A stretch of 64,000 nt of DNA from positions 1,984,001 through 2,048,000 of the forward strand of contig JANJGN010000056.1 of NCBI GenBank assembly GCA_026770705.1, given 5' to 3'. The DNA comes from Isurus oxyrinchus (taxonomy: Eukaryota). The translations under genes and the position numbers were made by a program. Positions 1-64,000 of the stretch are shown here, in pieces (within the stretch, counting starts at the first letter, position 1; each line of letters opens with the position of its first letter). The notes under the pieces were generated by a model that worked only from the letters and a program-made list of their open reading frames with translations, was not told the DNA's origin and did no database searches.

Positions 1-1679
1 AAATTATTCAAATCATAATTACAGCTGAAAATGCATTGACATACTCAAGAGAACACACACGTCTACCTTGAAGCTACTCATATTAGCAAAGTGCTTTAGA
101 TGATGCTTATACTCTCTGGATAAAATTGTATACCTACTGTTTTATAATATAAGCTCAAATTGTACTCCTTTTCACCATATTATGTAGTCAAAGATGAACG
201 TGATGTGTAATAATATTAATCAAACATTCTAAAGAGTGCCGAATATTATTGCAGAGCTGGAAAGAGTGAATTGAGGCTCCAGGCTCTGACCGTATAATTG
301 GAACAGTTGTTCATTTCTGTCAGACGCCACATCAAACATCACCAGCTGTTTCACCCATGACATGAAAACATTTAACAAGAAAAGGAAACGTCACATGTTT
401 CCTGCAATATCTCTTCAAATCCAAAGAGTAATTAGGGTGTATTTGTAGAACAATTTTTATGACATCTGGCACCCTCCAAATCTCGGAGAGTTACACAAGG
501 AGCTGCTTCTCAGTTTTCCTTATAGCTCACATGATTAAAAAAATGAAAGCCTGATCAACATTTATTTTGTGAAAGGATGCGCCTTGGCAGGGGTGATCAC
601 AAGGTGAAATGAATCATTGACCCCCCGCCCACAACACCCCCCACCCCCACCCGCCATGATCCATAGGGCAGAGAGATTGTTCGATGCATTGGATTAAAAA
701 CGTTCAGATCCGATTTTCTTGCGAATCATTTGAAAGTGCGTAAAGCTGATGTATTTCTTTCATGATCACAGGGTGCCCCTCCTCCCCAAATGCTCATTCA
801 CAAAACTCTCTGCTTCCTTTTCTCTGGCTATTTCACAAACGCTCAGCAAATGATTGTTATCATAATTCTCATTTTATCCTTTTAAAATTATTAATTTGAA
901 ACCTAATCTCAATCTACCGAGTGATGCTTCAGCCAGACATCTGCACGATTTCCCAGCTATCAGTCTTCCACTTGCATGTTTTCCGAGCATCAACTTTCAC
1001 CTTTCTATTGCTGTGCATATTGAATATGAACAAATACTATGTACTTCTTCTCATTTAAATATTCATAGCAATTCTTCTCATTTACTTTACTTAAAAGCAG
1101 CTCGAAGAATGTAATCTGATGCTGGTTACAGCACAAAGCAGACCATTGGACAGCCGTGTCCCCTTTCTCCCCCTCAAGGAACAAGCAATCTGGCAAAAAA
1201 AACCCTTCTGCTTTCTATGATGATCAGATCATTCGACTTTTCCAGAAAATAATCCAACATCGTCTTGACCATTGCTAGTTGAGTTTTCGAATCATCCCGC
1301 CAAATAGTTTACCAGAAGAGCTGCCAATTAACATGGCGAATGACATTTGGGGTGAAATGGAAATCTATGCCTGTCACCCTGGCAAACATTCGCCTTGTTA
1401 AAATGTGCACTCCTTCATGTCATGAGGGGCATTTCTGTCAAGGACAAAAACAGTTATTTTATCCCTAATTGTTTTTAGCACAAGGTGATCATGTGCAGAC
1501 TTTACGAACAGCTACAGTGTATGTGCAATCTTCGTACAGGCTGCATAGGGCCTGGAAATATGAATAGCTACGGTACGCACATCGAGCAATATTTTCAAAA
1601 TATTTGCTCTGATATTTCGACATCTGCACTTTCTAAATCTCCAAATTGAATGCTCAGCTCTCCGTCCTTTTAGTTCCTA

Positions 1680-2640
1680 AGGGATCTTGCGTTCGTCAGG
1701 GCAGTGTGCTAGGTCCAGCCATCTTCAGCTGCTTCAACAATTACCTTCCTCCAATCATAAGGTCAGAACTGGGGCTGTTCGCTGAAGATTGCACAAGGTG
1801 CAACGCCATTCTTGGCTCGTGAGGTAATGAAGCAGTCCGTGATCAAATTGAGAATGAACTGGACAATGCACGCCCTGTAGCTCACAAGTGGAAAACAACT
1901 TTCACGAGCCAGGCAATGACCATCATAAAAAGATACAATCTATCTATTGCCCCTTGGAATTCAATGTCGTTACCACGGATGAATTGCACACTATCAACTT
2001 TATTACGATTCTCACTGGCAAGCATTGGACCTTGAATAATCATATAAAAACTATGCATACCCATGCAGGCCAGAGGTTAATAATGCAGCGCGAAACTTCT
2101 TTCTTGGCTCCCCAAACCCGTCCTAACTGGACAAGGCACAAGATCGCTCTCCACTTACTTGGAAGTTTGCAGCTCCAGCAACACGAACGAAGCACAGCGC
2201 CATCCAGGACAAAGCAGCCTCCTTAATTAGCACCACTTTCACAAATATTCACTCCCTCCACCACCGACGCAATTGTAGCAGCAGTGCCTGCCACCTAAAA
2301 ACTTGCACTGCAAAAAATCACCAAAGCTCCTTAGAGAGATCCTTCCAAGTCCAACACCGCTTACATCCCGTAGTGGAGGAACAGCAGGTGCACGGGAAAA
2401 CCTGCAAATTTAAGTTTAGCTTCAAGACACCCACCATTCTGATGGGAAGTATATCGCTGTCCCTTCACTGTCTCTGTGTCAAAACCATAAAACACCCTTC
2501 TAATCATTGCTGTGGCTGTAAGGACAGCACAGATACTCCAGCAGTTCAAAAGGAAACTCACCACCAGCTTCGCAAGGGAACAAATCAATAAATGCAAGCC
2601 TAACAAATCCCGCCCAAATCTCGTAAAAGAATAATAATGA
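1680..2640 (+). mobile_element. 5'-truncated CR1/L2-clade non-LTR retrotransposon (RT C-terminal half plus 3' end), decayed
   Basis: Translation from ~1697 reads QGSVLGPAIFSCFNNYLPPIIRSELGLFAEDCT, matching the LINE RT motifs PQGSVLGP...FADD. The 3' end (caccagcttcgcaagggaa...caataaatgc) recurs in other copies in this window. Confidence 0.8.
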
Positions 2641-2719
2641 TAAAAATCGTCTCTGTCACTGCAGATCTACCGCGCTTTCTAACAGGGTGTGCGGAGGGAA
2701 ACAAAATGTAGCGTTTTCA

Positions 2720-3300
2720 GTCCGTGTGATTATACTTCACACTCCATTTATTAGCTCTCCAAGCCATTCCGCTGCCTAACTCCCGTCTCAGTCTGAACCA
2801 GGCTATTAACAGACGTGTTACCATGCAATTGACGCCATCACTTAGACAGGCCGTTTCTATCTCTCAATTTTAATCCTGCCTCACTTAATCTACTGCCGGC
2901 GTCACATCTAAAACTTCGTTCCCTCTAGACTTCAGAATTCCAACGCAGCAATTCTAACCTCCCACACTCTAACTTGCATAAATTTGATGTCATTTAAATC
3001 TCTGCTGCAGCGCCCTAGCTTACTGCAAACCTCATTTCTCTATCAATCCTATGTTCTCAGGCCAGCAGGGGATAGCGGGCAAGCATCATGTTGCCTTCAA
3101 TGTATTAATCTTTATTTTTAAATCCCATCAATCACTTACCTGTCCCAACTGTTGTCATCTCTTCCAGCCCCCAAAGTACTTCGCAACATCTGGGTTCCTC
3201 TCATTCCAGCATCTTGTATGTCCCTGATTTCAGTCGAACTACATTGATGGCCAGGGCTGCAGCAGCCTGGCCCGTAAGCTCTGGAAATAGCAGTTTCCAG
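2720..3300 (+). mobile_element. Highly decayed L2-like LINE 3' fragment
   Basis: Resembles L2 ORF2 C-terminal sequence and the segment at 7850-8185. Recognised by eye only; no intact ORF. Confidence 0.4.
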
Positions 3301-4516
3301 CGCCATCGTATTTTTTTATAATAAAAACTTGGTGTTTTCCTTTGGCCTTTATTATTTTCTAAATCTCCACTAGAATCGAACGTTGTCTTTTGCTCCAAAA
3401 TATGTCGGTGGAGCCCAGGAACTTCGCCATGACTCAGTGGAGATAATGTGCTGCTACATCAAAACCCGCTGCTCCCCGAACCAGGACACAGTGAAACGGT
3501 TGATGCAACCTCCATGTTGTTTAATTTAGGTTAGTAGAATACAAGCAACAGGGTTGTAAACTAAATAAATAAATAACTGCGCATTGAAAAAATTGCCTTT
3601 AACCAGAGGCAACAGGAAGAAATATGAACCACTCACTACTAACTCTATGACCTAAACCCCATTCCTCCTTAATCTCCTATTTACACAGACACAATACTCA
3701 AAAGTCACAAGAAACATTGGAAGGATGAGATGAAAAAGATTAGTAGCGCCAATTCCAGAAGGCAGGATTCGATTAGTTTATATTGGTTAATGTCTTTCAA
3801 AATCAATTTTGTTCCTGATAATGACATGACATGACCTTCCAGTGTCTTCAGTCTTTAACTCACTAGTTGAACACTAGCCTTTCAGTGCTTTGAAAGGTGC
3901 TTTTCCCATTTTCCTCTTGGAAGGGGATTTCCAGAGAGAGTAAGAGGAGGGTATAGAGATGTTAGGGTGAAAAACAACTGCGTATTATGATAGAATTATC
4001 GGAATATTGTACACACAGAAGAAAAATGTTTTAGGTCTATTTATTTTCTGGCAACAGCTAGTCTGCTGCATGTCGCTCAAACAAGCCCCGATCGCCTGAC
4101 CAGAGATCAAATAATATGATGTGGCAAGGCAGTTCCCAATTAGTTCAGACTCCTCCTCGGTAGCACTCTGTCATACCTGGCACAGACTGCTCCAGGAGAG
4201 CAGAATTGTGTATTTCCCTCACACTGTTCAAGTAAACCTGCCTCTCAAACTGTAGCTATTGCAATTATAATGCACAGACCAGCAGAAATATATATAAAAA
4301 AGGCTCCTTACACAGTGTCCACTTGGATGGTTCCATTGGGAATTCGTCTGGAAAAATCGCATGGTTATAATGACCTTTTGTCACTATTAATATTGTTTTA
4401 TTTCGAGCTGATTTCAGCAGAAGTAAGGGCAGCTCAGGGATCATATCTTTAGCCAGTTCCTGGCTTTCCTGGTTACTATGGCCAAGAGGCATAACCTGCG
4501 GTTTCAATTTCACACT

Positions 4517-7405
4517 TAAGACCATAAAACCATAAGACATAGGAGTAGAAATTAGTCCATTAGGCCCGTCGAGTCTGCTCCGCTTTCAATCATGGCTGAT
4601 ATGTTTGTCAACACCATTTTCCCGCCTTCTCCCCGTAACTTTGATCCAGTTATCATTCAAGAACATAACTTTTTCGTTCTTAAGTAAGCAGTGAGCTGGC
4701 CTCCACAGCCTTCTGTGGCAATGAATTCCATAGATTCACCACTCTCTGGCTAAAGAATTTCCCGCTCATCTCTGTTCTAAAATGTCATCACTATTCTCTG
4801 TTTCTGTGCCCTCGGTTCCTACTCTCTCCTACGATTGGAAACAACCTCCCCACGTCCACACTAACCAGGCCTTTCGGTATTCTGTAACTTTCAATCAGAT
4901 CCCCCCTCATCCTTCTAAACTCCATCGAGTATACACCCAGAGTCCTCAAACTTTCCTCATAAGTTAAGACTTTCATTCCTGGGATCTTTCTCATGAACCT
5001 CCTCTGGACCCTCTCCAGGGCCAGCACATCATTCTTGAGATATGGGGCCCAATATTCTAAATGTGGTTTGCCCAGAGCCTTATAAAGCCTCAGCAGCACA
5101 TCCCTGGTTTTATGTAATATACCTCTAGAAATAATTGCCACTATCGCTTTTGCCTTCCTAACTACCGATTCAACATGCAAGTTAACCTTAAAAGACTCCT
5201 AGACATAAACTCCCAAGCCCCTTGCACTCCAGACTTCTGAATTCTCTCCACATATAGAAAACTGTCTATGCCTCTATTCTTCCTGGCAAATTGCAAGGCC
5301 TCACATTTTCCCACGTTGTATCTCATCTGGCACTTCATTGCCTATTCTCCTAACCTGTCCAAAATCTTCTGCAGCCTCCACGCCCACTCAAAACTACTTG
5401 TCTCCCCACCTATCTTTGTATCATCTACAAACTTAGCCAGGATGCCCTCAGTTCCTTCATCGAGATCATTCATGTGTAAAGTGAAAAGCTGTGGTCCTAA
5501 CACTGACCCTCGTGGAACTCCACGAGTTACTGGCCGCATCCTGAGAAGGACGCACTTATTCCCAAACTCTGCCTCCTGCCAGACAGCTGATCTTCTATCC
5601 ACGGTAGTACCTTGCCTCTAACACCATGGGCTCTTATCTTACTGAGCAGCCACATGTGTGGCACCTTGTCAAAGGCCTTCTGGAAGTACAAGTACATAAC
5701 AACAATTGGCTCTCCTTTGTCTAATCTACTCGTTCTCTACTCAAAGAGTTCCAACAGATGTGTCATGCATGAACTCCCCTTGTTGAAACCATGCTGACTT
5801 TGCCCAATTTTACCAAGCACTTTCAAGTATTCTGAAATCTCATCCTTATTAATGGACTCTAAAATCTTACCGATGACCCGAGGTCAGGCTAATCGGCCTG
5901 CAAGTAACCATCTTTTTCATAAATCCCTTCTTAAACAATGGGTTACATTAGCGATTTTCCAGTAATCTGGGATCCTCCCTGACACCGGTAATTCCTGAAA
6001 GATAAGCAATAACCGCCCCCCACCCCCCACGCTCCCCCCCACCCGCCCCCCCCCCCCCCCCCCACCCCACGTACACACACACACACACACAAACACACAC
6101 ACTATCTCTTCAGCTATCTCCTTCAGAACTCTGGGGTGTAGTCCATCTGGTCCAGGTGACTTAGACCTTTCACCTTTCCTAGCACCTGTTCCTTGGTAAT
6201 GGCCACAATACTCATATCTGCCCCCTGATTCTCTGGAACTTTGGGGATATTACTCATGTCTTCCACCATGAAGATTGGCACAAAGTACCTATTCAATTCC
6301 TCGGCCATTTCTTTGTTCCCCACTATTACTTCTCCAGCATCATTTTCCAGTGGCCACTTTTGCCTCTCTCTTACCTTTTATATATCTAAAAATTACTCTT
6401 GCAATCTTCTTTTACATTACTGGTTAGTTTACCCCCATATTGAAACTTCTCCATCCCTATTTCTTTTCTTGTTGTCCTCTGTTGGTCTTTGTAGACTTCC
6501 CAATCCCCTGCTATCCCACTACTATTCACACCTTTTTCTGCTTTCTCTTTAGCATTTCTGCTGTCACTGACTTCTCTTGTCACCCATGGTTCACTCATCC
6601 TTCCTTTTGTATGCTTCTTATTCCTAGGGATGAATTTTTACTGTGCCTCCCAATTTACTCCCAGAAACTCCTGCCATTGCTGTTCCACTGTCTTTCCTGC
6701 TAGGGTCATTTCCCAGTCAATTCTGGCCAACTCCTCCCTCATGCCTCTGTAGTTGCCTTTATTCATCAGTAATACCGCTACACCTGTTTTCAGCTTTTTC
6801 CTCTCAAATTACAGGGTAGATTCTAAGATAATAAGGTCACTTCCTTCTTAGGGTTCCTTCACCTTAAGTTCTCAGATAAAATTTGTCTCATTACAAATCA
6901 CTAAATCTAGAATTGCCTGTCCCCTAGTGGGCTCCACCACAAGCTGCTCCAAAAAGCCATCTCGTAGACATTCCACGAATTCGTTTTCTTGGGATTCACT
7001 ACCAACCTGATTTTCCCAGTCTACCTGGTTTTGAAATTCCCATGATCACTGTAACCTTTTGTTTCTTACACCCGTTTTCTATATCATAGTGTATCTTGTG
7101 CCCCACATCCGGACTACTTTTTGGAGGCCTGTACATAACTGCCATTATGTTTTTTTTTTAATTTTGCGGTTCCTCAACTCTACCAACACAGATTCGATAT
7201 CATCTGACCCTACGGCATTTCTAGCTATCGATTTCATTTCATTTCTTACAGAAGAAGCATCCCCACCCACTCTGTAAAACTGCTTATCTTTTCGATATGA
7301 TGTATATCCTTGGATATTTAGCTCCCAGTCCTGATCCCCTTGCAGCCATGTCTCCGTGATGCCCACCACATCATACCTGCCAATTTCAATCTGTGCCACA
7401 GTTGC
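4517..7405 (-). mobile_element. CR1 (HER1-type) LINE with nearly complete but disrupted ORF2 (endonuclease plus RT) and 3' tail
   Basis: Minus-strand ORFs give the APE endonuclease (7145-7420, YDVVGITETWLQGDQDWELNIQGY), RT core (5342-5602, GVPRGSVLGPQLF...KFVDDTKIGG) and RT C-terminus (4791-5180, LYKALGKPHLEY...LERVQRRF). The 3' end reads ...ctactcctatgtcttatggttttatggtctta on the minus strand. Confidence 0.95.
6012..6105. repeat. Poly-C tract plus (CA)n microsatellite inserted in the CR1
   Basis: Long C runs followed by cacacacac are directly visible. Confidence 0.9.
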
Positions 7406-7849
7406 TTCAGGCCATAGCACTTGTCCCCGTGGACTTCAAGTTCCCCCTACAAAACATTTTTCCGTTGCTACATCAACGAACTTCCCTCCATCTTAGGTGG
7501 GGTCATTTACAGATGTTGACCCAGCGTTCAGGAACATTTACACCATATATAACATATTTGTGCAGTCAGTGCTAAATTTGTTGATGACTCCGAGGCAGGT
7601 AGGAAAGTAAATTGTTAAGATGACATAAGCAGCCGATAAAAGTAGCGACACAGGTTACGTTAATGGGATAGAACTGGAAAATTGAATCTAATGTGGATAA
7701 TGTGAAATTGTCCACAGTGGCAGGAAAATAACTTTTTGAAAAAGAAACATGTTATCTAAATGTTGAGAGATTGCTGAACTCTCAGATGTGACATGCAGAG
7801 TTGCAGAAGCACCTGCGTGTCCCAATGCAGATACCTGGCTAAAGTCTGG

Positions 7850-8185
7850 TTTTTCATCCTCCAGAAACTGATGATCATTAAAGAAAATTGTTTTCCATAT
7901 CTGAATTTTCATCAAATACCGATCGCCTATCATCCCCATCCTCGTTGACCAGCATGGATTCTTGGTCTGGGATTTAAAATTCACCTCCCTTTTGCCAAAT
8001 CACAGTACAGCCTTTCCTGTCCCTATCTCTGGAAGACCGTCCGGCACAATAACGCTCTGAGGCATCTCCACACCTCTAATCGTCGGACAAACCAGGCTTC
8101 AATCTCTCCACCAATGGTGGTCGTGCATTTAGGTGCCTGGGATATTGGCTCTGTAACTACCTCCCTAAAACCCTCAGCCTCCAAC
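7850..8185 (+). mobile_element. Decayed L2-like LINE 3' fragment
   Basis: Contains ctccaccaatggtggtcgtgcatttagg...ctctgtaactacctccctaaa, similar to the L2 ORF2 terminal GGRAFS...LWNSLP segment. Confidence 0.5.
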
Positions 8186-8599
8186 GTGTTTTCTCCATTC
8201 ACCCACTTCCATCCTGTTCCCTCCTTTAATTTCCCCCCTTCCGCTCCCAGGCTTCTCATCTCTCAACATTTGTCTTTCTGCAGTCCTGTCCCTGCTTTAG
8301 TTCACATCAGTGAAATGTATTTGCTGTATTTCCGACAGCAGGGACTACATTTTAAAAGGATGGCATTGTTTTTAGTGTTCTTGGCTCTTGACTTTGAGAC
8401 ACACATTATATTTCCTTGCGTAGAAAAACATAAAGGATAAACCGAAACACTGAATTAGGCCAGACAACACACTGTGCATGTGATTTAAATGTTCATTGGA
8501 GCCTTTCTGCTGCCCTGCACCACCTAACGAGACCAGAACCTTTCCATGACTGCTGACGTTTCTTCCAGCCTTATGACAACCATTGCACATCAACAAAAG

Positions 8600-9015
8600 C
8601 TCTACAATCCCCGTAATTCCCGTTCCCCACCCACTGAAACTCCTTCCAGCCAATTGATCGCCCTTTCCCATGCACAGAAACTCTCTGCAGCCATCTCATC
8701 TACTTTCCCCACTCAGTTAATCTCGTCCTAACATTCTAATCACCGTTCCCCATCCACAGAAACACTTCCCATTCATGTGATCGCACTCCCCTACCCACTG
8801 AAACTCTTCCCAAAATATCTGACCCACCCGCTGGAATTATTTTCAGCCCTCGATCTCCCTTCACCGCCGACTGAAACTCTTAGCAGTCCTCTTATCGTCC
8901 TCTTCCCAAACCCCAAACCTGTTGAAACTCTTTGCATCCTTTTGACCCCCCTTAGGCACCCAGTTAAACTGTTCCCAGAACTCTGGTATCGCTTCCCCAC
9001 CCACTGAAATGACTC
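8600..9015. repeat. Degenerate ~41-bp minisatellite, core ccccacccactgaaactcttcc
   Basis: The core recurs near 8630, 8672, 8712, 8754, 8795, 8870, 8925, 8962 and 9000. Confidence 0.8.
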
Positions 9016-9196
9016 CACAACAAAAGAATCACTTTTCCATTCTTCTGACTCACTCACCACACTCTGACCAAATTCAACATCCTGGAAACTATTTCATTTA
9101 TGGCTAACGTGTTTCCACACTGTAATGGATTTCATGTTTCCTGACACGCTAATAAATTCTGCTTTGAAACAAAGCAAGTTCAATTGTCTGCCCTGT

Positions 9197-9269
9197 GGCA
9201 ACATGGATCAGTTGGTAGAGCCTCGGGTTTGAAAACTGAGGGCCAAGATTTCCTAAACCTGTCTGAATG
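9197..9269 (+). pseudogene. Decayed tRNA-Lys(TTT)-like pseudogene
   Basis: The 73 nt align without gaps to the canonical vertebrate tRNA-Lys(UUU) sequence as I recall it, at about 45/73 identity by hand. The D-arm tcagttggtagagc and ctgaggg are retained; the acceptor stem, anticodon and T-loop are degraded. Confidence 0.55.
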
Positions 9270-9952
9270 CTGCTTCCGGCAAAACTCCGTAAAATCCCAT
9301 GAAAACAGGCAAAGTGAGAAATTGCCATTCAATTATGCTGCTCCCTCAGTGGGAGTTAGGGACATTCTCCTTGAACCTGCAAAAATGTCCATTCTATCAA
9401 CATTTCAGCAGCTACAATCGTTTTGGTCTTGAATAACAAGTGAGTGAAAGTGTGCTAGGATTGGTAGGGTGAGAACATGAGGGCACAATCATATCAACTG
9501 TGTTTTTATTAAATGAAGGAGCAGGCAAATGGTCTGAATGGCCTACTATTGCACCAGTTTACTAAGGCTTAGACACTTCCCCGTCCGCTCAAATGCTGAA
9601 CCTCCCTTCGTGCCCCTTCCCCATCCTGGATGCAATTCCCAAATTCCCAGCTCCTTTCACCATCCACTTCAACACCCGGAGAGCCTTATCTGCACCCTAA
9701 TGTTTTTGAGATATCTCGGTCCGTGAACGTTCCGAGTGTTGACACTCTGGGACACCTGTTTTATCCCGGTCCGCTTCTGTGTTTGTTATTCTGACGTTTC
9801 AGAGGTTCCTTACAGTGAACTCCACACCCCATTCCGTATAATTCCTATATCTTCGTCCAGCCTGATTAGTTCCTCAATCATCTTGTCATGAGACACCCCA
9901 ATCTCAAAGTGAAACAAGCCACGGGCAAAAAGATTTGATTAATGTAATACGT

Positions 9953-12900
9953 TTTATTTCAGAGTGCAGCCCATTATCCACTCAGCAGTAATATTGGGTC
10001 AAAGGTCACTGATTTAAACAATGAAACAGAGCTTGTTTCCAATGAACGAAGATATCATTCATTAAGATCTTGGAGCGCTCAAGCTGCCGGAATCTGGCAT
10101 TGGATGTTACCATTTTGGTCTGTAGAAAACTATCTTGTTCCTTTCACGGACAGTGACACGGACGTTGCTTCCATAAATCCAAATCCTATAACTTCCTCTG
10201 TCCACATGGCAGAACACCGGGAAACCTGTAAACCAAAATAAAGAGTGAACGGGCATCTATTTAATTAGAGCCCACACTTCCTCCCTCCCCTGGATCTCTA
10301 CACACATGCGCTTTGCTTGAAAGTCATTCCAAGATTTTTTTCTCAGCGGGTACACGATTGCACTCAAAATCTGAGACCAGATCGTGTAATTTCCTGTCAT
10401 CGAATGGTCAAAAGAGTTGAACGGACCATGAGTATTATTTTCCGAAGTGCTAAGACTGTTTAATGGAAAACACTGCAGCCAACCAGCTTTCAGCAAACTC
10501 CCACGAACAGAGACTGACATTTGAAAGTCTGAGGAATCTCAGGCCATGTTGAAAGAGTGATGCTGTTCCAGGACACCACAGAGAACTGCCAGATATTCAA
10601 ACTATTTACCTGATATATTCTTTTCCGATGAAGAGGTAGACGGAATCTCTGTTTAATATTTAATCCAAACACTGACGCATCCAGCAGTGCAGCACTCTCC
10701 CTGTGCTCCAGTGGGTCTACTGGAGTGTGACATCAACACCCAATTTGTTCACTCAAAAGTCTGACTGAGGCAGAGTGACAACGGATTAGCTAACCACTTG
10801 TCTTACAGACATAATCTGTGCTCTCACGCTCCGATCACTGTGAAGGAAGCGGTTTTACGTAATTTAACGAGCCAGTCTTAAAACTTTTTACCCTCCCTTC
10901 CTGCCGTCATTATGGGAAGCTGACCGATGTCTGGGGATTTGTTTCACATTCATCATGTGTCTCTCCGAATTCCTCATTCATCACCTAGGAGGCGGGACAG
11001 TGAGAGTGTGTCAAAGGGGCTGAGTGGGCATCTGTTCCTTTCTGCACACATAGTCCGCACTCTCACAATTCAGAGCCAGTAGCAGTGAACGGAACCGGCT
11101 ACTCAGGGCTACCACCATGTGGTGTGTGTGTGCAAGATCAACTCAAGAGTCTCGCATGCAGGTCATTCAGACGCTTGTGCTCCACCAGCCCTGCGCTGCC
11201 ACTTTCTTGGTGCTCGGTTCTGATCAGCTCGCAACAACCGCCGTTGCCTCTAGCTGCTCAACTAGTGGCTAAACATTCAGTGAATTACCCTGTGGAACTG
11301 TTTAATGTGAATTCTTTCAGCCTCACGAACAGTCATCTTAATTCAGCAGATTAAAACATGATTTTCAATTATGAACATTTAAGAAAAAAACAAATCAAAC
11401 TGTACGAAAACTGGCTGCTGAGTCATTGGAGAAATGTAGAAGTATATACCTCTCTGGCTCAGTGGGGACATCTCTCCAGCAATGGCACTGGGCAGAATGA
11501 ACATTAAAACTGCTATCAGCAAGAAGCCCTAGCCGATCCAATCTTTCCTCAAAGCTTTAATTTTCCAGTCCTAGCAACATCCTTCGAAATATTTTCTCTA
11601 CCCTCTTTAATGCAATTGCATCCTTTCTGTAATACGGCGACCTGTCCAGCGCACAGCATTAAGGTTTACTTCCAAGTAATGTTTTAGATAGTTCCAGCAT
11701 AACCTCCGTACTCTTATATTATGCGTCTCGGTTCAAAAACATAGAAGCATTCCAGATGGCTTCTCAGCCGCCTCACCAACTTTTCCGGCTGCCTTCAGGC
11801 ATAAGTGGGCTATCCCTTCAAGATCCAGAATCCTCAAGACCTCGTGTTATCATTCCATTTATTGCGCAATGATTTCCTTTGTTTGGCCTTATTAAATGCA
11901 TCTCCTCACAGTTCTGCGGGTTGAATTCCACTTGAAACGTTTCTGTCCACCTGACCAGTCCGTGAATACGTGGCTGCAATCTACAGAATTCAATCTCGCT
12001 ATCAATCGCTCGGTCAATTTTTTGAGGCCTACAACTTCTTTATCTGTCCCGCTACATTTGTAACTAAAACTATTAATAAACGCCATACAAAGCAGAGTCA
12101 CAACTGCTAAGTCCAGATGAAGTTCAATGGGAACAGCCCTCGAGTCACAAAAGCACCCGTCATCAATTATACTTTGTTTTCAATGAATTAGTTTCATATC
12201 CAGCTTTTTATATTGTCCTGGAACACATGGGCTTCCATATATTGTAAACAATCAGCCATGTGGGATTTCGTCAAATAAACTTGTTCCAACAAATTATTAA
12301 TTCAATCAACCATAATCACTAATATCAGGTTCTCCAATCTATTCGTAGAACTTGCAGTAATTATTTTTATACATATTAATATTATAATTACATTCATATT
12401 TCTAAATCTGGCTCATATTGCTTGAAAATACAACTGAACGCTTTCCTAACGCGGGGCATTTAAACATTTCATGACTTTGGTCACATATTTTGCTCCCATT
12501 TTCTCCAATGTTAGTTGGGCTGTAGAACGCACATCGCGTTAGTTAAACGGTCTGTGTTCCTCCCTTCGTCGAGCAGCCTGTTTGACAGATGGAAATACCG
12601 TTTCTGGCAAGAACCGTTTGCTGCCAATTATTTTAATGCTGAAGGAACATTTAGAAACTGACGAAATCGCCTCAGTCACAAAGACAGGCTGTGGAAATTA
12701 AGGTTGGGTCGAGGGGGAGGGGAAGCAGAGAAGATGACCAGAGCGAAACACATTGAACACATGTACTCATCAGGACATGTGCTAATGATGCAGAATTAGG
12801 TTATTTTGTTAACATAGTTTGAAGCCCCGTTCAATTTACTTGTATATCGTCATTTTTTGTCAAACGTTGAACTCTCCATGTAAATGTTCATTCCACCAGC

Positions 12901-13984
12901 ATCAACATATTTGATTAAAAGATTTCTGATTATATTCAACGACCGAGCAACCTGCTGCTTTCTGTGGAGAAAATTCCACTGATTCCCAACGCTTTTCAGT
13001 GATGAAATTTGCTCACATCTTACTGATAAATGGCTGACCCTTGCCGCGATTTTCCAGGGTTTAGATTATCCATTTACGTTCAATAATCAGCGACAGATGC
13101 ATATCGAGGTCAGGATTTGAAGTGGGTGAGGTGCTGAAGTGGGTTGCTGGCAGAGGTTAAAAGCAAAAGGAAGTTTTTTTTTTTACCAACAAAAAGACAA
13201 AAAAATGTCAGATAAAGGAATAGATATATTTTATTTGCATCATTTTCTCCTTTATTGTTATTTTACTGACTACAGGCAATTGGCTTCCAATTTAGTTTCG
13301 CGCGGTTTCATGCAAGCGTCCTCGTTCCTTATTCCTGTTTGGGTGAACCAAAGCCCCTGTGCATATCTATATTCAGGCGTTTCAAAACTTGAACATTCTT
13401 CTGTTTATTGACTTTACTTAAAATATGTAAAAAATCTTACTTTATAATATCAGACAGCATCTGACTCATTGTTTCCCCCATTATTTAAAATGTGCGTATC
13501 TATTTGGAGTCTATTTTTTTCTCCTTATAGTTGACATTTCTTTTCATCTATTGACGCTTTCCAGATGTAAATACATTAGTCTCCAACAGCTGATTGTTAA
13601 TACCGGTTGGGAATGGCAGAGTCTCAAGCAGTAATCCCTCTGGCCTCGCGAGTTCCAGCCTGACAAGTTGAAAATACCCCACCTGTTCCATCTCCCTGCT
13701 GCTTCCCTATTACCATTTCTCCATCAATAATATCCTGACTACTTCAACTCTGCTCTTGCCTGTTAGGATTTCCCGTGTCACTACACAGTCCAGACAGCTT
13801 CATGTCGAGAACGACAGGCTTTGATAGAATGAGGTAAAAAGAATGAAAAAGGTTAAAGGCTGAATCTCACTGCGGACATGTGGTCATAGGAACTTCAATT
13901 GTAGGAGCTGCGAAGGCGACTTGTTCCTTGCAGCTTACTTTCCCATTCACATTCAACATGCCTGATCTTTTAAATTCGCTCCAC
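9953..13984 (-). other. Candidate spliced transcript: micro-exons 13984-13939, 11487-11450, 10648-10610 and a terminal exon from 10225 to AATAAA at 9958-9953
   Basis: The three internal segments are bounded by AG and GT (e.g. ttttttttacag...AAA|gtaagc); the terminal one follows ctctttattttggtttacag and ends at a polyA signal. No homology recognised. Confidence 0.2.
11515..12300 (-). mobile_element. Old CR1 LINE RT fragment
   Basis: Resembles, in the same orientation, the CR1 copy at 4517-7405 (e.g. atccttcgaaatattttctctaccctct, ttgaattccacttgaaac). Confidence 0.6.
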
Positions 13985-14209
13985 CTGTAAAAAAAATCCC
14001 AACACCTTTAACCAATTTGTACCAAAAACATCTATGTTTTTTTTATTGTAAAGTCCGAGCATCAGCAGCTCTCTGCGGTTGAGAATGTCAAAGATTCTCT
14101 AACTTTTATTTGAAGAAATTGGAATATATTTTGACCTAAATTGCTGTCAGTGTTTCTGCGCCTACAAGTTCTCAATTATCCAGCCAGCAGATGAATTAAT
14201 GAAAGATCA

Positions 14210-15545
14210 CATTTGGGAGTGATGGTCGGTTAGGCATGGAGGCAGATCTGAGGGGGACGTTAAGCATAATCAGTCAAAATCCTCCTGATTAATTGCAAAA
14301 TCATTTTGGAACTAATATCACTGTCGCCGTCTGGCACATCCAGAGAAGCTGATTTTAAAAAGTGGTTTGAAAGCTGATTTTCTTACGTTAAGTGTGGTTT
14401 GTGTGCGTGCTCCGCTACTAAAAAGTGTTTAACCAAGGGCTTAACTAAGAGGAGAGAAGCGCGGGATTATTCCAGAGTTTATGAGATGCGTGAGAGGAGT
14501 CCGGAGTTGAAGAGATGTGCGAGAGGCGTGGTGGGTTGTAAAAGAGTTGGGAGAGCAGGAGCGACTAATGGAGTTCAGTGACGAGGGAACGAGATCTTCC
14601 TGTGAGTACAGTAAGGCAACGATTTGCTACTTTAATCGCATATACTAATTAAAGTTTCATTTTGTGGCTCAACGTTTGTCAGGGTTTTATTCTGTAACAA
14701 TGAGGAGCCTCAGATTAATTGATATTATGTGATGTTAAATATATTCCTAAAGTTTTCATTTAAATTAAATGGGTATGCCCAGCAGCAGGGCTCAAAGCCA
14801 TGGTGTGTTCCTCCTGCTCTCTGTGGGAAGCCTGGAAAACTTCCAAAGCCCGGGTCCAGCATGTGTGCACAAAGTGTAGCCAGGTGCATATACTAGAAGC
14901 CCGGGTTTCGGAGCTGGAGTGGCGTATAGGGACACTGTGTTGCATCCATGAGGCGCAGAGTATCTTAGAAGGCACGTGGTTACACCACAGGCTTAGAGTC
15001 CTCAGACAGGAAGGGAAGGGGTAACAACCAGTCAGAGCAAGAAGACTAGACAGAGATTGTAGGAATCTCTTGTGGCGATTCCACTGCAAAACAGATATGC
15101 TGCTATGGAAACATTTGGAGGTAGGTGCCTCTCAGGGGAAAGCAGCAGCAGCCAAATTCGTTGCCCCACGGTTGGTTTTGTTGCACAGGGGGTGAGTGGA
15201 AATTGTTGGGATACACTTGTAAAAGGTGATTCAATTGTAAGGGGAATAGATAGACCTTTATGCGGTTGCAAAAGAGGCTCTAGTATGCTATGTGGCCTCC
15301 CTGATGCTGGGGTGAAGGATGTCTCAGAGTGCCTAAAAGACATCCTGAAGGGAGAGGGTGAACATCCAATGGCAGTGGTACACGTTCTTACAAACTACAT
15401 TGGTCTAAAAGGGGATTATCTTCTAAAAGCAGGATGCAGGGAGTTAGGCAGTACGTTAAAAAAGTAGGATCTCAAAGGATTGATCTCAGGATTATTACTT
15501 TTGTCACGTGATACCCAGAGCAGTAATCGCAGGACATGTCGGATG
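14210..15545 (+). mobile_element. CR1 LINE 5' portion: 5'UTR and ORF1 (zinc finger/coiled coil plus SGNH esterase), 3'-truncated
   Basis: ORF 14800-15024 reads CSSCSLWE...CTKC...LEARVSELE. ORF 15072-15467 reads GDSIVRGIDR...GVKDVSE...VVHVLTN, the esterase-type ORF1 of CR1 elements. Confidence 0.85.
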
Positions 15546-16400
15546 CTTTCAAGAGAACATTTTAAGGTCTTATCATTCTCTCGTTATTTTTTCTGTCTTT
15601 TCTTTGCATCCAAGCAATATTATCCCCATTTTCTTTGTCTCTGCTCGTGCTAGCCATTGAATCCTAAATACGAATAGGGCCGCTCATTTGTGTCACTTAA
15701 ACAGTCACCTTCAAACTTACCCAGTTAGGAATAGTCGCCCGCATTTACAGGTCACTGCAGCACTGTCCATATCTGCCCTCATTGTGCGGTGCCAGGCCCG
15801 GTCGCCATAATATTCCATACCCGAGGCACGGCTCTGTCTGCCTTACTCTAACATCGAAGCACATGCACCTTAATCCCTCCATCCTATCTCATTATTTAGG
15901 ACAGTGATATTCTGTCTCTATTTCCCCTCACTACCTCTTCTGCCAAATTGCATTATTTTACATTGCAACACATTAAATGGCATCTGCTAATCCCCTGCAT
16001 ATTCTGCTCATCTCTCCATTTCCGATTGCAAAGGATTCGTATCATCCTCACTGGAAAACTCCCACCATGTCTGCATCACTAACACTTTTTGAGACGTTGT
16101 GCTGTAATCCTAGATTCCACTGATCTATGTTGACCAAAAATAAAACAAGCACTGATTCTTGGGGAACGCCACTGGCTACCATCATCCAGACTGAATGAAA
16201 ATGCTAACAAACAGATTCTGTTTTCTGTGCATTACCACAATTGATGCAATTGGAAAGCGACTCCTCCCCCTCCCACAACCAGCGCCTCTGTCTATTTTAA
16301 TGAGCATAAGCAGCCTTATCTGCGATTAGCTGTCAATTAATATCTCAAAATCCACTTTGACATCTATTAATTCATTAATTTTCTCTGTTGTGATATCAAA
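15545..16400 (-). mobile_element. Old CR1 RT fragment; inverted counterpart at ~55250-56024
   Basis: Degenerate CR1 RT sequence. It aligns as a reverse complement to 55250-56024. Confidence 0.55.
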
Positions 16401-16539
16401 ATACAAGTAGTTTGTACAAGCATATTCTTATTTTAAGGCATGGTGTTACAAACCAGTGACCATTCTTAATTCAATTCAACCGTCTCTAATTCCCGAATAG
16501 ACTCTTGGCAGTCAGGGCAGGTTAAAGTATTCGTTTAAT

Positions 16540-18040
16540 GCTGCAGTTGAACAGTGAGAGCAGAGATTTAGAGAGAATGAGGAGCTGATCACGAACAGGT
16601 GATTTTTTTTTTAAAGAGGAGTAGTTGAGTTGCCAGGGCAGAAAGGTAAAAGAGCGGGGTCTGAGGTGCCAGAGGAGAGATTTAAAAAGAGCTACAGCGA
16701 GATATTCAAAGCATGGATTAGAAAGTGGCTGCTCCCCCATAACAGATTTTAAAATAGTGGGAGCTAGATAATCAAAACACAGAGAGGAAAGTAAAAGGCG
16801 CTCTTCTCCCAAAGCAGAGATTAATAAAAGTAAGGAAGCTAAATAGGTAGAGCATAGTTTTATAAGAAGCAGGAAGTATTGTCTAGGACATGATTTTGCT
16901 ATAGTAGAAGAGAGCTGTCAGACTGGAGAAACAGGAAGCGCAGTATCTGTGCGGCCACAGAGACAATGATAATTTATTATTATTGATTAAGGGGGTTTTG
17001 GTGTCAATCACTCGCACAGCATTTATTGCCCAGACGTAGGTACCCTTGAGAATATAGTGGTCAGCTCCCTTCTTGAATCGCAGCAGGTAAGGCTACAACC
17101 ATACTGCTCTTAGGGAAGGAGTTCCTGGAATTTGACCCAACTACAATGCTGGAACAGGGATATCGTTTCAAACAGACTGGAGAGTAGCTTGGAGCGGAAC
17201 ATCCAAATCGTTGTGCTCCCATGAATCTGCTGCCCATTATTCTTCTAGATGGTTTCGGTCGTCGGTTTGGACTGTAATGTCAAAGGTGACTTTGGAAATT
17301 CAGGCAGTGGCACCTTTCAGATAGTACACACTGCTGCTATTGTTCGTCGGTTGTGGAGGGAGTCAACGTTTATTGATGTGATGTCAATCTAAGACTGATT
17401 TATCCCAGATGTTGTCACGCTTCTAGGCTGCTTTGGAGCTGCACACACCCAAGCAAGTGGGGAGTGTATCATCACCATCCTATCATCTGGCTTGTAGATA
17501 GTGGAATGGAATTAGGGAGTCACCGCAGGATTCCTAGCCTCTGATCTGCAATTGTAGACGTTCTGTTTATATGGCCAATCCAGTTCTGTTTCTGGTTAAT
17601 GATAAACATTACAAAGCTGATAGTGCGAACTTCGGCGATGATAATGCCATTGAATGTTGGCGTTCCGTGGTTTGATTTTCTCTTTTGGAGATATTCATTG
17701 CCTGGTGTCAATGTCCTTTGCCACTCCTCAGCGAAAGTCTGAACATGCTGCATTTGGCCATGGACAACCTCATGATTTCAGGAGTCACGTATTGTGTTCA
17801 GCATTGCGTAATCATCAGCGAACATTCCCAATTCTGACCTTAAGATGGTGAGAAGCTCATTGATGATGGAGCTAAACATCGTTGAGCTTCGGACATTACC
17901 CTGAGGAACTGATGTTCCCTCAGGAACTAAAAGGACTGGGAGCTGAGCAGTGGAGATATATATTTAGAAAGTGCACGTGGCGAAAAGCCAGAGCTAACAT
18001 TTAGAAAAGAGTGGTAGCTGAGCCGGCGGTGTGGGCATTT
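16540..18040. repeat. Degenerate ~35-40 bp purine-rich tandem array (agagattt-a-rich-gtgggagctgag), split by a LINE insertion; mirror copy at ~53670-55090
   Basis: Units are visible at 16550-16940 and again at 17930-18030, either side of the LINE at ~17000-17925. Confidence 0.6.
17000..17925 (-). mobile_element. CR1/L2-clade LINE 3' fragment (same family as 1680-2640)
   Basis: The reverse complement contains gttcctcagggtaatg...ggtcagaattgggaatgttcgctgatgattac (PQG...FADD). Confidence 0.75.
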
Positions 18041-19319
18041 AGTAATTCAGGCCCTAAGCAGCCAGTGTGAAGATGTCAGAAACACTGTAGCTGCTCGAAA
18101 AGACGGATCACGTATGCTTTTCTCTAAGAGCAATTAAAGATTGGCAATAATTGTTTTTCTTCCCAACTATGCCTCCCATGCCATGACCGAACTTGTCGTG
18201 CTTTTAATGTTCATTTATTCAAGGAAAGCGGTTGTAGTTTTCTATTTATTGCCACGTTAATTGGCAGTTGGTCTGGACAATCATTTTACCGGGTGAGTAG
18301 GGTGGTTAATTAGGAATCGTCAAGAAGATTTTGGATTAATATCATTGAAAAGTGAATGACCCACATAACAGGGAGAAGCCGGCGGAGTGACTGCCGGCTG
18401 CATCTTCCTTAAGAGAGACAGTAAGGAAAGGAGGGGCCAAATGATCTGCTTCTGTGCTGTAGACTTTCTATGGTTGTATTCTACTAACGGCATTTAAGTT
18501 AAGTAAATGATAAGAATATTCGACGAGAAGAATTACATTACAATTTTTCTCATTCAATATGCGTAGGTATACAGGAAAGGAAATTAATGGTAGGGCCATG
18601 TGTGATCAGACGTTTCTTGACTGGGAATTCGTGCAGATACCTGGTTGAAGCTTCACTCGCTATATTGATGAGTGGGTATCAAGTCATACATATGAAAATA
18701 TTCGAGAATTATGATACCAGCCATTTGGTGGCTGTGTGTGTGTGAAAAGACCGGATAACATGAAACAGAGAGTGTTGTGAATGAGCATGTGGGGTGGAAG
18801 TAACCTCATTAATCATGGAAAAAAACAAGTATGAGCTATTTGCGCTTTCAAATGAATCGGAGGGAAATCGGATTTAAAAGTTCAGTATCCAATATATGGA
18901 GTCGTCTCTCAGTTAAACGGATCATGGTAATGAGTGATCAATTGCGCCACTGCCCGTCCTTTCCCAAACCACGTGATGACCAGGCCTTCCTTGTTTTAAT
19001 CATGTGAGGTAAATGGAAATCTGAGAAGCAGCTCATTGCGCAACTGTTTGATATTTGGAGGGTGCCAGACTTCGTGAAACATGTTCTAAAAATTCCCCCT
19101 ATGTACTAATTGCCCCAGAATAGACGTCGTAGGAAATTTGCCAAGTTTGTCTATGTTACATCTGTCGAGTTGTCATGATCCAGCTGCTGATGTTTGGGTC
19201 TTCTCTTGTTGATCAGAACCACTGTTCCAATGAACACAAGGCTGTCAAAACCTGGCGTCACAATTCATCCTTTCAAACTCTGCAACGCTAACAGGAGCTG
19301 TTCAGTATTATTATTCTTA

Positions 19320-19325
19320 TTTATT
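19320..19325 (-). terminator. Candidate polyadenylation signal of gene A
   Basis: AATAAA on the minus strand about 230 nt past the stop. The equivalent position in arm B also has AATAAA (52346-52351). Confidence 0.4.
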
Positions 19326-19554
19326 ACTATTATCACAACTTACAATTCACCATTGATTACTGTATACTGTGAAAAAGAGTTCATTATACTACAACAGAGC
19401 ATTTTAAGTAGGATACCTTTTTTAGTAAGATAGTAAACGTTGTTACAAGTGTTATTCTGAAATGAATTATTTCAGGGCACGATGTTTATGTCCGCCTGTA
19501 AAGGTCAATGGTTTTCAGCTGTAATTTGCATAGTTTTGCGCTCAGTTTCACAAG

Positions 19555-20408
19555 TTACTGCATTCCGCTCTTCAGCTCCTCCCTAAACCTAGCCTGTGTC
19601 AGCACACAAATGAATGCATTTGTGCAGCAACTGAGGTCCCCTAGCATGAATCCAACTGACTTAAGCTCATTTGCCTCAGAATGTGACGTGAGTGTTACAT
19701 GCAGAGAGATAATATATATAACAGGAGTTGTCCAGAGCAATATATAGCTGCCAGTTATACTGAAGAGTAAAATAATGGACTTTCTTCGGCTTTCAATTTC
19801 AGAGTCCTTGAGATGTTCTCCATTACTGCAACCGTGGAGACCTCTGCGAACTTTACTGGCTGCCAAAATACGTCTCACCGTCAAAACATTTAGCAACAAG
19901 ATTAGAATGAATGGAACACATGGGGTCAAGGTAAGGGTAAATAATTCAAATGCGGCCCACTCAGCAGAAATGAAAAATGTATATTTTGGGACACAACCAC
20001 GATTTACATTGTCCATTATATACACAGGTTCATATGCAAAGTACCATGGAATGTTTATCAAAAATCTCAAAACACTCACCACGGTTATGACAGCTACCGC
20101 TGTTGTTTCGGTGCAATATTTTTTTCGCAGCTTCTTACAACATATCGCCACAAAATGATCGAAGGTGAACACCACTGTTAACCACACAGAGGCTGATGTG
20201 ACTACATAAATCAGTGTTACCGATAGATGGCACACTGTGCCCATGGTCAAGAATAAAATAGGAAAATACATATCTAGCGTATTCTTCAGTATGACTTCAG
20301 CAAAAACAACCAGGAGATCTGACGCAGCAATGGCAATCATAAAGTGGGTAATACATTTGGAGAGGCCACACTTTCTTCTGGAAAGGATCACAATCACAAC
20401 AACATTAA
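19555..20408 (-). CDS. Gene A exon 2: GPR139/GPR142-like class A GPCR (TM1-TM7); the joined protein is 307 aa
   Basis: Open frame with seven hydrophobic segments and the motifs CGLSKC, AASDLL, SVWLTV.FTFDHFVAICC, PFILILLLN, RRKSIILL and LSCCTN. A pyrimidine-rich acceptor (ccctctcttacag) ends at 20409 and its phase 1 matches exon 1. Stop TAA at 19557-19555. Confidence 0.9.
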
Positions 20409-23400
20409 CTGTAAGAGAGGGATAGAGAGAGCAAGAGATAGACGACACAGATGAACATGATTAATTTCTTCCCGTTGCAGCACAGGACATTGCACTTGAC
20501 CAAAATATGCACAGACTGCTTTCCGAGGTTAGCATGTTCTAAATGTTATCTGGACCTAGTGAAAGTAGATAGAATAGGGAAACATCAATTTATGATTCGT
20601 CTTTTGAAAGGAACCTCTTCAACGTAAACTGGACAACTAATGATCAATAACGATTGAGATTGTTGAGGCCGAATGTGACCTGGACAATTTGAATGCAAAC
20701 AAACAGCTGGGCATCGTGAATATTAAAAGGTAAATGAGAGGTGTAAAGAGTCAATTAACTTGTGTTGGCACAATGTGAAGTGAGAAGTGAATGGGCAAAA
20801 TAGAATCTGGGCCATGTAGAGTTATACTCTGCAAGAGGTAGTGGTGCAATGCGTGTTGGGTGGTCTATAAATGTGAATACGTAATTGGAAGGATTACTGT
20901 GCTGCAGGACTTACAGCTTGAAGGTAAAACATTGCCCAGTGGCACGAACATACTCTGAACGCTTGCGACGGTAAAGATGGAATGATAAACACACAGGAAC
21001 ACGCAATGGTCACTGAGCTACAAAAAAAGACCAGCATAGATTCCCAGGGAGAAGTTTTATTCGGAGATAAGAGCTGATCAGTCATGTGTTTTAAGTCACA
21101 TTATGTAACGTGAGATTGATTTGCTGGCTGGGCATTGTGCACGATTATTTCAGGTGAATGCATCGCTAATGTATTGCAGAAAGAATGAAGCAACATTGGT
21201 ATGCAGAATGGGTGCAGTCAGTGCTGATCAAGAGGCCAGTTTATTAGCGGACTGGGAACGGAGATATTACAATGAGATTGAGTGGGCAATATCTATTGGC
21301 CATAGGGGTACATATCTTGCAAATCAAAGTGAATGAGCAATTCAAAGATGCGATTCTAGTGAGGTTATAACTACCGAGTAGACAGGACAGAGTTCCCATT
21401 ATTTGATCGGTTGCAGAACTAATCACTTTGTTGCCGTAAGGGCAGTAGGGAGTCGATTGTGTCTCAATGACAACATCCGTGATTTGAAAGGTGAAGCTTA
21501 AAATTGATTTTTTTGGGGGGCACCAAGTGCATAAAATTGCAATAATGATTGACTATGATGGGCACAAGGATTTGAGCCTGTAGACTAACATATGTTCCAA
21601 AAAGTGAAATTACGAATTGTCGATTACCTGCCAATAAAGATCTAACTCCTAATACACTCATGTTTAAATTAATATCGTCTACAGCTTGATTCACTTCAAA
21701 TTGGCCAGGCTCGTAAAACGCATGAACCTTTGCATTATTTGTTAAAATGCATATTTCTTTTTTTTTCAAAATGCAGGAACCTTTTCCGAGAATTAGCGAA
21801 GTTATTCAATGCTGCATTGTTATACAGAAGATTAACTTCAGTCATTTATACCGATTGCTGATCAAGTTAAAGGATCTATATAAGTCAAGCGAAATTGACG
21901 TGAGCCTCAGGTAATCACGGTTGCATTATGATTTCTGTTGTTTACTTACTAAAGTCCCATTTGCATTTTGAAGAAGAGGCTTTCTAAGTGAATATCACTG
22001 AACTAATGTGTAACTGCCAGGTATGTAATAACGTGATGTGCACTTTTATTAAATTATTTCCTGAATTTCAAAGCAAGTTAAATATCTCTAGCCTGAATTA
22101 TTATCAGAAGTAAATAATCGGCTCGCTGCTGAAATTTTGTTTGTAGTTCTGATGGTGATGCAAAAGGACAGGATGTCATGGCTCCGGCAACGGTGCAGAA
22201 CAGCTTTCCGACTGAAATCTCCAGTCAGATTCGGCAGGCACAGATTAGGGAATGGAAAATGCACATTCTCAAAATTAGGGGATGAGTAGATAGAGAGTTA
22301 TTTCAAGTACCAACTGGTTTCATGGCTATGCAACATGGTGTAGTCGGAAAGTAGATTTTTCGCGAACTTGAACTTAGGGAAACAACAATGCATTGAACAT
22401 CTATAAACGGGGTGGTGAAGTAACATTTTGCATCATATTATTTCAGTAAGTTGTCGCTTTATGTTTCAGATGAACTTTGAATGAAGTAAGGCCAATGAGT
22501 CGGATAAAGCTTTTTTAAAATTTTTGGATCTGATTAAAAGCTGGCAAGCTTTGACCACACAAACAAAGAAAATATCTATTTGCGTTACATACACAGCCCA
22601 GTTGGCAGCCTCCGATTCGCAAGTCTCTAACTCGAATGCAAGCGTCAAGCATTGAACGTCTTAATGGAGCTGTCAAAGCTAATCACAATCAGCCGTGAAA
22701 ACGCCAGGCAATGGATAAAAATTAAAGTTTGATTTTCCGTGAACCATGTAGGATTCACTGGAAAAGCTGGAAGCATTATTAATCAAAGCTAATTTCACAC
22801 AATTGCATCTTAAAATAAATGTCAAAAATGAAAATTGACCTTCATTTACCCGATAACTATTATGATTTGAGCAAATCTAATATATATATATATATTCCTA
22901 CAACGACATGAAATTAAACTGGGAGACATAATTATCCGTGTGCTATTGTGAATTATACAAAGACTGTTAGCCAATTTATCAGCACTTGAAACAGTACCGG
23001 CCAGCACTGTAAATAAGGAAACAGCTTAAAAACATTGTAACTGAAACAATTATATAATGAAGCAGCCAATATTTGAACTCATTAATTATCAAAACTACTA
23101 TCCAATAAATAATCAGTATACTTGCAGAATTTTCCTCCGAATTAAACGTTGAAATGCCCCAGGAATGAACCCACCCAAATATCTGCCCAATGAAATAGTG
23201 ACGTGTCCAAACCATTATCCACTACTTAGCTAACAAATTAAGTATACAGTCATCAAATATATTATCAACATTATTTCCTGCTAAATAAATTGGAGAAATG
23301 AACATGTATATATGCGACAGAATTACCCATTGCTCTCTGGAACTGCAATCCTCTTCTGACCTGTTAATGATTTGCTGTTTGGGAAAAGGAACATGCAGCA

Positions 23401-24849
23401 GGTGCAGTGCACTTTGAAAAATGTGCCTCTTGATGTCGTTACTACAAACACCCGAGTCTCAGGAACTGCGGAGTTTCCTCCACCGTCCCAACTTTAACAT
23501 CAAATCGCAAAGTAATTACAAGATAACAATTTTCTATCGCATCTTTTGCATGCAAAACAGTTCCTGAAGGCCTAATTCATTTCAGTGAATTTGTGAATGT
23601 TGTGGCGAACGCACCAGAGAGTGTGATCCACTGAATTGTGTTCGTGGTTATGGCACATTGCTGCAGGCTCCATAGCAGCAGTTACATTAGAAAAGTGAGA
23701 CAAATCCGTTGGTGCATTTTCAAAACGCAAATCGTGATTTAAAATCATAAAGAAATATTACATTAAGTAGACAGCGGCCTGGATTATTCAATTATCGGCA
23801 GCGTGAGATGGAGAAATGTAAAATTAGCCGTTTTCCTATTCACCCTCCCTTAGACCACCTCCCCTTCCACAATTCCTTTAAATTCCCAAGGGGAGGAGGC
23901 ATGGAGTGATGCGAAATGGGCTCCGCATCCAATCGGCAGTGAAAGCCTGAACATCGTGCGGCAGAATGCAATGCTGTGAACAGAAAGTCGTTATAACTGA
24001 AAGCTCAAGACCACCTGCTCTCAGAAACTGTTTTTCCAAAAATATTTTTCATTGTAAGTTCAGGCAAGAAACAAAAAAGTGAAAAGTAAACATGAACGCG
24101 CTGGCACGTTCCCCAGCACAATCTGTAGCCACATTTAATCATGGTCCCGGGGCCTCTGTTCCGCAGGATGGTTGTCTGATGGTAGGTGCTCAGGAACATT
24201 TTTTTTTCTCCCGTCTGGGCCACGGTTATTGCAAAGCACGAATCAAGAAATCATACCATTGTGTCGTTCACAAACTCAATAACTTGCTAATTAGGAAGTT
24301 TTAAAACGTGGGCCCACCCGTTCTACATCTGCAACTGGGAGAGTCTTGTACCTGACGTCATTATACCCGATGCATGTCATTGATCGTCGTGCGTATTCGG
24401 CATTTTTGAAGTGGGTGTAAGTTGGGGAGTGGGGGTTTTGGACGGTGAGGTGAAGGGGGTGCGATTTTCAGACGAAAATTCCAGCCAATCTTTTTGGTTA
24501 AATATGTAATATTCAGGAGTGAATTCGAAATATGCGTTCTCAGTTAGGGGCCAGTGTTCTCCGAAATAATCTACATTTAAACATGCATTTTGTAGTTAAT
24601 CTTTGTTGATACGGAAAATAGAAATAGCCAAAGCCACGATTTCAATAGCAAAAGGACATCAATATTCATAGATTCGTCATCATGCAAATTTTATTTCCTT
24701 TGATCATTTGTCAAGATTAGCACTTTTATTTCCGTTTTCTCTAACTCTTCCTGAAAATAAGGGTTTTCTAGTGCTGCAGTCCATGTGAAGCAGGTGCAGA
24801 CAAAACGCTGCGAGCGATTCATTTCCAGGTTTTTGATCCAGTGACAATA

Positions 24850-26540
24850 AAGGAACTGTAAGTCAGCTTGGTGCTTGACTCGGAAAGGATTTTGTAATTA
24901 ATAGTGTTCCCATGCCTCTTCTGCTGTTGCCCTTCCACGATTTTGAGGTCAATTGCACAAATGAAGGAACGTTGCTGACATCTGCCCTGTGTCCAAAACA
25001 GCAGCAAGCAAAGCTAACAACATGGCTTAACCTGGTGAATTTCAAGCCGGGGCTACTTGCAAGCAAAACAGCGTATTCAGCATGAGAAAGACAGGGCTCA
25101 TTGATCCACTACCAAATAACGATAGCTCAGCTCTGTAGTCCTGTCACAATCACCTTTAATGGTTGTGGAAAATTCTGCACCTCACTTGTTCTCCACCAAT
25201 ATCCCCATCGACAATGAATGTGGAGCGCAGCACACCAGTGCATATACATGGCTTAAGAATTTGCAGCCACATTCACCCTGAAGTGACGGGTAGATGGACT
25301 ATCCGGCCTCCTCTTACGGATGACAAGCATCACAGATGCCAGTCTTCATACGATGTGATTCTCAGCACTCGGATTTAAGGAATGACTGAAGGAACTGGAT
25401 GATGAAGAGGCTATGGGTCCGTTTAGATAATGCCAATAGTACGGTGGATCACTGCCCCTGAATAAGCCTTCCTATCGATGTTGGTATGGTGCATCTAAAC
25501 CTTTGGCATCTATGCTGAACTTTGAGAATTTTCACAGGTATGCCTATCCACAAATAATCACTACAAATCCAACCAATCTAAGAACAGCCCCATCAGCCTA
25601 CATTTCATCAGGATCAATGTGATGAAAAGCATCATAGAAAATGCGTTCAATCGCCAAATACTCAGCAGCAAACTGTTCACTGACGCTCACTTTTTGCTTC
25701 GTGCGAGCTCCAACTCTCGGTTCGGCCTTCCTCCAAACATGTACACAGGTGCTTCACTTATGAAATGAGGAGAGAGTGGCTGTGAATTATTACAGTACAT
25801 CAGTTATCACACTCTGGTATCAAGGATGGGTATGAGAATTGTGGTCAATAAGAATAAGGGGCAACTTCCCAACTGCCTGAACTCATACCAAGCAAAAAGG
25901 ATTATTTTTTCATTTTTATTTTCTTTTGCAGGTGCATCATCTCAGCCCCATGACATAACAGGATGGCAGACTGAGGGCAGTGTCCCGAGCCCACCCAACT
26001 TAAGCTGCTGCATCAATTATGTTCTCTCCATTTGAAACACAGTAGGAGGCTGGTGTAGTGGGGAGGGTGTGGGAAAGTGAGGGGAAGTTATATCCGCTGA
26101 AAATTGTTCAAAGTTCTGCATCGTTCACGACTCAACAGATGCTGATGAAATCCGTGCCCATGTGCATCAAGTCCTGGGCAACAGCCAGACTTGTGCTGAC
26201 AAATGACAAGTAATATTTGCGCCGCAAAATTGACAGGAAATGACCATCTGCACCAAACGAACATCCAACAAAATAACCTTGACATTTACTCGCCTTACCA
26301 TCGCTTAAGCCCCCTTTGACCAGCCATTGACAAGAATCTGTGACTCGAAGGGCAGGTCAAAATCTGAAAATGCAGTGGTTAGCAATGCAACTCCTGGCTC
26401 TCCAAAACCTTTCCTCCATCTAAAATGCACAAATCAGGAATGTGATGAGATATACTACACCTGTCTAGATGATTTACGCTCCAGTAGAATTCAAGGATAT
26501 TGACTTAACCCAGGACAAAGCAGAGTGCTTGACTTGCAAT
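24850..26540 (+). mobile_element. Decayed CR1/L2-clade LINE in the intron of gene A; mirror copy at ~44760-46450 on the minus strand
   Basis: Contains RT-like gggcagtgtcccgagcccacccaacttaagctgctgcatcaatta (GSVLGP...CINDL) and upstream RT sequence. Confidence 0.65.
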
Positions 26541-29077
26541 TATTCCATAAATTTAATTATTTCAGCTTTTTATCCTTATCTGAATAACTCATCTCCCTGC
26601 TTTTAAAGTTCATACGAATCATCAGCAAACATCTGAGTGAAATTATCTTATCTAAAACGTAATATATCCACCCAATTTCTCAGTACGCTCAATTCTATTA
26701 CTGCTTTCCTAAATATCACTTTGCACCACTTTCAGAATGCACCATTTTTTATATCCTTCAGTACACCTGGTACTTAAGTGACATCTCATGACATTATGTA
26801 ACACATGGGCAATGAATGTCCCCTTCTGCTGACCAGCTTCCGTTCACCTCAGCAGATGAATCAATGATCATCAATGGCCGACGTTTTAGGGAGAGATAAG
26901 AAAAAAATACTTTCCATCGGAGACCTGGAAGACTGTGAGCAAGAGAGGATCGGTAGCATCAATATTGTCCGACCTGGCAGAGTCATAAAGATAAATGCTA
27001 CACTAGGTCTTTGCAGGTGGTCAGGGAACCAACCAGGTGCAAAATTCTAAGTGAATTCGCTCCACAAACCTACCACCACAGCTGCATCAGTCCTCTTAGG
27101 AATTGATATGAAGGACCACCACACGTCCTTGTACAGAGGAATTCCGCCTTCACAATGGGGCTTCCCTCCATCGTATTGTGTGAGACAACCATTGTGCTAA
27201 ATTGGGTAGATTTCAACTGGATTAACAACTCAAAAGTGGGCATTCACGAGGCACAGTGGTCCAATGGCTGCAGCTGATATGGGCACAACCGTAATTTGTA
27301 ACACTAAGCCCAGTCTATCCCCCAACTCTGCAATTTTCATCTGGACTGTTTATGGTGATGTTTCTGATGCCAGTCAATCATTCTACTTTGCTCCTTTAGG
27401 GGAGCTCTGCGAGAAGGAATGTTCAACAAATTACTTATCACATTACGGGGATTTAGCTGGGATTGTCCTCTTTGGTGACAGTGACGAGAATAATCTTCGC
27501 CTTTCTGGTGCATTGGCAAATGAAAAGTGATTTCACTGAAGCATTCACCCTTTTTAAAAGTTTCGGTATTGTCGATATTGGATGGATCATTCCGCTGGCT
27601 GGTGTGTCTAAAAGTAGGAAAAGCAATATCAGAATAAGGGGACTGCATTTGAGATTATGATGAGAAATAATCTCATCACTGAGGGAGGGGTAAATGTTCG
27701 AAATTATGTACTGCAACCGCGGCGAATGGGCAGTCATTGAGTATGTTGAAGGTGCCGATGAACCAATTTCTCAGTATTAAGTGCATCCAAAAATATGAGA
27801 TAGTGCATGTAATATCGTGGAGACATAATTTCAGCCATGATAGACTTGAGTAGTGGAGCACAATCGTGCGGCCAAATGATCAATTTCTACTGGTATTTCC
27901 TGCGCTCTTATGTCCTTCTGTCAGCGCCACCATGTAACGTGGCAATTTGAGTTTTCCAAAGCCACGGGGGATTCGGACATTATTTAGTATCAATCCACTC
28001 CAATTCTCAATGTTAGTAAGTAAGGTTCAGAAGCAGGGTTTACAGCACCAGGAAGTGTAGGGCTGAAAATTGAAATCAGCAGAATAATGAGAACCATATA
28101 GCTACCCAGGGAGCATAGCGGTTCCAAAATCGGATCACTTATGGCTCAGTTAACAATCTACGTGCTGAGATATTTGTTTCAATACTTATGTCCGGCTTCA
28201 GTACTTGAGGACAAAAGTCTCAGCTAATGTGCCTTTGCCATAGTCAAGTTGTTCTGTACTATCGGATGTAATAACTTTCAGAACAGATGTCAAACCGTTT
28301 CACAGGGTAAACGTCAAAGATTCCATACCCCTATGTCGAAGATCGAGACTGTCGTGACCCCTTGTGTCCCGACCACTATTTACACCTCTATTAAAGCCCA
28401 CAATACGGAAAAATTGGTCATTGTCATCTTGCTGCTTGTGGAAGCTTCCCGACCACAAATTGCCTGTCCCCTTCAGTGACTACACTACATGGGAATTCAT
28501 TAAGGTGGTCGATAAATGAGGATGTAGAAATGCATGTATTTCAATAGACAAGTGACTAAGACATCGGAATGTCTTCAGCACACAGAGTAATCTGTTTCAG
28601 CCAGACTTCCAGATATTCTCTCTGTATACAGATTTGTAAAAGTATCGCTGTCGTAATAAGTATGTGATTTGACAGGGATTCAGTTCCTTTAAATATCGGT
28701 AAATGCATGAAAACCATTGGCAACGGCTTCAAGAATTTCAAGCAGAATTTTGCAGAATGCGAATTTGCTTCTGCACAGATTTTCACAGATTATGTTTTCT
28801 ACAAGTTCATACTCTGTTTGCACTTGATAATGATAATTATTGCAGACCCCACCCTGTTACATGACATTCCGTAAAGCAAGAATAAGGTGTCAGCAGTGGA
28901 GACCACGGAGCTTAAGATAGAGCAACAGGAAGAAATCTGTTAACGTTGTGGTTAAACATACATCCCTCCTTTGATGACTCCCCAACAGTACAGAAACAAA
29001 TCGATGAAATCGAACAGGCGTTTGAGAAGAACGTGAACATCCATTTATTCGGCTAAAGATTGCATTTAGGCTTTTAC

Positions 29078-29147
29078 CAGGAACACCAATGGCCGCGAGA
29101 ATAGGATAGTAAATGGCTTCTATCTGCCGAAGTATCAGTTCTCCCAT
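29078..29147 (-). CDS. Gene A exon 1: MGELILRQIEAIYYPILAAIGVP plus 1 nt
   Basis: ATG at 29147, 70 nt long, donor CCTG|gtaaaag. The YYPIL...GVP N-terminus is typical of the family. It has 59/70 nt identity to gene B exon 1. Intron 29077-20409 is 8669 bp. Confidence 0.9.
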
Positions 29148-31124
29148 CTTTATGTGGAGATGTCTTCCCTGCAGAGATGGATGCACAAGGTGGAATAAAG
29201 GTGTGAGCTGAAACGTAGAAATCCTCTTCCTCTTTAAATTCAATTGAGGGAAATAAGAGAAAAGTGTTAAAATCGCAGGAGATTTGGAAGGAGATGTCAC
29301 ATCAATTAATCTAGTCCACCAGGGTAAAACTAGCAGGACAGCATTCGTAGCAGGGAACAGACAAAAGCTGTTACCTTTCGCTAACATTAAGCCCTTTAGT
29401 TAACTAATCCAACCCACGGCCGCTACGATCCAGAAAGACAAAGGCAACAAGAACATGGGAACGAAATTAGCTGAACGTCCCTCTCCACGCCACTCATCGT
29501 CCTGGTGCAGAAAAATATCGCCGTTCCTTCAATGTCTCCGTATCAAATCAATGGAACCCGATCCCCCACCGCCCACACCACCCCCCTCCCCGCACCCCCC
29601 CCCCCCACCCCGCCACATCCACCGCCTCCACAAAAAAAATACCGTGGATGTAACTACACCATGAAGACTGCAGCAGCTCACCACCTACTTCACAAGGGGA
29701 GTTAGAGATGGGCAATAAATGCCAGCGTTACCCTAATCCATGAATGGAAAGAAGGATAGAAATTTATACACTTAGTCGGAGAGTATTTTAAACGTACATC
29801 GGTAAATGAGAGCTTCGAGAATGGGTTTGTAAATGGCCCGTATCTGATGAAGTACAGCCAATTATATTCTCAGTGAGAAGCGCGAACTCCTGTTGAAACA
29901 GATGCACTGAGCCTGTTGGGAAACATGAAATGTGGCAATCAGAGAAACTATTATGTTCACAAGAGATAAATCCCCATGAGCGTATTCCCCTAAAGAAATT
30001 ATTTAGTTTCAATCTTGAACAAACATGTTTCGTCAGTCGCTCACTTTCTGAAAGGAACCATTTCGAAGTGAAACGTCAAACATTGAAATGTTCGGTCAAT
30101 ACAATTGAAGGGGCTATATTTTAAAGAGCAACAGGTAGATCCCATAGTGGATAGTCACAGCGGGAAACGATTGACCCACAAAGCATTGTTGGTAATCAAA
30201 TCGTTACTAATTTAGATCAATATGATTCGTGGAAACTCAATCGGCCTGAACTGCCAGGAGAAGTAGTGGGAAAGTTCCGTATGTTAACCACCGTTTGGTG
30301 ATTCGGAACCCATTCTATATTCCAACCGAGCACATGTCTGATGGAGGTCTTTGTCATTTAATCTTCCAGGGGGCACTCATACGCTGCACAGATCTTCCCG
30401 TAGAGTGCTCTGGCAATGACAGTCCCATCAGTGACTTGAACTACATTCTGTGTCGTTGCACGTAATTTTGCACCATTCTGCCTGGAAAATATAAACGCAA
30501 CCATAGGACCAGGAACGTTTGTGTTGGTGGTAACCTGATGCGCAATAGAAAGTGTATGGAGAAGGCTTTTGTTTCCTCAACCAAAATATGTAAAAATAAT
30601 GCGTTCAAGTCAATCCGAAGCCACACATCCTCAGTAACGATTCCCCACGCCATGCTCACCCAATCACATACTCCATCCAGCTTGAAATGAATGAAAAACA
30701 ATGTTTTGAATAAAACAATGGCATGTCGAGAGTACATCGTTGTGAGTGTATTCCATGCTTAACATTTAACTCCTGGCCCTCAAATGTCTTCAGCAGATAA
30801 TCATTAGCAGATGGATGCAGTGATTATAATGTCCCAGAATCGAGGGCGCCTCCATCTTTGGTGTGGGGCGCATTTCAAGCACGCACCAAAAACATAATAG
30901 TTAAGATCAGTAGGTCATTTGGCCCATTGAGCCTGTTCTGCAAGTCGGAAAGCTCATGGTTTATCTGATGGTGGCCTCAGTCCCGCTCTCGTGCCTGCTC
31001 TCCCCCAACCAACGCCGTACACCGCCCCCGTCCGCCACCTCCGTCACATCACACACTTATATCCTCATGACCCTAGTCTCCAGTATTGGTCAATAAACTA
31101 TCCAACACAGCCATGAATATGTGA

Positions 31125-32165
31125 CAGCCCTGAACAGATGATCAGTGTCATTCGCTCTTTGATGATGGCGTCATAATCAGAGCGATGCAAAGTCACTGAT
31201 AAGTGTGAACTCGTTTCATGTCACTTGCGGCACCAAATAAGACTGTTTAACAGCTCCAGCTCTGGTTTTCATACATTTGTCGGTCATTCTCCAGGCATGC
31301 ATTCAAAGAGCTTGACAAAGGATTGCACATACATCTCAGGACCACAGGCAGCCTTTTCAAAGAACCAAAATTAAATCCTTGCACAGAGGTTAGTGGAAAG
31401 CTACAAGCGGATGCCTTATTCGCGGACCAATGCGCACTCATAGCTCAGGATCAGGAGACATTCAGCTGAATGCTGAGCGCTTTGCTGCAAACTCAGAATG
31501 TTTTCCATTGACAATATATCTGAGGATAGAGATGCAGTATCAAACCGTTGCTGTTCACGTGCTCCAAGATGCCACAGCCGCTTTGAACAATGCACTCCTC
31601 TGTTCTTTACAGTGCACTCCAAGGGCACTAACTGGATGGGCAAATTACCCATCGCCTGACATAAACAAGCTCGGCACTTGGCAGGCTTCACTCACTGACT
31701 TCTGCAAAGAAAACAAGGAATTTCCTTCAGATGGAAGATCAAGTCGTTCCAGGCAATGTTTTTTTATATCACTTTCATATCAGTGCGAAACTTGCATAAA
31801 CTTTTGGCCTCTTAGAAAGCTAATGAAAACTTTCCAACTTCGCTGTCCATGAACCATTTCCAACGGTTGCTGGCAGGACCAAATCGACAAAACCGATAAT
31901 CTTGTAAAGTGCTGCATGCCTGACATTGAAAATATGTTCATTAGAGCCCTGGTTGCCTGCGTTGGTCATGCGGTTCATCTGGAAAATGCCTACATAATAA
32001 TACGCCACACTCAGTGAGCACAGGAAGCTCCACTACAGAATGTCTGAAATCTCAAAGCCAAACTCAGAGATTGCAAGCTGGATCCCAGTACATGAGGTCC
32101 TGACACCACCTTGTTAAAAGCAACCTGGTGTGCCTGCACCATATGAAGCATACACTCTGCCACCC
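31125..32165 (+). mobile_element. RTE-clade LINE RT fragment, truncated at the inner duplication boundary
   Basis: Translations HAFKELDKGLHIHLRTTGSLF and DIQLNAERFAANSECFPLTI match RTE RT segments. Confidence 0.7.
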
Positions 32166-33394
32166 TTTGAGGGTTTGTGTGTCACTTTGCGAGTCCCACT
32201 AAGCAGCGAGAATATCCTATGCATATCCAACTTCATTCTATTCTACCCGAATACTTAAGATTCTTAAGCAATGGGAACAATGCATCTGGCTTCCCTTCTG
32301 CAAACTAAGTTTAGCTTGTACCTGGTATTTTCATTCTTCTCCAGGTGCAGAGTGTTCCCGACTGTCCTGCAACGAATTCCCGATCACATGGGCCCAATCC
32401 TTACAAATGGATTCCTCAGGCTATTCTTCCATCCGGTCAGCATTCACTTTCTGGCTCCTGCCTAATGCTGATGCTGGACCCATTGGAGCCCAGCAGAAAA
32501 GTGTGGCCAAATGCGATCTCAGTTCATACCTCCTCTTTGTCATTTCCTTTAAGATACATGAAAACTGTTTTACTTTTAAAGAGAAGCCAATTCAAAAGCA
32601 TCTTATCAATATTCCAATAATACATATCTATCAAGAAATTTCATCACTAACATTATGTAAAGTAGAAATGCCATCTTAAGCAACAAAAATTACACAAATG
32701 TATCAATGCGGTGTTTCCTAAAAAGGTTAGAACATTATTTACTTTTCGATAAGCCTGGTTTTGCTCTTGAAACTCTCTCCTGCATTCTTCAGTGAGTCAG
32801 GCTTGATCCCTTGCCTTCAAGGTTATGGTGTTGTCAGGAATATGCCAGGCCAAGTCCTTGCAGGTTGCGTTTGAATTTAATGTTACTGCTGCAGATGACC
32901 CAGAGTTCCTTGTGCAAGTTGAGATTTGAGCTGTGTGGTCTGTTCTGAATCCACCCCATTGAAATAAATGAGTGCAAGAGAACACAACGGAGCGTGTCTT
33001 CATTGCGAAGACAGTATCCCGTCGTCACAAGGTCACAAAACGTCAGGGACAGATGCATCAGCAGCAGGTATATTAGTGAGGATGATGTTGAGTAGTAAGT
33101 TCCTTCGTGTTGGTTCATCTGCCTCAGGCCTATTCTGGGTTTCAAGGCTCGGTCTCCTTGGTCTGTAACAGTGGCCCTGAGCCACTGTAGGTGAAGAACA
33201 TGCAGACCCAAAGCAGAGAACATTATGTGCCGTTGAAAAGCACAGTATTTCTTCCATGTGGTGCTTAACATGGAGAACTAAACACTGGTCAAATTCTGGA
33301 CAGTGGTATGTGGGAGTCAGCTGGAGTTTCCCTTCCCTTGTTTTCCCACCTGTCATGAGATATCAGAGACAATGGATCAATGCTGCACACTCAA

Positions 33395-34180
33395 AGGACA
33401 AAGAACAAAGAACAAAGAAAAGTACAGCACAGCAACAGGCACTTCGGCCATCCAAGCCTGCACCGATCATATTGCCCGTCAACTAAAATATTTTGCACTT
33501 CCAGGGTCCGAATATCTCTATTTCCATCCTATTCATGTATTTGTCAAGCTGCCTCTTTAACACCACTATCGTACCTACTTCCACCACCTCCTCTGGCAGC
33601 AAATTCCAGACACTCACTACCCTCTGTGTAAAAAAACTTGCCCCGCCCATCTCATTTGTAGTATTCTCTTCACACCTTGAATCTCTGTCCCCTAGTAATT
33701 GACTCTTCCACCCCGGGAAAAAGCTTCTGACTATCTACTTTGTCCAAGCCAGTCATAATTTTGTACACTCATATCAAGCCACCCCTCAAACTCCGTCGCT
33801 GTAGTGACAACAATCCTAGGTTCTCGACATTCCCGTCATAGCTAGTAATCGCTAGACCAGGGAGAAGCCTAGTAAACCTCTCTGCACCCTGTCCAACACC
33901 TCCATATACTTCTGGTAACGTTGTGACCAGAATTGCACGCGATATTCCACGTGTGGCCTAAACAAGGTTCTATACAGCAGCAAGATGACATCCGAGCTTT
34001 TATACTCAATACCCCTGCCGATGAAGGCAAGCATGTCATATGCCTTCCTGACTACCTTATCCAGCTGCGTTGCCACTTTCAGTGACATGTGGACCTTTAC
34101 ACACAGATCCCTCTGCCCGTCGATGTAATTAAGGGTTCTGTCATTTACTCTATAATTCTTGCCAATATTAGACCTTCCAA
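33395..34180 (-). mobile_element. 5'-truncated CR1 LINE with (TTCTTTG)n tail
   Basis: ORF 33852-34088 reads VVRKAYDMLAFIGRGIEYKS...LYRTLFRPHVEY. The tail appears as caaagaacaaagaacaaagaa on the plus strand. Confidence 0.9.
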
Positions 34181-34763
34181 AGGGACTTCAGCATTGCCCT
34201 GCCTCCAGCATCTCATGTAATCCCCTTAAACTGTGCAAACCGAGAAAGCTATAGCTTAAAAAACCGGAATGATGTGTAATGTTCAATAAAAAAATGCTTT
34301 TTTTATCGTTACGTTACACTCGATTTTCTTGTACTTTGGTACTTGAAATGGAATAATTAAAGGCTGCATTTTGCCAAACGGAAGCAGGCATTGTTTAGAG
34401 ACATGATGTTTTTTTTTTCAAAGCATCTCATCATTCAACAAAGTAACACAGGAAATTGGATGGCAGCACCAAGGGGATGGTTCAAGAGGCGGCGCCCGGG
34501 TGAGAGCAATTAATCAGGTGTTACAATCGGAATTCAGAAAGCGATTGAGACTAGGGAAAAAGGGGGATTAGTGATTTTGATTTGTGGAGAGAAAGCAAGA
34601 AGGAACAGGGAGGATCGGAGAGGGAAATATAAATGTAGAGACCAAGAGAGAGACAGAGAGAAAGAGAGAGAGCAAGAGAGGGTGAAGTGCAAAGGAAAGC
34701 AAAACGTTGAGCAGTCTCTGTGTTAATACGAGATCAGGATGAAGTTCTGAAAGTTCAAAAATC

Positions 34764-35480
34764 ATAGAAACTTATATCGCTTAAAACAAGGGAGTGCATT
34801 CGGCCCAGCATGCCTGTGTCAGCCCTCTGCAAGAACAGCACATACCGTGCCACTATCCATCTTTCCCCCTGTAACCCTTCAACCATTTCCTCTTCAAACG
34901 ATGATCCATTTGTCTTTTTGAACATCGTCTTCTCTGTTGAATTTGCTTCCACGAGATTCTCTGCTGACCATCCGTGTTCCTGAGCCATTGCTGCGTAATG
35001 AAGGCGTGCTTCATGTCACTTTTGCTTCTTTGCCCAATGACCTTAAATTGGTTCTCCATAGCTCCACAATAAGGGGTAAGTCCTGTCTTTTTTCTCTGTC
35101 CAGACCGATCATTATCTTGACAGCCTCTTGATCTCATGTTTGGCTTTTCTTCTCCAAGGAAAACAGTCCCAAATTCGCATTCAATCCACATGAAAGAGAT
35201 TGTCATCCATGGACCATTGCCGTGTAAATGTCTACAGCAGCCTTCGTGCCTTCGCATACTTCCTGCATAATTTTGGTCTGAAGTGGACATATACACTAGT
35301 TGTAGCCGAACTGCGTTCAGGCAACAGCTATCAATGCTTCCTTGCTTTGGATGCTCCCTAACCCTCTCAAATATCAGCGGCATGCAGGGCAATTATTTTG
35401 GAATACACTCAGTAAGAGGAAGGACACGACAAATAACAAAGCATTCTATTGATGGCACCCAAACCGTTAGCAATAACAAT
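34764..35480 (-). mobile_element. Old CR1 LINE 3' fragment
   Basis: Has the CR1 3'-end signature (atagaaac...attcggcccagcatgcctgtg) and a decayed RT tail in ORF 34853-35392. Confidence 0.7.
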
Positions 35481-36269
35481 GACCCTCTGCAAAATCGGGG
35501 CACATAGCTGCTCGTCTTTACTATCAACAGGATGCACTACACTGGTGGCTAAAAGCTTGATAGAACATTCCAAACGAGCAATCTTCACGACGTATAAGAA
35601 CAAGGACGGCATGTACATTGGGAGAACATATAAAAAATGAGCTGGAAGCAGGCATCGGCCTTTCGAGCCTCCTCCACCAATCAAGTGATCTTCTATCTCA
35701 GATCGATCTTCCCGTACTGTGACCATATTCCTAAATTCACTGTTAACCCAAAAACACATCCATCTGCGAACATATTAGATAAATTCAACGTGTTTGTAGA
35801 ATACAAGTCTCGCAGTTCTCTCAACTACAAATGAAATTCTGCAACTCGCTTCCGAAATTTCCAGGGACGGCAATATCACCAGTGAAAAAGAAAACACCGT
35901 GAAATATCGGGATTTGAAGACATGGTGCGGATTTTCCAGGTTAGATGAGTTTCAGAGTTCACGATGTGTGTTTATCACTGTCGAATTCTAAACCTGCTGT
36001 AGTGGAAGCTCATTTGCCATTATTTTTTTTAGAACGGATTAAATAGAAATAATATTCAATGATGGTGTCTAACTATTAACACAATGGCTTAGCAATATGT
36101 GCCTGCAAAATTCACTGAAGGACAATGTGTTTTTCAGTCATCTTCATTAATCGATATGTTGTCAAAATACTATGTATATATTTATAGGAAACTGTTTATT
36201 CATAAGTTCTTTTTCTCTCTCTCTGTACAAGAGCCACATAGGCTCACAGTTCAAAGTCACATCAGTTGT

Positions 36270-37010
36270 GTTATTGCAGTTTATAGATTTCTCGTGACAC
36301 ACGAGGTTAATATGCAAGTACAGCAAGGCAAATAGAATTCTGTATTTTGTTAACTGCAAAGGAAATGGATTATTGAAGTAATGATATCTTACTGCAGTTG
36401 TGTAGAACGTTGCCGATATCACATCTAAGATACTGTGCACAGTTTTGGACTCCAAATTTAAGAAAGGATATGAATTAATTAGAATCAGTTGATATAACAT
36501 TCACTCTGCAGATACTTGCGATGCTGAGTTGGTTGAGGGTTTTGGTGGTTTGGTTGTTAACTTATTCGGAAAGTTTGTCAACATATGTCGATTGGAGTCT
36601 GGAAAATGAGAGGTGCTTTGATTGAATTAGGTTAAATCCTGAGGAATCGTACATATTTGATGCAAAGAGAATGTCTCCCTTGTCGTGGAGTTTGCAGCAC
36701 AGGGAGAACAGTTTTCAAGTTGTCGGTCTCCCGCTAAAAGGGATGTGGAAGCGCTTTGTTTCATTCATAAGGTTCAAGGGCTTTTGAACTCTCTTCCCGC
36801 AAGTGATGTGGAGGGAGGCTGATTGGATATCTTTTCAAGAAGAGACAGATACTCTCTTGAGTACCAAGGGTGTCAAATGTTATTGGAGGAGGACTGAATG
36901 TGGAATTTGCGTCCACAATCATATGAGCCATAATGTTATTGAATGGCGGGGCTGGCTCGAGGAGCCGGATTCTATAACTCTGCTCTAGATTCATATTTAT
37001 ATGTTTCTAT
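36270..37010 (+). mobile_element. Old CR1 LINE 3' fragment
   Basis: Ends in agccataatgttattgaatggcggggctggctcgagg...ctctgctctagattc, the conserved CR1 3' hairpin region. Confidence 0.7.
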
Positions 37011-37597
37011 GACCCTGTGACTTCAGGTTCGCCTCGTCCCTAAACCAGGTCCTCCTGTCCCAACACTGCATCTGCCTCAAGGTCTTGAAAGCAGTGATCA
37101 AGGCCTTTCCCCAATTTCGAGCTCTCAATGGCTCGACCTCCAGCTTCCACATCGAACTCCTTCTGGAAACTGAAGCTCCCAGCCGTGGCTCTCAGGCTGT
37201 TCCCGTTTTCTAAAGCCCACTGTTGATCCTTGTGATGCATAGGAACAAACGACCTGCAGCTCCGACTGCCTTGTTACAATCCAATACTGAGTGTGGAGCT
37301 CAGTCTCATTTTCATCCGTATATTCGCTTTCACTTGAATGCATTTATTGAACACAGCTCCCTCACTTAGAACTTTCTGTGGATTGTGCGCAGACATTGTT
37401 CACTTCATGTTTGTGATTGTCCGAGCAGTTTTTGGTAATGGGATTTAGATACATTTTTGTGACTGAATGTGTTTTCCAGGCCAATTATCAGTTTACATGT
37501 TAAATGCCGCAAAGAACGGAGGAATTTAGGACCGTTCGAGGCTCCAGGTCTGGTGAAACACTTCTGTTTTTTTTTTCCTGTTTATTCTCTCTTCCAG

Positions 37598-37911
37598 GTA
37601 ACTTGGTGACGTTTTTGTTCCTGTCGCGAGGAAACTATTGCATTTCAAAGTGTATTATTTGCTACTTGGTGCAAATGGCAGGGACCAAATTCGAGGTCGT
37701 TATCTCTGATCCCATATTAAAGAGGATTTGTCAGGAGAAATTTCCAGTTTTATGCGAGCACAGTACTCCCATGTGGATATTCATTTTGTTTCTGTTGTTT
37801 TTTTCAATTATCACAAAAACCTCTTTCTGCCTCACAGTTGACATTACCTACTATCCTTTAGAGGATATTTGTTGCATGAAGCAAATGTCTTGCATCCTTT
37901 CATGTTCATAG
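37598..37911 (+). pseudogene. Truncated GPR139-like exon-2 relic (TM1-TM3 only), reading frame still open
   Basis: Strong acceptor ttttttcctgtttattctctcttccag with phase 1. It translates as GNLVTFLFLSRGNYCISKCIICYLVQMAG...SFCLTVDITYYPLEDICCMKQ, colinear with gene B GNVLAIVILSRRKCGLSKCITHYMIAMAA...SVWLTLVFTFDRFVAICCQEL. Confidence 0.75.
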
Positions 37912-37919
37912 CTCCAAAA

Positions 37920-38110
37920 CTATATTCCTATCTATCAATATTGCTTTTTATCTATCTATATAGCTATCTATCAATCTATCTATCTATCTTGCTCTTTCAC
38001 TCACTCGCTCTCTTTCTTGTTTGCACTGTTTTTTTCTCTCCCTCTCTCTCTCGCATGTTATCTCTCCCTATCACTCTCTCCTCATATTAATCTCTGTCCA
38101 TTTATCTGTC
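37920..38110. repeat. (TATC)n / (CT)n low-complexity tract
   Basis: tatctatctatc and ctctctct runs are directly visible. Confidence 0.85.
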
Positions 38111-38559
38111 ATTCTATTTGGCTATCAGTTTGTCTTTCGAACTATCTTGATGATTGATTCTCTCGGCCCATTGACAGGTGAGCATTCAACAAAATCTGCC
38201 TGATATCATGTGTGAAGTCAGACCAAGTCTAAATTGCACAATCGATTGCCATGTTCTGTTTACAAAGTCTGTTCAAGCGGGCTAAATTAACTTTGCTCGC
38301 CTTTCCTTGTCTTTAACGCACTTGAACCTGTTCTCCACAATTGTAGAAATCACGAAATAAATTTCCAATTTGGGGTTGCCAAAGGTTTGTATTAATATTC
38401 ACAATTATATCTTAAAATACATCCTTTCATGAGGCGGGGATGTGTATAAATGGGCCAGAAGATACTGTTCTTTCCAAATTGCCTTTGAGATGGTGGTGGT
38501 CCCCACATTCCTGAAATGATGGATTTCATGTGATTGTTGTCAGTGGCCATTCCTGGCAA

Positions 38560-39965
38560 TCCAAGTCTTTCAGGCTCAGGGAGAATTCAGATGACTGAGA
38601 AGCGCAATTCTGGACCTATATTTGCATTCGCCGTGAGGCTGAATTTTGGCCCGTTTTGGGTTTCTTCTGCTTTCTGTGCCTCTGCCCTTCCAATTCCCTG
38701 TCGAATCGCTGAGCCGCAAACTGGTTTTAGACTTGATGGGCGAGGTGGTGCCAGGCCGAGAGATTGGCAGCATTCTACTCCTGCTCACTGGTGTTAATGC
38801 CTCCATCCTCTAGGCCCACATTGAGCGTGCACTGATAATTTTTTATTTGTCCGCCCTTTGGACAAGGACTGCTCAGTGGCAGATGCAGCTGGTGATAGGC
38901 ACACCCTTTTCTATAATATGTGTCCGGCGACCGCCACACTTCGGCCGCCTTTATGCAGAATTTTGGCTCGTATCAAAGGTATCCAAGTATCACAGCCTTG
39001 CATGTTTCAACAATCCTCCATCCGCACAGTGCTTGTCGCCTGAAGGAGGCCTGTGCACCGTGTAGTTCAGCAGCAAGATTCCGGTGCGCCGGGTGTAGGC
39101 TTCATAAGGTGCAGGTATGCCACAGGACTGTTAGCAAAGGAGCATCATGACCCCATGCACTGGGACCCAGCTTCAAATCTGTGGGTTTAGCTTGTAGATT
39201 TCAGAAAACCTGTCGTGCAGCTTCGCGTGTTGCCCTGTTGCGGCCTGTGGAATGTCGGCGTTCTCCATATGAGTCCGATCATTTTTACAAATCTCGCACT
39301 GATATAGAATTGAGAGAATAAAAAAACGCGGCCTCACAGGCTTTCATCTTCTATCTGAGGGAAGGTCAATGTTCTGCTTCCAGAAGTCAATGAGTGCACC
39401 CTGCCCAATGCCAAACTCGTTTATGTCAGGCGACGTTTAATTTGCTCATTCAGTTAGTTATCTTGGAGAGCATGCTGCCGAGTTAGCAAACGTCCGCACT
39501 GAACAGAGGGGGGATTTGTTCAGAGCGGCTGTGGCAGCTTGGATCAAGTGACAAACAGCGATATGATACAGCTTCTCTATCTGCAGATATACTGTTAATC
39601 GAAAGTGTTCTACGTCAGCACGCAGCTGAATGTCTCCGGATTCTGCCCTATGAAATCGCGATGGTCCACTAATAAGCCTTCACTCTGTCGCTGTTCATTG
39701 TCCAATGTGTATGGTTTTACTCCTGGCTCTTTGCAAAGGTTGGCTTTTGTCCTGAAATGAAAATGCAAACCTATGTCAAGCTCTTTGAGTGCATACTGGA
39801 GAATGGCCGGCAAGTATATGACAAACAGAGCTGAAGCCATGGACAGAGTCTTACTTGGCGCCGCAATCACATGAAAGGGGTCCACACTGATGAACCACTT
39901 TGCATCACTCTGACTATCAGGTCATTGTCAAAAGCGCAAATGACACTGATCCTCTTTTTCATCTT
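38560..39965 (-). mobile_element. RTE-clade LINE RT fragment; the longer counterpart of 31125-32165
   Basis: ORF 39610-39885 reads DPFHV...ALFVIYLPAILQYALKELDIGLHFHFRT. The minus strand continues into an RTE-like C-terminal segment (...GGQIKNYQCTLNVGL...GINT). Confidence 0.7.
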
Positions 39966-41916
39966 TTCAGGGGGCCTCATATTCAAGAGTGATTTGGATA
40001 GTTTATTGACGAATAATGGTTATTGGGGTCATGAGGATATATGTGTGTGTTTTCAAGCCGCAGTGGAGGGGGCGGGTGTGTGACGCTAGTTGGAGGAGTG
40101 CAGGCAGGAAAATGGAGCTGAGGCCATAATCAGGTAAAGCATTTTCATTCCGAGCTGCAGAACATGCTCAAGGGGGCGAGTGCCCTACTCCTGCACTTAA
40201 TTCTTGTCTTGTTGGTCATGTATGAACTGCAGCGCTAACCAACAGCTGAAGGCGACGACAAATCGGGTTCATAATAATGAGTAACTCAATAGGACAATGA
40301 TTGTCGGCCCAAGACATTTTAGGGCCAAGAGTTCAATGTTCAACGTGGAATATTCTCCCAGCGTTGTACTCTCGTTATCATATTGTTTTATTGAAAACAT
40401 TGTTTTTCAATCAGCCCAAACATCTCTCTGGATGGAGTATATGAGTGGGTGTTGTAGGATGATTGGCTGTCGAGGGGAATGGTTATTGAACGTTTATGGG
40501 ATCGGAATCGTCTTGAACGCTGTATTGTGAAGTATTCTGGTTGAGAAAACAAACGCCTTCTCCATAAATGTCTTGTATTAGACATAATGTAATTGACCAA
40601 CACGAACCCTCCAGGTCCTCTGGTTGTATGTATAATTTCCCGGTGGAAGGGCGCAAATTTCTGTGCAAGACCATGGATTGTAGGCCTAGTCACCGTCGGA
40701 GGCGGCAGTGCCAGCGTAATCCTCGGAACGATCAGGGCAGCGTATGTCTTCCCTCTGGGAGCTTGAATGTCAATGACAAGGATCACACACGTGCCATGTT
40801 GGAACTTAGAATGTGTCCTGAAATACAAAACAGTGGGGAACATGTGAAACTTCCCCATTAGGTCTGGAGGATCAGGAACATTGAGCTGCTAAGGTTCATT
40901 TTGATGTAAATTAGTGACGATTTTTCCCGCAACAACGCCTTGTGGTTTAATTATTTCCTGCCCTGACCGTCTCCGATAATATTTACTTGTTGATCGCTAA
41001 CATACAGTCCCTTCCATTGGTTTGACCGCAGACATCAGTCCAATATTCGACGTTTCACTTTGAAGTGGTTGCTTTCAGAAAGAGAGTTACTGACGTAACC
41101 TGTTTGTTCAATGACTGAAACTGATTTATTTCTTCAGGGAACATGAATGTGCTAATGAGGATTTATCTGTTGTATAAATAAAAGTTTCTCTGAACGGATC
41201 ATTTCATGTTCTCCAAAAGACTCAGTGTTTCTGCTTCAATTAGCGCTTCTCACAGCGAATAGCGTTTGTTTCACTTAGTCAGATTCGGGACATTTCCGAA
41301 CCCATTCTCGAAGTTCTCGTTGTCTAATGTACGTTTATTTTCAAACTCTCAGGCTAACAATATGAATTTCTCTTTTTCTATCCATTCACTGAATGCGAGC
41401 GAGGCTGGCGAGGCCAGCATTTATTGTCCTTCCCTAATTGCCCTTGAAAACATGGTAGTGAGATGCATTTTCGAGCTGCTGTCGTCTGTGTTATGAAGGG
41501 GAGGTCCAGTACTTTGACGCAGAGGCAGTGAAGGAACGGCGATATATTTCCAAATAAGGGCGGCGAGTGGTTTGGAGAGGAGCAACTGGTGGTGGCGTTC
41601 TCATGTCTATGATGTCCTTGTCTCTCTAGGTGGTAGCCGACGTGAGTTTGGAAGTTTAAGATCAGGGCTTTATGTCTGTAAAATGTAGCAGCTTTTCTCT
41701 CTTCCCTGTTACGAATGCTTTGGTGAGAGTTTTACCCTGATATTCTGCGTCGAATTAATGTGATAGCTCCTTCCGCGTCTCGACAGTGATTTAACTTTGT
41801 TTATTTTATTTTTCAGATATTTATTCAAAGGAGACGGGGGTTTGTAAGTTTCAGCTCACATCGTTCCATTCCATCCTGTTTACCCATCTCAAGAGGAAAG
41901 ACAGCTGCTCATAAAA

Positions 41917-41986
41917 ATGGGAGAACTGATACTTCTCAAGATAGAAGCCATTTACTACCCGATTCTCGCAGCTGTCGGTGTACCAG
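41917..41986 (+). CDS. Gene B exon 1: MGELILLKIEAIYYPILAAVGVP plus 1 nt
   Basis: Start context aaaATGG, 70 nt long, donor CCAG|gtaaga. Too short for the ORF track. Intron 41987-51250 is 9264 bp. Confidence 0.92.
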
Positions 41987-44188
41987 GTAAGAGCCTAAAC
42001 ACAATCAGTAGACATATAAATGGATATTGACTTTCTTCTCAAACGGCGTTTCTGTTAACGTGCAATCGTTCCTTTTCTGTTGGAGAGTTATCAAAGTTGA
42101 GGTGTCACGTTACCTGCTTTCTTACTGTTGCTTTATCTTTCACACCGCGTTCTAGAGTTGACACTGTATTTATTCTTTGGGGAATTTCTTCAATTTGTGT
42201 GGGTTCTGCAATAATTGTCTTAACCAATTGCAGACCATCTTTAAAATTGGAGATAAAACGTGTCTATGAAAATCAATGCAGGGGCAAATTCGCATTCTAC
42301 AGAATTCAGCTTGAACTAATGGAAAGTGTTTGCTCACGGATTTCAACTGTTTTCCAATATGGCAAGCAACAGAATCCCTTTCAAATCACGTGCTTTTTAG
42401 CAGAGATATTTTTACAGATCAGTGTGAAGTTACGAAATCTGGAAGCTTGCCTGAATCACAATGCTGTTTGAGATTAAGACACTCCGACGTCTTACTCACT
42501 TGCATATTGATACAAATGATTTTCAACAGCCTTTGTTCACGACCACATTGATGGAATTACTTAAAGTAAGCGTGATTTGTGCCCGGGAAGCTTCCATAGA
42601 CATAATGTTAACAATGGCCGGATTTTTTTCGTTTGTGGATTTTAGCAGAGGTATAAATATCGTTCAGGACAAAGGGGACTATAACAATGTTGCTCCTCGA
42701 ATAAGTGGAATTGAATCTTTTTACGTTTTCCTCGTCAATCAATTTGACATCTGTTCTTAAAGCTTCTACTTGTGGTAGTGCAGAATTACTTCACTAAGAC
42801 ATTGGAACATTAGCCGAGAACTTTGTTCTGAAGTCCTGGCGCCGGAAGTAAATCGTTAAACGTCTATCTCAGCACGGAGATTTCAACTGACTGAGCCATA
42901 AGTCCGATTTTGAAACACCTACGCACCCCGAGTAGTTATCTGGTTCTCATTATTCTGCTCCATTCAATTTCTCGCCCTCCACTACTTGCTGATCTAAATC
43001 AAACATCCAAATATAATTAATTTGTATTGAGGATTGAAATTAATTGGTTTAAAGCATTTTCGGACTCCCCTGTCTCTTTTTGAATTTCGCATTGCTAAGT
43101 GACATGCAGGTTCTGACAAAACGACATAGAGGCAGAGGCAATGAGAGCAGAAGTTAACAATTTGGCCGTTCGAGCTTGTTCCACTACACAAGTATATCAT
43201 AGCTGTAATCATGCCTTCACGTCATTCCCTTGCACTATCTCTTATCTCTGGACGCATTTAACATTTAGAAAATGGTTCATCGCGCTGCCTTCAACATTCC
43301 CAATGACTGAGCCTCTGCTGCTGTTGGGAGAGATAATTTCAAACATTCGCTGCTCTCTGAGTGAAGAAATTCTCCCTCATGTCTGCCCTAAATGCATACC
43401 TGTTACTCTGATACTGTTTCTCATGATATTAGACACATCAGCCAGGGGCACATCCCTCCAACATCTGTAACATCGAACCCTGTAAGAACAGTGTACGATT
43501 CAGTGAGATCATTTCTCATTTGGCAAAGCTCCAGAAAGCATAGGGTCAGTCTCGTAAATGTCACCACATTGGAAAATCCCAGCTAATTCCCAGTAATTCA
43601 AGGACTTATCTGGTTAACAGTCATTGTAGCACAGCTATAACAACAGCGCAAAAACTCACGCCAAAAAGAGAAATTGCAATGCTTGTCCTGCACCACAACC
43701 ATCACCATAATAATGCCACATGGAAATTGAGGAGTTGGAGATAGTTTGGGCTTGGAATTACAAATTATAGTTGTGCACATCCCTGCTCCAGCTGATGGCC
43801 CAAAGTACCTGGTGAATGCCCACTTTTATGTTGCTGATCAGATTGAAAAGTACCTGATATCGCACAACGGTAGTGTCACACTATACAACGAAGGAACTTT
43901 CCAATGTGAAGGCCGACTATGTCTGCACAAGGACCATGCGGTGTTCTATCCTATCATTCCTGTAATGGCCAGATGCATAATTTGCTTGACGGTTGTTGAG
44001 GCGTGTTCATTTCGGTCTTTGCACCTTGTTGGTTCCCTGATCACCTTCCAAAGACCGAATCAAACAATTATTATTCTAACTCAGCCTGATTGGCCATTAG
44101 TGGTGCTACCGATCCTTTCTTGGTCATAGATGATAATGGCCCCTGCGTACAATAATTTTTGTTTCTTGCCACTCACCAAAAAAATCGT

Positions 44189-44490
44189 TTTATGCCAAAC
44201 AACAGAGCAGAAATTAAGGGTGAGGTGCAGGTGTTTCAGGAGGGATGGGAGGAAAAACTTTTTCCCCAGAGTTTGGTGACTGTCTCTAATGCGCTGCCTG
44301 CCAGTGTGGTAGAGGTGGATTGCCTCACAACCTTTAAAAATTAACTGGATGAGCATTTGGCACGTCAATACATTCAAGCCTATGGGTCAAGTTCTGGTAA
44401 ATGCGATTACGTAGTCAGAACAGGTGTTTCCCACATACCGGTGCAGATTAGAAGGGCCGAAGTTTCTCTTCTGCACTGTGATTCTGTGAT
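44189..44490 (+). mobile_element. Short 5'-truncated CR1 insertion specific to arm B
   Basis: CR1 3' end with tail ctgtgattctgtgat, flanked by TCGT at 44185-44188 and 44491-44494. It is absent from the paralogous site near 26880. Confidence 0.8.
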
Positions 44491-47301
44491 TCGTCCATGA
44501 ATGTTCATTCATTCATCATCTGAGGGGAACAGCAGGTGGTCAACATAAGGGAATATTCAGTGCCCATGTTTTACCTAATGCCATGAGGTGGAATATAAGT
44601 TTCACGTGCTCTTAGTGCTCTGAAAAATGGTGCTCACTGAACGGAGACGCAGAGCAAAATGGTATTTAGGAAAGCAACAAAGGAATTGCCCGTTTTAGAT
44701 CAATTTATTTTCCTCAGGTGGTGGTTGATGGTTTTGATGAACGTTAAAATCAGTAAGAATAATTATTCAGTGAAGATAAACAGCTTGAATCATTAAAGCT
44801 AAGCACTGGTTATCAATCAAGCAGTCTGCTTTGCCGTGGATATGTTCAATGTTGTTGAATGTTATGGAAGCAGAACTCATCCAGAAAACAGTTGTTATTC
44901 CATTATATTCGTGAATTGCGCATTGAAGATGGAGTGAATGTTTTGCAGAGTCAGGCGGGTATGTCCACGCCACAGAATTCCCAGCTCCTGACCTGCGCTT
45001 CTAGTCACAGTTTCTAGTCAATGGTTTTTCTGTGGATGTTCAAAATGGAGAATAAAACGATGCTGATAAAATTAAATATAATTTGTTGGACACTCTTTTT
45101 TCGTAGGTGGTCATTACCTCTCAGTTGTGTGGGGCCAATATGACTTGTTAGTTTTCAACAGAAGCCTGGATATTGCCAGGTCTTGGTGTACATGGGCAAG
45201 ATTTCTTCAGCATCACGAATGGTTTTGAACTTTGAAAAATCTTCAGCGGACACTACCGCCAACCCTTCGTCCACCACAAAACTTCCTCTGGGTATATGTT
45301 GCAAGAAGTTAATTGATGAAGCATCTCAAGGTAGTTTGGTTCAGGACACTGCCCGTAGGATCTCGTGCAGTGCTTTCATCGGGATGAGGTGATTCACCTG
45401 AGAAACAAAACAAAAAAAAATATTCTTTGTGATAGGTATGACAGCAATCAATGGAGATGCTTCCCATTATTTTTATTGACCCCAATACTGATATATCTCC
45501 ATGATGCCACTGCATGTCAAATGTTGTCTTGATTTAAATGACAGCCGCTCTCCAATCACATCGTGAGTTCAGCACTTTTGACCATGTTTGGTTTAAGGCC
45601 GAACCAAGAGCTGGAGCTCGTACGAAGCAGAAAATGGTCGCCCGTGAGGAGGTTACTCACTACTACGTGGTGATTGAAAGCAATGCCCATGACCGATTCC
45701 ATCACTTTGTTCATGATGAAGAGTAGGGGATGAGGGGATAAATATTGGTTGGATTTGACAAGTTTTGTTTTTGTGGATAGTCCCAGCTGTGTGACTGCTC
45801 ACATTTTCGCGTGGATGCCAGTGTTTTAGCTGTCATATACCAGGTTGTCTAGGTCTCCCATACAATTGCCGGTATCTGACAGGACCCATGGTCTCTGCAT
45901 CATCCAGTTCCTTCTGGCATTCCTTTAGATCACGTGTTCTAAATCACATTAGCTCAAAACTGGCATCTGTGATGCTCTCATCCTCAGAACGGGGACAGGA
46001 TAATTCACCCACCCTTCACGTCAGTCTGAATATGGCAGAAAGTTCTTGAGCCATGTGTATGCACTGATGTGCTGCGCCCCACAATCATTACCGATATGGA
46101 TATTGGTGGGGTGTCCACCACCCTTGATTCGTTGATTTGTCCAACATCATTCAAGATGGCATGAGCAGAACTTCAGAGCTAAGTTAACGTTATTTGCTGG
46201 TTGGATCAATTAACCCTGTCAATCACATTCTGCATCCACTGCTCTGCATGCAAGTCGTCCTGTCTCGCAATTCACCAGGTCAAAGCCCCGTTGTTAGGTA
46301 TGATTGCAGCAACTCCTGATATATGACAGGTGTCGACAAAGGTGACTCGTTCGAGCACTTCACTTCGAAAGCCTGGAACAATAAGTGCAGAAGTGGCATG
46401 GGAACACTCTTATTGCAAAATCCTTTCCAAGTCACACCCCATACTGACTCCGAGATACATTAGTGTTCCCTGAATGCCACTGGATCAAACGCCTGTAAAT
46501 CCATCACTCGTAACACTGTGTGTGCAACCACATCACATGGACAGCAAGAAGAACAATATCTGCGCTCGGAAAAAAGGCTCATCCTACCAATGATTCCCAC
46601 AAAAAAAGAATTGCTGCATAATGCAGAATCTATGAATGTTTTTGTCATTTGATATGAAAGGACGTTCCTGTTTGTTTACTTTGTAGGACTACACTAAGGC
46701 TAACTACAACATGCATGTTTTAATTCAAATCCTTTCACAGTACGCTGGTCCCTAACTGAGGATGTATATCTTCAATTCGTTCCTCAATACCTAAATCTGT
46801 AGCCAAAACGATGGGCTGGAAATTTCTCCCCAAGTCGCACCTCAAACCTACACACTCACACTCCCCATCACTCCTCACACCCACACCACCCACTATCCCC
46901 ACTCCCCCACATCACCCACACCCATCAAAAACGTCAAATCTGCACGAATATCAAATACCTGCATCGGGTATAATGACATCACGTTCTTAAGTATCCCCAG
47001 TTGCAGATGGAGAACGGGCGGGTCAACATTTCTCAAGTTACTTATTAACAGGGTATTGAGCTTGTCAGCGAACCAATGGTATGTCCTCCTGTTTGGTGCA
47101 TTGCATTTGCTGTGGCTCAGATGAGAAAAGTAAGTGTTTTTGTGCAGCTATTGTGAGACGGGCAAAGCCCGGTAGGTAACTCCTGCCTCCGGGAGCATGA
47201 TCGAATGTAGCAGCAGATTGTGCCGGAGAAGATGGCTGCATCTTCAAGCTTTATTTCTCATTTTTTCGTTTCTTGCCTGAGCATTCACTGAAAAGTATTT
47301 T

Positions 47302-47425
47302 TCAAAAATATTTCTAGGTTTTAGGTTGTTTTGAGCTTGTAGCCATAGCGACTCTCTCTTCACAGCATTACACTCTGCTGCATGAGGTCCAGGCGTTCAC
47401 TGCCGATTGGATGCGTACACCTTTT
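47302..47425 (+). repeat. ~125-bp inverted repeat, copy 1 (intron of gene B)
   Basis: The reverse complement matches 48421-48545, including a long exact core ccaatcggcagtgaacgcctggacctcatgcagcagagtgtaatgctgtgaa. Confidence 0.9.
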
Positions 47426-48420
47426 GCATTTTTCATTGCCTCTTGCCCGGAATTCTATGGATTGACGAGGTGGAGGCCGTCTAAGGGAGGGTGAGTGAGA
47501 CAAGAGGGAGCAGACCACTCATTTTGCTTTTACCCAAGCTCACAATGCCGAAAAACGTAAAATCCAGTGTGAAACCTACTTAATGTAACGTTGCTTTATG
47601 AACCTAAATCACTTTTAGCGTTTCTAACCTGCAGCAGGGGGACTAGTCCGGCCTTTCTACTGTTTCTGTTGCTAACGAGTCTGCAGCAATGTGTGATAAC
47701 CAAAAACACCCTTCAGTGGATCTCACTCTGTATTGTAATAGCCAGAACATTATCAACGTCCCTGAAATGAACTGGAGCTTTAGGATCTGCTTTGCATACA
47801 AACGATGCCGCAGAAAATTGTTATTGTGTGCTTACATTACGAATGAAATATCGCTCTTGAACAGATATGGAGTTAGGAAAGTGGCAGAACCTCCATCGCT
47901 CTGTGGTTCATCAGACTGGGGTATTTACGGAAATTACACCAAGAGGCACATTAATCAAAGTGCACTGCCCCTGCTCTTGGTTTCTTTTCAAAAACAGCAT
48001 ATCAGTTACAGGTGAGAAGCAGATTGCATTTGCAGAGAGCAATTCCACAGCATATTTACATGCTTATTTCTCTAGTAAATTTATCAGGGGCTTTTGTGGA
48101 AAGTATACCTGATATCTGTACAGTTAGTTTGACAAATAAAATACTGCATAATGGTTTGGATAATGCACGATTAAATTAGTTAGAACATTGTGTGGTTCAT
48201 TCCTGGAGCATTTCAATGTTTAATTTGCAGGAAAATTCTGGAAACATATTGATAATGTATTGGATATCAGTTTTAATAATTAATTTGTTCAACGGTTGAC
48301 TGCCTCAATGTATAATTGTGTAAATTACTGCCTTTTTCCTATTTTTAACTGTTTCCTTACAGCTCTGGCCAGTACAGGTTCAGGTGCTGAAAGTCTGGTT
48401 AACCATCTTTGTATAATTCA

Positions 48421-48545
48421 AAAAATGGTGTCCGCGTCCAATCGGCAGTGAACGCCTGGACCTCATGCAGCAGAGTGTAATGCTGTGAACAGAGAGTCGG
48501 AATGGCCACAAGCTCAAAACAACCTACTCCTAGAAATATTTTTGA
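48421..48545 (-). repeat. ~125-bp inverted repeat, copy 2 (insertion relative to arm A)
   Basis: Matches copy 1. The paralogous site in arm A (~22935-22950) has only about a dozen unrelated nt here. Confidence 0.9.
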
Positions 48546-51250
48546 TATTTATGACTCAGAGTGAACTTACTGACATTGTAGGGATATAAATGCTAGAGTT
48601 GCTCAGGGAATAATAGGTATAGGATAAATGAAGGTAAACCTTAATTTTTGACGTATCTTTTGGGCTTTAATTTAGTCAAAATGGCTTTAATTTCTTCATG
48701 TCTCCCCCATTTTCCAGTGCAGCCTACATAGTCAACAGAAAATCAAACTTCACCTTATATACATTCCCTGGCGTCTTCAAGGCTCTTTGACAGTTCCCAT
48801 CAAGTCAATCAATGTTTTTCGCTTTCATCCAGTTAGAACTTTGTGAATCGGTGGCAGCAGTTGCCAACTGGGCTGTGTATGTCACCTTATAAACATCAAT
48901 TTTTTTATGTGTGTTCAGAGCTTGCCAACTTACGAGTTGATACAAAAATGTAAAATTCTGTTTATCTGTATCCGAATAATACCACTTACGTTTCTGAAAG
49001 TTCATGTATATAATTAACCTACATCTTCAGGAATTAATATGATCCAAAATGTTCATTCAGCACCCCATTTATATTCATTGCTCCATTGCATTGATATGTT
49101 CCTACAAACAAGATTGCAAAATCTACACTTTCATTCTGCTCCAGGTTGCAAAGCGTTGAAAGCAGTTGGTACTTCCATGAAATCTCTTTTCACTCATCCC
49201 TTGATTGCGAGGATATGCATGTTCTATTCCTTAATCTGGGCATCCAGAGTCTGACTGGATATTTCAACCGAAAAGCTATTCTGTACCCTTGCAAGAGCCA
49301 AGAAATCCTCTCCCGCACCATAGGCATCAGCACCACCAATTTCAGAAGCAAAACAATTACTTATTTTGGGTATTAATTACGACTTGAGTTATTTAAATTG
49401 CTTTGAAATGCTGATAAAAATAAATTAACTTGTGCATTCAATTAGTAAATGTATGGTAGCAACAAATTGGTTCATTGGGAATCACTGAGAAACTCCATTC
49501 TTCAAAATTCAACGGAGTTCTATTATGTAAACAACCGAAACATTGATGCAGGCACAATTATCTGAGGCTCACGCCGATTTCGCTTGATTTATAAAGATGA
49601 TTGAATTTAACCAGTATTTACTAGAAATGATTCAATTTAATCTTCAATATATTAACACAACATTGAATTAGTTAGCGAATTCACAAAAAATGTTCTTGCA
49701 TTTTGAAAAAGAAGTAATCATTTTACTAAATATTGCTAATAATCAAGGATATGATGATCCGAAACAATTTAAAATAAAATTTGCTGCAAGGTATTATAAT
49801 GTAACCATGCATGTGTTAGGAGATAGATCATTATCATGAAGTAATCGACACTTCATTGTTTTCCTCCTCTAATCATATATTAGACCTACAACAATCTACC
49901 TAGGCAAATCGGTGGGCCCCTCATGGTCCATGTCGACCTGAAACTTTTGCACTTGGTGTGCTGCAAGGGTCAGTGTTCAGCTTCACATTTCAAATCATTT
50001 CTCACGGATACTGTGAATGACACGCAAGTGACTCCTTGAAGCCTTTTCGGAAACAAGGTTCTTTGATCTACAGCCGATCAATCAATGGGAACGCTCTCCT
50101 GTCACCTCAGAATCGATAGTTGATTTTAACCTCATTGGAATCACATCTTCGAATTGCTGACTCGCTCCACTTTAATACCAATGTGCCTTGCATCACTGTG
50201 ATTCCTATTGTCCCTGCATTTTGCGACATGCATTCAATGCACTTTACATCTAGTCCGTCCAAAAAGAAGCGTGGTCCTGCACAATACCCGCTCTGCATTC
50301 CCATTGGCCAATAAATATTGTTCACTTAATCTGATAGCAATGGCGCCGTTCCCATTCGGCCATTAAACCGCCCCCTTGATCAGCACCAAATATACCCAGT
50401 CGGCAAAGTAATGTTGCTTCAGTTTTTTCCGCAATGAATTAGCGATGCATTCACCTGACCTGCGCCTTCACAATGCCCCGTCTGCATATTAATCTTACAT
50501 TACTGAGCCTGCCTTAAAACACCTGACTTATCAGCCCTCATTCCCTACCACAACGTTTCACTGCGAATCTGCATAAAAATTTCACCATGTTTTGATTCTC
50601 ACTGGACCGGATCTGTGAAGACCCTTGAGTAAACCTTTATTCGGCCTCGTCTATGCTAGTGTTTCTTTGCAGCTCAGTGACCATTCTAACGTGATCTGTG
50701 CAACTACTATTCCATCTTTGCACTCCCAAGCGTTAGGAGTATGCCCATGCTGCTGGGCAGTACTTTACCTTCGAGCTGTCAGTCCTGTGTCACAGCAACC
50801 CTTTCAAATACTTATCACATCCATAAACCACGCAGCACACATTGCACCACTACCTCTTTCAGAGTATAACCCTACTTAGCCCACATTCCATTTTGCGTCT
50901 TCATTTCCCAATTGATATTGCACCTTCACACATGAATTGTCGCTTTATACCTCCCATTTGCTATTTAAAGTTCGACATGCACTGCCGTTTTTGTACGTTC
51001 AAATTGTCCGGATCACATTCTCCCTCAAAAAGCTCAATCATTCTTGCACAGTAGTTGCCTAGTTTAAATTGACGATGTTCCTATCAAAAGAGGAATGAAC
51101 GGTTCCCTCTCCACATTTAGTACATGCTACTCTCGGGAACAGGCTGTGCATGTTTGGGTCAAATGCATGTGCCTTTTCGATAACTGCAAGAGAAGTTGCC
51201 TTGTTCATCTCTGACTTCTATCTCCTTCTCTCTCTATCCCTCTATTACAG

Positions 51251-52155
51251 GGAATGTTCTTGCGATTGTGATCCTTTCCAGAAGAAAGTGTGGTCTCTCC
51301 AAATGCATTACACACTACATGATTGCAATGGCAGCGGCTGATGTCCTGTTTATTTGTACTGCAGTTATACTGAAGGAGATGCTGAATATTTATTTTCCGG
51401 GTTCATTCTTGACCATGAGCACGGTATGCCAGCTAACTGAGACATGGATTTATGTAGCCACATCAGCCTCTGTCTGGTTGACATTGGTGTTCACCTTCGA
51501 TCGTTTTGTGGCGATATGTTGTCAGGAACTGAGAAAAAAATATTGCACAGTGGCAACAGGCATAGTTGTCATATCAGTAGTGGGTGTTTTGAGTTGTTTG
51601 ACAAACATTCCATGGTATTTTGCTTATGAACCTGCATATATATTTGACAATGTACCTCACGGTTGCATCCTAAAACAAGCATTTTTCAATTATGCTGAAT
51701 GGGCTGCATTTGATTGGTTTATGCTCACTTTGACCCCATTTGTTCCATTCATTTCAATTTTGTTGCTAAATGTTTTGACGGTGAGACGTATTTTAGCCGC
51801 CAGTAGAGTTCGCAGGGGTCTCCGCGGTTGCTGCAATGGAGAGCATCACAATGATCCAGAGATTGAAAGCCGAAGAAAGTCCATAATTTTACTCTTCAGT
51901 ATAACCGGCAGTTTTTTATTGTTCTGGGCAACTCCAGTTGCATATATTTTCTCTCTGCGTATAACAATCATTTCATCTTCTGGCAAAAATGAAATTGAGT
52001 CATTGGGATTCATGCTTGGGGCCCTCAGTTGCTGCACAAATACGTTCATTTATGTGCTGACACTGTCTAGGTTTAGGGAGGAGCTGAGGAATGGAATGCA
52101 GTACCTTTTGAAATGGTGCGTACAATTAGTCATATTACAGCTGAAAGCCAATTAA
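51251..52155 (+). CDS. Gene B exon 2: intact GPR139/GPR142-like class A GPCR; the joined protein is 324 aa
   Basis: Acceptor ctctctatccctctattacag ends at 51250, phase 1. Motifs GN (TM1), AAADVL, C3.25, FTFDRFVAICC, the ECL2 cysteine, FW..P, NTFIY and helix 8 RFREEL are all present. Stop TAA at 52153-52155. Confidence 0.95.
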
Positions 52156-52310
52156 CATATGCAAGAGGACATAAAAAATGTGCCTGAAGGGACTCACATT
52201 AGCAAAATACGTGAAGCAATGTATGGCCACTCTGTATAAAGTTATATCCCTGCTAAAATTATTCCTTTACATTATTAGCCCAAATTGAACTCCTTTTCAC
52301 TGTACACTGT

Positions 52311-52351
52311 AATAAATGGTGGATTTGAGGCGTGATGATATTAATAATAAA
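52311..52351 (+). terminator. Candidate polyadenylation signals of gene B
   Basis: AATAAA at 52311-52316 and 52346-52351. Confidence 0.45.
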
Positions 52352-53769
52352 AATAATACTGAACTGCCCGTGTTATAATGGCAGGGTTTGACAGGAGCGA
52401 ATGTGATTCCAGATTCTGAAAACATTGAGCTCATTATACAGTCGTTCTGATCAACAAGAGAACACCACAAACATCACCAGCTGGAACGTAATAACTCCAA
52501 CAAGAGTAACATAGAAAAACATCACAAATACCCTTCAATGTCTCTCTGGGTCAAATACCATATAGGGGGGTTTTGAAAACAGGTTTCATGAAACCTGGCT
52601 CCCCCCAAATGTCCGACTGCTGCATAATGAGTTGCTACTCAGAGTTCCCTATAACTCACATGATTAAAACAAGGAACGCCTGGCAATCACGTGTTTTGTA
52701 AATGACCGAGCAATGACGCAATTGATCACATGGTACATTTTATCACATATTCCCACGATCTTTCGGACTTAGAGACGGTTCCAGATCTTAACTTCGGATT
52801 TCCCTACGATTTATTTGATAGCTTGCATAGCGCAAACTTAATCATTCACTATCACAGGTTCTGCCTCCTCCCAACATGCTTATTCATAACACTCTCTGGT
52901 TCATGTTTTCTGGTCCTTTCAAACACACGGCCACCAAGTGCTTGTTATCACAATTCACAGATGTTGTGGCGTCTGACAATTATTAACTTGACGTCCACTC
53001 TTCAGAATAACGAGTGAAGTTTCAGCCAGATATCCGCACCAATTCCCAGCTATGAAATGTCCACTCGCTCATGGCCCTACCATAAACATCTTCCTTTGTA
53101 TTTCTACGCAGTTTGAATGTGAACTAACATAATGTTATACTTGTCTTCGCATATTCTTATCATTTATTCTCATTTATGTTACTAAGCACAGTTCGTAGAT
53201 GCAACCATATACAGGTTACAGCATGGAGCAGATAATTTGACCCGCCCTTTCCTTATTGGCTCTCTGAAGGCGAAGATGCAGACGGCAACCACTCCTCCCC
53301 CTTAGGCAAGCTGTCTGGGTCATTCGGTTTTCTCACATACTAACACAAAATCACGTTGACCTTTCCTAGTTGAGCAGTTTGATCATCTGGGAAAATGGTT
53401 GGCCAGAAAAACGGCCAATTAAAATGTCAAATATACACTGGCGTTAGATACAAACCTACACCCGCTGTCAAGGAATGAATTAACATTAAAAAATTGATTC
53501 GATCATGGCATGAGGGGCATAGCTGGCAAGAAAAGAATTTATTGCCAAACGCTAATATCTCTTACAGCAACGTGAACGTGAACCGCCTTTCCGAGCAGCT
53601 ACAGTGAATGTGATATATTCGCAGACGATGCCTAGGGCCTGAATTACTTAAAAAACACACTGACCGCTAGCCTAGAACTCTTTTCTAAATAGTTCCAGTG
53701 ACTTCTTGGTACCTTCACTTTTTAAATATCCACCCTCGCTGCTGAGCTCCCTTTCCTTTCAGTTCCTGA

Positions 53770-54745
53770 GGAAACCTGAGTTCCTCAGGGAAATGAACGA
53801 GGCTCAACCATGTTTAGCTCCCTCTTCAAAGATCTTCCCTCCATTGCAAAGTCAGGATTGGGGATGTTCGCTGATGTTGCACGATGTTCAACACCACTCC
53901 GGATTCCTGAGATAGTGAGGCATCCCTTGGCCAAATGCAGCATGTTCTAGACAATATTCAGGCTTTGGCTGACAACTGGCAAACATTTCACACCATACAA
54001 ATGCCAGCCAATGACCGTCTCCAAAAGAGATAATCTACCAACGACTGCTAACGTTCAATGGCATTAACGAATTTCCCTCTATCAGCAGTTTTCACTCACC
54101 GGAAACTGAACTGGATTAGGCATATAAACACCATGTCCAATAATCCACTTCAGAGGCCAGGAATCCTGCGGAGACTAACACACTTCCTGGCTGCATAAGT
54201 CCTATCCACCACCTTCAAGGCAAAACATAGGATTGTGATGCTATTCTCTCCACAGGCCCAGATGCATGCAGCCCCAACAAAACTCAAGAAGCTTTACAGC
54301 ATCAAGCAGAAAGCAGCCGATTGATTGACGCCACGTCGAGACACAATGAGTCCCTCCACAGCTGATGAACAATGGTAGCAATTTGTGCCTTCTACAACAA
54401 ACACTTCAGCAATTCACCAAGGCTCCTTAGGCCTCACTTTCCAGCAGCAGGTTACCGAAAACACAAAAACCATGAACACCCCTTCAGCCCACACGCCACC
54501 CACCCCTCCCCCCACTTCAGCTCCACCCCTTACCAAAATACTCACAAACCTGCTTTGGAAGTACATTGCTGTTCCTTCTCGGTCTAAATCTTGGAAATCG
54601 GTCCCTTTCAGCACTGTGGGTGTACGGGCACAGCAGGGACTGCTGCAGTTCAAGCATGCAGCTCTCCAGCATGTTCACAAGGTTCACTACTGATTTGCAA
54701 GAAATGCTGTGCCAGCGATTGAGGCCAAAATCCCTTAAATGAATA
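53770..54745 (+). mobile_element. CR1/L2-clade LINE 3' fragment (mirror of 17000-17925)
   Basis: gagttcctcaggg...gtcaggattggggatgttcgctgatg encodes GVPQG...FAD. Confidence 0.75.
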
Positions 54746-56021
54746 ACATAAAAGTTGTTTACGTGGCTGCACAACTGCTTCTTTTTTCCAATTCTCCATT
54801 CAGAGTTCCACGCTCTAGCATAGTCAAATCAATCCTCCATTTTCTTATGAAAGTCTGCTCTAGCTACTTAGCTCCTGTTCTTTTAATAAATCTCTGCTGT
54901 GGGGAAACAGCCCCTGTTACTATTTGAATCTGGGCTTTGATTATCTATCTCCACTCTTTTTAACTCTCTCTTCTGCCAGCTCAGCTCCCGTTATTTCTAA
55001 ATCTCTCCTCTAACAGCTCAGTTCCCGCTCAATTTAAGTCCCTGCTCTGACGTCTCATCTCTCCACTCTTTTTAAAAATGTTCTCACTCATCATCTGCAG
55101 TATTAAAACTATACCAAATCTGAATGTACAGCCAAGCGTTCAGCCCGGAATTTGAGACAGTAGAGATTAATTGCGAATGATCACGATTTTGTAAAAGGCA
55201 TGCCTTTGAATAAGTACATATTTGAGCAACGTAGTTTGCAATCTGATATCACAACAGGGAAAATTAAAGAAGATAATACAGGGGTTATTGGCTAATTAGA
55301 TTTTGAGGTATTCATTGACAACTTAGCGCAGAAAAGGCTGATAATAAAATTTAGTCTCATGAAAGAAGGCAGAAGCGGGGGATCTCTATCAAATTGGATA
55401 CATGTCGGTAACTCACCAAAAACAGAAACTGTTGGTAATTATTTTGTTCGAGTCTGGGTGATGTTAGCCACTGGTTTTCTACAAGAATCTGAGTTGGGCT
55501 CGTGTTCCTTAAACTGTCTATAAACCAGCTGGATAATGGAATACAGCACAACGTCTCATAACGTGTTTATTATACACACATGGTGGAGTGGGTGTTAACC
55601 AGTCAGGATGATACGAATCCGTTGCAGTCGGACACAGATAAATGAGTAGAATTGGCAATGAATTGGCAGGTGCTATTTAATGCATTGCAGAGTATCATAA
55701 TGCACTTTGGCACAATGTGTAGAGGGGTTAATGGATGCAGAATGTCATTATTCTAAACAATGTGGCTGAATAGAGGGACCAGGGTGCATATGCTTCGATG
55801 CTTGAATGTGTTGGACGCAGTCATGGCTTGGGTATGGATAATTGCGTTGGACGAGCCTGGCACCGAGCTATGGGGATGGGATGTGGGGTGCGCTGTGATG
55901 ACTTTTTAATGTGGATGACCTTTCATTTCTGGGTAACATTGGAGGCGTCGGTTTAATTGATGTAAATGAGCGGTCCTTTCTTGTATTTAGAATGTAATGG
56001 CAAGCACGGACAGAGAGAAAC

Positions 56022-56745
56022 AAACACGTGAGTTTACCTGGAAATATAGACAAGTGCCCAGGTCTGTTCTGTCCACTAATTTAAGAAACAATGCAAGTCG
56101 ACAAAATGTGTCTCCATTAATCTACTGTCGATCATCAGAATAAAATTGTCGTGGAGGCCGTTGATAAAGCTACTAATTTACATTAATAATTCCACAACAA
56201 ACGGAGCAGATGTTAAATCGACAGTTTTTCCACACCCAGACATGCGTGATTATGAACAAAAGCACAATTAACTGAAGGCGGAGGCTATGCAAACATCCCC
56301 AACTTGATTGATGGGACAGCAGAACACACGAGAACACAGGACAAGGCAGAACTACTTGCAACAATTTCTGCAATTAGTGGCGGGTGGGTGATCCAAACAG
56401 GCAACAGGTATTGTCCCCAGTATCATAAGTGCAAGTCTTTAGCCAGATAAAATAACTGCACGTGCTATCAAGAGAATGGTAAAGGTTTTAAAATCTGCTA
56501 AGTGCATGTACCCTGAAAAAACGCTGGCATTCGTACCGAGGACATGTGCTCCTGAGCTGGCCAAGCTGCTTCCCAGGAGCTGAAACACGTGAATTTACCT
56601 GGAAATATAGACAAGTGCCTAGGTCTGTTCTGTCCTCTAATATAGGAAGGAATCCACGTCGACAAAATCCGACCCCATTAATCTACCCTCGATCATGAGA
56701 GTAAAATGGTGGTGGAGGTCGACAATGCTACTAACTGACATTTAT
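56022..56745 (+). repeat. Direct repeat of ~165 bp (56022-~56185 and 56583-~56743) within a LINE RT fragment spanning ~56022-56895
   Basis: Both copies begin aaacacgtga(g/a)tttacctggaaatatagacaagtgcc(c/t)aggtctgttctgtcc; offset 561 bp. Confidence 0.85.
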
Positions 56746-57253
56746 TCAGCAATAAATTGTCCACTGATGTGCAGTTTGGAGTCTGCCAGGATCCCTCAGC
56801 TCCTGACCTAATTTCAAACCTGGGGGCAAATTTGCGCAAATGAGGTACACTCAAGAGCTGAGGTGAGAGTGACCGCTGAAGGTATCAAGGCATGAATTTA
56901 CCGTTCTTTCACTGCTGGCCTTGGCCCACTCTGCCATGACTATATTCCCACATCCAGGCTGCTGCTTTTCGGTGGCCAAGAAAGGAATTGTCAGCAGAAT
57001 GCTGGCATTTATCAAATCGCCCAAAAAACTGTAATCCTCATGATTTATTGCATCACAATGTTATTTAATATTTGACAATCGATGTCATAGTAAGGTTATC
57101 GCTGCCTAACACACATTGAGATGGAACTGGCAAAACCATTCGTGATTTACAAATGTATTACTGGAAGCAGTAGCACAATTGGAAGTCATCAAGCAAACTG
57201 GTGACTTTCCTCCTGTCTGATTATAATTGTTCTGCCGTTTCTCTGCCTTGCAG

Positions 57254-58145
57254 TTAACTTGGTGGCGCCGGGAGTTCTGCCGCGTGGTAAGTCTGGGCTC
57301 TCGAAATGTATCAGTCGCTACCTGGTGGCCATGACAGGGGCGCATCGACTCGTCATTATCCTCGACATGGCATTACGACTCATTCCAATTGTTTTCCAGA
57401 AGCAGCTTCTTTTTCCTGAAGTCCATTCCTGTGTGTAATATACATACCGTTCTGATTCATGCGGCTACTAAATGTTGTGTCTGGTTCACTCTATCGTTCA
57501 CTTTTAAATCCATTTGCAGTCATCTGTTGTCCGAAACTGAAATGTAAATATCGCACCGGAGAAACTGCGACTGTCGCCCTGGGAACAGTGACTGGTCTGC
57601 GCTGCAGAAAGAACATGTGGTGGTATTTTATGGTAACAGGCCTGTGCTGAGGAACGTCCCCTGGTTTTATTGGGTACACGGACGTGTTTGGTTGCCGCGT
57701 TTCTGGGCAGCAGTTGAGTTCATACCTGAAATTGTAAACACCGTAGTACCATTTATCCTGATTCTGGTGCTTATTGTTTGCACTGTCAGGCACATTTTAT
57801 TGAGCAGCTGAGCTAGGAAGAGACTCAGGCCTCACAAGAGTGGGAAGACCCCCAGAGACCTAGGAATGTAAAGTCGGAAGAAAACCATTATTATACTCAT
57901 GGCACTTTCAGCGAATTCCAATCTGAATGGTCAGTGCTAATGCTTTATTCTATACGAACCGTATGGTATATTTGGGGTATTGATCTCTAATGACAGAAGT
58001 GCTTGTGGTGGAACTGGGTTTAATGCTGCAGCATCTTACTCCCTGCACAGACACCTACCATCACCCAGGCTAGGTTCAGATCCTAGTAAAAGAATGTGTT
58101 CCAACATTCCTTTAATCTAATTGTTCTGTTCGCTAAACAATTAAG
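57254..58145 (+). pseudogene. GPR139-like GPCR pseudogene (exon 2) of a different subfamily
   Basis: Acceptor ttctctgccttgcag, phase 1. Pieces read VNLVAPGVLPRGKSGLSKCISRYLVAM, FLKSIPVCNIHTVLIHAATKCCVWFT, NPFAVICCPKLKCKYRT, VPFILILVLIVCTVRHILLSS*ARKRLR...M*SRKKTIIIL and ELGLMLQHL. There are at least three frameshifts plus in-frame stops (e.g. TGA 57809-57811). Confidence 0.9.
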
Positions 58146-58399
58146 CAGAACAGAGCACTGCACAGAACATGTTCCCTGTGTGTTTCCCGGATTTGCCGAG
58201 TTTATTCCACATTGTAGCTTGGAATTTTCTCTTGCACTTTTGGAAAAGGACTTCGGAGGTAACTGTCACAATGATGATAGAGTGGGTGTTGGTTGCCTCG
58301 CAATGGTGATACAGTGGAGTGGGCCTGACTTTTTAGAGACCAGATGAGGATCTGGGCTAGGAACTATAATGACAGTTCAGGTGGGACAAGCGGCCACTA

Positions 58400-58990
58400 C
58401 AGTTACCAAACTTTAACTTGTCCTCTCGGTGGTGGATCCTGACTGATTCGTGAATATCACTGGGCGCCATAAACGTGCTGATCCATTGCAACAACAGAGG
58501 CCTGCCCACAAGCTGCCTCCATGACTAACGGGCGCACCTGGATGGTGGTGTTTGAGTATTGCGCCTAGTACACTGCAGGAAGTAAAGTAATTACACTGAA
58601 GACAGGGCTTGTTTTGATATACCAGGTACAAGGGATGCGCATCGAGGTGAGGGGGCTGGGCGTGGGTGAGTGTGGGGATATGCCACGACCAATAGACAGA
58701 GAGTGATTTGTTTGGTTTGACACTGGAATGGCTGAAATATACCAAGCAAATCCGCGAAGAGGATGTATGTCAGATACAACTGGGGCCCTGTGGGATATAT
58801 TACAGGAAAAGCTGGGAGGAGAAGATATGTACCATGAACACCGGGGGAGGGGCAGCTGCAGAAGTTCTATTACATGAACTTAAAGCGGTATCCAATGGAG
58901 GCAGCGACGGGGGGAATATATGGCGGCCACAGTGGGGGAGTATGAGATTTTCGCCGGATGATCGGGAATTAAAAGTTTTCTATCTGGAGG
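58400..58990 (+). mobile_element. Possible Gypsy-type integrase C-terminal remnant
   Basis: Frame-broken peptides around 58750-58890 (KFAKRMYVRY..GP...EKLG...YMNLKRY) loosely resemble the GPY/F region of Gypsy integrases. Confidence 0.25.
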
Positions 58991-59051
58991 GCGCGCTATG
59001 AACCGGTTCTCAGGGGAGGGCAAGGCCATGGCAGGTGACGGACATAGTAAC

Positions 59052-59097
59052 TTCTCTCTCTCTCTCTCTCCCTCTCTCATTCTATCTCTCTCTCTCC
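59052..59097. repeat. (CT)n microsatellite
   Basis: Directly visible. Confidence 0.9.
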
Positions 59098-62000
59098 TAA
59101 ATATACTTTCAAACTTTTAAATAGTCAGTCCAATGCCTATAATAATGGTTATTGTTTCTGCATTTCAGCATTTTGCTAACTTCAACTGACAAATTACTTT
59201 ATAAGCCTCCTTGATGATTAAGTAATCTCTAAGTGGTATGGACTCTGCAACATCTGTTTCACTGTTCAGGGAAATCAGACAAAAAAAAATCTCACTGTGC
59301 ACCATACATGGAGCAGTCAGATCTCAGGACCCATCATGGTTTTACCTCTGTCAAGATCGCCATAGGACCTCCTGTCGCATTGTCGGCTGGGGGCAGGGGA
59401 TTACCGGATTCATGCAGAGATCCTGACAACTACACATGTAACATGACACAGAGTCCAAAAGGCAGCAATGGAAGCCCTCGCGTAGTATTACTGAATATAA
59501 CCACAGTAAAACAACCAAATATGTTGCACCGAGCATTATATTGCAAAGTGACAAGATAAACTCATATTGATATAACATATTTAACAGAATCACCTGGCTT
59601 AAGTTGCTTCAGATCAGCTCCACACAACAGAACATGACAACTCATCACAGGTGTAGTCAAACGGGTCAGTCTTAAAAATTATCTTGAAGCAGAAAAGGGA
59701 GGCAGAGATTTGGAGCCGCGCTGGCGGTGGGGGAGGGGGAGGTGGTGGGGTTTGGGAGGCGGGGTGGGGGGGGGATTCAAGAGCATGAACTCCAGGCAAC
59801 TGAAGGCAAGTTCAGTAATGTTGGAAAAATCACATTCGGGGAGAATTATGCAGCCGGAATTAGACTACCACAGTTATTATGGTGTCTTATGGGGGAAGAG
59901 GAAATTACAGAGATAATTCAGGGAAAACCAAGAGACATCACAGACGTCATTGTGACATTAAATCGCAAATGACGAACCAAACAAACATGAGTTGCTTTCC
60001 CTCGACTCCTGTATTTAAGCTCAAATATGCACTTTTAGTGAAGCAAGAATTGTGGCTGTCACAGGTTATCAGATCGAGGTGAGGGCACAAAGTACAGAAA
60101 GTCCGAATAAGAACACCATGTTTTTTTTTCTAAAAAGAATGCTCGCCTTTCAGAGAAAGAAAGAGATGGGAGGGATCACTAAACACGCAGAATAAAAAGC
60201 TTTCCCAACATAATTTGTTTGTTTTTGCTTCAAAAGTAAAAAAAAGTGCGTTATTCCATCCACCTTGTTTAATGTGAGCACCTTTGTGGGAAGAATCTTT
60301 AGTTAGCCTTTCGTGGTAACATTGATTATTTCACCCTTTCCCCTCCCCCAGTGAAACTGACAGGAGGCGCTGTATATCAACAGACGCTTATTACCCTCTG
60401 CTTATTTTTGTTTAATCCTAGTTATTATTTCAATCTTGCTGCTCTGATCAAAGAGAGGGGGAGCGCACATGGGGACATTAATGTGGGTCAGAACCCGAGG
60501 AAGGGACTGATCTAGGCAGATAGCATTGGTCCCATCATTATATTTGCTTTCACCAACACATATCTTCAGTGAAGTAGAGAGAAATGGAGAGGGCAGGAGA
60601 GGGAATTGAGCTTGTGGTTACAATGCGGCACAATAACTCTTCAGATGTTTGCCGAGCAGAGACTTAATCAGGTTACGTATATTCTGGTAAATAACCAGCA
60701 ACTTCTTTCTCACTCAGCCTTCCTTTCTTTCTCACTCTCTCGCTCTCTCACACACACATTTCTCATGTCTCGCTCTCTCCCTCTCTCTCTCTCTTCCTCT
60801 CCTTCGTTTTATCTCATTTGTTTACGAGGTAATAACATCGCCTTCACGATTTTCCATGTTCCCCAATCCAACTCATCGACCTTCCCTACGCAGCATTCTA
60901 GGGACTGCAGCTTTCAAAAAGGGAAAGTGGCCTGGACCCGGTAGTCAGTTCAAAAATACGGGCTAAAACGAACTCAAATCCAGGGAAATGAAGTGTTTAT
61001 AGATACACTGGAGGGATACACCATGGGAGGATTTATGGCTCTGGTTAGAGTGCATAACACAGAAAGGTCTGCAGACACAGGGAGCTGATGCACTGTGTGA
61101 GGCCTTACCATTCTCAAGGCAGTGAAATGCATGTAACTATTCATAAATGAAGCGGTGGAGTTGATTCGGAGAGAATTCGCACATTTGGACACTCTAAGAA
61201 ACATTAAAGTTTTCACAAGTCCAGCAAACTTCCAATTAAACGAAATCCGGAACGAGCATCCTGGCATTATATTCCCACTAATTGTGTCAATGGAACAATC
61301 GGATTGTCTCTAATAATCTGGTTTTGTAATGCCACATGGTGGAGGAAATATTTCGGCCTCACACTGCCCGACCTACACGTTACTCCAGTCCCACGGTAAC
61401 CTGGTTGACTCTTACCTGCCCGAAGAAATGGGCGAGAAAATAATCACTTTTATAAAGACGCTGCAGGAAAGACGAATAATGATGAAATCGACCTGCCTAC
61501 CCAGCTTGAACCGAGGGACTGCTCAGCACCAGCTTCTCTAGTGGAATTATAGATCAGCAACAAAAGCAGGTCTTGGCTGTGATGGTCACCGCCAATGAAC
61601 GAGGAGGGAAAAGTACAGTTAAACCAACCCTGCGTAATCGAGCCCCAGTCACATCTGGGGTCCAACAGTAAAACAGAAATGCTGACCGTTGTTTTATTAC
61701 CAGCTTGCAGAAACTCACAGTCTTAATAATTAATTACCAACCTGGTCGAGCGAAACATTCAATCTGCCTAAATTGTAACACTGACCATAAACATTGCAAA
61801 GAACGTTAAGGAGTTCTGTCCTTCACAGACCTGGGTGGTCCAACGTTGAAATAAAGAGGAAACGAATACAAAAAGTCGACCTGCCTTTACCTTTAAAGTT
61901 ACATATCTGGAATAAGTAGCAAGTTGTTTATTTACCTTAAAATAATCATGAATTATATAAATCCATCTAGTTCTCTGACGATTGTTCTGGGAGAAATTCA

Positions 62001-62559
62001 CAGGCCTGGTTGGTATGTAACACAAGGCCCAGAACAATGCCATTAACATTTAACTGTCCGCTGGTAAAGTGGCCCCGATGTGTGCTCGGTCGAAAAGACA
62101 TATTCGAAAAAATTGCTGAACTCTTGACTTTTGAGAGCGACGAATTTCTAAATGTCTTAAGGGTTAATGTGTTTTTAAAATAAAATATTATTTGTTGTAT
62201 TTACAATTAATTTATTATTATTCTTGATTTTTTTCGTTTGATTTTTTCCCTCCGTGCAAGGTGCCTTCTCATTCTACCAACAGACATCCTTGTGCGACCA
62301 GTTGGAGCAGGTTACCAAGGCTGATGAGTTTTTTTCCTGTTTATTCTCTTCCTTTAAACTCCAGCAGGAAGGCATTTTTAAGGAACTGAAAGCAGAAAAA
62401 GTAGGAATTCATGATCCAATCATGCAGTGAACATGATTTGCGGAAATAAGAATCGTCCATAATGTTGTTAGTTATTTGAGGATGTAACAAGCACGATGAG
62501 GACATAAGCACCATTAGATGCAGTTTTATTTTAAATTACCTAAATATATCAGATAAGTG

Positions 62560-63778
62560 TCCACTTAAAAAAGTGATTACACATGTTACATCGTCATGGT
62601 TTTAGGATAACATTACATCATGTCTATCGGCTGGCTTAACAGGAAACAGAGTCGACATAACTGGCCCGTTTTTAAGTTGAAAACTATATCTGGACGGGTA
62701 GGGTTCAGTACTGAGGCCTCAAGTTTAACCAAACCGTTTTACAATATTCACTGGGATAAAGAAATGAAGTGCACTGAGGTCAACTTTACTGGGGATATTA
62801 GTATGCGTTGAACAATAATTTTGATAACATTGCGAAGACTCTGCAAAGAAAAATGCTACGTTTTTGTTGAAAAATAATAAAAACACGTTGCAGGAACATA
62901 TAGGAAATTGTCTGATCGCCACTTTGGTAGGTATAGTAGAGTCTGAAGATTTGAAGGTAGAGATAGAATTCTGTCTGTTACAGCAGAAGTTCTCTAGATT
63001 TTCTCGAACATGAATCATGAAGAGTTAGCATACCGGTAAAGGAAGTGAAAAGTAAGGCATATAAAATACTAGCCTTCACTGGATGGTGGGTGATGTATGC
63101 AAGTGGGGACACCTTGCTGCTGAAAATCGTTGGTGGTGTCTTGTGCAGTTAAGCTCTTCTTATTTAAGTGCCATTGCAAATGCGTTAGGCACAGTTTATA
63201 GATGGATCACACGACTGCTTCCTGGTATGAAAAGCTTGTCTTATGAGGAAAGGTCAGTTCGTTGGGCCGCTGCTCATTAGAATTTAGAATTGTGGGAAGA
63301 GATATTCTTGAAACCTATATGGTTCTGGAGCGGGTTTTTCAGGGGAGATGTTGAGAAGATGCTTATCGAGTGGGGGGATCTATAAGTAGGGGAAATGTTT
63401 GATGTTACGGGGCTCCCTTCCAAACAAGGAAATATGGGCATTGCATTTGTCAGGGGGCCGTCGGTATTTGGAATTCAGTGTTACAAAGAACAAACAACAG
63501 TAGACTCTAGGTCGTTAAATATTTTCTCGAAATACTGGGGATAGTGTGCAGAAATATCAAGCCAAGAATGCATTGCCACAGAAGAGTGTGGAGGCCAGCT
63601 CATTAGGTATATTTAAGATCGAGATAGATAAGTTCTTGATTGTTCAGGGGATCAAAGGTTACGGGGGGAAGGCGAGAGAATAGGGTTGAGAAACCTATCA
63701 GCCATGATTGAATGGCAGAGCACACTCGATGGGCCGAAAGGCCTAATTTCTGCTCCTATAACTTATGGTCTTATTGTC
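62560..63778 (+). mobile_element. Composite CR1 LINE 3' fragments: an old copy plus a younger 3' end at ~63565-63778
   Basis: ORF 63083-63280 includes ITRLLPGMKSLSYEER. The terminus reads atcagccatgattgaatggcagagcacactcgatgggccgaaaggcctaatttctgctcctataacttatggtctta. Confidence 0.85.
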
Positions 63779-64000
63779 TCCCTGTTCCCCGAGCTGCGAC
63801 AAATTTTACAAGAGTTTGCCCAATTCAACCAAACCTTTTAGTTTAGATTAGCGGGATACAAACATCAGGCTTGGAAACTTAACATGTGTTATGACACAAC
63901 ATTATTAAAGGCTGAACTAGTTAAAGTCCCAGAGGGGAAACTTAAACAAATGTCATAACCTGTATTTTCAATTCGTCTGTTTTGAGTTCTTGCTCTAAAT

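Follow-up and report, generated by a model that had tools for sequence, protein, structure and literature searches.

Two receptor genes of Isurus oxyrinchus, here called A and B, lie head to head, which raises the question of how a whole gene with its surroundings has come to be mirrored, and whether the mirrored arrangement still plays a role. The window, meaning the whole stretch of 64,000 nucleotides that was analysed (contig JANJGN010000056.1, positions 1,984,001 to 2,048,000), had been described in a sequence-only reading as carrying a decayed palindrome with colinear inverted arms and a spacer of ~7 kb. The features are collected in Table 1.

Table 1. Features of the locus, with positions counted from the first letter of the window.
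Feature	Position	Strand	Remarks
Copy C	13..2680	+	End of an older paralog (final codons, 3' flank), 65% to each arm
Arm A	15630..32164	-	16,535 bp; inverted copy with gene A and its flanks (~3.0 kb upstream, ~3.9 kb downstream)
Gene A coding exon 2	19555..20408	-	Protein 307 aa; R108H in DRF, Y291C in TM7, TAA at codon 308
Gene A intron	20409..29077	-	8,669 bp, GT-AG
LINE 3' fossil, arm A	27631..27917		Counterpart in arm B: 43125-43569
Gene A coding exon 1	29078..29147	-	70 bp, phase-1 GT donor
A-only stretch	31815..31974		~160 bp, near inner end
Spacer	32165..39082		6,918 bp, without mirror copy; contains relic D and LINE pieces
Relic D	37555..37882	+	Part of exon 2 (TM1-TM3), distant family member; within spacer
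Arm B	39083..56024	+	16,942 bp; carries gene B
Gene B coding exon 1	41917..41986	+	
Gene B intron	41987..51250	+	9,264 bp, GT-AG
B-only stretch	44182..44490		~310 bp
B-only inverted copy	48423..48545	-	124 bp, 92% to 47302-47425, ~1 kb off, same intron
B-only stretch	50167..50299		~113-130 bp
B-only stretch	~50569-50650		82 bp
Gene B coding exon 2	51251..52155	+	Protein 324 aa, 7tm_1, DRF and TM7 tyrosine intact
Direct copy at outer end of arm B	56022..56187	+	166 bp, 83% to 56583-56745
Pseudogene E	57227..58064	+	Exon 2 with stops and frame changes; distant family member

Geometry of the inverted repeat

Self-BLAST has yielded a single anti-diagonal of eight collinear HSPs, running from 15630/56024 to 31800/39282 at 68-75% identity, and a more sensitive self-comparison (five HSPs) has extended it to 32164/39083, covering 16,344 of the 16,535 bp of arm A and 16,385 of the 16,942 bp of arm B. 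The best arm-arm HSP scored 2,232 bits vs at most 35.6 bits in all 20 shuffled-arm controls. This continuous anti-diagonal rules out scattered repeat-family matches as the explanation of the arm similarity. The upstream DNA of gene A, its 8.7 kb intron, ~4 kb of downstream DNA and the LINE fossils, all of which had been claimed to be mirrored at gene B, have been located there. An assembly artefact, already discounted in the earlier reading, is rejected by the 30% divergence of the arms and by contigs from four of four runs that cover 30 of 30 bins of 19400-39300; no listed contig spans the whole of this interval, and the junctions are therefore not independently bridged.

The layout resembles that of mammalian sex-chromosome palindromes, as far as the part of the source covered here describes them, in having inverted arms longer than 8 kb (here 16.5 and 16.9 kb), a spacer and a gene per arm. 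Those palindromes have by definition >99% arm identity and are kept by gene conversion (Jackson et al., PMC8327919), whereas the shark arms are ~71% identical and show no conversion signal. The word palindrome thus holds as a descriptive term and fails as a definition.

Nor do the two genes stand alone. At least five receptor copies (A, B, C, D and E) lie in the window, four of the five on the forward strand and gene A alone on the reverse, so that the inverted, head-to-head layout of A and B is real but belongs to an array with a third relic in its spacer. The coding exon of copy C would lie to the left of the window; for D and E, a search for exon-1 remnants found none. In the birth-and-death clusters of olfactory, vomeronasal and TAAR GPCRs, intact genes stand beside decaying ones and relics, in either orientation. 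The shark locus is likewise a local array of mixed orientation with intact and decaying genes and relics, but differs from such clusters in non-coding DNA that can be aligned over 16 kb at a dS of 0.37.

Near-neutral decay of the arms

Between the arms, identity amounts to 70.8% in non-coding DNA and 82.7% in exon 2. The Jukes-Cantor (JC) divergence of upstream, intron and downstream DNA (0.34, 0.38 and 0.37) is close to the dS between genes A and B (0.365; 0.30 at 101 four-fold sites), the longest identical non-coding run is 24 bp (shuffle mean 25), and the best windows of 60, 100 and 200 bp do not exceed shuffles (p 0.86, 0.58 and 0.14), so that neither conserved-element nor conversion peaks rise above chance along the arms. 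These values describe a neutrally decaying duplicate and not a palindrome maintained by conversion: the arms have diverged independently and almost neutrally, without later gene conversion, and the proposal of an old event lacking recent homogenisation is borne out. Likewise, arm divergence within the species is not smaller than that between species, as ongoing conversion would have it, since the arms differ by ~29% within the genome vs ~6-7% (31-mer share) or 3.6-9% (single contigs) for the second sampled organism. Arms of 70% identity whose longest perfect run measures 24 bp are not expected to support efficient extrusion or recombination, and the mirrored arms serve no structural role today. 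The coding exons, at a dN/dS of 0.41, have been kept under partial purifying selection.

The sliding-window comparison, which had been suggested as a way to find peaks outside the exons, has shown that identity is uneven along the arms (variance ratio 1.6-1.9, in excess of chance), although no peak beats the shuffles. The upstream 2 kb are 73.7% identical and the 3' end of the intron 75.1%, vs 69.6% in the mid-intron (p 0.001 for upstream against mid-intron). Given the excess variance, partial conversion at an early date, or a weak constraint on the upstream DNA and around exon 2, may have acted. Of the statement that regulatory sequence was copied along, the positional part stands, as upstream DNA lies in both arms; no constrained element stands out in it despite the difference in identity. 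These same elevated segments, and the small number of large indels, would favour a palindrome that still functions, or a regulatory unit common to A and B for their bidirectional control, maintained through selection or conversion. Non-coding divergence equal to dS, the lack of peaks and long identical runs, start codons 12.8 kb apart with a relic gene in between, and the probable decay of gene A make such a unit very improbable.

Indels and probable loss of the junctions

Five indels longer than 50 bp separate the arms. The inverted copy in the intron of gene B is likely a templated insertion that postdates the duplication, whereas the LINE 3' fossil common to both arms predates it. The fossil and its mirror image match the 3' end of a LINE near 4.5-5.6 kb, where a reverse-transcriptase match (RVT_1, 5345-5617) has been found at E 2.2e-6 and 28 bits, just below the Pfam cut-off of 29.6. 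This match and a faint endonuclease, both outside the arms, were the only notable ones in a Pfam scan of 77 of the 84 stop-to-stop ORFs of at least 88 aa (the others were scanned separately, overlapped receptor exons or were simple repeat), and tRNA, tmRNA and Rfam scans gave no match.

Homology beyond the outer arm ends is absent (score 38; shuffle maximum 39), and the spacer halves share only a weak local match (58.5; shuffle maximum 40, positive control 1,314). By tblastx and local alignment, the left flank is not continuous with the spacer start, nor the spacer end with the right flank. Inverted microhomology or junction repeats are not recognisable at 30% divergence. The outer end of arm B is now covered by the direct copy, which at 83% is younger than the arms, hence that end has probably been re-cut later. 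The original breakpoints are probably gone, and the junctions do not tell whether the orientation arose with the duplication itself or through a subsequent inversion.

Two receptors in different states

Both genes are two-exon class A GPCRs of a cartilaginous-fish family named 'probable GPR139' in databases, and both products match 7tm_1 (Pfam E 8e-18 for A, 3.5e-20 for B). Gene B retains the D-R-F motif and the TM7 tyrosine. Gene A has His at 108, Cys at 291 and a stop at codon 308, where gene B has Tyr, and its C-tail is lost. Among homologs, Arg occupies position 108 and Tyr position 291 in 166 of 167 each, and none of the 149 with the motif ends as near helix 8 as gene A; gene A is thus lesioned at near-invariant sites, unlike its chondrichthyan relatives. 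The R108H letter has indirect contig support, as the residual depth equals that of exact-match contigs, while no contig carries the window's letter for Y291C, and the codon-308 stop is not among the 40 listed rows of the contig letter comparison. From the loss of R3.50, the TM7 tyrosine and the C-tail, gene A is probably decaying, and it would have lost its function. Gene B is the putative intact receptor of the pair. It departs from 16 of 104 near-invariant columns, vs 12 of 104 in gene A, so intact motifs alone do not establish its function; protein-level change is faster in gene B than in A, with gene B still intact.

Origin of the inverted pair

We consider it moderately probable that the pair stems from a single inverted duplication, by template switch or fold-back, and that further block duplications came later. 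The starting state would have been a mainly forward-oriented array of two-exon GPR139-like GPCR genes. One of these genes, with both exons and an 8.6-kb intron that carried old LINE pieces, may have been copied once together with 3 kb of upstream and 4 kb of downstream DNA, as a block of no less than 16.5 kb, in reverse and at a distance of ~7 kb, the likely route being a template switch during replication or a fold-back. Independent, near-neutral arm decay without gene conversion would have followed, arm A, probably with the spacer, being copied several more times elsewhere, and gene A decaying while gene B stayed an intact receptor. The event would be roughly 100-200 Myr old. Consistent with an inverted duplication are the continuous anti-diagonal, the similar divergence of upstream, intron and downstream DNA, equal to dS, the reverse strand of A alone among the five copies, and the spacer of 6.9 kb, a non-duplicated stretch of kb size between inverted copies; no junction signature has been found, which counts against it. 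In the parts of the sources covered, human fold-back spacers measure 766-70,466 bp (median 3,428), a range that includes the shark spacer, and are single-copy (disomic), with an accompanying terminal deletion (PMC3907307). An inverted copy a few kb from its template with a non-duplicated spacer is shared by fold-backs (PMC3907307), DUP-NML-INV/DUP events (PMC6902434) and the shark locus. The human events are recent, with readable junction homology, whereas the shark pair is ancient with eroded junctions, and unlike the fold-backs it lies interstitially, with variant contigs mapping over its spacer.

The forward orientation of C, D, B and E is what a tandem array would show, and today's arm ends need not be the original ones, both of which suit a direct tandem duplication by unequal crossover with a subsequent local inversion that flipped A. 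A second event taking in all of arm A is then required, and direct-orientation homology between either arm and the flanks of D, of E or of the spacer has not been detected; we regard this course as rather unlikely.

Public contigs contain other copies 85-90% identical to arm A, in both sampled organisms, and variant contigs also map over the spacer in both. In all 12 contig pieces checked, identity to arm A is higher for the contig (85-96%) than for arm B (65-85%). Old transposon copies are an unlikely source of these contigs, since elements common to both arms predate the 30% split and their dispersed relatives are expected to differ by no less. Summed contig depth, a hint and not a copy number, reaches 512, 108 and 135 in the lowest bins of X3, X6 and X19 vs ~93, 18 and 48 for the presumed single-locus contigs there. 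With relatives of arm A at 85-90% and B at ~70%, B is not the closest relative of A. Growth of the family by local inverted duplication is therefore only partly upheld: an old inverted copy of a whole gene with its flanks exists, but the family has grown mostly by later block duplications.

The 85-90% copies, together with the identity of the gene A protein to the Cetorhinus and Carcharodon proteins (79%, vs 70% to B), also speak for A and B being members of two old subfamilies, an A-type block having moved beside B later than the 30% divergence implies. In the protein tree, A, B, P0001 (Cetorhinus, XP_078390912.1) and P0002 (Carcharodon, XP_041036536.1), the nearest relatives, form a clade (100/99) outside the Heterodontus pair, and the AU test rejects a position of B outside A, P0001, P0002 and Heterodontus (p 0.00025). 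The (A,P0001,P0002) grouping that such a later juxtaposition calls for is weak (93/81 in one tree, open in another analysis), the order of A and B relative to the two proteins giving AU p 0.31 (A and B together) and 0.23, and variant contigs that cross the spacer too suggest that A and spacer were copied together. We hold this juxtaposition to be improbable, more so than the tandem course. Rooted on copy C, A and B group with each other in eight of eight windows and have evolved at equal rates (277 AC vs 263 BC sites, p 0.58).

Place in the shark receptor family

The 7tm_1 domain and the tree place both genes in a chondrichthyan GPR139-like family, for which, out of 4,077 candidates, a search has given 2,039 matches at E<=1e-20. 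The 120 matches listed are all from sharks and rays (48-72% identity, ~324 aa), with no B-like ortholog among them. GPR139 proper is activated by aromatic amino acids. The shark genes are not its orthologs but distant relatives: human GPR139, the best solved-structure match, reaches E 9e-9 and 38.5 bits (best stretch residues 1-147 of 300), vs 300-460 bits for shark paralogs. Same-named relatives at 30-33% identity occur in salamanders, coelacanth and one teleost. The GPR139/GPR142, 'Orphan 139-like' and GPR210A/B groups are likewise distant relatives, and the covered parts of the two papers on them (PMC5207463, PMC6504862) describe no shark expansion. A literature search, with subscription journals mostly outside its scope, found no paper on a shark GPR139-like expansion or on shark Ts/Tv.

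Tentatively, and with considerable doubt, the pair may be read as an early node in a very large shark receptor expansion, undescribed in the literature searched and growing by block duplication at the 20-kb scale, with 14.7 kb of neutral DNA recording a long-term substitution process that would be unusual in its Ts/Tv, its rate and a total of only five indels above 50 bp. Aligned near-neutral arm DNA amounts to these 14.7 kb, with a Ts/Tv of ~0.8-0.9, and is usable for the long-term substitution spectrum of sharks. Should the pair postdate the Heterodontus split, the substitution rate would be at least about 0.7-0.9e-9 per site per year; the pedigree rate of the epaulette shark is reportedly 7e-10 per generation, and the former, if true, would lie several-fold above what that pedigree leads one to expect for multi-year generations.

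As a palindrome the locus is of little weight, being a fossil without conversion and of ordinary mechanism. The receptor cluster is little studied, and the A/B pair is a real but ordinary fossil duplication within it, whose value lies in a well-preserved record of a receptor family that spreads by copying whole gene blocks. That family itself, with its 2,039 matches carrying automatic names only, looks worthier of study than the duplication of A and B.

Geometry and Divergence of the Inverted Arms

The sequence-only reading had proposed a decayed palindrome of ~40 kb (15630..56024), created by an old inverted duplication of a whole receptor gene. This has been borne out by a self-comparison of the window, in which eight collinear blocks fall on one anti-diagonal from 15630/56024 to 31800/39282, the best score in shuffled controls (n = 20) being 35.6 bits. 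A more sensitive self-comparison pushes the anti-diagonal to 32164/39083, which results in 16,535 bp for arm A, 16,942 bp for arm B and 6,918 bp for the spacer; the proposed coordinates and sizes have proved correct. Aligned blocks occupy 16,344 bp of arm A and 16,385 bp of arm B, and the non-coding identity is 70.8% (14,669 aligned columns). The global alignment of 15630-31800 contains 159 gaps, four of which are ≥50 bp and each represent additional DNA in B; a fifth large gap, just within the inner arm end, corresponds to about 160 bp additional in A. At 48423-48545, B alone carries a 124-bp inverted copy (92%) of the intronic stretch 47302-47425, ~1 kb upstream, with ~10 bp replaced. The two stretches make up a small inverted repeat within arm B, younger than the arm itself, and the copy looks like a templated insertion.

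The A/B divergence amounts to 0.34 upstream, 0.38 in the intron and 0.37 downstream, similar to the coding dS of 0.365 (dN 0.150, dN/dS 0.41). The longest identical non-coding run of 24 bp stays at the shuffle level (mean 25), and no identity peak above shuffles has been detected in 60-, 100- or 200-bp windows along the alignment, in agreement with the earlier claim that no recent homogenisation is obvious. As the divergence matches dS and no window exceeds the shuffles, a structure maintained over time deserves hardly any credence. Identity along the arms is mildly and broadly uneven (variance ratio 1.6-1.9; 73.7% in the upstream 2 kb, 75.1% at the intron 3' end, 69.6% in mid-intron), for which regional mutation rate, weak constraint and old conversion are all conceivable causes. 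When rooted with the paralog tail C, A and B group as sisters in 8/8 windows, and their rates are equal. A palindrome of the sex-chromosome type has also been considered: compared with the working definition quoted from PMC8327919, the arms are likewise >8 kb, whereas the identity of 70.8% instead of >99% places the pair outside it.

Receptor Genes and Further Elements

Each arm harbours one two-exon class A GPCR (Pfam 7tm_1), and the two proteins share 72% identity. The DRF arginine and the TM7 tyrosine, each present in 166/167 homologs, are changed in A to His (codon 108) and Cys (codon 291). The stop of A lies five residues past the helix-8 motif, so early in none of the 149 homologs with this motif, and beyond it the translated frame remains similar to the tail of B. 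The non-consensus residual depth at codon 108 in contigs of the public sequencing runs X3, X6 and X19 (93, 17 and 49) equals that of the contigs matching most closely; this change thus seems real and common to the second organism of these runs. At codon 291, none of the contigs aligned there has the window's letter. B has kept both residues; of 104 near-invariant columns, however, 16 are altered in B and 12 in A, and the protein branch of B is the longer one (0.29-0.37 vs 0.14-0.19).

Receptor copies and further elements in the window
Feature	Position or length	Strand	Remark
Gene A	 	-	sole minus-strand copy
Gene A exon 1	29147-29078	-	two-exon GPCR model
Gene A intron	8,669 bp	-	two-exon GPCR model
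Gene A exon 2	20408-19555	-	protein 307 aa
Gene B	 	+	plus-strand copy, two-exon GPCR
Gene B exon 1	41917-41986	+	two-exon GPCR model
Gene B intron	9,264 bp	+	two-exon GPCR model
Gene B exon 2	51251-52155	+	protein 324 aa
C tail	13-2680	+	65% to each arm
Relic D, in spacer	37555-37882	+	exon 2 only; distant family member; splice acceptor kept
Pseudogene E	57227-58064	+	exon 2 only; distant family member; splice acceptor kept
Decayed LINE	4518-7435	-	RVT_1 piece 5345-5617, faint endonuclease piece 7148-7435; 3' end repeated at 63566-63779 (81%), 33580-34056 and in both arms
Remnant	15063-15570	+	similar to non-receptor parts of homologs P0049 and P0071; no Pfam match; presumably CR1 ORF1 esterase-like; stops near arm A outer end
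Loose direct repeats	8561-9010	 	period about 150-160 bp, 60-64% identity

Origin of the Pair

That a single inverted duplication made the pair is the account we moderately favor. Fold-back or template switching would leave the copied block inverted and a few kb away from the original, and A would be the inverted product, as it is the sole minus-strand copy. In the human cases described in PMC3907307 (fold-back spacers of 766-70,466 bp, median 3,428) and PMC6902434 (template-switch inverted-duplication rearrangements), the copy lies a few kb from the template, as it does here. Flank comparison has revealed no flank continuing across either arm. The outer end of arm B coincides with a 166-bp direct duplicate (56022-56187; 83%) of 56583-56745, a decayed LINE-like piece 560 bp further on, and this duplicate is younger than the arms. 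Because no flank crosses the arms and the younger duplicate overlies the B end, the junctions prove nothing. Beside a single inverted duplication, a tandem duplication with subsequent inversion has a minor but appreciable chance, and a secondary juxtaposition of A and B is quite improbable.

Age and Substitution Pattern

In the second organism, 9-11% of the 31-mers of 47000-56000 are present (about 6-7% divergence), and its contigs reach 91-96% likeness to the spacer and the A side. Both arms are therefore older than the split from this organism, the A/B divergence being about five times that of the split. A, B and two lamniform proteins (Cetorhinus XP_078390912.1, Carcharodon XP_041036536.1) form a 100/99 clade with the Heterodontus pair outside, and placing B outside this arrangement has been rejected (AU p 0.00025). 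Provided that the Heterodontus pair and the A/B ancestor are orthologs, the duplication postdates the galeomorph radiation, for which PMC9763247 gives 208.5 Ma as the oldest fossil and 251.9 Ma as the safe maximum; with a paralogous pair, this bound fails. The identities hint at a duplication before Cetorhinus and Carcharodon split off, but an AU test does not reject A and B grouping together (p 0.31); the age is estimated at about 100-200 Myr. Under the same orthology assumption, the substitution rate would be at least 0.73-0.89e-9 per site per year, which sits oddly with the epaulette shark rate of 7e-10 per generation (PMC10587355).

Among the non-coding A/B differences, transversions exceed transitions (Ts/Tv 0.76-0.87; K2P R 0.85-0.99). 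Much closer contigs (85-99% copies, on 19400-39300) give a similar Ts/Tv of 0.87-0.93 in 4/4 runs, and the low ratio is therefore neither saturation nor a peculiarity of the A/B pair. CpG observed/expected is 0.56 over the window.

Receptor Family and Array

The homolog search has yielded 2,039 proteins at E<=1e-20 out of 4,077 candidates; the best 120 of these are all from sharks or rays and nearly all labelled 'probable GPR139'. Nearest among the matches listed are the Cetorhinus and Carcharodon proteins (identity 79%/79% for A, 72%/68% for B), as would be expected if the DNA came from a lamniform or a related shark. Since human GPR139, the best solved-structure match, scores only 38.5 bits, the label denotes a distant family, not orthology; relatives of the same name at 30-33% identity occur in salamanders, coelacanth and one teleost. 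In the protein search, the shark/ray family is very large, carries automatic names only and has many Heptranchias and Heterodontus members. The literature searched (main texts of mostly non-subscription papers) has yielded no description of a GPR139-like expansion in sharks: Table 1 of PMC5207463 holds a group termed 'Orphan 139-like' whose membership is unclear, GPR210A/B are named for bony fishes and coelacanth in PMC6504862, and the main text of the catshark genome paper PMC11979771 is without any word beginning 'GPR'.

At least five family members reside within the window. Exon 1 has not been found for relics D and E over 5.4 kb and 1.2 kb upstream, respectively, up to the arm boundary, and both may have been cut by rearrangements. 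Public contigs from four runs, aligned to 19400-39300 at 85% likeness, cover 30/30 bins in each run. In X3, exact-match contigs (0 differences, 354 + 315 bp) adjoin contigs that are 85-87% alike, with one overlap. In 12/12 pieces compared, arm A has a closer match in the contig than in arm B, and variant contigs per run number mostly 1-10 at the listed intron, upstream and spacer places, with more in exon 2 and a LINE. Several younger copies of arm A, and probably of the spacer, therefore exist elsewhere. The duplication is real but of an ordinary kind, an old inverted segmental event within a birth-and-death receptor array.

Follow-up and report, generated by a model that had tools for sequence, protein, structure and literature searches.

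Our comparison of the predicted proteins shows that the receptor loci in the window (the whole 64-kb stretch of DNA analyzed) are members of a multigene family of class A GPCRs that occurs throughout elasmobranchs and descends from the GPR139/RFamide-Wamide receptor clade. Growth of the family by segmental duplication and loss of copies by decay are both shown directly in the window, which contains a minor and partly decaying offshoot of a family numbering dozens of members or more in each genome, a scale that the preliminary description of this DNA had set too low. As for function, we favor a chemosensory repertoire that would respond to peptides or to amino-acid-like cues, in parallel with the nematode srw receptors, but only as a tentative reading, to which we assign a probability of about 0.42.

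Receptor loci of the window and their gene structure

Four loci of this GPCR family were recovered (Table 1), in the states previously ascribed to them: an intact gene (B), a damaged gene (A), a TM1-TM3 stub, and a frameshifted pseudogene of another subfamily. Their gene structure is also as described before, coding exon 1 having 70 nt and a GT donor in both complete genes, A and B, and the phase 1 acceptor (polypyrimidine-AG two bases ahead of the Asn1.50 codon) being present at 4/4 loci. The introns of A and B are 8,669 and 9,264 nt long, respectively, and the peptides encoded by exon 1 share 22/23 (A) and 19/23 (B) identical amino acids with the start of the basking-shark protein P0001. N-x-S/T sequons are absent throughout both proteins. 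Exon 1 of the stub and of the pseudogene was not found by tblastn or by a weight matrix, which draws on 72 relatives and might overlook other subfamilies. No unrelated genes were recognized in the window; the Pfam scan of 12 other window ORFs yielded a single match, a reverse-transcriptase fragment near the receptor loci, and the Rfam search gave no match.

Table 1. Features of the receptor cluster in the window.
Feature	Positions	Strand	Comments
Last five codons and stop (1-18) of a fifth member, then 3' flank	1..1942	+	probable
Duplication arm with A	17326..31800	-	self-blastn, 68-75% identity
Gene A, exon 2	19555..20408	-	open up to premature TAA in helix 8
Gene A, coding exon 1	29078..29147	-	70 nt; phase-1 GT donor
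Dead exon 1 duplicate upstream of A	29798..29867	-	ATG->ATA, in-frame stop, GT donor still in register
Degenerate exon-2 stub, TM1-TM3	37598..37911	+	stop, then TATC microsatellite; no exon 1 found
Duplication arm with B	39282..54386	+	self-blastn, 68-75% identity
Dead exon 1 duplicate upstream of B	41259..41328	+	ATG->ATA, GT donor still in register
Gene B, coding exon 1	41917..41986	+	70 nt; N-terminus and outer TM1; phase-1 GT donor
Gene B, exon 2	51251..52155	+	TM1 Asn to stop; spliced product is an intact 324-aa class A GPCR
Pseudogene exon 2, other subfamily	57254..58140	+	frameshifted, multi-stop; nearest relative Heptranchias P0010

Gene B shows the features of class A GPCRs, that is, the Pfam 7tm_1 domain (E 2.6e-19, 70 bits with the cut-off 30.5), seven helices, the motifs checked (N1.50, D2.50, D/E-R3.50, P5.50, N7.49/Y7.53), and fold matches. 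The structure model of its exon 2 contains seven helices (pLDDT 73), and fold searches with this model retrieved generic class A peptide receptors only. GPR139 was not among the 50 matches listed in either fold search, which is uninformative, since the query model has pLDDT 73 and lacks exon 1. At E<=0.001, exon 2 of both A and B matches 7tm_1 alone in Pfam, with no OR, TAAR, V1R, V2R or T2R profile and no 7TM_GPCR_Srw; none of these five receptor types was found among the relatives listed.

Genes A and B are situated in the two arms of one 15-kb inverted segmental duplication, the binned identity of the arms being 0.82 in exon 2 and 0.68-0.76 elsewhere. Each gene is accompanied by a dead duplicate of exon 1, with 46/76 nt (near A) and 43/76 nt (near B) matching exon 1 of B (background mean 19, sd 3.8; best unrelated 36). 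The stub aligns to positions 13-117 of the family profile (E 7.6e-13). The pseudogene is split over three frames with stops, and the tree places it in another subfamily (support 100). Both are dead. Moreover, a fifth family member probably ends at the window start, where the reading frame KLFKS-stop (stop at 16-18) resembles family C-termini; window positions 13-1942 are 64% identical to the 3' end and flank of B, positions 249-1856 are 65% identical to the flank of A, and the gene body would lie outside the window.

The elasmobranch expansion

The search for family members gave 2,042 clusters at E<=1e-10 (of 4,077 candidates). The best 120 matches are all (120/120) from elasmobranchs, 12 shark and ray species, with Heptranchias and Heterodontus contributing 48 and 44, respectively, so that the family comprises no fewer than 44-48 clusters in each of these two genomes. 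The 44 Heterodontus matches are spread over 18 contigs, 16 of them sharing one contig. Identity to the best 120 is 49-72%, with two chimeric models at 48%. Together with the segmental duplication and dead copies in the window, this large clustered family bears out the duplication and pseudogenization proposed earlier, and leaves no room for a small, single-copy-like one.

In the tree, A and B cluster with basking and white shark proteins (support 99-100) and then with Heterodontus P0011/P0012 (99-100); B thus lies inside a lamniform clade, itself within the expansion. Nesting in this clade, the family motifs and the short exon-1 peptide make A and B members of the expansion, which databases label "probable GPR139". 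Within subfamilies, distant sharks and rays are represented by orthologue-like members. The family is on one side of a branch with support 95, and two groups of apparently single-copy genes annotated as GPR139-like, X and Y, are on the opposite side; the tree has no independent root, group X serving as the display root only. No published description of the expansion was found in literature searches, the broader of which covered part of the matching papers, and there is no GPR139 entry in the supplements of PMC8455134 (24 files), PMC11589584 (4/5) and PMC7677710 (3).

Relation to GPR139 and to genes X and Y

Human GPR139 is the top PDB sequence match of both B (E 9e-9) and the family profile (E 1e-20; 77 bits vs 52 for the next receptor), and hence the nearest characterized receptor by sequence, which puts the family in the broad GPR139/GPR142-related clade. 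Still, the family profile scores gene Y at 225 bits and gene X at 201 bits, far above the 77 bits of GPR139. Orthology to GPR139 was therefore rejected, in line with the earlier claim, the more so as the family is multicopy. That B is the 1:1 counterpart of GPR139 or GPR142 in the shark, and as such a receptor of aromatic amino acids, is hardly conceivable: in spite of the best PDB match, it is refuted at the sequence level by these scores, by the nested position of B, and by the loss of 2/4 pocket residues defined by mutagenesis. In particular, the agonist-site residues of GPR139 named in the accessible part of PMC5430874 are F3x33, H5x43, W6x48 and N7x38, where B has Tyr, Met, Trp and Phe, respectively (alignment mapped by eye). 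Among 116 family members, Phe or Tyr is found at the first of these positions in 57, His at the second in 38, Trp at the third in 116, and Asn at the fourth in 27.

The family shares W3.41, Asn 5.58, W6.48 and the absence of Pro at 7.50 with GPR139 (human; PDB 7VUG, 9M42) and GPR142, which are conserved genes, unlike the large elasmobranch repertoire. B retains the aromatic residue 3.33 and W6.48, but lacks the TM5 His and the TM7 Asn. Further differences are Cys3.25, present in the family and absent from human GPR139 in the alignment, and Thr6.50, found in most family members.

Gene Y (newt P0216, frogs, caecilian, sturgeon P0408) is the top-scoring relative outside the family and has, like it, a short N-terminus, W6.48 and an acidic residue 5.39, but is only ~31% identical to the family, and its pocket is invariant in 21 sequences. 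Since no 1:1 shark member of Y was found among 25 matches, the expansion may be the co-orthologue of Y, although the tree has no independent root. Gene X (coelacanth P0228, catshark P0271, teleosts, amphibians, reptiles) shares a short sequon-poor N-terminus, Thr6.50 and N5.58 with the family. It differs in identity (~30%), in its fixed pocket, and in that sharks possess a separate, 1:1-like copy of it that is not part of the expansion; it is perhaps one GPR210 subtype of Rinne et al. 2019 (PMC6504862). In these two groups of single-copy genes, residue 1.50 has a median position of 26-27, and a sequon is present in 2/73 and 0/18 sequences. Thus, the short sequon-free N-terminus noted before is indeed observed in A and B, but, being common to the single-copy genes X and Y, it is ancestral and is no evidence of chemosensation.

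Variable pocket and conserved signaling core

Variability was counted in 116 relatives selected by similarity to B (88/116 from two species), after removal of the chimeric gene models P0004, P0008, P0010 and P0058 from the best 120; 34 unnamed or scaffold-named rows were likewise left out. The relatives are annotated, open gene models, and hence the sample is biased towards intact genes. Mean identity is almost the same in the family and in group X (0.63 vs 0.62), while pocket heterogeneity is 0.60 vs 0.28, and that of inner TM positions is 0.25 vs 0.33. Of the TM positions fixed in both X and Y, 10/15 outer ones and 0/26 inner ones are hypervariable in the family (p 1.4e-5), and this result recurs in three separate subsets. 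Ten-residue pocket strings are distinct in 92 cases among 109 sequences, at positions picked after seeing the variability. The pocket positions follow the generic class A numbering, and TM6-ECL3-TM7 is gapped near B.

Pocket-facing residues alternate between acidic, basic, aromatic and aliphatic among paralogues, the G-protein side being fixed, and 69 columns reach a conservation of 95% or more in the family, including D2.50, DRF, N7.49 and Y7.53, with 0 or 1 departures in 90/116 relatives. The outer-variable, inner-fixed pattern, seen in alignments, is characteristic of a repertoire that diversifies its ligands, in which each paralogue would bind a different ligand and signal through a shared downstream pathway. 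The family thus resembles chemoreceptor repertoires in being large and clustered, with births and deaths, and in having a pocket more variable than its core.

This does not extend to A and B themselves. The preliminary description proposed ligand-side divergence, which holds family-wide, but not between A and B, where outer bias of changes is lacking (B-specific changes 24 outer/24 inner, p 0.43; A-specific 12/13). The A/B dN/dS ratio is 0.41 (95% bootstrap 0.29-0.59). B, described as intact, does have an open reading frame of 324 aa, but is atypical, with 6 departures at the 69 near-invariant columns (at least 6 are found in only 1/116 relatives), and it is probably a working but relaxed family member. 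A, with 7 departures, encodes 307 aa and shows the reported motif damage: R3.50H, F6.44Y and Y7.53C at columns almost invariant in the 116 relatives, so that two class A motif residues, R3.50 and Y7.53, are missing, and the premature TAA at the site of TAC in B. It is probably a young pseudogene or a weak receptor, and dying. Both genes are outliers at family-conserved columns and look to be under relaxed constraint; this, with the unbiased changes, is a point against a chemosensory reading.

Possible functions of the family

If the family is a chemosensory repertoire, its cues would be water-borne or gut-lumen peptides and amino-acid-like compounds, perceived by olfactory microvillous neurons or by chemosensory cells dispersed over gill, skin, mouth or gut. 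The ligands known for the GPR139-related clade are amino acids of the aromatic type and peptides with an aromatic end residue (PMC8557429, in its accessible sections), and the putative srw chemoreceptors of nematodes arose from a related neuropeptide-receptor lineage, according to part of PMC2576165. The four known olfactory families are small in the catshark (8 OR or OR-like, 3 ORA, 3 TAAR, 2 TARL and ~32-34 V2R genes). On the other hand, catshark olfactory neurons are described as uniformly Go/TRPC2 microvillous, with V2Rs dominant (PMC10116579). The 50 most specific genes of a catshark brain-plus-olfactory library include no GPCR (PMC11979771), a weak point, since V2Rs are also missing from these genes. 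The narrower proposal of a further shark and ray chemoreceptor family, larger than the V2R repertoire, derived from a GPR139-related gene that is single-copy or lost in bony vertebrates, parallel to srw, and expressed sparsely in olfactory or chemosensory cells, is possible but rather doubtful.

Immune and irritant sensors, such as MRGPRs and formyl-peptide receptors, show diversified pockets just as typically. The main alternative, which we consider unlikely, is an immune or barrier-surveillance repertoire of granulocytes, mast-like cells and epithelia, sensing microbial or damage peptides in the role of the MRGPR/MAS-type and formyl-peptide receptors of bony vertebrates. The variable pocket with a conserved core and the birth-and-death evolution fit it equally well, and MAS1 and its relatives are reported as missing in cartilaginous fishes in the accessible part of PMC8455134, but the ancestry of the clade is that of neuropeptide and amino-acid receptors, not chemoattractant ones. 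Even less probable are receptors that serve reproduction, neuroendocrine control or neuronal identity (testis, oviducal gland, brain) by binding endogenous peptides or those of conspecifics. GPR139 is itself a receptor of the brain, protostome relatives bind neuropeptides (PMC8557429, same sections), the best structural matches of the B model are peptide receptors, and shark ORs and V2Rs frequently show expression in testis and in further organs that are not sensory. However, such receptors are usually near 1:1 (PMC2576165, as far as its accessible text goes), like groups X and Y, and the diversity of pocket strings, at positions picked post hoc, would need a matching expansion of ligands.

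Of similarly low probability is a largely non-adaptive process, in which segmental duplication in LINE-rich DNA multiplies the copies and these then drift as constraint relaxes, the pocket variation reflecting lost ligand constraint instead of newly gained specificities. This agrees with the state of the window, where 3/4 complete-enough loci are damaged or dead and a reverse-transcriptase fragment is nearby, and with the A/B comparison (dN/dS, unbiased changes, departures at conserved columns in both genes). Family-wide, it is opposed by the 69 conserved columns and the few departures from them in most relatives, albeit in a sample of open models, and by the orthologue-like members that distant sharks and rays have within subfamilies.

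Comparison with known receptor repertoires

Sharks have a keen sense of smell, yet only a few dozen recognized olfactory receptor genes, and their genomes are described as GPCR-poor (in part of PMC8455134). The expansion, with its repertoire-type pocket variation, offers a direct candidate for this missing capacity or for an unrecognized immune sensor system; a further chemoreceptor family, if real, would overturn the view of a very small elasmobranch chemoreceptor repertoire. The "probable GPR139" label hides the family and misleads those who use shark "GPR139" as an orthologue.

Clustered paralogues, pseudogenes and a variable pocket on a conserved signaling core are shared with the OR, TAAR, V1R/ORA and V2R/OlfC families, which differ in ancestry; the shark family has a coding intron in TM1 and no match to their Pfam models. 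The nematode srw family is also large and clustered and evolves by birth and death; it stems from neuropeptide receptors of the FMRFamide/myosuppressin type and may detect peptides of the environment, this function being itself a proposal (PMC2576165, in its accessible part). It expanded independently, and B, unlike srw, matches Pfam 7tm_1 alone at the threshold used. Srw-bearing clusters are present among the Atlas look-alikes, and the Srw Pfam profile is a secondary match in a few group X proteins.

Four loci of one receptor family

Six-frame translation, tblastn and the family profile assign four loci in the window to one GPCR family. These are the GPR139-like class A genes A and B, a stub and a frameshifted pseudogene that clusters with a different subfamily (table), in line with the preliminary description. 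As also described there, the splice acceptor at all four loci lies two bases ahead of the Asn1.50 codon; since the coding intron of human GPR139 presumably sits at about the same place, the shared acceptor would be ancestral. The assignment of the tiny first coding exon is independently supported, as the A exon 1 peptide has 22 of 23 residues in common with the start of basking-shark protein P0001. The motif damage reported in A is confirmed, consisting of R3.50H (CGT to CAT), F6.44Y and Y7.53C, with a TAA stop at the site of B's TAC.

The stub retains about 100 codons without a stop despite the loss of D2.50, C3.25 and DRF, and this open frame is probably due to chance. Compared with the majority of family members, A and B as well as the basking-shark protein lack the same seven residues in ECL3 and carry Pro at 6.51 (exon 2), while Thr replaces the usual prolines at 6.50 and 7.50 in most family members. 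The structure model of B exon 2 (pLDDT 73) shows a generic resemblance to peptide receptors of class A (best Z 22.6, rmsd 3.3, 246 aligned).

Coordinates of the loci, duplicated segments and repeats in the window
Feature	Position	Strand	Remarks
Gene B, exon 1	41917-41986	+	70 nt; intron 9,264 nt
Gene B, exon 2	51251-52155	+	product 324 aa
Gene A, exon 1	29147-29078	-	intron 8,669 nt
Gene A, exon 2	20408-19555	-	product 307 aa
Stub	37598-37911	+	TM1-TM3
Stub, open frame	37603-37908	+	
Pseudogene	57254-58140	+	frameshifted
Dead exon 1 copy upstream of A	29798-29867	-	46/76 nt matching
Dead exon 1 copy upstream of B	41259-41328	+	43/76 nt matching
Inverted duplication, A arm	17326-31800		
Inverted duplication, B arm	39282-54386		
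Third copy of 3' flank	13-1942	+	
KLFKS-stop	1-18	+	
LINE-like fragment	4794-7435	-	RVT_1 match at 5345-5617
LINE-like fragment	33855-34187	-	
LINE-like fragment	14964-15425	+	matches model extensions
LINE-like fragment	56706-56873	+	matches model extensions
Direct repeat, non-coding	56022-56187 vs 56583-56745		83%
Inverted repeat, non-coding	47302-47425 vs 48423-48545		92%

The elasmobranch family and its relatives

With B as the query, 2,042 clusters were found at E<=1e-10 among 4,077 candidates, a total that includes some share of non-elasmobranch relatives and some alternative gene models. The best 120 of them are all from sharks and rays (12 species; Heptranchias 48, Heterodontus 44) and mostly titled 'probable GPR139', with no chimaera protein among these named matches. 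The 44 Heterodontus matches are spread over 18 contigs, 16 being on a single one. A and B cluster with basking and white shark proteins (support 99-100), then with two Heterodontus proteins, a placement that points to a lamniform as the probable host. The earlier claim of a clustered family with births and deaths holds, both duplication and decay being observed, and the family is large, with at least 44-48 clusters per genome in two species.

The feature is real and is a lineage-specific GPCR repertoire. Its proteins are already listed by NCBI and UniRef with an automatically assigned name, and so are not new sequences. No description of the expansion was found in the literature covered, most subscription papers lying outside its scope, nor in the main texts of PMC10620051, PMC8455134 and PMC12294341 or the supplements searched; it may be printed under another name.

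The family profile gives only 77 bits to human GPR139 vs 225 to a newt and 201 to a coelacanth protein, which stand for two apparently single-copy genes, Y and X, respectively. Orthology of A and B to GPR139, doubted in the preliminary description, is therefore rejected as extremely improbable. The GPR139 agonist site comprises four residues (PMC5430874); mapped by eye, B retains an aromatic at 3.33 and W6.48, but has Met and Phe in place of His and Asn.

Members of group Y come from amphibians and sturgeon (21 of the 25 matches), those of group X from coelacanth, ray-finned fish, amphibians, reptiles and three sharks; no mammal or bird is among the matches listed. In the trees, which have 93 and 39 family rows and no independent root, the family, X and Y fall on three distinct sides (support 95, 100, 99). 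Mean identity is 0.30 for family-X, 0.31 for family-Y and 0.24 for X-Y. X (P0228/P0271) and Y (P0216/P0408) are conserved orphan GPCRs wrongly labelled GPR139, and the pocket of each is fixed. Two X models are named TMEM183A isoforms, which suggests that the X gene neighbours TMEM183A. Rinne et al. gave the name GPR210 to three GPR139-related fish/coelacanth sets, and the word 'shark' is absent from the text available to us (PMC6504862).

Variation of the ligand pocket

The alignment comprises 116 of 120 family matches, 86 of 120 X matches and 21 Y proteins, the family sample being skewed to B-like, intact, annotated genes of two species. Mean within-group identity is alike in the family (0.63) and X (0.62). 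Heterogeneity at 30 generic positions, which we take to represent the pocket, reaches 0.60 for the family, against 0.28 for X and 0.05 for Y; at the inner (signalling-side) TM positions, the respective values are 0.25, 0.33 and 0.21. A second test, independent of the pocket list, considered the TM positions that do not vary in either X or Y. Of these, the family is hypervariable at 10 of 15 on the outer (ligand) side and at none of 26 on the inner side (p 1.4e-5), and the same counts are obtained for the 44 sequences of Heptranchias, the 44 of Heterodontus and the 28 of the remaining species, each set taken alone. Residues at the hypervariable outer sites change chemical class, and ten such sites, picked after seeing the data, yield 92 distinct strings among 109 sequences of the family, compared with 19 among 81 for X and one among 21 for Y. 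W5.35 and W6.48 are invariant in the family, and 95 of 116 proteins have an acidic residue at 5.39; speculatively, these residues may serve the members in common as an anchor for an amino group.

The proposed ligand-side divergence, which stands for the family, does not extend to the A/B pair, where changes have no outer bias (24/24 and 12/13, outer/inner). At 69 near-invariant columns A has seven departures and B six; 90 of the 116 relatives have none or one, and a single relative has at least six. Given the unbiased changes and these departures, the A/B cluster looks relaxed, while the family does not. The A/B coding divergence (dS 0.37, dN 0.15, dN/dS 0.41, bootstrap range 0.29-0.59) reflects purifying selection, but loose.

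A short N-terminus without a glycosylation sequon, earlier noted for the two complete genes, was rejected as a chemoreceptor sign, being a general feature also of X and Y (sequon in 2/65 family members, 2/73 in X, 0/18 in Y).

Possible function

The family combines a class A fold, a conserved signalling side and a variable pocket with duplication and decay. Judging from sequence, we tentatively favour (probability about 0.4) a different external cue for each paralogue, peptide or amino-acid-like, with all paralogues signalling via the same G protein in chemosensory cells. According to the literature, known ligands of the clade are of two kinds, aromatic amino acids and peptides with an aromatic end (PMC8557429, PMC8514136, PMC12208981), nematode srw receptors arose from a related lineage (PMC2576165), and a snail chemosensory organ is enriched for a 'probable GPR139' transcript (PMC10638732). 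As for srw, srw-bearing look-alikes are also present in the Atlas. The catshark studies, as far as consulted, are restricted to the four classical families (PMC11979771, PMC10116579), and so have no bearing for or against olfactory use.

The same repertoire could instead serve immune or barrier sensing, which seems rather unlikely, or recognize endogenous peptides, which is less likely still. Drift, as improbable as endogenous ligands, is favoured by the relaxed appearance of the A/B cluster and its dN/dS. The family is relevant to an unsettled question and can be tested with existing data, the four loci by themselves being an unremarkable outpost of it.

Duplication and repeats in the window

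A and B lie on the arms of one inverted duplication, with identity of 0.82 within exon 2 and 0.68-0.76 elsewhere. Since the window begins with KLFKS-stop and the 3' flank of A and B recurs there a third time, a fifth family member probably ends at this point; its tail and 3' flank would span 1-1942, and the cluster continues outside the window.

A dead tandem copy of exon 1, with ATA in place of ATG and the donor in register, is located 660-720 nt upstream of each gene (background matches: mean 19, best unrelated 36 of 76 nt). As the donor is kept and A and B have in common an acceptor-like TTTCAG about 60 nt ahead of the ATG, this copy might be used as an exon of the 5' UTR. Some of the family's database gene models carry spurious extensions matching two of the LINE-like fragments, and thus probably include repeat DNA.
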